A stretch of 42,069 nt of DNA from an uncultured archaeon (GCA_964447495.1 CAYUTF010000016.1:11396-53464), one strand, 5' to 3'. Positions 1 to 42,069 are shown, counted from the first letter of the stretch. The notes: generated from the sequence alone by a model not told the origin. Numbers and translations are program-made.

Positions 1-366
1 TTATGATGTAACCATTCTTACAATAACTGGATTTGTCGGTCCAGTAGTACCCGCTGTTCCACCAGATACTACTACAGCAAATGAAAGATTATTAAAAGGT
101 AATCCACTTGGAACAGCTAGAGACATAGTTTGGCTAATCGCTGCCTTAAAAATAAAATCAGGTGCTGTTGTCCCAACAACTGGTGATGCATTGTCATATA
201 TTTTCAAGTAAGCAGGATTATCAGAATTGTTCGTATTATCAATTTCAAGCTGATAAATACTGCCTGCTGCACCAGTTACAGAATTATTAGACGTTTCATC
301 AGCATCATCATTAACTATCAATTTAGTTCCTACTGGTGGAACTTGGTCACTAACGGATAAAGTCAT
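1..366 (-). CDS. hypothetical protein, probably virion-associated (beta-rich, T/S/G/N-rich)
   Basis: Complete 121-aa ORF (TAA at 1-3) with GGAGG upstream of the start; composition resembles phage structural beta-sandwich proteins. Confidence 0.55.
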   Translation of the reverse strand: MTLSVSDQVPPVGTKLIVNDDADETSNNSVTGAAGSIYQLEIDNTNNSDNPAYLKIYDNASPVVGTTAPDFIFKAAISQTMSLAVPSGLPFNNLSFAVVVSGGTAGTTGPTNPVIVRMVTS

Positions 367-396
367 TTATTTCCTCCAAAAATTTTATCTTTCAAA

Positions 397-684
397 TTAT
401 CTACTACTAACATTATACCTATTTATCTCAACAATGTCGTTTAAAACATCTTTAGCAAACTCTATCATCATCATTGCATTTGAACCACTATCTTCAACAG
501 CAGCCATAGTATCTTTCTTGCCTGGAAATTGTTTTTGACGGTCCATAGTTCTTCTTATAATTCCAACTTGTTTTTCTATTCTTTCCAAATTAAAATATAC
601 ATCTTTAACTTTTCTATCAGCTTTTTTTGCATCTTTATACCATTTTGCTTCAATTCTTTCTAATAAATCTTTCATGCAAATCAC
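397..684 (-). CDS. hypothetical protein (possible internal head protein)
   Basis: 95-aa ORF in the operon; likely start MKDLLERIE at 675. Confidence 0.5.
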   Translation of the reverse strand: MICMKDLLERIEAKWYKDAKKADRKVKDVYFNLERIEKQVGIIRRTMDRQKQFPGKKDTMAAVEDSGSNAMMMIEFAKDVLNDIVEINRYNVSSR

Positions 685-685
685 C

Positions 686-1318
686 TTACTTGTCTTTCAA
701 ATTTACAATCACATCTGTAGTAACAGGAATCCAAATTTCTATTTTGCTTGATGGCCATTTACTTCTTGTAGGATCAATCATGGAATCTTCATACCTAATA
801 GATTTAAACATTATATCATCAATTTTATATTTATCTCTATTTTCCCATCCTACAATATGATACAAAAAACTATCTTGGTCTTTCAACCACTTTATTAACG
901 AATCGTTTAAACTTCTAGATTTCTTCTTTGCAATTTCATTAAAAACTTTACCAATAACCTTAATAATTTTAGGTTCAGTACCAATCATATTAAAAAAATA
1001 ATTAGAAGCAAATGAATCAATTGATATCCCTGACCCACCATTAGACCCTGGTGCAAAACGAATACGAGCCGTATATAACTTACCATTATCTATATCTTTT
1101 ATGCTTTCTCTACTAACATATGGGTCATTATTATATCTAAAACCTAAATCTAATGGTTTACCCCATGACGAACCATCAGGTAATATTCCTTTAACAAAAA
1201 AATTAATAGCATATCCATACTCAATGCCTTTTGTTTTAGCATTTTCAATAACAGCACTTTCAGATATAATATCAATTGATTCAGCTAATTCTCTAAGACT
1301 CATCCTATTATCCCTCAA
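686..1318 (-). CDS. hypothetical protein
   Basis: 210-aa ORF tightly coupled to its neighbours; N-terminal MSLRELAESIDIISE. Confidence 0.55.
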   Translation of the reverse strand: MRDNRMSLRELAESIDIISESAVIENAKTKGIEYGYAINFFVKGILPDGSSWGKPLDLGFRYNNDPYVSRESIKDIDNGKLYTARIRFAPGSNGGSGISIDSFASNYFFNMIGTEPKIIKVIGKVFNEIAKKKSRSLNDSLIKWLKDQDSFLYHIVGWENRDKYKIDDIMFKSIRYEDSMIDPTRSKWPSSKIEIWIPVTTDVIVNLKDK

Positions 1319-1923
1319 TTGATAAAATCACCTAAACTAGTCCATCCAGTTAAACCATAATATTCTTTTATAAAATCAATCAATCTTTGACCAGCTTCAT
1401 AAATTGGCTCTGCATCATTTATGCCAGTACTTTTATATTTCTCATTTTCAATAACAGGCTTAATATACTTACCCCAAACTTCTGACAATTTTTCTCCTGC
1501 TTCTGATATACCATTTTTACTAATATCTATATTGGCACTCTCCATCCATTTCTTTAATTCACGCATTCCATCTCTCATGCCATTATTTAAATCCTTAACA
1601 GCATTAGATGTTATCTTCTTTTCTTCTTCACTCAAAGGCTCTTGTAATTGCCAACCAACATAATTCTTAGGTAAAATTTTTTCCTTAGATTCTTCCGAGT
1701 ATGATTCAAAAAGCTCTATTCTGTTCAAAATCATAGACATATCAGATTCTGATTTAGGTGTACAATTATGTTTTGTGCACATATTCTTGTAAATAGTCAT
1801 CACAATAGCATAAAATCTATTCTTGTCTTTTCTTTTCAAATCGGGATATTGTTCTTGAGCTGCTTCTTTAGCTCTCTTCCATATAGCCTCAGACTCTGGT
1901 CCTTTTATAACACCTACTGGCAT
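1315..1923 (-). CDS. hypothetical phage protein
   Basis: Track ORF 1315..1956; the ATG at 1923 (MPVGVIKGPESEAIWKRAK) has a GGAGG SD upstream and is the more likely start. Confidence 0.55.
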   Translation of the reverse strand: MPVGVIKGPESEAIWKRAKEAAQEQYPDLKRKDKNRFYAIVMTIYKNMCTKHNCTPKSESDMSMILNRIELFESYSEESKEKILPKNYVGWQLQEPLSEEEKKITSNAVKDLNNGMRDGMRELKKWMESANIDISKNGISEAGEKLSEVWGKYIKPVIENEKYKSTGINDAEPIYEAGQRLIDFIKEYYGLTGWTSLGDFIN

Positions 1924-1985
1924 TTTAGCCTCCTTTGGTGAAACAACAACTATCAACTATTTGTAACAGACAACTATGGTTATAG

Positions 1986-2372
1986 TCAAATAGAACCTAG
2001 GATACCAGATACAATTGCTTTAACAATGATACCAAGACTGTTGCCAATTTTTCTAAAAAAATCTTTTACATTCTTCTTATCATCAGCTTCCATATTTTGA
2101 ATTGCTGCCAAATAATCAGAACGATCTTTTAAAGAAGCAAATGATAAATCTGGTATTTCACCATCAATAATCTTGTCAACTAATGACTCAATCATCTTAA
2201 TCCCGTCAATACCATGTTTAGCAAGTAAATCACAAGCCATATTTAATATAGCCTTTTGCCATGGCTTATCTGCTTCATTCCTTAGATCATCAAGTGCTTT
2301 TTCAAGCTCAACAACACCAGTAACACCTAATGTTCTAATAATACTTTTTATTAACTCTTCAAATTTATCCAT
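1986..2372 (-). CDS. hypothetical helical protein with hydrophobic C-terminus
   Basis: 128 aa, GGAG SD, ends LGIIVKAIVSGILGSI. Confidence 0.55.
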   Translation of the reverse strand: MDKFEELIKSIIRTLGVTGVVELEKALDDLRNEADKPWQKAILNMACDLLAKHGIDGIKMIESLVDKIIDGEIPDLSFASLKDRSDYLAAIQNMEADDKKNVKDFFRKIGNSLGIIVKAIVSGILGSI

Positions 2373-2392
2373 TTTATTTCTCCATTTTCAAC

Positions 2393-2743
2393 TTACTTGC
2401 ACAACGTATTTACATTAGGAACTACTGGAAGTTCTTCTGATGGCCGTTCTTCTGTCAAGCCACTGTTAAACCTCATCATATTAGTATGATACTTAACTCT
2501 TGCCTCTAATACAAGCACAGTTTCAGCAAGATTTTGACATTCAGCAGTTGTAAATCCTTTTACACCTTCAATTTCTGCACATTCACATGTTTTCGTTATC
2601 AACGCCTTTCCATTTGTTACCACTTCTTCTGATGCAGCATCAAAAAAATCTAATTCCTCTTTGTAAGTAGCTGCATCCCTAACAACTGTTTTGTTGCATC
2701 CAAATAACGACAAAACTAATACCAACAATACAAAAAATTTCAT
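2393..2743 (-). CDS. putative lipoprotein
   Basis: Signal peptide MKFFVLLVLVLS followed by lipobox LFGC; strong SD AGGAGG. Confidence 0.7.
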   Translation of the reverse strand: MKFFVLLVLVLSLFGCNKTVVRDAATYKEELDFFDAASEEVVTNGKALITKTCECAEIEGVKGFTTAECQNLAETVLVLEARVKYHTNMMRFNSGLTEERPSEELPVVPNVNTLCK

Positions 2744-2758
2744 CTCATCCTCCTTCTT

Positions 2759-2774
2759 GCGAACTCGAGTTCGC
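2759..2774. repeat. palindrome copy 1, GCGAACTCGAGTTCGC
   Basis: Perfect 16-bp inverted repeat at the gene junction; core lies 16 nt upstream of the ATG at 2743. Confidence 0.95.
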
Positions 2775-3190
2775 TATTCATTACTTAATATCAAATCCCT
2801 AGGAATAACTTCAATACTTTCTAAAAAACAACCATTACAAGCAGAATCAATATCATTAACAAAATAATTTAACATTTTACAACCTTGTAATAAAAATGAA
2901 AAATTTTCTTTACCACCATCTATATTAATAAAATACAATTTTATATCAAAATTATTACCATTAAAGTATTCTTTAAAAACATAAAATAATGAATTAAAAA
3001 GATTACCTTCTTCATCTTTCTTCATTGCTGATTCAATTATAACATTATTACATATACATCCTCCTTTTTCCATTCCGTGTCCTATGCCAATTCCAGATAT
3101 CCTTGACACACCATATTCCTTACCTGAAATTACCAACACAAATCTACATGATTGTATAAATTCAATTTTTCCTGTTTTCATTTCCCACAT
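2774..3190 (-). CDS. divergent T4 gp19-like tail-tube-fold protein
   Basis: Pattern RFVLVISG..GVSRISG...FDIKLYF...FLLQGCKMLNYFVNDIDS...LESIEV follows the gp19-family layout seen in the two tubes at 28299-29405. Confidence 0.5.
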   Translation of the reverse strand: MWEMKTGKIEFIQSCRFVLVISGKEYGVSRISGIGIGHGMEKGGCICNNVIIESAMKKDEEGNLFNSLFYVFKEYFNGNNFDIKLYFINIDGGKENFSFLLQGCKMLNYFVNDIDSACNGCFLESIEVIPRDLILSNE

Positions 3191-3555
3191 TCATCTGCTT
3201 CTTCACAACTTTTTGCCTTAGCAACACACTCAGGTTCTATAGAAAAATCACCTTCATCCATTATCCTTTCGCAAACATCTTCACAAGCCACATCATCACT
3301 ATTACCAAACTCCTCATCTGGTCCTGGAGACCCCTCAGAGCCATCACAACCCATACTTCTTAAATTATCACACGCTCTCTCACAAGGTGTCTTATCCTTT
3401 CTCTCATCACTATCAAAAGCTTCTGGAACAAGATTAAACGTATCAATGTCACTATCTATTTCTCCAGGTTCTGGAACAATAGGACTTGGCTTACACCAAG
3501 ATACAAACATCATCGAAGCAATAAAAATAAACACTTTCATCCTAAATTCATCCAT
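3178..3555 (-). CDS. Cys-rich acidic secreted protein or lipoprotein
   Basis: Hydrophobic N-terminus ending in Cys (MKVFIFIASMMFVSWC), CxxxC pairs, and a GPDEEFGNSDD acidic loop. Confidence 0.6.
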   Translation of the reverse strand: MDEFRMKVFIFIASMMFVSWCKPSPIVPEPGEIDSDIDTFNLVPEAFDSDERKDKTPCERACDNLRSMGCDGSEGSPGPDEEFGNSDDVACEDVCERIMDEGDFSIEPECVAKAKSCEEADECGK

Positions 3556-4373
3556 CCTTTAATAATAGTAAAATCTCTGCTTTTACTCGATGCAACATAA
3601 TCAGAATCTAACCAACAATAACCATAATCTCTCCAATATTTACCCCAACTATTCATCACCCTAAACTGTATATTACTTGAAACCACTCTATACCCAACAA
3701 TAACCATACAATGATTACCAACAATTACATCTGAAAATTTTGGTTTATAAATTACAGTATCACCAATTGGAGACATAAAAGAATCAGAAATCTGTGTACC
3801 AAAAATCACAGGATAACCATCACAAATTGCTGTCATTATAGCATTAATTCTATATTTACCTGAATCAAAAATAGCAAAATATTCTCCACCTTTCCTAGCA
3901 TCAGCTCTCATCCAAGTATTAAATATAGGTTTTCTGTTAACTTTATTTTTTATAAATGGCCAATCAATCTCATCAGGAACGCCATATTTCATTAATCCTT
4001 TACAACATGTCCTTATATATGTACCATCGTCTTTTAAGGGAATAACATCATGTAAAGCTCTTGAATTCCAATATAAAAACATTCTTGACGGATAAGAATA
4101 TTTATAATTATTTTTTTCATGTTGCTTTTTATTTTCAAGAATTCTTATAGCACCAGCTAATGCATTCCCAACACATGAAGAAGTATTCAATTGGTCAACA
4201 ACTTCTGAATATAATTCAAGAGATGATGTCTCAGGAAAAACGTCACCTTTATTTTTATAATCATAAACAAAATCTCTTTTATCATATGGATTAGGTATAA
4301 ATCCTAATCCTCTTCTCCTCCATAATAATTTTGTAGCAAAAAATTTCTTTATATTACCCATCACTTTTCTCAT
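3537..4373 (-). CDS. papain-like cysteine peptidase, family C1
   Basis: Catalytic motifs DQLNTSSCVGNA (oxyanion Gln, Cys), GNHCMVIVGY (His) and NSWGKYW (Asn); bacterial C1A-type N-terminal GFIPNPYDKRD. Confidence 0.92.
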   Translation of the reverse strand: MRKVMGNIKKFFATKLLWRRRGLGFIPNPYDKRDFVYDYKNKGDVFPETSSLELYSEVVDQLNTSSCVGNALAGAIRILENKKQHEKNNYKYSYPSRMFLYWNSRALHDVIPLKDDGTYIRTCCKGLMKYGVPDEIDWPFIKNKVNRKPIFNTWMRADARKGGEYFAIFDSGKYRINAIMTAICDGYPVIFGTQISDSFMSPIGDTVIYKPKFSDVIVGNHCMVIVGYRVVSSNIQFRVMNSWGKYWRDYGYCWLDSDYVASSKSRDFTIIKGWMNLG

Positions 4374-4581
4374 TTTTCAATATTTTATCTTCCATCAATT
4401 CCAATGCTACAGATATAACAGCACCAGTTTCAATCCCAACTTTTTTGGATATCTCCTGAACTTTATGCCATGTCTCAACAGGGAATAACACCATAACAAT
4501 TCCATCCATACTATCAATATCAATATGCTCTATAACATCTCCTTTTTGTAACTTATTACTATGTTTAGCTTTCATAACCAT
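4354..4581 (-). CDS. hypothetical protein
   Basis: 75-aa ORF overlapping the protease gene start. Confidence 0.45.
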   Translation of the reverse strand: MVMKAKHSNKLQKGDVIEHIDIDSMDGIVMVLFPVETWHKVQEISKKVGIETGAVISVALELMEDKILKNEKSDG

Positions 4582-4594
4582 CTATTTTATACCT

Positions 4595-5383
4595 TCATCT
4601 TACCATCGATGGATCTATACCATTAATTTCTCTACCAGCACTTTTACCAAGTTCTTCATTGTCATCAAAAGAATATTTAGAAGGAGCCTCTTTGAATCCT
4701 TTAAACATAATTCCTTTTGCTGTTTGAACAATTTGTCTCAATGTAATTGATACAGTTGCTCTCCTTGGTGTTCCATCACGAAATGCCAATGTATAAGTAA
4801 CATCGCATCCTGTCATTATACAAAAAATCGCATCACCACCAGCCTCATTTAAACCAAAATTAGGAATATTCAAAATCATTACAGGAGGAGGAAAAGCTAT
4901 TTTTATATTCTCAATACTTTTATATGTTGGATAACAAAAACCTCTTAAAAAATGAACTTGTTCTTTAATATCAACATTATATGGTCTATTATCGCGTTCT
5001 TCTAATCGATTCGAACCAGGATCTGAATATGATAAAAATTGTTCTTTAGCTGACCTAGTTTTTACAGGCATCATAAATCTAGATAATTGAACATCAAAAC
5101 TAATTGTTCTACCATTGTTTGATGTCCATTGAGCAAGAGCATGAGATGCCCCTCCAACATCTCTCAATGACCATCCAATATCAATACTATCCTGTATAGT
5201 TTCTGGCCAATACTGAAGTGCTCTTTCACTAAAATCAAAATCATCTCCTGGATCTATTCCGGCTTTATATATTTTAGATGGGTCAGTTGGATCTACACCA
5301 GCAATTGTTAAAGATGCATACTGACCACCCTCTGGTCCATTCATTATCGCATCTATAATACCAGTAATTAATCCTATCGGCAT
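4595..5383 (-). CDS. contractile injection system tube-like / tube-initiator protein (Afp7/Pvc7-type N-terminal domain)
   Basis: QYWPETI...QWTSNNGRTISFDV...PPPVMIL...MTGCDVTYTLAFRDGTPRRATVSITLRQ matches the CIS-tube family signature. Confidence 0.7.
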   Translation of the reverse strand: MPIGLITGIIDAIMNGPEGGQYASLTIAGVDPTDPSKIYKAGIDPGDDFDFSERALQYWPETIQDSIDIGWSLRDVGGASHALAQWTSNNGRTISFDVQLSRFMMPVKTRSAKEQFLSYSDPGSNRLEERDNRPYNVDIKEQVHFLRGFCYPTYKSIENIKIAFPPPVMILNIPNFGLNEAGGDAIFCIMTGCDVTYTLAFRDGTPRRATVSITLRQIVQTAKGIMFKGFKEAPSKYSFDDNEELGKSAGREINGIDPSMVR

Positions 5384-5386
5384 AAA

Positions 5387-7849
5387 TCACTCCTCAGTTG
5401 TCACCTTAAATGTCCACTTAACATCTCCATATGATGATGCAGACCCAGCAATTGCACGAACAGATACATAAAAAGGAACAATAGGTGGTCCTGGATCTGA
5501 TGGGTCACTAGGAAGAATAATTTCTTCATCTGTAATAACTTCCACCCATGTTTCATTATCTCCAGCAGGTATAGCAGGATTCCAATTTGTTAATTCCCAA
5601 ACAATACCAGTATCCTCACTATATAAACGAAAATCTAAATCAGTATTCAATACTAAAGAATCACTATCTCCACGATATTGAACTGATAATAAAACCCTTG
5701 TATTATCTAAAAATTGCTCTCCAGTTAATGTATGAATAACTGTAGCACCATTTTCAACACCATAAAATTGTTCATGAAAACGCCTGGTAACTTCCCATTG
5801 AATAACTCTAGTATGTATAGGAATAATATCATTTATTTTTGTTTTCAACCTAGTAATTGCATGTTCTATTTTTTCGTATGTATCATAAAAATCATATGCT
5901 TCTTCAATAACATTAATTTGACCACGCATACTACTAGCTCTACAATAACAACAATCAATATTATCAGATAATGGTAAATATCTAACAGCAATATCATCAG
6001 ATACTTGTAAAGGAGAAGAAACACCAACTCCAAATCTAATATCAACAGTCCAGATTCCTATATCCTCTTTTGTATCTGACGATGGAGAAGAAGACCATGT
6101 CCAAGCAGATTCTTCACGGTCTATATAATAATAAATATCATTTACATTTGGAGGTATACCCCATTGTGGACCAACAGCATTATATTCATACACAGATAAT
6201 GCAAACAATTCTGGATTCTGTATTCCATCCAAATTTAATATCATATTAAATGCATCATATTGACATCTACGCATTTCTATTTCATATCTATATCCATTCT
6301 CCCACCTTCTTTCCTCAAGCTCTTCATTACTAATCTGTGTAACAGATTGAATAATTGCAGGCCCACGTAGAACTGCATTAACCTCTGATATTGGAGCATA
6401 ATATCCCTGAGTCACATCTACAGCATATGCCTGCCCTATCGTCATACCATCCCATCTAGATTCATCAATTGCAATTAATATATTATCTACAACCGGTATC
6501 CATGTTGGACTTCCAGAATTATAATCATAGAAAAGCTCATCAGAAGATATATGATCATATCGTATAAATATAGGTCTTACATCAGTATAAAAAGTTGGAC
6601 CTGACCCTATTTCATAAACACTTCCACTTGGCAATTTTGCTGCAAGGTTAGCACTACAAATCTTGTATAAACCTTGCATATAGACTTCAAAAAGACTTAT
6701 TTCTCCTCTAATTCGATATGAATCTTGAGTAGATTTAAGTCCCCAAAATTTTGTTATATTTGCAATAACTGACCTTTGTACTTCTTCTGGATCATTTTCA
6801 TCATTCTTAAATCCATAATCTTGTGCCAAATAATTAATATTTGGGGGTGCATTAAACTTCATAAAATACCCTCTAACTTGATATTTTGCTTTTATGCTTA
6901 ATGCTGTCTGTGATGAAAATTCAGCCAATACAGATAAATCAAAATCTATTTCACCAGATAAATAATTTACATTACCAACAACTGTACTAGTTATTATTCC
7001 ACCACTATCTGACCTAAGAGTACCTATATTTTCATTCATAGGTAAATCATAAAGAATTCTTGTCCCACCACCTTCAAGTGGAATATAAATTCTTAATGTA
7101 GATGCCTCAATTAATGTAGATGGAGGAACAAGGCTTGACCATCTGTTTTCAAGCCTAACTGGTGTAATTGGCAACTGAACCTTTGGTCTTTGTGAACCAT
7201 CTGTTATACCTATATCAACAGTCCCTTGAATAGGGTCATCATCTATCGACCTATCCCATATACGGTCTGTCAAATAATCGAATAATAAGGTTAAATCACC
7301 ACCTTTTACCCATATTTCATTAGCTAACGAATTATACTGGTCGTATATTTCAGGTTGGTCAAAATTCCTAGCACGAACATTTACAACTTCATACTTAGCA
7401 TCATTCCATCTTAATTGCCAAAATCTACCAACATCTGCCAATGGTTCATATGGATACCAAGGAAATTGCTCTAACATTATATCTTCATCAGTACTTGGTG
7501 CTGATGACAAATCAGAACCTGGTAATCTATCTGAATTTTTCTCACCTATTAATCTAATAACATTACCTTTGTCTGCATCATTGTAATTAAATACTTCTGT
7601 TACATAAAACCATCTTACCTTAGTATTTAATGTCCTAACTTCATATGGGTCTCTCTGTTTTGGTAAAATATAAATATTCTCAAGTAAATCCTCACCTAAA
7701 TCCCCCCATGTATTAAGCAACATTTGTAAATAATTATATTGGTCTAAATTCCTCCATTGAGATGGTACATTTAACCAAAATACTTTTCTTCCCCAGTATC
7801 CTTTACCAAAAAAACCGGTTCCACTAGAATAATTCAAAGGTGTTGTCAT
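5387..7849 (-). CDS. baseplate wedge protein with P2 gpI-like motifs
   Basis: 820 aa; YLAQDYGF...EEVQRSVIANITKFWGLKST and INDIIPIHT resemble the gpI / Afp12-type KGT and PAH motifs. Confidence 0.65.
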   Translation of the reverse strand: MTTPLNYSSGTGFFGKGYWGRKVFWLNVPSQWRNLDQYNYLQMLLNTWGDLGEDLLENIYILPKQRDPYEVRTLNTKVRWFYVTEVFNYNDADKGNVIRLIGEKNSDRLPGSDLSSAPSTDEDIMLEQFPWYPYEPLADVGRFWQLRWNDAKYEVVNVRARNFDQPEIYDQYNSLANEIWVKGGDLTLLFDYLTDRIWDRSIDDDPIQGTVDIGITDGSQRPKVQLPITPVRLENRWSSLVPPSTLIEASTLRIYIPLEGGGTRILYDLPMNENIGTLRSDSGGIITSTVVGNVNYLSGEIDFDLSVLAEFSSQTALSIKAKYQVRGYFMKFNAPPNINYLAQDYGFKNDENDPEEVQRSVIANITKFWGLKSTQDSYRIRGEISLFEVYMQGLYKICSANLAAKLPSGSVYEIGSGPTFYTDVRPIFIRYDHISSDELFYDYNSGSPTWIPVVDNILIAIDESRWDGMTIGQAYAVDVTQGYYAPISEVNAVLRGPAIIQSVTQISNEELEERRWENGYRYEIEMRRCQYDAFNMILNLDGIQNPELFALSVYEYNAVGPQWGIPPNVNDIYYYIDREESAWTWSSSPSSDTKEDIGIWTVDIRFGVGVSSPLQVSDDIAVRYLPLSDNIDCCYCRASSMRGQINVIEEAYDFYDTYEKIEHAITRLKTKINDIIPIHTRVIQWEVTRRFHEQFYGVENGATVIHTLTGEQFLDNTRVLLSVQYRGDSDSLVLNTDLDFRLYSEDTGIVWELTNWNPAIPAGDNETWVEVITDEEIILPSDPSDPGPPIVPFYVSVRAIAGSASSYGDVKWTFKVTTEE

Positions 7850-7855
7850 GTTTTA

Positions 7856-10117
7856 TCATCCAAATAATTTTATAGTATAAACAGCTGTTACTTCACTTCC
7901 TAGGTCTTCATTAGAAACATAATATGCTTTTTTTGTACCTATAGAAGTAGGAACGTTATCAAGTCCACTATTTGTTTCTACTATACATGATGTATTATTT
8001 GTTGCACCACCTAATTGATAAACTTCTTTAACTAACCATGATTTATAAACACCATCACCTCTCAAACAAATATGAGAACCAGGATCTATTCCTAAATTCC
8101 ATCCAATAAGTTTTATTCTATCAGTTTGAAGTTCATAAATAACTGCACCCTCCAAAGAATCAACTAAATATATAAGACCTCCAGCAGTAAATCCCCAACT
8201 AGTAGGAGCGCTTACTACTATATCTGCATTAAGACCACTTTTCTTTACTACTGAAAAATCACCAGTTGAAGGTACAATTAATCTTTCACCTCTATAAAAA
8301 AGCTTCCTTCCTCTCTCAACACCTTCCCATCCTGAATATCTTCCCATTGCCTTTATCAAATCATCTGATAAAACAACTTTAAAATCTACATCCCATTCCT
8401 CTTTTATTGAACCAACTAATTTAATCGGTGAAAAAGCCGTGTCTTCTGAAAATGACCATGATGCAGAAAAATCCGTTGAACTCCAACCAGTTGTCCAATT
8501 TGCATCATTACGATCTTTATTAAAAAGAACAAACCCAGACCTACTAAAAGAATATAATATACTATTAAATGCTTGTGTCCCTACTCTTCTCCATAAACTA
8601 GCTGAATTATCCCAATAACAACCACATGCAATTTCAAAGGATGCACCATCATCAGGATTCGTATAATAAACACGAATATGTTCTGCCAAACGAAGAATTT
8701 CTAAACGAAAATCTCTCCCACTTTCATCAGGCAAAGCATCCATAACTGCAGTACCCCATTCAACAAACTCAAAAAGACGTTGAATATTACTTGTACCAAA
8801 TCTATTAAGTCCAGATGAATATCTATCCCAAGAATCCCATGCCTCATCATAACGTATATCTGAAGTTCCAGCACCACTAAATGATTTTACCATCTTATAA
8901 ATTTTGTCATCATCTATAAAAATAACTGTACAATGACCAGATTCATTAGTTTTAAAATCAGTGCTACCACTTATATACCCACCTTTGCATACAAGAAGAC
9001 CTTCACTTGAAAAATAAACTGATGTGGTATACTTATCTACATTAGTATCAAATATAACATTATTTGACCTCCATAATAAAATCCATGTACTTGAAACAGA
9101 ATCTGGATGAATATTCTTAATCCTCTGTTGTATATGATATAATAAACTACTAATCTGACTAGTTAATGAACCATAAGGTAATTGTGCATCAGCATATGTC
9201 GTATTTTGTTTACAATAAACACTATTTGCATGTGAATTTACATCTGTAGCAATAGCATTATCAGTATCAAAGTCTTCAAACTCTACAAATTCCCAATAAA
9301 CAACGGCAAACGTTCCAGTCCAACTAGATTCAGAAACATCAAAAAATGACATAGAAATCCATGGATTAGTATAACAACCATCTTCATCCAAATCTGATAA
9401 TGTTATTGCACTACCACCAGTTTCTTGTGTATACCATGACCCAGCAGATATCTCACCACCATTGCTTCCAACCAAAACTAAATCTGAACTAATTCCACTC
9501 AAAAACTTTACCTTACCAGACCAATTATACGTTTTATCAACAAATGATATCCTACCTGTAAGTTGAAACCTTGTTGCACTACTAGTAGTTTTTTCAATTT
9601 TTCGCCTTATAAGTATACCTTTTTTGCCAAGCACTTTATCTCTATAACTACCATCAATTCTAATCCTAGATTGAAGTATACTTGTATCACCAGACTCCAT
9701 AAATATATGAGCAAGTATAACAGCATCAGTTGGAACATTAACTGGAATATCAACCGCAAATGAACCTGTCGTAACTACATTATCTTCATAATCAACAACC
9801 ATATAAACGACCCATTCTATATCTGAAGGAATCGGCCATGATTGCGCACTCATATCCATAATTACAGATGATTCAATCCTCACAACTGTAGCTATTCCAT
9901 TAGTTGTATTTTGATGAAGAATCAACGAATCATTCTCAGGTCCAACAGCAATTCTAAAAGAAGTATCTGCACCACCAGCAGATTCCAAAATCTCTGCACC
10001 ACGATAAACTCCAGGAAGATTTATACCCGTCTGAATATTTGCCGCACTACTTGAATATTTTTCAGCAAAACGAAATTTTATATTCGAACTATTAATAGTA
10101 CTAGAAAATAAGGCCAT
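7856..10117 (-). CDS. putative tail fibre or baseplate-associated protein
   Basis: 753 aa, S/G/W-rich, directly after the baseplate genes; N-terminal region resembles a baseplate attachment domain. Confidence 0.55.
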   Translation of the reverse strand: MALFSSTINSSNIKFRFAEKYSSSAANIQTGINLPGVYRGAEILESAGGADTSFRIAVGPENDSLILHQNTTNGIATVVRIESSVIMDMSAQSWPIPSDIEWVVYMVVDYEDNVVTTGSFAVDIPVNVPTDAVILAHIFMESGDTSILQSRIRIDGSYRDKVLGKKGILIRRKIEKTTSSATRFQLTGRISFVDKTYNWSGKVKFLSGISSDLVLVGSNGGEISAGSWYTQETGGSAITLSDLDEDGCYTNPWISMSFFDVSESSWTGTFAVVYWEFVEFEDFDTDNAIATDVNSHANSVYCKQNTTYADAQLPYGSLTSQISSLLYHIQQRIKNIHPDSVSSTWILLWRSNNVIFDTNVDKYTTSVYFSSEGLLVCKGGYISGSTDFKTNESGHCTVIFIDDDKIYKMVKSFSGAGTSDIRYDEAWDSWDRYSSGLNRFGTSNIQRLFEFVEWGTAVMDALPDESGRDFRLEILRLAEHIRVYYTNPDDGASFEIACGCYWDNSASLWRRVGTQAFNSILYSFSRSGFVLFNKDRNDANWTTGWSSTDFSASWSFSEDTAFSPIKLVGSIKEEWDVDFKVVLSDDLIKAMGRYSGWEGVERGRKLFYRGERLIVPSTGDFSVVKKSGLNADIVVSAPTSWGFTAGGLIYLVDSLEGAVIYELQTDRIKLIGWNLGIDPGSHICLRGDGVYKSWLVKEVYQLGGATNNTSCIVETNSGLDNVPTSIGTKKAYYVSNEDLGSEVTAVYTIKLFG

Positions 10118-10142
10118 ATTTTACTTCCTTTTTATAACGAAA

Positions 10143-10691
10143 TCATTTCTTCCTAGATCTTTTTTTTTGATTTCTAATATTTCTAATCTTCGCTTCATTA
10201 TCAGATTCAATTTCTTCATCATCTTTTGGGTCATTAACAAGATTAAATTCCATTAGCATAACAAGGTCATTCCCATTAATTAATTCCCCACACCATTCAT
10301 AATCAATAGGTTCAATATCAACTGAAATCTCTTTATTAAGCAAAAATTCAATGTCTTTTCTTCTTTTAATTTCCTGTTCTAAAATTTCTTTATTTTCTTC
10401 TTTTAATTTTAAAATATCATCATTAACAGGACCCCAATCATCAATTCTATATCCTATTCCTCCATTTTGAGCAGGTACTGGCGTACCATATTTTTCAAAT
10501 ATCCTTTCCTGTTTAGTATTGTATTCCTTTATTGATTCAGGCAAATTTCTTGCTTCATTAACAGGTTCCATTATAGATTTTAATACTTTCATCCTTTTTG
10601 CAATTTCCCAGCGTGGAATTACTTCTATAGTAGCAGCAAGTTTCTTAAAAACTTTCAATAATTCATCAATATCAGCATATCTTATATCCAT
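10143..10691 (-). CDS. hypothetical helical protein (possible fibre assembly factor)
   Basis: 182 aa, charged and helical, lying between the fibre-like genes. Confidence 0.45.
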   Translation of the reverse strand: MDIRYADIDELLKVFKKLAATIEVIPRWEIAKRMKVLKSIMEPVNEARNLPESIKEYNTKQERIFEKYGTPVPAQNGGIGYRIDDWGPVNDDILKLKEENKEILEQEIKRRKDIEFLLNKEISVDIEPIDYEWCGELINGNDLVMLMEFNLVNDPKDDEEIESDNEAKIRNIRNQKKRSRKK

Positions 10692-11596
10692 TGTAAAACC
10701 TTTCTTTTTCTTCCATTATCAAATACACTTCCGCATTCACCATTATGACCAAGCAACGATTTTTTAGACAAAACAGAATGTCTTATCAACCCATATCTAT
10801 TATCAGCAAAAGCCTTTATTTTATCTTTACTTTCAATACCATCTGGCAATATAGACCCTATAGACCTAATCTTGTGTCTATCTGGCATTTCAAAAGAAAT
10901 ATTAATTTTTTCATTTCTTATAATATTACCTTCTTCATCTTTCCTATCTTTAAATAATACCTTGTTTTTAAAAACAATTTTCCGATCCTTTGCTATACCA
11001 TTACCTATGATACCTGATAAACTTTCAAAACAACAAATTGGAAACTGATGGTCCGAAAGCCACATCATAGGAACAGTTGAATTCAAAAATAATTCAGCAG
11101 CTTTTCTAGACAAACAATATCCCATTAATGTTCTTATTTTTCTTATTTGACCATCATTAAAAACACAAATTCTTCTATCAGGTCTAGTTCCACATAAATA
11201 AAACACATCTAATCCATCATAAATAGTTAAATAATCTTCAATTATTCCACCATTTCTCAATAATTTTCCATATGGTTCAACATCATCCTCCATAATAACA
11301 GCCCATTCATCATCAGTATTTAAAAATTCCTTAATAGCTTTTCTATGGCTCAAATTACACGCAACATGGGTCGGTGGAAGAATACTATTTTCAAACAATA
11401 TCTCTTCGTTAACAAATTTATCACGATATTCTAAATTCCATACAGGAAACCCTCTATTATCAAATGTATCTTCAATAGCCCATTCCATACCATCTATAGC
11501 GGATATTCTTATTAATTTTTCATGCTCAAAAGATTTCTCCATTTTTTCTCTTCTATCTTCTGAACGATCTAAATTTATATAATATATATTCATCAA
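10682..11596 (-). CDS. glycosyltransferase family 25
   Basis: GT25 motifs YYINLDRSEDRR, RISAIDG, ACNLSH and VIMEDDV. Confidence 0.88.
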   Translation of the reverse strand: MMNIYYINLDRSEDRREKMEKSFEHEKLIRISAIDGMEWAIEDTFDNRGFPVWNLEYRDKFVNEEILFENSILPPTHVACNLSHRKAIKEFLNTDDEWAVIMEDDVEPYGKLLRNGGIIEDYLTIYDGLDVFYLCGTRPDRRICVFNDGQIRKIRTLMGYCLSRKAAELFLNSTVPMMWLSDHQFPICCFESLSGIIGNGIAKDRKIVFKNKVLFKDRKDEEGNIIRNEKINISFEMPDRHKIRSIGSILPDGIESKDKIKAFADNRYGLIRHSVLSKKSLLGHNGECGSVFDNGRKRKVLQWI

Positions 11597-11614
11597 ATAC
11601 CTCTCATATTATTA

Positions 11615-14600
11615 CTACCCACCATATATTTCATCATAAGTAGTCTGGACTTTTACCCCTCCCCATATATGAGCAAACCAATCAACTTCAAAAATTTCAC
11701 TACCTGTACCTTGAACCTCAAGTTCTAATGTATGGTCCGTATTATTTTTTTGCCAACTTGCATTCCCAACTCCACCACTTAAAGCAATATGATATCTCTC
11801 TGTTTCATGAAATTGTATATCATTAACAGAATTCCTCCACACCTCAACATCCCAAACCCAAATCTCAATTGCATCAACAGTAGCCCCATGCGCTGTACCA
11901 ACTAAACGACATTCAAAACAATATAGATATCCTTCTTCTATCACTAAAGGAGAAGTAGTTCCAGAACCAGTAGTAGTAAGAACCGTTGGTGTAGTACCAG
12001 TAGTTCTATACATCATTGGAATAGCTTTAAATGCTTGAGAACTACCTAATGTAGAACCATCAAGTCTTCCAGCTGTAAAAAATTCACCATAATCAAAATC
12101 AGCCTTTGACCTTTGTCCTCTAACAACTACACCAAGATGCGAATCACTATAACACTCATAACCTGTCATAAGACTATAACTACTATTTTTACAAGTATGC
12201 GCATAACCAACAACAATTGTATCACTACAGTTTTGAAATGTAGAACTAGTACAAACAGCAATAGATTTTGTAACATTACTTGGATCCGTACTAGTTAACA
12301 ATAATAATGAATCATAAACTGATGATATAGTATTAGAACTTCCTCTATAAATCAAATTTGAACAAGTAGTGAAACTATTAGAATCACCAACAACTATAGA
12401 ATTAGATAAATATGATCCATCAAAATCATTTCCACCACCAACAACAATATTACCACCCATATAAGAATCATCTAAAGTATTAACATCTTGAAATACAAAT
12501 AAATTATTAGCTCTTACAGCAAGTGATTCATGATCACCATCATCACCTATATGCATGTGTACTGTTGAATATCCACCTGGTGTTAATAATTCATCACCTC
12601 TGTAAATTACAACCGATTTTTCAATACCAGTATCTCCAGCAAGAGATTGCCATAATTCTAATCTTGCTCCTTCTGATGACCCAGACCATGCACTTGTAGC
12701 AACAACCCTAAGTTCAACAGCACTTTCAAATGATGTTCCATTTGATGCTTCAAAACTCATCTGTCCTAAAGCTGACCCATTAGAAACAGCACTATGATTC
12801 CCAATAGTATCAGTCTGAGATTTTCTTATCCTAACCATCGGTCGTTCACCTGTATAATTACTAAAAAACGACAAAGCTAGTATATTATCATATGTATTAT
12901 CTCCATTACCAAATATCTCAAGTGCAGCCGTTGCTTCAACAGAAGATGAATCCGTAATCGAAAGATATCCATTAGAATCAAGACGCATAACCAATGCTGG
13001 AGTAGTAGTGGTTTTTTCTGTTATATAAAAACTTAAATCAGACCCAGAATTTGTTCCAGAAAAAGTACTAGCAGCAGAAACTACAATGCGAGCACCTTCA
13101 GCCCATGCACTTCCTGTAGATCCATAAAAATCAATCTCACCAAGATAACCACCTGTAGGAACAGCAGTATGAGAACCCACAGAAACATTATAACTTCTAA
13201 GAAATGATAAAGTTGATGAATCTAACAAGGTACTTGTCCACTTACCTGATGTTATTCCATCTTGAATTTCAGCCTTACTATCTAAAGATGTTGCCTGTCT
13301 AGTACCATTATGACCTACTATAAAAACACTATTTACAGTATCCCACATAAATATAGAAGAAGAATCAACACCAGTTCCTGTACCATATACAATCTGTCCA
13401 GCAGGCTCAGATACACTACCACCACCAGAAGTATATGCCACATTTAATGCAGCCAATAATGATACTTCACCAAAATTTGAATTGTACATTGTCCATTCTG
13501 ATGGTGAAGTAGAAAAAGGAATTGCATCTTCAGACCATACACCATGAATAGCAGATGAAGATACATCAGTAAAAGCAACTATATCTGTTGATATCGATCC
13601 AACGTACACTATTCCAATAACACCTCCCTCTGCGGCAATATAAACAGTAGCATTAGATGCTGCACTTGTCGCCAATATATCAACTTCACCATCTCCAGTT
13701 ACATTACCATCAGCATATAAATTTGCTTCTGCTAATCCGCTACCTGTAGAAGTTGCTACAATATCAATTTTTGGAGTACCACCACTAGCATAAATCTCAA
13801 TATCTGCTTTATCTGTAGTTTCATAATTATAACTATTTATAGTAAATCTAGACCCACCTGTTCCAGTATCACCAATAACATTAAATTCAATCGCAGCTTC
13901 ACTTGTTCCAGCATATTTCTTATGACTAAATTCTAATACAGATAAAGTATCATCTGGTTCAAATGTACTAAATACTACTGTATCAGTAGAATGATAAACC
14001 TCTAGTTTATCTACATCTGCAAATTTAAAAAATACAGAATCACTTACAGATAATATAACATCCTCAGTAGTTGGAGAACCAATTATTACAGATGCATAAC
14101 CAGTAGCAGCATAACTTCTAACAACTACAGTTGCATCATCATATGCATCTGCACCATTATTTAATGCCTTTATATCAAGTTCAGCATCAATATTTCCACC
14201 ACCACCAGATTGTGAAATTATCTCCATACTTGATAATGAATCTGTTGATATAGCAAACAAATCAGTATATGCATAACCAGTACTTGGATCTGTACCAAAT
14301 TCTGCATTTGATATAGTAGTTCCTTCTGCTTTAATCGAAATATTTGATTGTATCCCACCATCAGATAAAATAACTAAAGAAGTTGTATCATTTGCAGCCA
14401 AATCTTGTGCTCTAATCAAACAATTTACTTTCTTATATCCCTCTGCTAAAATTTGAACTTCAGCAGTACCAGATGTTGCAGCAACACCAGTACTTGCCTT
14501 CAATACAGAAAGAGCATCTAACCCTGAAGCAATACTTTCAATTTCAACAACAGAAGTCTGAAGATTATATGTATCATCATTAGTCATTGATTTTAAAATC

Positions 14601-15604
14601 AACTGAGAACCATCTGTATTTACTCCTCCTTCTGCTTCAATATTAAAAACAACTAAATCTGATACAGCACCTGGTACCATTCTTTTTCTTATTGCTGCAT
14701 TATCATTTGTAGCTTCATCAACAAAAGAAAATACTTGTTCTGATGTAATACTATTGTAATAAATTGATGCAACATTATTCCCATCAGCAACAAAATATAT
14801 ACTATCTTCATCGTTATATGATAGTGACTCAGTGACATCCCATCTCAATCCTGTATTGATATATGTTTTTGATGCTATACCAGGACCTGAAACTGTCCCA
14901 TCTCCAACTCTAACTGTATCAGTATCTGTTGTTGGATACAAATATGGTGGAGCAGATGCATTTCTGCTCCAATATCCACTAGCAGCTACTATTTCTATTT
15001 CCTCATCTCCACCTGGATTAAGTATATTAAGTGTTATATTAGTACCTGCTGTTATTTTATTAGTAAGAAAATCTTCTGTTGTATCAGCAACTGACACCTT
15101 AACTTTATTTGTATCTGCACCAGTACTAGCCAAAAATGAAAATAGTCTTCTGTAACTTTCACCATCAGCAAAAACTGAACCATTAAACCAATTTATCGAA
15201 TAATTTTCTGTAACATATCCAAAAATATGAACATCATTATCAACAGGTGCAGTATTAAACAATTCAAATTCAGTCGTAACTTCTTCAACAGCACCAGGAG
15301 TAAAAGTCAACCCTATTAAATGATACGGAATTAAAACCAAATCATCTGCTGAATCAACTATTATTTTCATATTATAAGTTCTAGAAATCAAAATAAGATC
15401 TGAAAGCATTTCAAATTTATACGTTCCAGAATCATCATATACTCTAGCATTAGGAAGTTGATTAAATATACATTTAATACCTTCCATGTTTGAAAAAACA
15501 TTTGAATCTATATCATTTGCATAATCTTCAAATCTTTGTTGCCATGATTGCCAGTCAGCGTACCATTCCGGAATTGGCGATTTATATCTTAATGTTTCTG
15601 ACAT
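11615..15604 (-). CDS. long tail fibre / receptor-binding protein
   Basis: 1329 aa, S/T/G/D-rich beta repeats with internally duplicated modules; translationally coupled to the baseplate J gene. Confidence 0.7.
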   Translation of the reverse strand: MSETLRYKSPIPEWYADWQSWQQRFEDYANDIDSNVFSNMEGIKCIFNQLPNARVYDDSGTYKFEMLSDLILISRTYNMKIIVDSADDLVLIPYHLIGLTFTPGAVEEVTTEFELFNTAPVDNDVHIFGYVTENYSINWFNGSVFADGESYRRLFSFLASTGADTNKVKVSVADTTEDFLTNKITAGTNITLNILNPGGDEEIEIVAASGYWSRNASAPPYLYPTTDTDTVRVGDGTVSGPGIASKTYINTGLRWDVTESLSYNDEDSIYFVADGNNVASIYYNSITSEQVFSFVDEATNDNAAIRKRMVPGAVSDLVVFNIEAEGGVNTDGSQLILKSMTNDDTYNLQTSVVEIESIASGLDALSVLKASTGVAATSGTAEVQILAEGYKKVNCLIRAQDLAANDTTSLVILSDGGIQSNISIKAEGTTISNAEFGTDPSTGYAYTDLFAISTDSLSSMEIISQSGGGGNIDAELDIKALNNGADAYDDATVVVRSYAATGYASVIIGSPTTEDVILSVSDSVFFKFADVDKLEVYHSTDTVVFSTFEPDDTLSVLEFSHKKYAGTSEAAIEFNVIGDTGTGGSRFTINSYNYETTDKADIEIYASGGTPKIDIVATSTGSGLAEANLYADGNVTGDGEVDILATSAASNATVYIAAEGGVIGIVYVGSISTDIVAFTDVSSSAIHGVWSEDAIPFSTSPSEWTMYNSNFGEVSLLAALNVAYTSGGGSVSEPAGQIVYGTGTGVDSSSIFMWDTVNSVFIVGHNGTRQATSLDSKAEIQDGITSGKWTSTLLDSSTLSFLRSYNVSVGSHTAVPTGGYLGEIDFYGSTGSAWAEGARIVVSAASTFSGTNSGSDLSFYITEKTTTTPALVMRLDSNGYLSITDSSSVEATAALEIFGNGDNTYDNILALSFFSNYTGERPMVRIRKSQTDTIGNHSAVSNGSALGQMSFEASNGTSFESAVELRVVATSAWSGSSEGARLELWQSLAGDTGIEKSVVIYRGDELLTPGGYSTVHMHIGDDGDHESLAVRANNLFVFQDVNTLDDSYMGGNIVVGGGNDFDGSYLSNSIVVGDSNSFTTCSNLIYRGSSNTISSVYDSLLLLTSTDPSNVTKSIAVCTSSTFQNCSDTIVVGYAHTCKNSSYSLMTGYECYSDSHLGVVVRGQRSKADFDYGEFFTAGRLDGSTLGSSQAFKAIPMMYRTTGTTPTVLTTTGSGTTSPLVIEEGYLYCFECRLVGTAHGATVDAIEIWVWDVEVWRNSVNDIQFHETERYHIALSGGVGNASWQKNNTDHTLELEVQGTGSEIFEVDWFAHIWGGVKVQTTYDEIYGG

Positions 15605-17784
15605 TATAATACCTCATTATTTTCATTTTTTATGATAAGATTACCTAATATTATTACTTGATTTTGGTCTGGAACTAAATTCCCATCAGATAAATATTCT
15701 GTTGGTCCAGTTATAGAAACATTTACAAAATCAATTCCAGCAGAAGATTCAGTTATCGCATCATATAAATCAGACAAATATAATGGTTGATTAAAATTTC
15801 TTCCTTTCAGTAATCCTATAACGACAGATTCTATTTGAGCTCTAACTTCAGACGGAACATATGATTCAAGAATCTTCACTTTTACAGAAATATCAGCCAA
15901 AACTAAAACAGGATATCCATCAACAACCTCAACAACTTGAGTAACCTCTTTTATTCCATCTAAATAATCTTGTAATGCCAACCTTAACCCAATCGATGGA
16001 GATGTGTAATTTCCATCTAAATCAAAAGATAAAATAGGCACTTGTACATAGTTAGACAAACAATCATCTGAAAATAAATCACCTATTCTATTTTGCATAT
16101 CTATTATCAATGAATAAACTTGTGAATATAAAGAATCAAAACTTCCATCTATAGAAGACAAAGTACTTTGAATATTGTCTATTAAAGATGACAATGAAGA
16201 AGACTGAGAAATTATATTCTGAATATATGTATCCACATATCCACTATCATCTGTAGCATCAATAATATTATTAATATTTGGTAATATTGCATTCTCAACT
16301 GCAGATGATGCTGATAAAGCAGCACTAGATGTCTGTGTTGTTTCTTGCTGAGCACCTGTTATATCTACAATCATACTATTTATATTTGACAATATATAAT
16401 CAGTATTACTACCTCCACCTTGAATATAACTAACCAAATCATTACCAGTATTTATTGCATTATTTGCCAAATTTACAGCTATAGAACTCCTTGATGCTGC
16501 TTCATTCATAGAATTTCTAGCAGAAGAAGCTCCAGAATTAGCAACCCCAGACCATCCATATATCTGTTGTCTAAGTGTATCTAATCCATCAGTAGATGCT
16601 ATTATAGATGCCAAAACTGTTGTTAATGAAGAAGCATCAGCAACAACAGAATCTTCCATTGCCCCAATTGTAGAAGAAAAATTCAACAATAATGTCTGAA
16701 TATCAACAACTAATCCATTAAAAACTGCATCACTATAATAACTCCTAGGATTAACAGCATATGATTTTGCAACCGCTCCATATGCTGGATCAACAAAACT
16801 ATTCGATAAAGCTTCATAATCTTTTTGTGTTATTGCTGCCCCACGTGCAGCAAAACTAGAAGGAGCCAATTTCTTAGCACTTTCTGCACTTTCTGGGTCT
16901 ATACCACCAACCGCTCTATATGGATTATTTACTTCAAATAAAACAGGTTGACCATTAATAGTCAACGTATCAATAGAAGATTTAATTGTATTGCTTTTTA
17001 TATTTCCTTTTTGACCATCAATAATCAAAAAACGAATCTTTATTTCTGAACCAACTGAAGGAATATTACCTGCCAACCCATCCCCAAATCTAACGATAGG
17101 AGGGTTAGCCAAATAACTTATTTCATAATGATTTGTTTTTTCAAACTCTAAAAAATCTTTCTCTTCCCATAATTGACCATCAACCCATACCTCAGTAGTA
17201 TCTACAGCCAAAAAACGATCTGATGATACATTAGCTAATCTATATGTTTGGTTCTTATTCCCATCTGCTGTATAAGTCAATATACGAGTATCACCCTGTC
17301 TTACATCTACATTTATTGTTGCCCCTTCTGACAAAGCAGACGATTGGATTATCTTAGCATACGACTCAAAAGTTAATCCATTTGGTCCTTGAAATCTCCA
17401 CCGATCTTTCATTATAAATCCTGATGTAGTTCCACCAGGAAAAGTCAAAACCAACGTAGTTCCAGCAGGAGAAGCAGGTGTCATCTTATATGCAATTTGT
17501 TCTACAAGTCGTTCTACTGCGCTCCTGGTCCTTGCTGTAGATAAAAAACAATCTGATGCAGTCCTATCCAAGTACCATGTTAAAGCAGCATAAGCCCATG
17601 CTACAAGGTCTCTCAACATTATCCCCTGAGAAGTACTTGCATAATCATTATATACGGTACCATATTCTATTTTTAATCTACGAAGCAAATCATCCGCAAT
17701 CGAAACAAAATCACGAGCAGCATGTTTTACTTCATTTAAAAATTTTTGGTCTTGTACTAATGGATTATATTTATCTTCTGCCAT
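15604..17784 (-). CDS. baseplate wedge protein, J-like / T4 gp6-like
   Basis: FLSTARTRSAV, VRFGDGLAGNIP, GGIDPESAESAK and RGAAITQKDYE motifs; C-terminal LYLSDLY. Confidence 0.88.
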   Translation of the reverse strand: MAEDKYNPLVQDQKFLNEVKHAARDFVSIADDLLRRLKIEYGTVYNDYASTSQGIMLRDLVAWAYAALTWYLDRTASDCFLSTARTRSAVERLVEQIAYKMTPASPAGTTLVLTFPGGTTSGFIMKDRWRFQGPNGLTFESYAKIIQSSALSEGATINVDVRQGDTRILTYTADGNKNQTYRLANVSSDRFLAVDTTEVWVDGQLWEEKDFLEFEKTNHYEISYLANPPIVRFGDGLAGNIPSVGSEIKIRFLIIDGQKGNIKSNTIKSSIDTLTINGQPVLFEVNNPYRAVGGIDPESAESAKKLAPSSFAARGAAITQKDYEALSNSFVDPAYGAVAKSYAVNPRSYYSDAVFNGLVVDIQTLLLNFSSTIGAMEDSVVADASSLTTVLASIIASTDGLDTLRQQIYGWSGVANSGASSARNSMNEAASRSSIAVNLANNAINTGNDLVSYIQGGGSNTDYILSNINSMIVDITGAQQETTQTSSAALSASSAVENAILPNINNIIDATDDSGYVDTYIQNIISQSSSLSSLIDNIQSTLSSIDGSFDSLYSQVYSLIIDMQNRIGDLFSDDCLSNYVQVPILSFDLDGNYTSPSIGLRLALQDYLDGIKEVTQVVEVVDGYPVLVLADISVKVKILESYVPSEVRAQIESVVIGLLKGRNFNQPLYLSDLYDAITESSAGIDFVNVSITGPTEYLSDGNLVPDQNQVIILGNLIIKNENNEVL

Positions 17785-17785
17785 T

Positions 17786-18214
17786 TCAATACCCCTGCAC
17801 AGTGGGTGGATAAATTATCTGCTGACTACTATCTTGCCCACCCACAGAATAAGTAATATCAAATGTTATTTTAGAACCCACACCATCATCATACTTTAAT
17901 TGACTCGGAATTACACTAATAACATTAACCCATGGAATAAAAATTTCTATAGCAGTTGATACCATACTCGATAGACGAACCTGTTGAATTGGTGTCATAT
18001 TTGTAAACAAAAATTCATGAATATTTACCCCCAAATCAACATTCATTACCCGTTCTCCTGATCCAGTCAAAATTAACGCAACGATATTTGAAAAACTATA
18101 TCTATCCGGAGATTCCATTTCCGGAAAACCAACATTTCCAAGTTGAAACGGAAATTTTAAAGTTTTTATAATATCTATATCATCAATAGAAGGTACCGTA
18201 TTTACAATGCTCAT
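17786..18214 (-). CDS. baseplate gp25/gpW-like sheath initiator
   Basis: LKFPF...ILTGSGERVMNVDLG..IHEFLF...FIPWV signature. Confidence 0.9.
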   Translation of the reverse strand: MSIVNTVPSIDDIDIIKTLKFPFQLGNVGFPEMESPDRYSFSNIVALILTGSGERVMNVDLGVNIHEFLFTNMTPIQQVRLSSMVSTAIEIFIPWVNVISVIPSQLKYDDGVGSKITFDITYSVGGQDSSQQIIYPPTVQGY

Positions 18215-18231
18215 ATGTCAATCCTATTGTA

Positions 18232-18247
18232 ACGAACTCGAGTTCGC
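18232..18247. repeat. palindrome copy 2, ACGAACTCGAGTTCGC
   Basis: Intergenic; 14-bp core at 18233-18246, 18 nt upstream of the gp25 ATG. Confidence 0.95.
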
Positions 18248-18250
18248 AAC

Positions 18251-18601
18251 TCAATCCAATGGACAATCTGGCAACCTAGGCAACCCAGGAACCTTTGGTC
18301 TTGATGGCATACCAAATGGAGGTTGCGGTATCGGTATCGCTAATTTAATAGAAATACTCTTCATTGGAATATTAGGTTTATTAGGTATCACAGGTATTTT
18401 CGGTATAACTGGCATACTAAATGGTGGTTGTGGAATAGGTATCGCCAAACCAGGAATCTTAACTGTAATGTTCACACCAGGTATATTTGGAATCTTAGGC
18501 ACTCCAGGTATTTTCGGCTTTGACGGAAAACTAAATGGTGGCTGAGGAATTGGAATTGCCAATTTTAAAATTGCCAATGATGATATCTTGCATTTACTCA
18601 T
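18251..18601 (-). CDS. proline-rich repeat protein
   Basis: Three LAIPIPQPPF repeats and terminal Cys residues (MSKC..., ...DCPLD); fills the gap between spike and gp25. Confidence 0.65.
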   Translation of the reverse strand: MSKCKISSLAILKLAIPIPQPPFSFPSKPKIPGVPKIPNIPGVNITVKIPGLAIPIPQPPFSMPVIPKIPVIPNKPNIPMKSISIKLAIPIPQPPFGMPSRPKVPGLPRLPDCPLD

Positions 18602-18608
18602 AATATAC

Positions 18609-19559
18609 TTAGCTTATAAATACTTTGTCGCTCAATTCATTATATAACAATACAGGAGGTGTTGCACCTGAAGTTGTAGGACTTCCAGGTGTTGTAGATG
18701 TATGCTGATGTATTATTCCCCAACCAGTAGCAAACTTATTCCCTCTTATCGCTGGTTCAGATGCTCCCTTACCAAGCATTACTGTTCCAGCATTTGCTGA
18801 AAATTGTTTATTTGCATCAGCTATTACATTATCACCTGTTAATACAATATCTTTCCCATCTATACCTATTGCACCTCCAGATTTTGTTGCCAAAGTAATC
18901 TTATCATTACCTAAAAAAAGCATCGATAATACATTTCCATTAGAATCTAATGTCTGAAGTGTAGTTTCATTATCTTCAGCATTCATATATAATGAAGACC
19001 CATTACTATTAGTTATCAATGTATGACCTTCAGTAGTCATACTTATGAATTGAGATGTTGGCTCTCCTTCACCATCTCCTCTAGCAATTGTAATTTCCAA
19101 CTTATCTGGATCATCATTGAACCTCAAAAAATGACCTGCCTTGGTCCTTATTCCTCTCTTTGATGGCCCTTTATTTTCAGCATCATCAGAATCAAATGTA
19201 TCAGAAACTTTTCTTTTTGTTAAACAACCACCAATATATAAAGGTTTTCTTGGGTCACCAAATTCAAATTGAATCCACACTAAAGTTCCCTCATCCGGAG
19301 GATGAAACATTCCAGTCATTTTTCCATCAGCATCCTCACCAAGCCCATTAAGACAAGGTAACATCCAAAATCCAGCTGGTACATTTTCTTCTTTAGGCAT
19401 ATTTATCGCTGGACATGTAGCCCTTATTCTACCTCTATTATCAGGATCTGCCGTATCAATGACTCTTCCTAAATATACTCCATAATATCTACCACAAAAC
19501 CGTTCTAATCCCCTGGTTACATCTCCGAGATAATTCCTAAGCCATTCAATCCACATCAT
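18609..19559 (-). CDS. baseplate central spike, gp5/VgrG/gpV-like
   Basis: OB-fold motif YYGVYLGRVIDTADPDNRGRIR...PPDEGTLVWIQFEFGDPRKP; RTKAGHFLRFND; C-terminal HQH apex motif. Confidence 0.9.
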   Translation of the reverse strand: MMWIEWLRNYLGDVTRGLERFCGRYYGVYLGRVIDTADPDNRGRIRATCPAINMPKEENVPAGFWMLPCLNGLGEDADGKMTGMFHPPDEGTLVWIQFEFGDPRKPLYIGGCLTKRKVSDTFDSDDAENKGPSKRGIRTKAGHFLRFNDDPDKLEITIARGDGEGEPTSQFISMTTEGHTLITNSNGSSLYMNAEDNETTLQTLDSNGNVLSMLFLGNDKITLATKSGGAIGIDGKDIVLTGDNVIADANKQFSANAGTVMLGKGASEPAIRGNKFATGWGIIHQHTSTTPGSPTTSGATPPVLLYNELSDKVFIS

Positions 19560-20884
19560 TTTGGAAGTTGACCTCCAGCCGATTCTTTCTGTTCTCCAGA
19601 TACAGCTTTATATCCTCTACGATATACACTAAGTGTCATATCCCAAGTACCAGGACTCCAAGAATGAACCATTTTCTCTATACAAAATGTTCCATTGAAT
19701 AATACTCCAGCACCCCATAATTGACAAAGATTTCCAACTTGTTCATCAGGAACACCAAGTGTAGATATTTCAATATGAAATCCAGGATCACCTTGACGTT
19801 GAAATTTTCTAACCTGATTTTTGAATACTTCTATTCCATAAGGCAAAATGGGGGCACTCATAAATGTACCTAATTTGCCATCGCTCTTAAATGAATCTAT
19901 TATGTATTTTTCATATCCATCTGAAGCTTTTATATCTTGTGGTTCCGTATTCTCGAGTTTCCCATCTCTTTTATCTTCTTGGTCTTCAGGTTTTACATCA
20001 TACTCAACATCCTCAGCAGTCTCAGAATCTATTCCTATTCCATTACTACCACTTGCAGCAGCACTAGGTACTCTATTTAACCATACTGTTTCATCTGATT
20101 TAGGACTAAAACCAAAACATGGATATTGATTATTTAAAGGGTCAATAATACCTCTTAATATATATTTATTTATATAATCGTTCTCATTCAAATTGCCAGA
20201 AGTTAAATCTTTTTCAGTATAAATAATAATCGTTCTTTCTCCTTTTGTCTTTTTTATAAAAAAAGAACAATCATTTTCTATACACATATACCTAAGAATC
20301 TCCCATACACTCTTCCCTTGTAATCCTGAAAAAAAATTAAATTTATTTTTAAAAGATATACTTTTTGGTTCAGTCAACTTCCAAGCATTTAAATTGTTTG
20401 AAGCATTAGATGTTATTTCAACTTCACACCCTATTTCTTTCCCTAATAATCTAAAAAGTTTTTCTGCATCATATCCAGCATCTTTTAATATGTCATTAGA
20501 AACTGTATATCCAGATGGTTTTATCGAAATAATATTTACTTCTAAACTCCCTGATAAACCATCTGGTCCCATTGATAATCCCTTACCACCAGCATGCAGA
20601 ACACCATGAGCCCACTCAGTCCACCCACCAGATGCATATCCTATTCTACATCTAACCAAATTTCCCTGTTTAAATGGTGTTTCAGTAGCATCTAACGCTT
20701 TTAAAGCATAATCATACGGCATATCAACACCTATAACTATCCCACCTATAGTCATATTCCCTTCTAATGAAATAGAAAGAGAAGTCAAAAAGGGATGTGA
20801 TGGTGTTCCCCAATGCCATTCTTCACCATTCTCATGATCTTTAATTATCACCTGTGCAACAGGGTCCATAAATCTAATCGTCAT
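19556..20884 (-). CDS. baseplate hub (T4 gp27 / P2 gpD-like)
   Basis: RIGYASG near the N-terminus; C-terminal LGVP..GNLCQLWGAGVLFNGTFCIEKMVHSW; lies between LysM and spike genes. Confidence 0.78.
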   Translation of the reverse strand: MTIRFMDPVAQVIIKDHENGEEWHWGTPSHPFLTSLSISLEGNMTIGGIVIGVDMPYDYALKALDATETPFKQGNLVRCRIGYASGGWTEWAHGVLHAGGKGLSMGPDGLSGSLEVNIISIKPSGYTVSNDILKDAGYDAEKLFRLLGKEIGCEVEITSNASNNLNAWKLTEPKSISFKNKFNFFSGLQGKSVWEILRYMCIENDCSFFIKKTKGERTIIIYTEKDLTSGNLNENDYINKYILRGIIDPLNNQYPCFGFSPKSDETVWLNRVPSAAASGSNGIGIDSETAEDVEYDVKPEDQEDKRDGKLENTEPQDIKASDGYEKYIIDSFKSDGKLGTFMSAPILPYGIEVFKNQVRKFQRQGDPGFHIEISTLGVPDEQVGNLCQLWGAGVLFNGTFCIEKMVHSWSPGTWDMTLSVYRRGYKAVSGEQKESAGGQLPK

Positions 20885-21270
20885 CTCTCAATATAATCCT
20901 GTGTTTGAGGTAATAAATATGTATCTATCCAACTTCTAGATGGAATTTTTATAGAACGTCCTTTGTACAATTCGACATCTGGCAAATCTAACCTATTTCT
21001 GGCTGCAATAACCCAATAAAGTTCTTGTCTATCTATACCCCAAAATCTAGCAGCAATTTTATCTAGCCTTTCTTCTGAACTACTTATAATATATAAAAAT
21101 TCATCATTTTCAACACCATCCCAATTTGGCATTTCAAACATTGCACGAAATCTAACCAATCCTTGTAATTCCTTATCATAAATCAATTGTTCAGGCATAA
21201 AATTCATATATGAAAACGGTCCAGCTTTTAATAAATTCTTTCTCGGATTAGGGTCTACACCTTTTGCCAT
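20881..21270 (-). CDS. LysM / gpX / gp53-like baseplate protein
   Basis: ERLDKIAARFWG..ELYWVIAARN...GRSIKIPS motif. Confidence 0.82.
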   Translation of the reverse strand: MAKGVDPNPRKNLLKAGPFSYMNFMPEQLIYDKELQGLVRFRAMFEMPNWDGVENDEFLYIISSSEERLDKIAARFWGIDRQELYWVIAARNRLDLPDVELYKGRSIKIPSRSWIDTYLLPQTQDYIER

Positions 21271-21280
21271 ATATTACCCC

Positions 21281-24200
21281 TCAAACTGGTGGTGGTGTTC
21301 GCTCTCCAATAGTAGAAACACTTGTACTACCACCACTCATGATAACTGTTTGTTTTACACTTTCGTCAAGCATTCTTTTTAATAATTTCCTGGTCATAGC
21401 TCCTTCATTAGATACAGCTAAAACAACACTAGCAAGTCCTGGCAAAGTCATTGCAGCTTCAAAATTCTTTTTCACATTTATATCTGAATCTGCATCTACT
21501 GTAGTCTCTATCTTTCCACCAAGGTCTTTAACCATAGCTTTAGCAATAGATGTTAAAAACATCTTCTGTTCTGCAAGTTCTTTCATCTTTTGAGCATACG
21601 TATCAATAGTCAATATAACCGAATCATTAAGAGTCTCTTCAATAGCTCTCTTAATTATATCTGTACTATCAGTTATACCAAGAGCAAATTGTTCCATTGT
21701 AAAATAACCACCACGATATGCAGCGTTAGACTCTCCTTCACCAGCAAGAGGACCAGATTTTATAGGAGAATGTGCTATCATTCCATCTGTTATAAAATCA
21801 AGTCCATCATCAACAGATTGCCTACCTTCTTCTAATCCTGATGTCAGACCATTTATAAATTGCTCTGCTGTAGTCTTACCACCCAAAGTATATTTCTCAA
21901 CATTTGATTCTGTTTTATCAAGAATAAGTTCATTTTGAGCATCTGATAATAAAAATATTGCCTTTTCAAGAATTTTAACATCATCTTTATCTGGAAACCA
22001 ACTTTCCTTCTCTGCTTTAAGTGCCGATCTTAATCTAGCTAATTGACCTGCCATTTCTTCAGGTTTTTTCTGCCATGCCAATTTATACATTCCAAACTTG
22101 TCTTCATCTCCACCAGCTATTACCCCAGCTTCTGCTACTGCACCAGCAATAAACTTTGGACCGAATATAGATTCTGCCATTTTCCACCCAGCATAAGCAG
22201 CCAACGCAACAAGACCTGTACCTCCTGCAATAGTAGGATGTTCAGCTACAGCTTTTAAAAAAGCTATTCCAGCACTTGTACCAGCTCCAATCATTCCAGG
22301 TCCCAATGTAGCTAACATTGCTCCACCTACAACTCCAGCCTGACCACTAACACCTGTAATCTCCCCTAATTTATTCCAAGCCCATTTAATACCATCCCAC
22401 ATTGCACTGCCTACTATAGGAGCAGAATCTTTCAAAAAAGGAACAAAATCTTCTTTCCAAAATTTAATCATAGCTGGTTTCATATCTTCTTTCCAAAATC
22501 CAACTATTTTAGGTTTAATTTGAAATGTCCAAACACCAACAAACGTAGAAGAAAATCTATTCCATAATTCAACAACTTTATTCTTTAAATCATTAAATAC
22601 ATTATAAAATGGACCAAGTATTTTTCTTACAGAAGTATTATCCATAAACAATAAAGCTCCAATACCTCCAGCAGCAAGCAATGGAGCAAGTGGGCCAGCC
22701 ATTCCAAGCATATGCATTATTGGAGCAAGTTCACTTCCAAATTGTTTTACTGTATCAAATATTAATCCAAATTTTGAACCAAATTTTGCCGCATTCTTAG
22801 CTCCAACACCTGTATATTCAGCCAAAGATGAAAATAAACCACCAATACCCATTTGCTTAAATTGAGATAAAGCATTTATCCATGGTCCCCATGTTTTATC
22901 AGACCCTAATGCTTTAAGCTCCAAACCAGCTTCTCTCATTCCAGAAATTTGTTTCTTTACAAGACCTCTTACATTTTGCCTAGCTATACTTCTAATTGTA
23001 GTATCAAAAGCCTCTTTTGCACGGTCATATGTTTCTTGTAATGTTAAACCAGAACTATAAGCATCTTTTCCAAATTTTCTCAACGCACCAGACCCATCAA
23101 CGGCAACTTTTGACATTTTTTCTAATGCAGCAGTTCCTTGTTCTGTATTCGATGCTAAATATGAAAGTCCAACTGCCCCATCTCCTAATGCTCCTCCTAA
23201 TCCAGATAATGCCCTTTGAACCTGTGGTGATATATCATCTCCAAAACGAGCATAAACATTATTTACCATCTTCATACCAGCAACTACATCACGACTACCT
23301 GTTGAAATAACTTTTCTAGCGTCATCAAAACCAATACCAAGCCTCATTAAATATTTAAGCAATGGATTGTCTATCAAAGCACGCTCATCACCAATAGCTA
23401 AAGCTTTTTTTATGGCCACATCTTGATCTGCAAACATCTTCGCTACAGCATTTGCTTTTGTTATAGCTTCTTCCTGTGTACTTCCCATTTCTTTAAAAAC
23501 ACCAGACATTTTAGCCGATGATTCCATTAAACTAATTATTTCATCTGATGTTCTAGCCATTGATGGAGGCAATGTTTTAAATATATCTCCCAATTCATCT
23601 AATTGCGTTTTTGCATTTCTTACTGCTCCTACTCCAGTTCCAGCAACCTTCCCTATTGCCATTAAATTATCAAGCATTCTTGCAGCTTCTTTAGGTGAAG
23701 CTTTCCAACTTGTTGTCATATCACCTAGAATAGCAGAATACTCTTCCATCGGAACATTAGTAGTTTGAACAACTTTTACCCAATCTTTTGTAGACAATCC
23801 CAATTCATCCATAGCCTCTTTTGCGCTCTTATTAGCTACGTAAATTGATTTCATTGTCTCAGCAACAGCATCAGCAGATGTATTCATACCATAGGCCATA
23901 CTTGCCGCTTGACCAGCAAACTTCCTCATCTCCTTTCCTGATAAATTTAAAGATGCAGCAATTGGCTTCGTAGTCTGAATCATACTTACCATTGTTGCTT
24001 CTAAACTATTTGTTAAATTTCCAGTTTCACCTGTTAAACTTCTTATATTTGATGCAATATCAGCTACGTTAAAATTTAATACAGATCCTCTGATTTTATC
24101 AAATACAGACCTTAATTTCCCTATTTTCTTAGATGCATCATCGGCACCCTTACCCATATCGTCAAAAAAATCCTCTTTTTTTATTTTTCTTATAGCTTCA

Positions 24201-24316
24201 GTTTGTTCATCCAACCTATCGTTAATTTGCTGAAGACTTTTAGCTGCATTACTTATTCCTGCTGACATACCAGCATCAACAGCAGCCATATCAAACGCAA
24301 TTCCAAGAAATCCCAT
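21281..24316 (-). CDS. tail tape measure protein
   Basis: 1011 aa, A/G-rich helical protein with periodic W/F repeats, hydrophobic segments and an HSPIKSGPL motif; follows the chaperone gene. Confidence 0.85.
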   Translation of the reverse strand: MGFLGIAFDMAAVDAGMSAGISNAAKSLQQINDRLDEQTEAIRKIKKEDFFDDMGKGADDASKKIGKLRSVFDKIRGSVLNFNVADIASNIRSLTGETGNLTNSLEATMVSMIQTTKPIAASLNLSGKEMRKFAGQAASMAYGMNTSADAVAETMKSIYVANKSAKEAMDELGLSTKDWVKVVQTTNVPMEEYSAILGDMTTSWKASPKEAARMLDNLMAIGKVAGTGVGAVRNAKTQLDELGDIFKTLPPSMARTSDEIISLMESSAKMSGVFKEMGSTQEEAITKANAVAKMFADQDVAIKKALAIGDERALIDNPLLKYLMRLGIGFDDARKVISTGSRDVVAGMKMVNNVYARFGDDISPQVQRALSGLGGALGDGAVGLSYLASNTEQGTAALEKMSKVAVDGSGALRKFGKDAYSSGLTLQETYDRAKEAFDTTIRSIARQNVRGLVKKQISGMREAGLELKALGSDKTWGPWINALSQFKQMGIGGLFSSLAEYTGVGAKNAAKFGSKFGLIFDTVKQFGSELAPIMHMLGMAGPLAPLLAAGGIGALLFMDNTSVRKILGPFYNVFNDLKNKVVELWNRFSSTFVGVWTFQIKPKIVGFWKEDMKPAMIKFWKEDFVPFLKDSAPIVGSAMWDGIKWAWNKLGEITGVSGQAGVVGGAMLATLGPGMIGAGTSAGIAFLKAVAEHPTIAGGTGLVALAAYAGWKMAESIFGPKFIAGAVAEAGVIAGGDEDKFGMYKLAWQKKPEEMAGQLARLRSALKAEKESWFPDKDDVKILEKAIFLLSDAQNELILDKTESNVEKYTLGGKTTAEQFINGLTSGLEEGRQSVDDGLDFITDGMIAHSPIKSGPLAGEGESNAAYRGGYFTMEQFALGITDSTDIIKRAIEETLNDSVILTIDTYAQKMKELAEQKMFLTSIAKAMVKDLGGKIETTVDADSDINVKKNFEAAMTLPGLASVVLAVSNEGAMTRKLLKRMLDESVKQTVIMSGGSTSVSTIGERTPPPV

Positions 24317-24325
24317 TTGCTTATT

Positions 24326-24345
24326 TAACGAACTCGAGTTCGTTA
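24326..24345. repeat. palindrome copy 3, TAACGAACTCGAGTTCGTTA
   Basis: 20-bp perfect inverted repeat; overlaps the TAA of the frameshift product; core lies 12 nt upstream of the tape measure ATG. Confidence 0.95.
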
Positions 24346-24540
24346 TCTCCTTCTCCTTGGTCTACTAATCGACTTATTTTTATTTGCATTTGATGCTGAC
24401 CTATCCATCGTATACTTCTTATCTACAAACCGTTTTCTACGAGAATATGGCATATCCATAATATCAATATAACTCTGCCCTTGTCTTTCCATAAGAAAGA
24501 ATATTTCTTCCTCTAAATCCCCAATTTGACCGATGGGAAA
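24343..24540 (-). CDS. -1 frame extension of the tail assembly chaperone (GT / E'-like product)
   Basis: The -1 frame after the T8 run reads FPIGQIGDLEEEIFFLMERQGQSYIDIMDMPYSRRKRFVDKKYTMDRSASNANKNKSISRPRRRR* with no stop until 24343. Confidence 0.75.
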   Translation of the reverse strand, partial: FPIGQIGDLEEEIFFLMERQGQSYIDIMDMPYSRRKRFVDKKYTMDRSASNANKNKSISRPRRRR

Positions 24541-25358
24541 AAAAAGGTAGGTTGAGCAACATCAAGCTTTCCTTCCCATTGGTGACCACATTTTTCACAT
24601 TCAAATTCAACTAAAGTGTCTATATTATCTTCTTTTTTATCAAAAAGGTCTCTTAATGCAGACCTATCTCTAATAGATAAATCCATTAACGTATTAATCG
24701 CTTTTCTATATTTATTTTTTCTATCCAATTCTTCATCTTCAATAGAATCAATACGAGATAATAAATGAAGTGTTAATAAATCCTTTTGCTTCTTTCTCTG
24801 TTCTACCAACCATTCTTCATCTTCACTCCTAATTACATGCCACTTTACTTCTTTGCCGCTAGGAAGAGTATCTGTCATATCCCTTTCCATCCGATTTGGC
24901 ATAGGTGATATTTCAATTTCTGATAAATTAATAGTTACATGTTGACTTATATTACATTCAGGACACGTAACTTTACAATCATAAAAATCACCAAGTGATA
25001 CACGACGCAAAGCCAAAAGAATAGCCATTCTGTCTTGAGCTGTTAAATTATTTGTTATTTTTCTTAATAATGATTTATCACTAATCGTACCAATCTGAAC
25101 TAGACAATTACCAATAATAGTATTTATTCTAGTTACTGTGGGTCCTTTACTAGCTAACAACTCCTCTTCTGGCCCCTTCATCTCACGCAATACAGCATTA
25201 ACGTGAAGCTCTCCATCCTCATGAATATATCCTGCTGGCAACTCAATAATAATACAACCTGGCCCTATATCAAGAACATGACCTTTTGTCTTATCTAAAA
25301 CAATTTTATCTTCTTTCATTTCAACATTCTGCTCATTCAATTGTTCATCAATCATCAT
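24513..25358 (-). CDS. tail assembly chaperone, T4 gp26-like, with Zn-binding CxxC pairs
   Basis: ELPAGY, LREMKGPEEELL, DRMAILLALRRVSLG, CPEC and CEKC, ending TFFFP; located upstream of the tape measure gene. Confidence 0.75.
   Translation of the reverse strand: MMIDEQLNEQNVEMKEDKIVLDKTKGHVLDIGPGCIIIELPAGYIHEDGELHVNAVLREMKGPEEELLASKGPTVTRINTIIGNCLVQIGTISDKSLLRKITNNLTAQDRMAILLALRRVSLGDFYDCKVTCPECNISQHVTINLSEIEISPMPNRMERDMTDTLPSGKEVKWHVIRSEDEEWLVEQRKKQKDLLTLHLLSRIDSIEDEELDRKNKYRKAINTLMDLSIRDRSALRDLFDKKEDNIDTLVEFECEKCGHQWEGKLDVAQPTFFFPSVKLGI
24537..24545 (-). other. slippery sequence for a programmed -1 frameshift (TTT TTT TTC)
   Basis: T8C run near the end of the chaperone gene; contains the heptamer T TTT TTC in the correct frame. 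Confidence 0.75.
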
Positions 25359-25524
25359 TTTCCTCTTTTATCTTAGTAAGCCTAAACTTTTCTCTTACCC
25401 TTCTCTCCGTATAATCTAAAATCAATTCTCTAACGACATCACTGACACTTCTTCCATCTTCTTTACATTGGTTAAGAAATCTCTTATATACACCACTTTT
25501 TATTTCAACATTCAACCTTGGCAT
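25348..25524 (-). CDS. ribbon-helix-helix DNA-binding protein (ParG/CopG/Arc-like), absent from the ORF track
   Basis: Translated by hand: MPRLNVEIKSGVYKRFLNQCKEDGRSVSDVVRELILDYTERRVREKFRLTKIKEENDD (58 aa); alternating beta-strand RLNVEI and GRSVSDVVRELI helix; AGGAAGG upstream. Confidence 0.75.
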   Translation of the reverse strand: MPRLNVEIKSGVYKRFLNQCKEDGRSVSDVVRELILDYTERRVREKFRLTKIKEENDD

Positions 25525-25557
25525 AAAAACAACCTTCCTAAAACACTACTTGAGTAA

Positions 25558-25587
25558 ATAATACCACTTTTCTGCTATTATTATCAA
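25558..25587 (-). promoter_or_regulatory. putative sigma70-type promoter for the RHH / tail operon
   Basis: Minus-strand TTGATA-N18-TATTAT with an extended -10 TG. Confidence 0.4.
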
Positions 25588-25614
25588 CACTTTTGCATTT
25601 TTTTATCAAAAAAG

Positions 25615-25642
25615 TTGACAAACTTTATCGTAATGTTAATAT
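25615..25642 (+). promoter_or_regulatory. putative sigma70-type promoter for the divergent island
   Basis: TTGACA-N16-TAATAT with an extended -10 TG, upstream of the AAGGA SD and the ATG at 25686. Confidence 0.55.
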
Positions 25643-25685
25643 TCATATAGATGGTCGATAAGATTTCGACAGAAAGGAAAAAACA

Positions 25686-25898
25686 ATGAAAGCCTCAGAA
25701 ATTTATATCTATCAAAAAAATGACCCACATAATACAATTACAGGAATAGTCGACAACAGAGGTAACCTCTATTGTACAGAATGTGCTAAACGACTAGAAA
25801 AAGAAGGAAATGCTATTTATGTTATGAATTCACATCTTTCCAAAGCAAATACTGAACCTTGTGATTCATGCAAAAAATCAATCCCTATCGCATGGTAA
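25686..25898 (+). CDS. small putative Zn-binding protein
   Basis: 70 aa with CTEC and CDSC pairs; SD AAGGA. Confidence 0.55.
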   Translation: MKASEIYIYQKNDPHNTITGIVDNRGNLYCTECAKRLEKEGNAIYVMNSHLSKANTEPCDSCKKSIPIAW

Positions 25899-25902
25899 AT
25901 AA

Positions 25903-26082
25903 ATGTCACTCCCGAAAACATCAATATCATTCAAAGAAGCCCAAAAACATCCTAGTTGGTCAAACAGTTTTGCATATGCCAAAAATGAAATCAACTGGTG
26001 GGTACAAAATCCAACACATGAAGACATCATAAAACTAACTATCCATTTTGTTGAAACAACAATCCAAACAGAAAGACAATAA
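25903..26082 (+). CDS. small hypothetical protein, absent from the ORF track
   Basis: 59-aa ORF MSLPKTSISFKEAQKHPSWSNSFAYAKNEINWWVQ... that fills the gap between two plus-strand genes. Confidence 0.5.
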   Translation: MSLPKTSISFKEAQKHPSWSNSFAYAKNEINWWVQNPTHEDIIKLTIHFVETTIQTERQ

Positions 26083-26083
26083 A

Positions 26084-26434
26084 ATGAAAAATCTAAATTT
26101 ACTAATCATTGATGATGATGAACAAATCACTCGTATGCTTTCTAGAGTTATGAAAAATACTTGGAAAAACATAACGGTTAAACATTCCTGTGATGATGGT
26201 CTAATCGCCATTCAAAATGGAAATTTTGATATTATTCTTAGCGATTGGGATTGTCCCAAAAAAGCAGATGGGCTAAAAATAGTTCAACATTCAACAATAC
26301 CCTTCGTAATATATACAGCAAACTCTAAACTCAAATATGATATGCCCAATATACATATTCTTACTAAACCATGCGATGTCTGTGAAATCTATGATGCTCT
26401 CGTTACTGAATGGATCAATAAGTGTTTAACATAA
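26084..26434 (+). CDS. stand-alone response regulator receiver (CheY-like) domain
   Basis: LLIIDDD acidic pocket, DIILSDWDCP phospho-acceptor Asp, IYTA and LTKP; likely ATG at 26084. Confidence 0.85.
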   Translation: MKNLNLLIIDDDEQITRMLSRVMKNTWKNITVKHSCDDGLIAIQNGNFDIILSDWDCPKKADGLKIVQHSTIPFVIYTANSKLKYDMPNIHILTKPCDVCEIYDALVTEWINKCLT

Positions 26435-26444
26435 AACACAATTA

Positions 26445-26735
26445 TTATCTTTTCACTATCTTTTTATTTCCACTTTCATCATCAACTAAAATAACAACAT
26501 CTGGAACAAAACAAATAGCTTCTGCAACATTATCACCCTGTTGTGTAGAAACTTGTATCAAACATCCTTTTCCAGGAATCTCCATAGCTTTTGTTGATTT
26601 CATCCATCCTTGACTTTTGGAACTTGCCTTACAAATTAACTGAAAAGTATCTGGATTACCAAATATCTCAACATCAGAAACTTTCTTCCTCAAATCATCA
26701 GAATTCACAACATTTACAGTCTTCATTTTACACAT
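26445..26735 (-). CDS. hypothetical phage protein
   Basis: 96 aa; the GWMKSTKAMEI..GCLIQVSTQQ segment resembles a recurrent phage hypothetical protein (recalled, not verified). Confidence 0.55.
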   Translation of the reverse strand: MCKMKTVNVVNSDDLRKKVSDVEIFGNPDTFQLICKASSKSQGWMKSTKAMEIPGKGCLIQVSTQQGDNVAEAICFVPDVVILVDDESGNKKIVKR

Positions 26736-26741
26736 CTTCTC

Positions 26742-26757
26742 TGTTTCACGTGAAACA
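26742..26757. promoter_or_regulatory. parS: parS centromere-like site TGTTTCACGTGAAACA
   Basis: Exact 16/16 match to the canonical chromosomal ParB/Spo0J binding palindrome; intergenic. Confidence 0.85.
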
Positions 26758-26768
26758 TCATTTTTTTA

Positions 26769-26978
26769 TTATCTCTTAAAATAATTTATTAGAAATTTAA
26801 CTAAAGCATCTTTCAATCTAGTAATATCCTCAGGTGCCTCAACACCATATCTATCCAACATAGCTACACTTCTAGGATTTTTTATCATATTATCTGCTAA
26901 CTTCTCAGCAGCACCATATGAAAGACCTTCCATTATCTCTGAACTACTAGACTCTATAATATCTTTCATAATAACCAT
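26769..26978 (-). CDS. hypothetical protein
   Basis: 69-aa ORF in the operon. Confidence 0.45.
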   Translation of the reverse strand: MVIMKDIIESSSSEIMEGLSYGAAEKLADNMIKNPRSVAMLDRYGVEAPEDITRLKDALVKFLINYFKR

Positions 26979-26980
26979 TA

Positions 26981-27280
26981 TTAACCCTTAATTGGAGGAA
27001 TAACACCTGATTTATCATCCGGAAAAAAATAATGCTTTCCTCTTATTGTGCGCCATATTCCACGTTTACCGTTCACAATATGACGTTTTTCTCTTGCTTC
27101 TTCAAGCATAGTATGACCATCAATATTAAATATCTCATACACACCAATCTTTTTATTCCTCTTTTTATTAACTGGAATTTCTTCAATTTTACAAATACAA
27201 CCACTACAACATGGCAAAAATCCTCTACTTATAATCCCGATAGGCTTAATTACACCAGCAATATTACTAGATGCAGTCAT
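26981..27280 (-). CDS. hypothetical protein
   Basis: 99 aa; Cys cluster and C-terminal WRTIRGKHYFF motif. Confidence 0.5.
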   Translation of the reverse strand: MTASSNIAGVIKPIGIISRGFLPCCSGCICKIEEIPVNKKRNKKIGVYEIFNIDGHTMLEEAREKRHIVNGKRGIWRTIRGKHYFFPDDKSGVIPPIKG

Positions 27281-27282
27281 AA

Positions 27283-27426
27283 CTATTCCTTAATATCTTT
27301 ATCTTTATCAACTTCAATATCTTTTTCAACTTTATCTTTTTTATCATCAAGATTTTTTACCTCTTTATTTTTAACAACTTTTAATAAATCATCTAAACAC
27401 TCTGATAATTCTTTTAGCTTTCCCAT
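27283..27426 (-). CDS. small K/D/E-rich protein, absent from the ORF track
   Basis: 47 aa, MGKLKELSECLDDLLKVVKNKEVKNLDDKKDKVEKDIEVDKDKDIKE; GGAGG SD. Confidence 0.55.
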   Translation of the reverse strand: MGKLKELSECLDDLLKVVKNKEVKNLDDKKDKVEKDIEVDKDKDIKE

Positions 27427-27427
27427 T

Positions 27428-27766
27428 TTATCCTCCAATTGGTCTCAATACTACTTTAGCACCTTTTTTAGTCCTTATGACATCAACGAACTCGAGTTCG
27501 TTCATATTTACAAACCGTTTCGCTACATGATTACCAATAGATAAAGCATGTCTACCTTCTAAAAGCATCCTTAGTGTCACTCTTCCACCTTTATGTACAA
27601 CTTCAAAAATATATCTATCAATGTCTCGTCCCTTTGTTGCACGTTCGCCCATGGATTTCAATGCCCTAAAAATACGTTTTTCATTATTAGATAAAACCTG
27701 TTCTTCCTTAACTATCAATGATTTATTATCAATAAATTTAGATAAATCATTTAAATATTTTGTCAT
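27428..27766 (-). CDS. hypothetical protein
   Basis: 112 aa, AAGGAG SD. Confidence 0.55.
   Translation of the reverse strand: MTKYLNDLSKFIDNKSLIVKEEQVLSNNEKRIFRALKSMGERATKGRDIDRYIFEVVHKGGRVTLRMLLEGRHALSIGNHVAKRFVNMNELEFVDVIRTKKGAKVVLRPIGG
27485..27502. repeat. palindrome copy 4, AACGAACTCGAGTTCGTT
   Basis: 18-bp perfect inverted repeat inside a CDS (encodes NELEFV); 60 nt upstream of the next ATG. Confidence 0.95.
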
Positions 27767-27808
27767 CTTACCGACTCCTTAATAAAAATTCAGTTTGATG
27801 CACCATAA

Positions 27809-28288
27809 TCATCCAATTATCATTCCAACCCTACCAATTTTATCACGAACAGGATTTTTCTTTATTTTTCTAAACAAATGATTCATCGATGAAATATTAA
27901 CTGTACCATCAGCTGTTATGGAAAACCATTTTTTCATATCTCTTACTACAGAATATAAACTAGTAATTAAAGCATCTTCATTCAATAATTTAGTATCATA
28001 ACGGTACCAAAAACTAAATGCATTTCTTGTCCATTCCACCCTAATAACAATAGCATTTTTTTCATCTGATGGAACATAAATATAAATTCTTATCTCACCA
28101 ACATTATCTCCTTTTTTATTATATAATGGAGATAACATCATCATTATATATCCACCAGGTAAAGATTTTGGAACCGGAGAAATAAAAGCTCTTTCAATAA
28201 ATCTCTTATCAAGACTCTTGCGTAAAACCCTCATAAGTCTCACAATAATATCTTTTCTAGTTAATATTGGTGTTGTCTCAGATTCCAT
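27809..28288 (-). CDS. hypothetical protein
   Basis: 159-aa ORF following the tail tubes. Confidence 0.55.
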   Translation of the reverse strand: MESETTPILTRKDIIVRLMRVLRKSLDKRFIERAFISPVPKSLPGGYIMMMLSPLYNKKGDNVGEIRIYIYVPSDEKNAIVIRVEWTRNAFSFWYRYDTKLLNEDALITSLYSVVRDMKKWFSITADGTVNISSMNHLFRKIKKNPVRDKIGRVGMIIG

Positions 28289-28298
28289 ATTTATTACT

Positions 28299-28856
28299 CT
28301 ATACTGGATCTAACAATGTAAATTCTGTCATAGCTTCTGGCTGAATCTCTAATTCAGCCAAACTAACTTCACCACTTCTACCATCAAAATCTGACCCAGA
28401 TTTATACCTTGTTGGTATAGAATTCCAAAGAAGCCACGCTTTACCAGGAAGAAATATACCAGCAGACAACGGAAATTGAAATCCTTCAGCCACATTTGGA
28501 AAAGGACTATCAGATAATCTAATATTCGTAAAATGAAGCAATAACAAATGTCTATTTGTAACCTCTAAACCAGTTATTGCCCTATACATCCATTCCCACA
28601 TAGTATCATCAAAACCACGAACACCTCTTGTTAATACTATTGGATCAACTTGTCCTCCAGAATAAGCATATTTCCGAAACATAGAATTGATCTGTTTTAT
28701 ATTATCAACTTCAGCGGTATATTGCGGTGCTGTAATACTTGAAAAACCTAAAAATGGTGTTCCTAAAACCCAAAAAGGAGGTGACAAACTTGGAACTACA
28801 TCAAATAGCCAAAATTTATGAGTTTGCATAAAATCCAATAAACGATTTCTGGCCAT
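28299..28856 (-). CDS. tail tube protein 2 (T4 gp19 family)
   Basis: GFSSITAP, IVLTRGV, MWEWM and AWLLWNSIPTRYKSGSDFDGRSGEVSLAELEI. Confidence 0.88.
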   Translation of the reverse strand: MARNRLLDFMQTHKFWLFDVVPSLSPPFWVLGTPFLGFSSITAPQYTAEVDNIKQINSMFRKYAYSGGQVDPIVLTRGVRGFDDTMWEWMYRAITGLEVTNRHLLLLHFTNIRLSDSPFPNVAEGFQFPLSAGIFLPGKAWLLWNSIPTRYKSGSDFDGRSGEVSLAELEIQPEAMTEFTLLDPV

Positions 28857-28877
28857 TTATACACCGTAACGAAAATA

Positions 28878-29405
28878 TTAAGAATATTTCACTACAAATT
28901 TTTCAACAGCTAAATCAACCTCTCCTAATGAAACATCTCCAGCTGTAGAATCTAAATCTCCATTTGGTTTAGCACGAATAGCAAAACATTCTCCACATTC
29001 AATTCTACGAATATCATCACCAACTGTAGCTGATGTAGCTAAATCCATCTCAGACCTCTGATAATGATATATTATTACATCTGCTCGATATTCCGCACCT
29101 TCAACAGATGCCATAACCATATCATAGAATGTAGTATCACGTTTTGTAATACCTCTCATTAAAGTCAATTCTGATACAGTAGGTGGTCCAGGATATTTTT
29201 CTGTCCACTTAAAAATACCTTCCCTATATTCTGCTGCTTCAACAGACAATTCAGGAATTGTAACAGATTGAAATCCTGCTTGACCATTTGTATCATGTCC
29301 ATCACGGTCAGATTGCACACTAGGTTGAAATGGGTCACCCTCACCATTATTTGCAACCACATGATACCTGAAATTTTGCATAAAATCTGTATTAGCTGCT
29401 CGCAT
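28878..29405 (-). CDS. tail tube protein 1 (T4 gp19 family)
   Basis: DFMQNFRYHV, AGFQSVT, EYREG...KYPG...LTLMRG and DLDSTAGDVSL. Confidence 0.92.
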   Translation of the reverse strand: MRAANTDFMQNFRYHVVANNGEGDPFQPSVQSDRDGHDTNGQAGFQSVTIPELSVEAAEYREGIFKWTEKYPGPPTVSELTLMRGITKRDTTFYDMVMASVEGAEYRADVIIYHYQRSEMDLATSATVGDDIRRIECGECFAIRAKPNGDLDSTAGDVSLGEVDLAVEKFVVKYS

Positions 29406-29417
29406 TTTAATAACTCC

Positions 29418-30146
29418 TTATGGTCTGGCCATTCCAGGAGGCCGACTATCTCTACCTAAAGATGTAGCAAAATCAAAAATACTTGCTGACCATCCGTTTT
29501 CTAAAATAAACATTATTCTACCAGCATCTGACAATGTACCAGTACCAACTACTTTAAACTTACAACCAGGAGCAACAATAATCCCAAAATCCTTCCATTC
29601 CCTAAATGCGTTTCCTGATACAGGAGTCTCACTACCAGCAAATACAGACTTAGAATCTCTATCAACGATATAAAATGAAACAGCAGTAATACCAGGTGCA
29701 GTAATCAAAACATCTCTAACTTTGAAACCATCTACAGCAATTGTTTCATCTATATCAATCAATCCACCATCTGCTAAATTATAATATCGTCTATAACGAC
29801 CCCTTCTAACAGTTTCTCCTGAATCAAAATCTCCTATTAATGTAACAATGCCATCAACATCACAAGTAGCACCAGATGGCGCTCCTGTAATAGTCAATCC
29901 ATCAGTAGGTGCAATTCCACTTGTCAATACAATAATCATACTTCCAGTAGTTCCATTATCCACCAATACAGCTAACAGTCCTGTTCCACCAGTCCAAGAT
30001 AATGCATCACCAACAACAAATGGACCACTTGACTCATTGTCATAATCAAACGAATATTCTGTACCGACTGGGTCAACACCTGATAATGACGCACCTATCA
30101 AAAATTCATGAATAAGAACATTAGGAATTACTTTTATGTTACCCAT
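29418..30146 (-). CDS. putative virion structural protein
   Basis: 242 aa between sheath and tube; GPFVVGDAL / TITGAPSGAT module resembles repeats in the 823-aa protein. Confidence 0.5.
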   Translation of the reverse strand: MGNIKVIPNVLIHEFLIGASLSGVDPVGTEYSFDYDNESSGPFVVGDALSWTGGTGLLAVLVDNGTTGSMIIVLTSGIAPTDGLTITGAPSGATCDVDGIVTLIGDFDSGETVRRGRYRRYYNLADGGLIDIDETIAVDGFKVRDVLITAPGITAVSFYIVDRDSKSVFAGSETPVSGNAFREWKDFGIIVAPGCKFKVVGTGTLSDAGRIMFILENGWSASIFDFATSLGRDSRPPGMARP

Positions 30147-30155
30147 GTTTTACTC

Positions 30156-32948
30156 CTACGATGTAAGAGAACGCTGTTGAAAACGAAATACAATGAATTC
30201 AGCCGGCTTATTAGGCGCAATCCCAACATCACAGAATACAAGACCTTGGTCCACTGTATTCTGAGGATTATTTGACCTGTCACAAATAACAAAAAATGAT
30301 TCTTCTGGACTATTACCAGCAAAATATCCTGACTGATAAAGACCCAATAAGAACGATACAACTTGTGTCCTAATAGCACTCCATAAAGATGAACCATTAT
30401 TTTTAAATATATGCAAATGTGTACTATTAAACACTGACTTCTCAACAAACATAAAGAGTCTTCTCATTTGAATATATGGCCATTCACCACCAGCTATATC
30501 CAATGTTCTAGCACCCCATACAACCCGTCCAGTATGCGACCAACTAACTAATGCATTAATCTTTTCTTTATATATAATCCCAACCTGTGTATCAGTAAGT
30601 TCAACTTCTAAACCTGTTGACCAATTTAGAACACCTTTTTCAGTTCCAGCAGGAGCTTCTCCAACATTTTTCATTGTATCTGTTCTTGCGTAAACCCCAG
30701 CTATATGACCTCCAACAGGAATATCCTGATTTACACCACTAACAGGGTCCTTAATTTTTATGTGCGGATAATAAAGAGCAGCATATGAAGTATTCTTATT
30801 CAATTGGAATTTTTTCCAATTAACTGCTTCATGATAGGTCAAACCATGAGGAACCGTCAAAATAACAAATTTATCCTTCACCAATTCAGCATATGTAATA
30901 AGTGCATCAGCAACATATGTATCTGTCTGAAAATCAGCAGCAACAAGTTGCATTAATGCATTCACTTTTCCAAAAGCATATATACCTTCCTGGTCAACCG
31001 CCAAAGATGGCCCAACCACATCATCACTTGAAACAGCCGTTCCATCAGACCCACCCGTTAATACTGTAGATATTTCATCAGATGGATTTGTATAATAATC
31101 AGCTGTTTGAGAATATGCTCCAACTGGTGCCGCAGAAGGATTACCCTCAATTTTCCATGTTAAATCAACAACACCAGTTGTATAATTAACAGTATTTACA
31201 CCAGAAACAAGATTAAGCGAAAACTTAGCAGGATACCCAGTTGCTTGAGTATCTGACATTACCATATTCCCATCCGCATCATCCTCCAATGCAATTGGAA
31301 CTGCATATATACAACCAAACTTTATTTCTGACCCAACAACAGTAACATCAGTTGACCATGCCGCTACTTCCTGTATTGTAATCAAATCATCAGTTGTAGG
31401 GCTTGCACCAGTAATTTGACCAGTCGTATAATTAATAGTAGCTAATTTACCTGATACACCATCCCATAAATTACCTGAACCATCATCTATAACATGAATA
31501 GTTGCAGGACCAGCAATAGTCAATTCCATTACAACAGAACCAGGAACAATCTGAACCGGATTTGATGCATTACCAGGTGATATTACAGATTCTTCACCAC
31601 CAGAATCAGCAGTACCTATCCCTATCTTTGTTGATGCTTCAATAACAGCATATAAATCACCAATTAACCATGTAACAGCACCACCTGTTAAAATACCTGT
31701 AATTGTTGTAGCCGTATTAGCTGTAATAACAGCAGAAGCTCCTTTTGATATGTTTACAACAATTTTACCAACTAAATTATCTACTGCCCCACCACCCGTA
31801 AAATTTGCTCCAGAATCTGTAAGAACGGCATTATCTGATGTAGCAGCTCCAGTAAAAGACACTAGTCCATCAGCCATTTGAAAATTCATATTCAAAGTTT
31901 TCTCAAATGGCGCATTTGCCAATGTATATTCCCAAGCCTTTATTGTTCCGTCATATGCTACAGGAGGAGTAGAAGTACTACCTTGTGGTAATTGAGTATC
32001 AGAAATATCCTCAGACGTAATTTGTGTTCCTGCAAGCGCTGTAGGATTCATTCCGTTTCCATAATCAACTACTTCGATATAATCAGACCCAGCACCATCA
32101 GCATTTATTACTGTAACAACATAATTAGGATCATCTGAATCATCAAATACAAGATCTGCCCATGTTTCTACAATAGACCATGACCTATTTGTTGCATCAT
32201 AATTTACATCCTCTTCTACAATAACTGTAAATCTTGTCCACCTAGCTTCAGCCTGAACAAGATAATCATCACTTCCAGGAATTATCCTTACTCTGAAATA
32301 ATTCCCAGCCAATCCTGGCCATACCATTCTAAATCTAAATATCGTATAATTATATTCAGCAACAATATAATCTGTAGTACCTATAAATTGACCAGGTGTA
32401 GTCAACTCTACATGAATTTCACCTGTTTCCATATCAATAGAACCAGTACCACCATCAGCTGAAACACCCGATGTTGTATCTAACGTTAACACACCATCAG
32501 CATCAGCAACAAATACATTTTGATTTGCTGGTGTACCAGAATTTGTAAACGTCAATGTCAATGTAGCAGGAACAACCGGAGAATGATCTAATTCCAAATC
32601 ATAAATTCCTGTTCCTTCAGCAGTATTCGATACATTTTCACTTGATACTGTTGCAGCAAAATCCCAATAAGCTATTGCAGCATCACTAGCTACAACCCTA
32701 ACAAAATACAAAACTTGACCACCATTAGAAAAGAAAGCAAATGCTTCATGTGCTGACAATCCTTTCTCGGTAAAGCTACCAAATCTATTAGAAAATTCTT
32801 GAAAACTTGTTGAAATAATAGGCTCATTAATTGGACCTTTTGTTGAAAAACCAATAAGCCCCAAATTAGATGTCGAAACACCAGTAATCGGCCCAGGACT
32901 ACTAGGAACCTCTTGAATATACACTCCAGGATATGTGTAATCAGTCAT
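30156..32948 (-). CDS. tail sheath protein with large insertion domains
   Basis: N-terminal YPGVYIQEV...GFSTKGP; C-terminal YAALYYP, GHIAGVYARTD, VVWGARTL, YIQMRRL and GIAPNKPAEFIVFRF. Confidence 0.96.
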   Translation of the reverse strand: MTDYTYPGVYIQEVPSSPGPITGVSTSNLGLIGFSTKGPINEPIISTSFQEFSNRFGSFTEKGLSAHEAFAFFSNGGQVLYFVRVVASDAAIAYWDFAATVSSENVSNTAEGTGIYDLELDHSPVVPATLTLTFTNSGTPANQNVFVADADGVLTLDTTSGVSADGGTGSIDMETGEIHVELTTPGQFIGTTDYIVAEYNYTIFRFRMVWPGLAGNYFRVRIIPGSDDYLVQAEARWTRFTVIVEEDVNYDATNRSWSIVETWADLVFDDSDDPNYVVTVINADGAGSDYIEVVDYGNGMNPTALAGTQITSEDISDTQLPQGSTSTPPVAYDGTIKAWEYTLANAPFEKTLNMNFQMADGLVSFTGAATSDNAVLTDSGANFTGGGAVDNLVGKIVVNISKGASAVITANTATTITGILTGGAVTWLIGDLYAVIEASTKIGIGTADSGGEESVISPGNASNPVQIVPGSVVMELTIAGPATIHVIDDGSGNLWDGVSGKLATINYTTGQITGASPTTDDLITIQEVAAWSTDVTVVGSEIKFGCIYAVPIALEDDADGNMVMSDTQATGYPAKFSLNLVSGVNTVNYTTGVVDLTWKIEGNPSAAPVGAYSQTADYYTNPSDEISTVLTGGSDGTAVSSDDVVGPSLAVDQEGIYAFGKVNALMQLVAADFQTDTYVADALITYAELVKDKFVILTVPHGLTYHEAVNWKKFQLNKNTSYAALYYPHIKIKDPVSGVNQDIPVGGHIAGVYARTDTMKNVGEAPAGTEKGVLNWSTGLEVELTDTQVGIIYKEKINALVSWSHTGRVVWGARTLDIAGGEWPYIQMRRLFMFVEKSVFNSTHLHIFKNNGSSLWSAIRTQVVSFLLGLYQSGYFAGNSPEESFFVICDRSNNPQNTVDQGLVFCDVGIAPNKPAEFIVFRFQQRSLTS

Positions 32949-32974
32949 TTTTTACTCCATGTTGCCAAGCCGAT

Positions 32975-33439
32975 TTAACGGCGTCTCTTTATTTTTATTT
33001 TTTTATCAGTATCTTCTGACAACTCTTCAACTTTATCAACCTGGTCAACATCAAGAAATTCTTTCCCTTCAACTTTTATGTTTTCAACTAATTGTTGCTC
33101 TCCTTCTGTCAATTCAACACTAAACTTAGATTCTGGAGGAATATCTTTTGATACAGTAATACCTTTTTCAGCAATTATCTTAGCCATTTTCGATTTAGGC
33201 ACCACATCTTTTACTGTTTTTGTAGAAATTTCTTTTTTATCTACTTCTAAATTCTTTGGCCTACTCGTTCTACGCAAAAAACCTCTTCTACAAAGCGATT
33301 TAAATTCAATTGTAGATTCATCTATAATTTCAACTTTTGTATTTGGACGAACAGAAACAGAACGCCCCTTCTCTATCATTATCGGCCTAACTACTTTCCC
33401 TGAATAATAATACCAAGGCATATTAATCCTCCATAACAC
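32975..33439 (-). CDS. hypothetical protein
   Basis: 154-aa ORF between the terminator-like gene and the sheath. Confidence 0.5.
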   Translation of the reverse strand: MLWRINMPWYYYSGKVVRPIMIEKGRSVSVRPNTKVEIIDESTIEFKSLCRRGFLRRTSRPKNLEVDKKEISTKTVKDVVPKSKMAKIIAEKGITVSKDIPPESKFSVELTEGEQQLVENIKVEGKEFLDVDQVDKVEELSEDTDKKIKIKRRR

Positions 33440-34130
33440 TAACTGGAACGCCTAATTGAACACTAGAATATGGATCTATCATTGCAGGAGAACAAATTCC
33501 ATCAAAAGTATCAATCTCACCACGCACAGTAAAAGATAATGTCCAAGCAGCCGTCCTATCAGCAATATCAGCTAATTCTGATGCGTTAGAATATGACATG
33601 TCTCCAGTATCATATTCCCTTATATCTCCTAAACTATCAATAACTTTAAAATTAAACCATGGTGGTCTCATTTTTTTCATTACATGAGCCATCATTTTAT
33701 TAACTTCTTGTTTTCTCTCTGCATAAATAATCAAATCAAACGACAAATCATATGGGTCTGGCCTAACCTGTTCTTCATATTTACTATATCCTGCTATTGT
33801 ACCATTATCACCGTAAATAGGAATAGCATCTTTTGCCGGAGACCTCCCCACAGTACCAGCATATGGCTGTCTATCGAATGCATCATTCATACTATTTGAT
33901 TTGAAAACAAATGATGGAACAATAAAATCCTGAAATTCATCATCAGGAGAATCAAAAAAAACAGGAACCTTATTTTGAAATCTCTCAATATCTGTATTTA
34001 AACCACTCACATCCACAACATACTGTGCTCTTAGACTTCCGTCAATAGTATAATACACAATCTCAGCACCGATTGTGAGCATGCACCCTAAATCAAAATC
34101 TCTAATATCTAAGGTGCCTATTACTGTCAT
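33423..34130 (-). CDS. putative tail terminator / completion protein (gp15/Afp16-like)
   Basis: AFDRQ...PYDLSFDLIIYAE...WTLSFTVRGEID layout; position upstream of the sheath. Confidence 0.55.
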   Translation of the reverse strand: MTVIGTLDIRDFDLGCMLTIGAEIVYYTIDGSLRAQYVVDVSGLNTDIERFQNKVPVFFDSPDDEFQDFIVPSFVFKSNSMNDAFDRQPYAGTVGRSPAKDAIPIYGDNGTIAGYSKYEEQVRPDPYDLSFDLIIYAERKQEVNKMMAHVMKKMRPPWFNFKVIDSLGDIREYDTGDMSYSNASELADIADRTAAWTLSFTVRGEIDTFDGICSPAMIDPYSSVQLGVPVSVMED

Positions 34131-34141
34131 TAATCACTCTT

Positions 34142-34157
34142 ACGAACTCGAGTTCGC
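34142..34157. repeat. palindrome copy 5, ACGAACTCGAGTTCGC
   Basis: Intergenic; core at 34143-34156, 12 nt upstream of the ATG at 34130. Confidence 0.95.
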
Positions 34158-34162
34158 CTAAA

Positions 34163-34420
34163 TTACTCAGAATTATCTTCTTTATCTTTAGATTGTATAG
34201 ATGTCTGTACATTATCGTCACATCCATCGCAATCTATACCTATAATACCATCTTCAGCTGCTTTATTTATAAAATCATAAACCTTTTCTAGTTCTCCTCT
34301 GCTTCTATATAAAGCTCTTCCCATTAAATCATTTTCTACACCTAACAAAGTAATATTCAAATCATCTACTCTTGTAACTTTATCCTTGCCTGAATCAGTA
34401 TTATCAACCGCTTTTGTCAT
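34163..34420 (-). CDS. hypothetical acidic protein
   Basis: 85 aa, GAGGTG/AAGG SD. Confidence 0.5.
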   Translation of the reverse strand: MTKAVDNTDSGKDKVTRVDDLNITLLGVENDLMGRALYRSRGELEKVYDFINKAAEDGIIGIDCDGCDDNVQTSIQSKDKEDNSE

Positions 34421-34436
34421 CCTTCACCTCTCAACG

Positions 34437-35303
34437 TTATTTAGCAAATGGAGCTATCTCTTTTGCAAAACCCTCTCCGGATTTAATAACAGACAAACCA
34501 ATATTATCATATTCTGAAGATAAATTAAATATATTTTTATCACCAGTCTGTATATATTCTACAACTTTTGCCATGCACTTCATAGCATATTTTTTTGTTT
34601 TTTCTATTGCTGGTCTCCAATGTGCTATTTTCTTCTGGCCATCAAAACCAAATTCTTTTCTAAGGACATTATATCCTAAATCCTCAAAAACCTTAAGTCC
34701 TATTCCATTAATTGTTTCACCAATATCAACTTTTGGAGCACCTGCCTTTAAAAAATCTAACTCAATACGTTCTCTATTTGTAAATATCTTCTCTTGTAAT
34801 GCTAACAATTCATCTCCTCTAGCTAATCTAGAAATAATCTTTGCATGAGTAGATGTAACTCTAACAGGAACCATATTTGATGGCCATGGACCATATTTAT
34901 TTAATACAGAAACCCATTTAGGTGAAGCCATATGAGAATTAAAATATAACACAGTTTTTGTAGCATATTCTTCTGTAACTTCAGCTGTTTCACCATTCAA
35001 ATAAATAGCAATTACACTTTCATCACCATTATCATCAAGAATACCAATTCTCAAATCTTCAGCATATAATTTATCTTTACCATCAATATTAATTGATACT
35101 CTAGCTTTTTGTATTTCATTAACCATAAAAACAGCCACATCTAATAAAAAATATAATCTTGCATCACAAACTCTTCTTGGCCATTCATTTTCAATTTCAT
35201 TCATTAATTTCAACGTTTTAGATGTAGGAATGCATTGAATTATTGTTGACGCTTTCCTAGTACTTTTAAATCTTTTTATTTTTTTAATAACCATACTAAC
35301 CAA
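34437..35303 (-). CDS. hypothetical protein, possible neck / head-tail connector
   Basis: 288 aa; C-terminal EFG...AHWRPAI recalls neck-protein motifs; position upstream of the terminator-like gene. Confidence 0.4.
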   Translation of the reverse strand: MVSMVIKKIKRFKSTRKASTIIQCIPTSKTLKLMNEIENEWPRRVCDARLYFLLDVAVFMVNEIQKARVSINIDGKDKLYAEDLRIGILDDNGDESVIAIYLNGETAEVTEEYATKTVLYFNSHMASPKWVSVLNKYGPWPSNMVPVRVTSTHAKIISRLARGDELLALQEKIFTNRERIELDFLKAGAPKVDIGETINGIGLKVFEDLGYNVLRKEFGFDGQKKIAHWRPAIEKTKKYAMKCMAKVVEYIQTGDKNIFNLSSEYDNIGLSVIKSGEGFAKEIAPFAK

Positions 35304-35613
35304 ATAAGGCTGTTACTTGAAATGTTGCTGTATTACCACGACCAGTCCAACCAGGCATCTCAACATATGCTTGAATTCTATATGGACCTGCCTGGTCAAA
35401 ATCACCAACCTGAACAACATATTTAATACTTGTTGTTCCATAAATAGAACCAACCCATATAACTATAGTGCCATCTGGCTTTTCAACAATCAAATTTGTA
35501 ACCGTAGCTCCAGCATCTACCAAATCAACACAAGTATCAACAGTTATTTCAGTCCCTACATCACCAATATAATATTTACCATCAAGATCACAATTAGAAC
35601 AAACTGTAGACAT
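35296..35613 (-). CDS. Ig-like (BppU-type) virion domain protein
   Basis: VEKPDGT...KYVVQVGDFDQAGPYRIQAYV; likely ATG at 35613 overlapping the upstream TAA. Confidence 0.6.
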   Translation of the reverse strand: MSTVCSNCDLDGKYYIGDVGTEITVDTCVDLVDAGATVTNLIVEKPDGTIVIWVGSIYGTTSIKYVVQVGDFDQAGPYRIQAYVEMPGWTGRGNTATFQVTALFG

Positions 35614-35789
35614 TACGTACACTCCTCTAAATGAAATGCTGATGTCAAAATCAATCCTGGAGATATCATAGAAACCTCCTCTATCACCAATCCTATATTT
35701 GATACAATATTAACAGATATATTAAGATTAGATGTCAAATCTGCTTCTTTAGTAATTTTTGATACTAAACACAATCTTTCTTCTGACAT
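35613..35789 (-). CDS. small hypothetical protein, absent from the ORF track
   Basis: 58 aa, MSEERLCLVSKITKEADLTSNLNISVNIVSNIGLV...; TAATG coupling to the next gene. Confidence 0.45.
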   Translation of the reverse strand: MSEERLCLVSKITKEADLTSNLNISVNIVSNIGLVIEEVSMISPGLILTSAFHLEECT

Positions 35790-35935
35790 TGTGATACTAA
35801 TCCCAATCTAGTAGTAACTTTTGATACTAATCTTAAAATTTCTCTATAAATTTTTACTATTGCACCAGTAAACCCATAACCTCGAGTAATCAATAATTGC
35901 GTTGGACCTAATCCTCTTGTAACAATCCTATTCAA
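35765..35935 (-). CDS. small hypothetical protein, absent from the ORF track
   Basis: 56 aa from a TTG overlapping the upstream TGA: MNRIVTRGLGPTQLLITRGYG... Confidence 0.45.
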   Translation of the reverse strand: MNRIVTRGLGPTQLLITRGYGFTGAIVKIYREILRLVSKVTTRLGLVSQCQKKDCV

Positions 35936-36195
35936 CTTTTTATACCAATATCTTTTCTTAAATCATGTAAAACATCTACTAAATCATCACTAGCTTTTTC
36001 ATAAATCTTTCTAACTATTTCAAATCTCTTGTTATCAATTCCAGCTCTTTCAATACTTTTTGAAAAATGAAAAAGCTTACTGCCAAATGTTCCTCCACCA
36101 ATTTTCAACTTATCATTTATTTCTGTCCATGTTTTTTTTAATTCCTCAGATGGTGTTTTTCTTTTTTCTATCAATTCTCTCATATCTTTTGACAT
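35932..36195 (-). CDS. hypothetical protein
   Basis: 87 aa, AAGGAG SD. Confidence 0.5.
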   Translation of the reverse strand: MSKDMRELIEKRKTPSEELKKTWTEINDKLKIGGGTFGSKLFHFSKSIERAGIDNKRFEIVRKIYEKASDDLVDVLHDLRKDIGIKS

Positions 36196-36207
36196 ATCAA
36201 TTCTCCT

Positions 36208-36564
36208 TTAACTAACATCCCTAGCAAAAGCCCGTGCTGATTTCTCGGCATCTTTTATATTTCTTATTGTCTTACTACCATGTTTTACAAAAGGCGTTTT
36301 ATCATCACCAAAATTAGGCTCAAATATCTTATCACCAATTCCAAAACCACTTATTGCTCTATGTGACCATCCGTACCATTTTTGTTCTTTTTCAGAAAAA
36401 CCTATTGATTCAACACTGTCACTAGAATTACATTTTCTACCTATAATACCATGTTTTTCTTTAAAATTTTTAAGCCAGCCTAACTTTTCAACAATATCAC
36501 CAATTATTCTAACTGGCTTAGATTTCAACATCTCTGATTCATTAATATAATTCAAAGTTATCAT
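36208..36564 (-). CDS. hypothetical phage protein
   Basis: 118 aa; SIGFSEKEQKWYGWSHRA motif resembles a recurrent large-phage hypothetical protein (recalled, not verified). Confidence 0.55.
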   Translation of the reverse strand: MITLNYINESEMLKSKPVRIIGDIVEKLGWLKNFKEKHGIIGRKCNSSDSVESIGFSEKEQKWYGWSHRAISGFGIGDKIFEPNFGDDKTPFVKHGSKTIRNIKDAEKSARAFARDVS

Positions 36565-37151
36565 TTTTTATTCACCAACGAACTCGAGTTCGTTTTTATT
36601 TCTATCTGTGGATTAGGGACTACAATATTATCATTATAAAACATCTGTGTAATAATAACAGTTGCCAAAACAATTCCAACAACAAAAACGATAATCATCC
36701 ATGGTAACATTTTTAAAATTAATATCTTAAATGGTATTTGATTAAGCATCGCATCATCAACAGCTTTCTTCATCCTCAATGCATGAATATCTAAAACTCC
36801 ACTATCTTCATTTGTTTTAGACAAAATCATATCTTTAAAAGCTATAAGACGATTCAACTGTTTTTTTATTCCACTAATATCATCTGATGCATTACACAAA
36901 TCCTGTTTTCTCTCAACACTTCTTATTCTAACATCATGATCTTTTATCGTTTTTTTATTATCATCAACCTTCTCTCCTTGTGCTTCTAGAAAAGTCTGTG
37001 TCTCTATAGCAATTCTCTCTAATGATTGAAGAGTAATAGCTTGACGCTTAGTAACTTCTGATAAATCCTCATATAGAGTTCCTAAATATCGGATATCATA
37101 TTCATCACTCTTTTTCGACATCTTTTTGTTCTCTCCAAGATGACGTTTCAC
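36561..37151 (-). CDS. coiled-coil protein with C-terminal transmembrane helix
   Basis: Heptad-like region followed by LPWMIIVFVVGIVLATVIIT. Confidence 0.6.
   Translation of the reverse strand: MKRHLGENKKMSKKSDEYDIRYLGTLYEDLSEVTKRQAITLQSLERIAIETQTFLEAQGEKVDDNKKTIKDHDVRIRSVERKQDLCNASDDISGIKKQLNRLIAFKDMILSKTNEDSGVLDIHALRMKKAVDDAMLNQIPFKILILKMLPWMIIVFVVGIVLATVIITQMFYNDNIVVPNPQIEIKTNSSSLVNKK
36577..36594. repeat. palindrome copy 6, AACGAACTCGAGTTCGTT
   Basis: 18-bp perfect inverted repeat in the last codons of a CDS; core lies 14 nt upstream of the ATG at 36564. Confidence 0.95.
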
Positions 37152-37434
37152 TAACTAAATTACTTAAAATTTTACAAATTTGACTCTGTTGGTCATTCAT
37201 TTCTTTAATTAAAACAACCATATTATTTTGGCTATCAGTAATTTGCTTTTGAATATCAAAAAAATTAGTAGGTACCATCCAAGCATAAGAACCATCAGGA
37301 TTCCTAACATCATGCATCTTATATATTTTATAAACAATTACTAAAGTAGATATACTAACAACCGTTAAAATAAATACAGATACAATCAAAATTACTGGGT
37401 CAACAAAAATTACAGTTTCAACAGTTTTAGTCAT
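37105..37434 (-). CDS. membrane protein with an N-terminal TM helix and coiled coil
   Basis: VILIVSVFILTVVSISTLVIVY; AGGAG SD. Confidence 0.6.
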   Translation of the reverse strand: MTKTVETVIFVDPVILIVSVFILTVVSISTLVIVYKIYKMHDVRNPDGSYAWMVPTNFFDIQKQITDSQNNMVVLIKEMNDQQSQICKILSNLVSETSSWREQKDVEKE

Positions 37435-37526
37435 GATATTCTCCTAGTTTTAAAATATATTACAAACATATATAAAGTACTACATATACAAATATACTAC
37501 AATTTCAAAATTACCATGCCCAAAAA

Positions 37527-38147
37527 CTATGTTACACGCTTTCTATAATATACTGATTCCATCGATGGATTTCCATTTTCATCAAACAAATCAAATCTTA
37601 TTACTTCTGTAACACCGTCTGTTTCAAAAAAAATCATCTGATTATTTATTATTCGCCAATCACCCTCCTCTATATTTAAAACTTTTGTTAAATATTCACC
37701 AATAGGTGTATCATTCCAAACACCTTCCGGAATACTCTCATCAAGACCTGTCATCAACTTATCATGTTCATCCTGAGTAAGCGCTGTACCTCCTGTTTGT
37801 ACTATCGTCGAAGAAACAGCCTGAATAACCATAACCTGAACATTAGGAGTATATGCAATAGGATCACCATCTAATCCACCAGTAAGATTTCCACCCTTAA
37901 CTACAGCAACATAAGCACCATCCCAAAATCTCAATTGCCATGGAGAATATAAAGTCAATGTTATACCAGTAGTAATATCTTCATCCAATAAATCTTTCCC
38001 AGTAGCAAAACATATTTCATCATAATTCATACCAACAGGAGACTGCATAATATCACTAAGAAAATCATATAAATCCTGGACAATAACCTCAACTTGAGGT
38101 GCCAAAACATGAATCAAATGATTATGCCAATCTACATAATAAGACAT
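37527..38147 (-). CDS. putative virion structural protein
   Basis: 206-aa acidic beta-rich ORF in the structural cluster. Confidence 0.5.
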   Translation of the reverse strand: MSYYVDWHNHLIHVLAPQVEVIVQDLYDFLSDIMQSPVGMNYDEICFATGKDLLDEDITTGITLTLYSPWQLRFWDGAYVAVVKGGNLTGGLDGDPIAYTPNVQVMVIQAVSSTIVQTGGTALTQDEHDKLMTGLDESIPEGVWNDTPIGEYLTKVLNIEEGDWRIINNQMIFFETDGVTEVIRFDLFDENGNPSMESVYYRKRVT

Positions 38148-38533
38148 TATTTTTTACTTACCTTGCCATTATTTTTTATCTTTCCAGTTAAAGAATTACT
38201 TCCAGTCAAACTTTTTAATATATCCTCATTAGTTTCTATCAATAAATCATATGATTCAATTAAATTTTCAAATCGCTCTTTATTAACTTTAATCTTATCC
38301 ATTATATCATTTCTATTATCCTCATCTATTTCACCATCATAATAAATCTGGTCAACATATTCATGCTGTATAGAACACGCTGTACGCATTTCAATATATT
38401 TCAAACGTTCTTTTTTAAGAGACCTAACCTCTTCTATGCTCTGTTCAATAGTATCAATTTTATCAATATTAGAAACTCTCAATTTTTTTCTAATATTCTC
38501 ATCCTTATCTTTATTTTTTATTTTTCTTTTCAT
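38147..38533 (-). CDS. hypothetical coiled-coil protein
   Basis: 128 aa, highly charged. Confidence 0.45.
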   Translation of the reverse strand: MKRKIKNKDKDENIRKKLRVSNIDKIDTIEQSIEEVRSLKKERLKYIEMRTACSIQHEYVDQIYYDGEIDEDNRNDIMDKIKVNKERFENLIESYDLLIETNEDILKSLTGSNSLTGKIKNNGKVSKK

Positions 38534-38535
38534 AA

Positions 38536-38820
38536 CTATACTATAGATGTCAATCTTTTCATTGCATTACTATATATCGTCATTTTCCTTCTGTTCTCAC
38601 ATATCAAATCATCCACTTTTCGTTCTTCAACCGGAATCATTTCAAGTTGAGATTTTAATGCATTTTTGTCATATTCACTACCATTCAAAAGACGATTCAA
38701 ATTGTCTCTTCGTTTAGATAAATGATGTTTTGCTTTTTCAAGCTCTAAAAAATCATTTTCAAGACATGACAAAACAGATGCAACTCTTTTTATCTCTACA
38801 ATATTTATTTTTTTATCCAT
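38536..38820 (-). CDS. hypothetical coiled-coil protein
   Basis: Track ORF 38536..38862; more likely start MDKKINIVE at 38820. Confidence 0.45.
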   Translation of the reverse strand: MDKKINIVEIKRVASVLSCLENDFLELEKAKHHLSKRRDNLNRLLNGSEYDKNALKSQLEMIPVEERKVDDLICENRRKMTIYSNAMKRLTSIV

Positions 38821-41284
38821 TATAAACCGTATCAGGATTTCTAACAGCAACAGTCTCACCACCAGTAGCAGGAATCGTTACATCTGATGTAAATGGTTCA
38901 ATTTTAACTGATGCACCAGATGTATTTCTAACTCTTGTTCTTCCATAGATAGGAGAAACAAAAACCATCGAAGCACTTACCGTTGTACCAGACGTGACAA
39001 ACGTTAAAATAACAGGAACAAATATATAATCATTAGATGTAACCGTTATAGGAACAGCATTAACCTCAAATGAATCTCCAGTAGTCTGTCCAACTATTGG
39101 ATAATTTGGGTCAAGTTGAACTTCATCAGCACTTGTAACCTCTGATATATAAGATACTTCATCTCTAGTAACATTATAAATCAAGTCTCCAACTTCAGAA
39201 GAGGAAAATGCACCAGTAGCAATAATCTTTGTTGAATCAGTTCCTGCTTCTGCTGTATCAGAAGAATTTGCCAAAATAAATTGTGAACCAGACCAAGAAG
39301 AATATCTTAATATATATTCAACATTATTTTCACTAGTATCAATAAGAACTAATCTTCCTCCAGCTGTCTTCCCTGGAGTATCAACGGTTATAGACCCACT
39401 CACATCTAATGTACTATCACCAGGTGTTTCCCCTCCAACAGCGGAATACTCTGTTTTATTTATATCACCACCTTGAGATAATAACCTATAAACTCCAACC
39501 CAATCATATGGTGCAACATTCGAAACAGTCATAGATGTGGAAGTTGGCCTTGACCTAGTTACTCCATTTGAATCTTTTAACTGAAAATAATTCTCTTCTG
39601 AACTTTTATAATCAGAAATTAAAACCCCAACAGAACCAAAAAAAATACCACCAGCTAATGTTCCAAACGGACATTCAGAAATAGGAGTAATTGTTGAAAC
39701 AGTAGTTCCACTTGCTGGTATATAATTCCCTACATCAACCTGAATTTGTTCTCCATTTATAAAAGTACCTCTTGTATTTCTAAGAAGTATAATCTTATTA
39801 GTTGTATCATGAGACAGAACTACACCAGTAGCCCCAGAAGTAACTCCAGTTACTGAATCACCTTCGTCTACAGTACCCGTAACTGTTCCAGTATATTTTA
39901 CTCTATATGTAATACCAATATACTCTTGACCATCAAGGTCATCTAAATTATATGTAGAACCTCTTCTACATACATATTTCATGTATTCATAAAATTGAGC
40001 TAAACTTGCTTGGTTTAAATCCCATGTTATACTATATGGCTCATCTGAACCATTATCATCAATATCTGCTGTAACAGCAGTAAAAGCAACTGTTGGTAAA
40101 ACATTTCCATCAAACCAAGTGGTTAATGCTGGACCTTGATTAGCAACAGACCCAGACCCAGTTGCCGCACCAGTATCATCCTCATTTGTAATTGCTTCAG
40201 ACCCATTAAAGGCTACAAATGGATCTCCTACATAATAAAAATGCAAAGTTGGGGTAGGATTAGTACCAGAAACAAGAGTTATTATACCTCTTGCACCTGA
40301 TGTATCTCCTGAAATTTCATCTCCAATATTCCAATTACCAGACCCTCCAGAAAGAGTAATACTTGCATATCCAGTAGAATTATTAGAATCATTACTAGAA
40401 GACAATGGAGCAGAAACATTACCTCCTGAAGTTGTATTCATTCTAATTTCAACAAATGAATATCCACTTGTGTAACATCTAGCATAAACCGTTAAATAAC
40501 CACTATCTATAACTGGAAAATCATCTGTAGTATAATCTGTTATAGGAATAGCTCTATCCAAATGGCCATCTTCCCACCAATCTTGATTTGTCTGGTCAAA
40601 AGATGTAACACGTTCACCATTTTGATAAAGGTAAATATGTGTATCAGATAAAATTCCACCCTGCGTATATACATTTCCCCAAATCATCTCTCCTGTAACA
40701 GAAACCGCCGATTGAGTTGCTGTATGTACATTACAAGTCAAAGTTCCACTACTACTATCAAAATTATTCGCAGCAGCGCTAGAATCAGGTCTTACAAACA
40801 AATAATCTATTGTACCACCTGGAACAACAACATCTAATAATATACCAGCATCTCCATCTGTATGAGTTATTGCATTTCCAACATCACCTAATACTATATT
40901 ATTACTAGCATTTGTAACAGGAACAACAACTATACCAATATTACTACCAACTATTCTTTTCCATCCTGATGTTTTTAAAGCACATCCAGTAAAATTCTCA
41001 TAATCACCTATTATATGCTGCATAGTTCTCAAATCTATAAACCAAGGCTCAGCATCTGCAGCATCAATTTTACCAATTGTATATTCACCAGGTGTTTCAG
41101 CTGAAAAAATAACCCCATCATCCATTTGAGGAGCAGAAGAAAACAAATCCTGCATCGCAGAATAAATATCAATCATCTTCTGTGTATCTGCTTTAGTACT
41201 ACCACCACTCCATGTAATCTGTTTTCTTCTATTCTCAGATAAATAATAAATTGTTAAATCACCTGATAAAATTGTATTACTCAT
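38813..41284 (-). CDS. large virion structural protein (beta-rich, repeated GD/E-x-I/V-TG-x-TSGA modules)
   Basis: 823 aa, G/S/T/D-rich; GGAG SD. Confidence 0.65.
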   Translation of the reverse strand: MSNTILSGDLTIYYLSENRRKQITWSGGSTKADTQKMIDIYSAMQDLFSSAPQMDDGVIFSAETPGEYTIGKIDAADAEPWFIDLRTMQHIIGDYENFTGCALKTSGWKRIVGSNIGIVVVPVTNASNNIVLGDVGNAITHTDGDAGILLDVVVPGGTIDYLFVRPDSSAAANNFDSSSGTLTCNVHTATQSAVSVTGEMIWGNVYTQGGILSDTHIYLYQNGERVTSFDQTNQDWWEDGHLDRAIPITDYTTDDFPVIDSGYLTVYARCYTSGYSFVEIRMNTTSGGNVSAPLSSSNDSNNSTGYASITLSGGSGNWNIGDEISGDTSGARGIITLVSGTNPTPTLHFYYVGDPFVAFNGSEAITNEDDTGAATGSGSVANQGPALTTWFDGNVLPTVAFTAVTADIDDNGSDEPYSITWDLNQASLAQFYEYMKYVCRRGSTYNLDDLDGQEYIGITYRVKYTGTVTGTVDEGDSVTGVTSGATGVVLSHDTTNKIILLRNTRGTFINGEQIQVDVGNYIPASGTTVSTITPISECPFGTLAGGIFFGSVGVLISDYKSSEENYFQLKDSNGVTRSRPTSTSMTVSNVAPYDWVGVYRLLSQGGDINKTEYSAVGGETPGDSTLDVSGSITVDTPGKTAGGRLVLIDTSENNVEYILRYSSWSGSQFILANSSDTAEAGTDSTKIIATGAFSSSEVGDLIYNVTRDEVSYISEVTSADEVQLDPNYPIVGQTTGDSFEVNAVPITVTSNDYIFVPVILTFVTSGTTVSASMVFVSPIYGRTRVRNTSGASVKIEPFTSDVTIPATGGETVAVRNPDTVYNG

Positions 41285-41293
41285 GTATCTCTC

Positions 41294-42067
41294 CTAATTC
41301 AGGACAAGACTCTCTTGCATTGTCACTTTTAAATCAAAACCAGTAGACCTAATTGTACCAGTAGTACTAAATGGTTTATATCTAGGGTCATCTATATCTT
41401 CTGATTTCCTACATCTAATCATTATCGCAATATCTGATGAATACACAAATTCTTCGGTTGCAACACCTAATACATTAGTATCCTCATTCATTAACTGCTG
41501 ACCATTATCCTGTCTAAAAATAGCAGTTTGAACACCACTTATTGGATCTTGATTTTTATCAACAACTGTTATTGTCAAATCAACTAATGTCTGGTCAATA
41601 GGATAAAAATTTGATGCTTGGTCAGACAAACTAGTAGTTGTTTCCGTTACAAACATACGCATATCTGATACATCTGCAGTAGCCGTAAATCTATATTTTA
41701 ATTTCACTCCGTCTACAGTTCCACTTATCCCTGTCCAATTACCAGCAGTTCTTGCATCCAACCAACTTCCGTTCCAACCGCTTCCCGTATCATATTGGAA
41801 TTCTACCGTTACGTTCGTCCACTCGTCAGTTCCCCAAGAAATGGCTCCAGTCCCTATCATGGAAGTGTAATTCCCCGTAAATGCCGTATGTCCTTTGCAA
41901 TAATAATTTTGCTCTATCTCTAATATATCTCCATTAGACATACTAACAGAACCATCTCCGTTGAATTCTGGAGTTCCATTTATTATAGTGGTGTAATCAT
42001 TATCGTCAGAAGGTGGTAATAATATACAAGCAACAAATCCTAGGGTATCAGATTTAAAACCATCGTG
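41294..42067 (-). CDS. virion structural protein, 5' end truncated by the window edge
   Basis: The frame stays open upstream of the Met at 41941 to the window end (HDGFKSDTLGFVACILLPP...). Confidence 0.65.
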   Translation of the reverse strand, partial: HDGFKSDTLGFVACILLPPSDDNDYTTIINGTPEFNGDGSVSMSNGDILEIEQNYYCKGHTAFTGNYTSMIGTGAISWGTDEWTNVTVEFQYDTGSGWNGSWLDARTAGNWTGISGTVDGVKLKYRFTATADVSDMRMFVTETTTSLSDQASNFYPIDQTLVDLTITVVDKNQDPISGVQTAIFRQDNGQQLMNEDTNVLGVATEEFVYSSDIAIMIRCRKSEDIDDPRYKPFSTTGTIRSTGFDLKVTMQESLVLN

Positions 42068-42069
42068 AA

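What the first reader, a model, noticed from the sequence alone, without database searches (positions are those of the whole stretch)
2759..36594. Six identical palindromes RCGAACTCGAGTTCGY, mostly just upstream of start codons: candidate undescribed cis-regulatory system
Seen: the 14-bp core CGAACTCGAGTTCG occurs exactly at 2760, 18233, 24329, 27487, 34143 and 36579. Every copy has a 5' purine and a 3' pyrimidine, and some extend to 18-20 bp. The core has three CpGs in DNA that looks AT-rich and CpG-poor. A rough estimate at 30% GC gives about 2e-5 expected copies per 42 kb. Five copies end 12-18 nt before a minus-strand ATG (lipoprotein, gp25, tape measure, terminator-like and 36208-36564 genes); the sixth is 60 nt before one. 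Two are embedded in coding sequence, in different reading frames. Established: the layout fits the GAAC-N4-GTTC LexA (Cheo) box of Firmicutes and Actinobacteria, but natural LexA boxes vary in the spacer whereas TCGA is invariant here; 16 bp is also the length of parS and Noc sites. Inference, two models: (a) a DNA site for a dimeric phage protein (late-gene operator, phage-specific centromere, genome-organising or packaging site); (b) an mRNA hairpin (CGAAC-UCGA-GUUCG) next to ribosome binding sites, acting as a processing site or translational operator that tunes virion protein stoichiometry. In copies 2 and 5 the A/C flank mismatch becomes a G-U pair on the transcribed strand, which fits (b).
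Basis: partly seen in the sequence, partly recalled or inferred. Interest (0 to 1): 0.9.

Follow-up and report, generated by a model that had tools for sequence, protein, structure and literature searches.

The report
SOS-box array in T4-like phage
A large T4-like phage carries about 28 identical copies of a 16-base palindrome that has the sequence of the binding site of the bacterial DNA-damage repressor LexA, set at gene boundaries and kept across a whole clade of related phages, which suggests that these viruses tie their whole genome to the host's damage alarm.

Summary
CGAACTCGAGTTCG occurs 6 times in the window and 28 times (plus one 1-mismatch copy) on four contigs (168 kb) of one T4-like phage. 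Those contigs were mis-binned into an archaeal MAG.

The copies sit at the same positions in relatives whose flanks are only 68-80% identical. They are spaced more evenly than chance and always carry a 5' purine and a 3' pyrimidine. The two flanks do not co-vary, which is what a two-fold symmetric site on double-stranded DNA predicts and an RNA stem does not.

In more distant relatives (portal 41-85% identical, GC 35-68%) the arms CGAAC/GTTCG stay fixed while the central four bases change by lineage, and asymmetric centres occur in both orientations. Complete relatives carry 22-33 copies; an outgroup carries none.

CGAAC-N4-GTTCG is the published SOS (Cheo) box of Bacillus and Staphylococcus LexA. 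Two relatives encode truncated LexA DNA-binding-domain proteins. An unrelated 38-kb myovirus from a different metagenome dataset carries the same 16-mer nine times.

Best reading: an array of LexA-family operators. Neither the binder nor its effect (roadblock silencing or LexA titration) was shown.

The parts
2759..2774 (.). Box copy 1 (G-CGAACTCGAGTTCG-C on the coding, minus, strand). It abuts the TAG stop of ORF 2774-3190 and ends 16 nt before the ATG of the lipoprotein-like ORF 2393-2743, directly 5' of its AGGAGG.
   Evidence: Kept in relative G002 and within 9 nt of the predicted place in the distant genome G165. Not testable in G164 or G167.
18232..18247 (.). Box copy 2.
   Evidence: Invariant in G002, G005 and G007, where flanks are 76% identical. 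Kept at the predicted place in all three distant complete genomes G164, G165 and G167.
24328..24343 (.). Box copy 3. It abuts a TAA stop and ends 12 nt before the ATG of the 1011-aa ORF 21281-24316, the tape-measure candidate.
   Evidence: Invariant where flanks are 71% identical. Kept in G164, G165 and G167 at offsets of 0 to -3 nt.
27486..27501 (.). Box copy 4. It lies inside the 3' end of ORF 27428-27766 and is read as N-E-L-E-F-V, 19 codons before the stop.
   Evidence: Kept in the near relatives G002, G005, G007, L153 and L154. Absent at the predicted place in G164, G165 and G167.
34142..34157 (.). Box copy 5. It lies between ORF 34163-34420 and the ATG (12 nt away) of ORF 33423-34130, which lies upstream of the 930-aa sheath-like ORF.
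   Evidence: Invariant where flanks are 76-77% identical and carry indels. Kept in G164, G165 and G167 at offsets of -1 to -2 nt.
36578..36593 (.). Box copy 6. It lies in the last 6 codons of ORF 36561-37151 and ends 14 nt before the ATG of ORF 36208-36564, which matches Pfam Tad6 (Thoeris inhibitor family).
   Evidence: Kept in G001, G005 and G007. Absent at the predicted place in G165; not testable in G164 or G167.

Best explanation
The palindrome is an operator on double-stranded DNA of the LexA (SOS or Cheo box) type. Its form is R-CGAAC-N4-GTTCG-Y, two 5-6 bp half-sites one helical turn apart. It would be read by a two-fold symmetric winged-helix dimer of the LexA family.

The binder would be the LexA of the still unknown bacterial host, a phage-encoded truncated LexA homologue such as two relatives carry, or both.

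The phage keeps about 28 optimal copies, one every 5 kb or so. Most are wedged between a stop codon and the next ribosome binding site.

Inferred, not shown: occupancy of the array couples transcription of the whole genome to the SOS state of the cell. I favour a stack of elongation roadblocks that silence or slow the phage while LexA is intact, in the way mycobacteriophage stoperators work. The alternative is a decoy array that titrates LexA once the genome replicates.

What is shown is the sequence identity of the site, its symmetry, its conservation and the LexA homologues in relatives. The binding itself, the identity of the binder in this phage and the regulatory outcome are all inferred.
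For: 1. The sequence matches. CGAACN4GTTCG is the SOS box listed for Bacillus subtilis and Staphylococcus aureus (PMC9578287, Table 1, passage read). It is also the 'B. subtilis consensus Cheo-box' used to scan a jumbo prophage (PMC9700832, methods passage).

2. Across 60 portal-related loci the arms are fixed and the centre is lineage-specific: TCGA, TCAA/TTGA, TTAA, TCCA/TGGA, CCAG/CTGG, CCGG, ACGT/ACGA. These loci span 38-85% portal identity and GC 35-68%. Boxes occur in loci from 85% down to 41%; 8 of the 60 loci show none.

3. Four complete or near-complete relatives hold 33, 30, 22 and 26 copies, against 0-1 for the reversed control. The outgroup G168 holds 0. LIS04, LR756511 and RM378 hold 0, 1 and 0.

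4. The symmetry points to DNA.
- Position -1 is R in 37 of 37 copies and +1 is Y in 37 of 37.
- Positions -2 and +2 are about 90% W.
- Position -3 is T in 59% and +3 is A in 51%.
- Left and right do not co-vary: Watson-Crick pairs at +/-1 number 21 observed against 18 expected (p 0.25), and at +/-2 number 12 against 15.3.
- R..Y also holds in 88 of 89 sites of G164, G165 and G167.
- Asymmetric centres face either way at the same 10-21 nt from + strand starts, 11 against 8 by my reading.
- The central step is mostly pyrimidine-purine (CG, CA/TG, TA).

5. Within a genome the 6th and 9th bases are uniform and change together between lineages (T..A, C..G, A..T).

6. Purifying selection acts on the nucleotides.
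- 47 of 50 relative sites carry the motif at the aligned place in this phage, 3 are not spanned by an alignment, and 0 align without it. Flanks are 68-99% identical. Many of those relatives are redundant with one another.
- 6 of 12, 7 of 18 and 8 of 15 testable sites are kept in genomes with about 50% portal identity, five of them in all three.
- One of those five lies inside a coding region and keeps its synonymous bases.

7. Two complete relatives encode LexA_DNA_bind proteins without a peptidase domain. G166 scores 60.7 bits (E 1.9e-17) and G167 scores 36.3 bits (E 7.4e-10). All 8 PDB matches of the G167 protein are LexA. In G167 the gene lies in a gene row headed by one of the clade-wide boxes.

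8. G004, an unrelated 38-kb myovirus with terminal repeats and only 4 weakly shared proteins, carries 9 copies of the same 16-mer at gene boundaries. A shared host factor would explain this.

9. There is precedent. Phage GIL01 has no repressor of its own and is held by host LexA plus gp7, and its gp6 is a truncated LexA homologue (PMC6182141, abstract and section 17; PMC4551915, listing abstract).

10. Spacing is more even than chance. The CV of 33 gaps is 0.51, against 0.95 +/- 0.14 for random gene boundaries, and no simulation out of 5000 was as even.
Against: No LexA-family gene was found in this phage's four contigs or in G004, G164 or G165. The syntenic slot in this phage has no room for one.

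The host is unknown, so nobody has seen a LexA that prefers TCGA with R/Y flanks.

Natural SOS regulons tolerate varied spacers (recalled). Here 28 of 28 exact copies share TCGA. Plain LexA recognition does not predict that.

Most copies do not overlap a recognisable promoter. About 30 sigma70-like TTGACA-N15-19-TAnnnT matches lie elsewhere. There is also no room for -35 and -10 elements between the box and the start codon. The position is therefore not that of a classical SOS operator, and the roadblock or decoy role is conjecture.

The Gram-positive-infecting T4-like phage LIS04 has no boxes.

Spacing in three distant relatives is less regular, with CV of 0.56, 0.64 and 0.84 and some pairs only 40-165 nt apart.

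A match between a 5+5 bp consensus and one of many known motifs can be coincidence. I estimate a few per cent; this is my judgement, not a computation.
Confidence: 0.55

Rival explanations
1. The box is an operator for a phage-encoded dimeric DNA-binding protein that is not a LexA relative, and the likeness to the SOS box is coincidence. A clade-specific regulator, perhaps one of the 34 conserved clade-only proteins, binds the array to time or insulate transcription units.
For: All the DNA-symmetry and conservation evidence fits equally well.

Spacer and flanks are uniform within a genome and change in step between lineages, as expected for a co-evolving phage protein.

No LexA homologue was found in this phage, G164 or G165.

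34 proteins are shared by this phage and three box-bearing genomes but not by the box-free outgroup. Several are small and match no family.
Against: G004 shares the identical 16-mer but no detectable DNA-binding protein with this phage.

The only well-conserved shared protein is a 107-aa Cys-rich protein, 70% identical between the two, with only 5 clusters in the protein collection. It is absent from the complete box-bearing relatives.

Two relatives do encode LexA-domain proteins, and the consensus is exactly the Cheo box.
Confidence: 0.22
2. The box acts as an RNA element. The transcribed hairpin (stem CGAAC/GUUCG, 4-nt loop) lies just 5' of ribosome binding sites. It would act as a processing or stabilising signal, or as a translational operator for a phage RNA-binding protein. 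Candidates are the clade-specific KH-domain protein and the NYN-domain nuclease.
For: All genes lie on one strand, so every copy is transcribed in the same sense.

Most copies end 12-18 nt before a start codon.

Two copies follow tRNA 3' ends, at 2 nt and 24 nt.

The hairpin folds at -7 to -11 kcal/mol, with z-scores of -0.4 to -2.4.

The phage encodes a KhpA/B-type KH protein, a NYN-domain protein and RNA-repair-like enzymes.
Against: The stem never varies by compensatory change within a genome. The flanks show base identity (R on the 5' side, Y on the 3' side, never Y..R) without pairing.

Loop variants occur in both orientations at the same distance from starts.

The single-base variants seen give C-A mismatches as often as U-G pairs, 2 against 2.

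No Rfam family matches.

The short intergenic spacers alone explain the closeness to start codons.
Confidence: 0.1
3. The box is a selfish or incidental repeat: a REP- or MITE-like palindrome spread by a nuclease or transposase, a target of a restriction-modification or methylation system (the centre contains TCGA and CTCGAG), or an assembly artefact.
For: The copies are identical.

The same motif occurs in two unrelated phages from different metagenome datasets.

The phage encodes an N6/N4 DNA methylase.

The only variants seen are CpG-to-TpG-type changes at the outermost base.
Against: None of 47 aligned sites shows a presence/absence polymorphism.

Sites are kept at the same nucleotide down to about 50% portal identity.

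The arms stay fixed while the restriction-site-like centre changes.

The motif stands in independent assemblies from many metagenome datasets and 18 studies.
Confidence: 0.03

Closest known systems
LexA SOS box (Cheo box) of Firmicutes, CGAAC-N4-GTTCG
   Same: The arms, the spacing and the two-fold symmetry are identical. The outermost C/G is the least constrained position here, as is usual for an operator edge. Some relatives encode the LexA DNA-binding domain itself.
   Different: There are 22-33 copies per phage genome, not one or two per promoter. In this subclade the spacer (TCGA) and the flanks (R..Y) are uniform. Most copies sit between a stop codon and the next RBS, not over a -35/-10 pair. 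No LexA and no host have been identified.
Phage GIL01 (Bacillus thuringiensis tectivirus): lysogeny held by host LexA plus gp7, late promoter activated by gp6, a truncated LexA homologue
   Same: A phage relies on LexA boxes rather than on a repressor system of its own. The 96-aa and roughly 146-aa LexA-domain proteins of G167 and G166 have the same truncated architecture as gp6.
   Different: GIL01 has a few boxes inside three promoters of a 15-kb linear plasmid prophage. Here a genome-wide array sits in 157-195 kb T4-like genomes. No gp7 homologue was sought or found. The lifestyle of this phage is unknown.
Stoperators of mycobacteriophage L5 and Cluster A phages (recalled, not read here)
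   Same: About 30 near-identical repressor sites are spread through the genome, mostly in short intergenic gaps next to stop and start codons. They are thought to block elongation genome-wide.
   Different: Stoperators are 13-bp asymmetric sites, oriented with transcription and bound by the phage's own immunity repressor. The present sites are palindromic and orientation-free.
Repeats with dyad symmetry of Cluster O mycobacteriophages and start-associated sequences of Cluster K (recalled, not read here)
   Same: Dozens of conserved short repeats lie near gene starts in a phage genome, and their function is unsettled.
   Different: Those are different sequences in different hosts, with no link to a known host regulator.
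parS/ParB and Noc or KorB-type dispersed palindromes
   Same: These are 14-16 bp palindromes present in several to many copies on a replicon.
   Different: The sequence is different. This phage carries the canonical parS 16-mer separately, with three exact copies (one in the window at 26742-26757) and one 1-mismatch copy, so the centromere role is probably taken.

Membership tests
LexA SOS/Cheo box | Sequence consensus CGAAC-N4-GTTCG (inverted pentamers, 4-bp spacer) | tested here: met
   28 of 28 exact copies in this phage. 22-33 copies in each of four complete or near-complete relatives. Consensus taken from PMC9578287 Table 1 and PMC9700832 methods.
LexA SOS/Cheo box | Bound by LexA of the host | not testable with these tools
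   The host is unknown. The MAG that holds the contigs is archaeal (Ribosomal_L24e hit) and has no LexA_DNA_bind match, so it tells nothing about the host.
LexA SOS/Cheo box | Overlaps the promoter (-35, -10 or transcription start) of the regulated gene | tested here: not met
   Most copies fill the 26-36 nt between a stop codon and the next ATG and have no sigma70-like hexamers. Only 3 copies lie just upstream of a TTGACA-type promoter.
LexA SOS/Cheo box | A LexA-family DNA-binding protein is available in the system | tested here: inconclusive
   LexA_DNA_bind proteins are encoded by relatives G166 and G167. None was found in this phage, G004, G164 or G165.
L5-type stoperators | Many copies in short intergenic regions across the genome | tested here: met
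   29 copies. Most lie 0-22 nt after a stop and 12-27 nt before a start. Spacing CV is 0.51.
L5-type stoperators | Asymmetric site with one orientation relative to transcription, bound by the phage immunity repressor | tested here: not met
   The site is a perfect palindrome here. Asymmetric centres in relatives face both ways, 11 against 8. No repressor was identified.
RNA hairpin elements (nut/boxB-like, processing sites) | Base pairing kept by compensatory changes; strand- and orientation-specific | tested here: not met
   No left-right covariation. Both orientations are used. No Rfam match in the window.
parS centromere | Matches the parS consensus 16-mer | tested here: not met
   The sequence is different. 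Canonical parS is present separately at C8:39865, C16:11197 and C16:38137, with a 1-mismatch copy at C26:2617.
REP/MITE-like mobile palindromes | Insertion polymorphism between close relatives | tested here: not met
   0 of 47 aligned relative sites lack the motif in this phage.
Truncated LexA homologues of phages (GIL01 gp6 type); applies to G166 and G167, not to the window | LexA winged-helix DNA-binding domain without the S24 peptidase domain | tested here: met
   Pfam PF01726 scores 60.7 and 36.3 bits in open frames of 155 and 96 aa. All 8 PDB matches are LexA. DNA binding was not tested.

The most novel reading that the evidence does not exclude
A deep clade of T4-like jumbo phages has no repressor of its own. 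Host LexA, bound at about 30 stoperator-like SOS boxes, holds these phages in a dormant state as episomes partitioned through parS. DNA damage then releases the whole genome at once. That would make them the first 'temperate' T4-type phages. The unrelated myovirus G004, which may share the host, would have converged on the same trick. The narrow-range Cys-rich protein shared by the two phages may be a LexA accessory factor that sets the TCGA preference, as gp7 does for GIL01.
Probability: 0.12. Interest if true: 0.9.

Novelty: new variant of a known kind. Interest (0 to 1): 0.72.

Why it matters
T4-type phages are the textbook example of strictly virulent viruses that run their own transcription programme. 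A conserved array of two to three dozen optimal LexA-type operators means one of two things. Either these phages hand a genome-wide switch to the host's DNA-damage regulator, or they soak that regulator up.

Either outcome would be a new way for large phages to sense or manipulate host stress. The first would give dormancy or paced expression. The second would give SOS induction without DNA damage.

The finding is directly testable with oligonucleotides and purified LexA. It also gives a simple sequence signature, 10 or more CGAAC-N4-GTTCG per 100 kb, with which to look for further phages of this kind and to guess their host group.

Tried and rejected
**Host regulon in the binned MAG.** The rest of the MAG (3.64 Mb) has one CGAAC-N4-GTTCG, and 153 genomes of its order have one copy of the 14-mer in all. 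The MAG proved to be archaeal, so these blanks say nothing about the real host. No CRISPR-like or other short matches link the phage contigs to the MAG.

**Cys-rich 107-aa protein as the universal binder.** Rejected. It has only 5 clusters and is absent from four complete or near-complete box-bearing relatives. It has no Pfam family.

**ParB as the binder.** No ParB_N match lies on the phage contigs.

**T4-type late promoter.** TATAAATA is not enriched upstream of genes, with 2 of 20 copies there. A promoter role for the box was considered and set aside. The site is symmetric and leaves no room for other promoter elements.

**Intrinsic terminator.** No U-run follows the box, and ordinary terminators exist elsewhere, for example after the capsid gene.

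**LacI-family operator.** This was my own comparison from memory. The half-site is one base longer, and the central CG is not kept in relatives.

**Host identification by a genome-contig scan with the 20-mer consensus.** It returned 5 single hits and nothing usable.

**Close-relative scans.** Scans with the Cys-rich protein and with the G166 LexA-domain protein found only their own or near-identical contigs.

**Expression.** No RNA holder is listed for the stretch. All runs were contigs, so no read ends could be examined.

**Tools.** Supplementary files of papers were not consulted. AlphaFold, Foldseek, complex prediction, the protein atlas and the search of protein representatives were not used.

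**Limits.** Gene calls are my own crude longest-ORF calls and are unreliable in the GC-rich relatives. 'Orientation' and 'distance to start' rest on them.

Full report
**Observation**

The 14-mer CGAACTCGAGTTCG occurs exactly six times in the window, at the stated coordinates. No further copies appear at up to two mismatches, and shuffles expect 0.01. All genes of the window lie on the minus, G-rich strand. On that strand each copy has a purine before it and a pyrimidine after it.

**Where the window comes from**

The window is part of contig C16 of a 3.8-Mb MAG. In that genome the motif occurs 28 times exactly and once with one mismatch. All copies lie on four contigs: C8 with 12, C16 with 9, C26 with 4 plus the 1-mismatch copy, and C80 with 3. 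The reversed control gives 0.

The four contigs total 168 kb. They have GC of 33-35% and a G-C skew of 0.32-0.40, and they carry their genes on one strand. Pfam finds a T4-type portal, prohead protease and Gp23 capsid protein, plus DnaB, RecA, SNF2 helicases, a DNA methylase and a NYN domain. ARAGORN finds 24 tRNAs and a tmRNA.

Relatives join the contigs in the order C8, C16, C80, C26. The nearest phage records in the collection share 24-35% capsid identity, so this is a deep, uncultured T4-like lineage.

The MAG itself is archaeal. It has ribosomal protein L24e, which rang only in the archaeal control genomes. The phage has a tmRNA, Shine-Dalgarno sites and about 30 TTGACA-N15-19-TAnnnT matches. 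The contigs are therefore mis-binned, and the bacterial host is unknown.

**The motif is real and under selection**

A complete scan of IMG/VR for R-motif-Y returned 78 stretches. All multi-copy hits belong either to relatives of this phage, at 68-93% nucleotide identity, or to one other contig, G004. Whole relatives hold 1-9 copies. The only variants are C-to-T or G-to-A at the outermost base, and none has two mismatches.

Of 50 relative sites, 47 align to a motif in this phage, 3 are not spanned by an alignment, and none aligns to a place without it. Flanks fall to 68-80% identity and carry indels. Many of these relatives overlap one another, so the 47 are not independent.

The stretch is held by contigs of runs from 18 studies of marsh, salt-marsh, rhizosphere and marine-sediment metagenomes. 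Contigs of four of these runs bridge three of the sites, though most differences in that call were not listed.

Spacing is regular. There are 33 gaps with a mean of 5.2 kb, a CV of 0.51 and a minimum of 1474 bp. Randomly chosen gene boundaries give a CV of 0.95 +/- 0.14, and none of 5000 simulations was as even.

**DNA or RNA**

I scored 37 sites, taken from this phage and G004.
- Position -1 is always a purine and +1 always a pyrimidine.
- Positions -2 and +2 are about 90% A or T.
- Position -3 favours T and +3 favours A.
- Left and right are statistically independent at every position.
- A..C pairs occur 5 times against about 6.5 expected.

Symmetric preferences without pairing are what two identical protein subunits on duplex DNA produce. 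A stem would also allow Y..R pairs and would avoid A..C.

In the complete relatives R..Y holds in 88 of 89 sites. Asymmetric centres (TCAA/TTGA, TCCA/TGGA, CCAG/CTGG) face either way at the same 10-21 nt before + strand starts, 11 against 8 (on my crude gene calls). The four single-base variants give U-G and C-A equally often.

An RNA hairpin would still form, at -7 to -11 kcal/mol, and no Rfam family matches. The closeness to start codons is explained by the very short intergenic gaps. Where a box is present the gap is stop, box, RBS, ATG, and nothing else.

**The decisive comparison**

The portal protein brought in 60 related loci, at 38-85% identity and GC of 35-68%. Most carry CGAAC-N4-GTTCG (52 of 60).
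- The arms are constant.
- The sixth and ninth bases are complementary and uniform within a genome. They are T..A in low- and mid-GC lineages, C..G at about 57-65% GC, and A..T at 64-68% GC.
- The central step is mostly pyrimidine-purine: CG, CA/TG or TA.

Four complete or near-complete genomes hold 33, 30, 22 and 26 boxes, against 0-1 for the reversed control. The complete outgroup G168, at 38% portal identity, holds none. LIS04, LR756511 and RM378 hold 0, 1 and 0.

Of this phage's sites that could be mapped, 6 of 12, 7 of 18 and 8 of 15 stand within a few nucleotides of the predicted place in G164, G165 and G167. Five stand in all three, including window sites 18233, 24329 and 34143. Another of the five lies inside the gene after the portal gene and keeps its synonymous bases even in GC-rich genomes.

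So some positions are ancient, others turn over, and the number per genome is maintained.

**What the site is**

CGAACN4GTTCG is the SOS box listed for B. subtilis and S. aureus (PMC9578287, Table 1). It is called the B. subtilis consensus Cheo-box in PMC9700832 (methods passage).

A six-frame Pfam search found LexA_DNA_bind in two complete relatives. G166 scores 60.7 bits and G167 scores 36.3 bits, in open frames of 155 and 96 residues, too short for a peptidase domain. All eight PDB matches of the G167 protein are LexA.

In G167 the gene lies between orthologues of two C26 genes, in a row of genes headed by one of the five clade-wide boxes. This phage has no gene in that slot and no detectable homologue. 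Neither do G004, G164 or G165.

**The second phage**

G004 is 38,257 bp with terminal repeats and has its own terminase, portal, sheath and baseplate genes. It shares only four weak or short protein matches with this phage. Yet it has nine copies of the same 16-mer at gene boundaries.

The one well-conserved shared protein is a 107-aa Cys-rich protein, 70% identical between the two phages, with a family of only five clusters. In both phages it sits next to a Bro-N gene and a D/T-repeat secreted protein. It is absent from the complete box-bearing relatives, so it is not the general reader.

A shared host factor is the simplest account of two unrelated phages bearing one operator.

**Mechanism**

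Most boxes lie in transcribed spacers and not over promoters. Three lie just upstream of early-type promoters. Several lie inside coding sequence. Ordinary terminators exist elsewhere.

I therefore infer a genome-wide effect of occupancy rather than promoter-by-promoter repression. The first possibility is a stack of roadblocks, as with stoperators (recalled). The second is titration of LexA by replicated genomes.

GIL01 gives the precedent. Host LexA plus gp7 holds that prophage, and gp6, a truncated LexA homologue, activates late genes (PMC6182141, abstract and section 17; PMC4551915, abstract in the listing).

The uniform TCGA and flanks in this subclade are not explained by plain LexA recognition. 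A cofactor, a phage-specific reader or methylation of TCGA could account for them, and none of these was tested.

**Novelty**

My searches found the SOS-box literature and the GIL01/pBtic235 work. They found no description of a genome-wide array of SOS-type boxes in T4-like or other large phages. The library does not hold most subscription journals, and supplements were closed.

**Verdict**

| Reading | Probability |
|---|---|
| Real and under strong selection | near certain |
| Protein-binding site on duplex DNA | about 0.75-0.8 |
| Read by a LexA-family protein | about 0.55 |
| Regulatory outcome | open |

Noticed in passing
window 26742-26757; also G000 C8:39865, C16:11197, and C26:2617 (1 mismatch): The canonical parS 16-mer TGTTTCACGTGAAACA occurs three times exactly and once with one mismatch on the phage contigs. 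It is kept in relatives. The rest of the MAG has none at up to 1 mismatch. No ParB_N gene lies on the four contigs, although relative G167 has a ParB-like ORF at 151239-152522 by my reading of its sequence. parS in a T4-like phage hints at plasmid-like partition or hijacking of host ParB.
   Followed up: partly
G000 as a whole (C97:5619-5792 for L24e): The MAG is archaeal (Ribosomal_L24e, no LexA). The four phage contigs carry bacterial hallmarks: a tmRNA, sigma70-like promoters and Shine-Dalgarno sites. They are therefore very probably mis-binned. Contigs C7, C77, C91 and C169 (GC 44-48%, skewed) also look foreign.
   Followed up: partly
G000 C80 (16 tRNAs), C26:33638-34079 (5 tRNAs), C8:47133-48875 (tmRNA and 2 tRNAs): The phage encodes 24 tRNAs by my addition of the rows and a tmRNA with tag peptide VRHNDSKVLAEAA. 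Two boxes follow tRNA 3' ends, at 2 nt and 24 nt.
   Followed up: partly
G000 C8:31834-34485: An 883-aa phage protein matches the major vault protein shoulder domain (E 4e-26) and a vault repeat. This is unusual in a phage.
   Followed up: no
window 36208-36564: A 118-aa ORF matches Pfam Tad6, a Type I Thoeris inhibitor (E 1.2e-26). It is a likely anti-defence gene, and it lies directly downstream of box copy 6.
   Followed up: no
G000 C8:52088-54124: A 678-aa open frame precedes the portal gene. It has a weak intein-splicing match at residues 42-215 and a box at codon 159. In G167 the homology begins exactly at the box, so this may be two genes or an insertion. Relatives G001, G006 and G009 do not align across it.
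   Followed up: partly
G004 29237-30451 and G000 C26:16281-16886: The HTH_36 protein of G004 carries three copies of an 18-residue peptide. That peptide also forms the C-terminus of a clade-conserved 201-aa protein of this phage, with 14 of 18 residues identical. It may be a shared docking peptide for a host protein, which would fit a common host.
   Followed up: no
G000 C16:2070-2393 (minus) and G004 33500-33988: A Cys-rich small protein with a CxxCxGxG-like motif is 70% identical between the two otherwise unrelated box-bearing phages. Only 5 clusters exist in the 5.8-billion protein collection. In both phages it sits beside a Bro-N gene and a D/T-repeat secreted protein.
   Followed up: partly
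G000 C8, C16, C26, C80 (for example C8:7406, 12048, 30595): About 30 matches to the promoter-like pattern TTGACA-N15-19-TAnnnT (many begin GTTGACAAA) lie on the coding strand. They are probably early promoters for host RNA polymerase. In the early region several lie 0.3-1.5 kb upstream of a box.
   Followed up: partly
G000 C26:7732 (oriented) and G003:24440: One box lies in a long intergenic region. It carries a different outermost-base change in this phage (T at position 1) and in its 95%-identical relative (A at position 14). Both are CpG-to-TpG-type changes. This may be a site in decay or a sign of cytosine methylation.
   Followed up: no
G000 C26:17602-17949, C26:22014-22388, C26:25519-25851: Clade-specific conserved small proteins include a KhpA/B-type KH domain protein, a GroES homologue and a KTSC-domain protein.
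   Followed up: no
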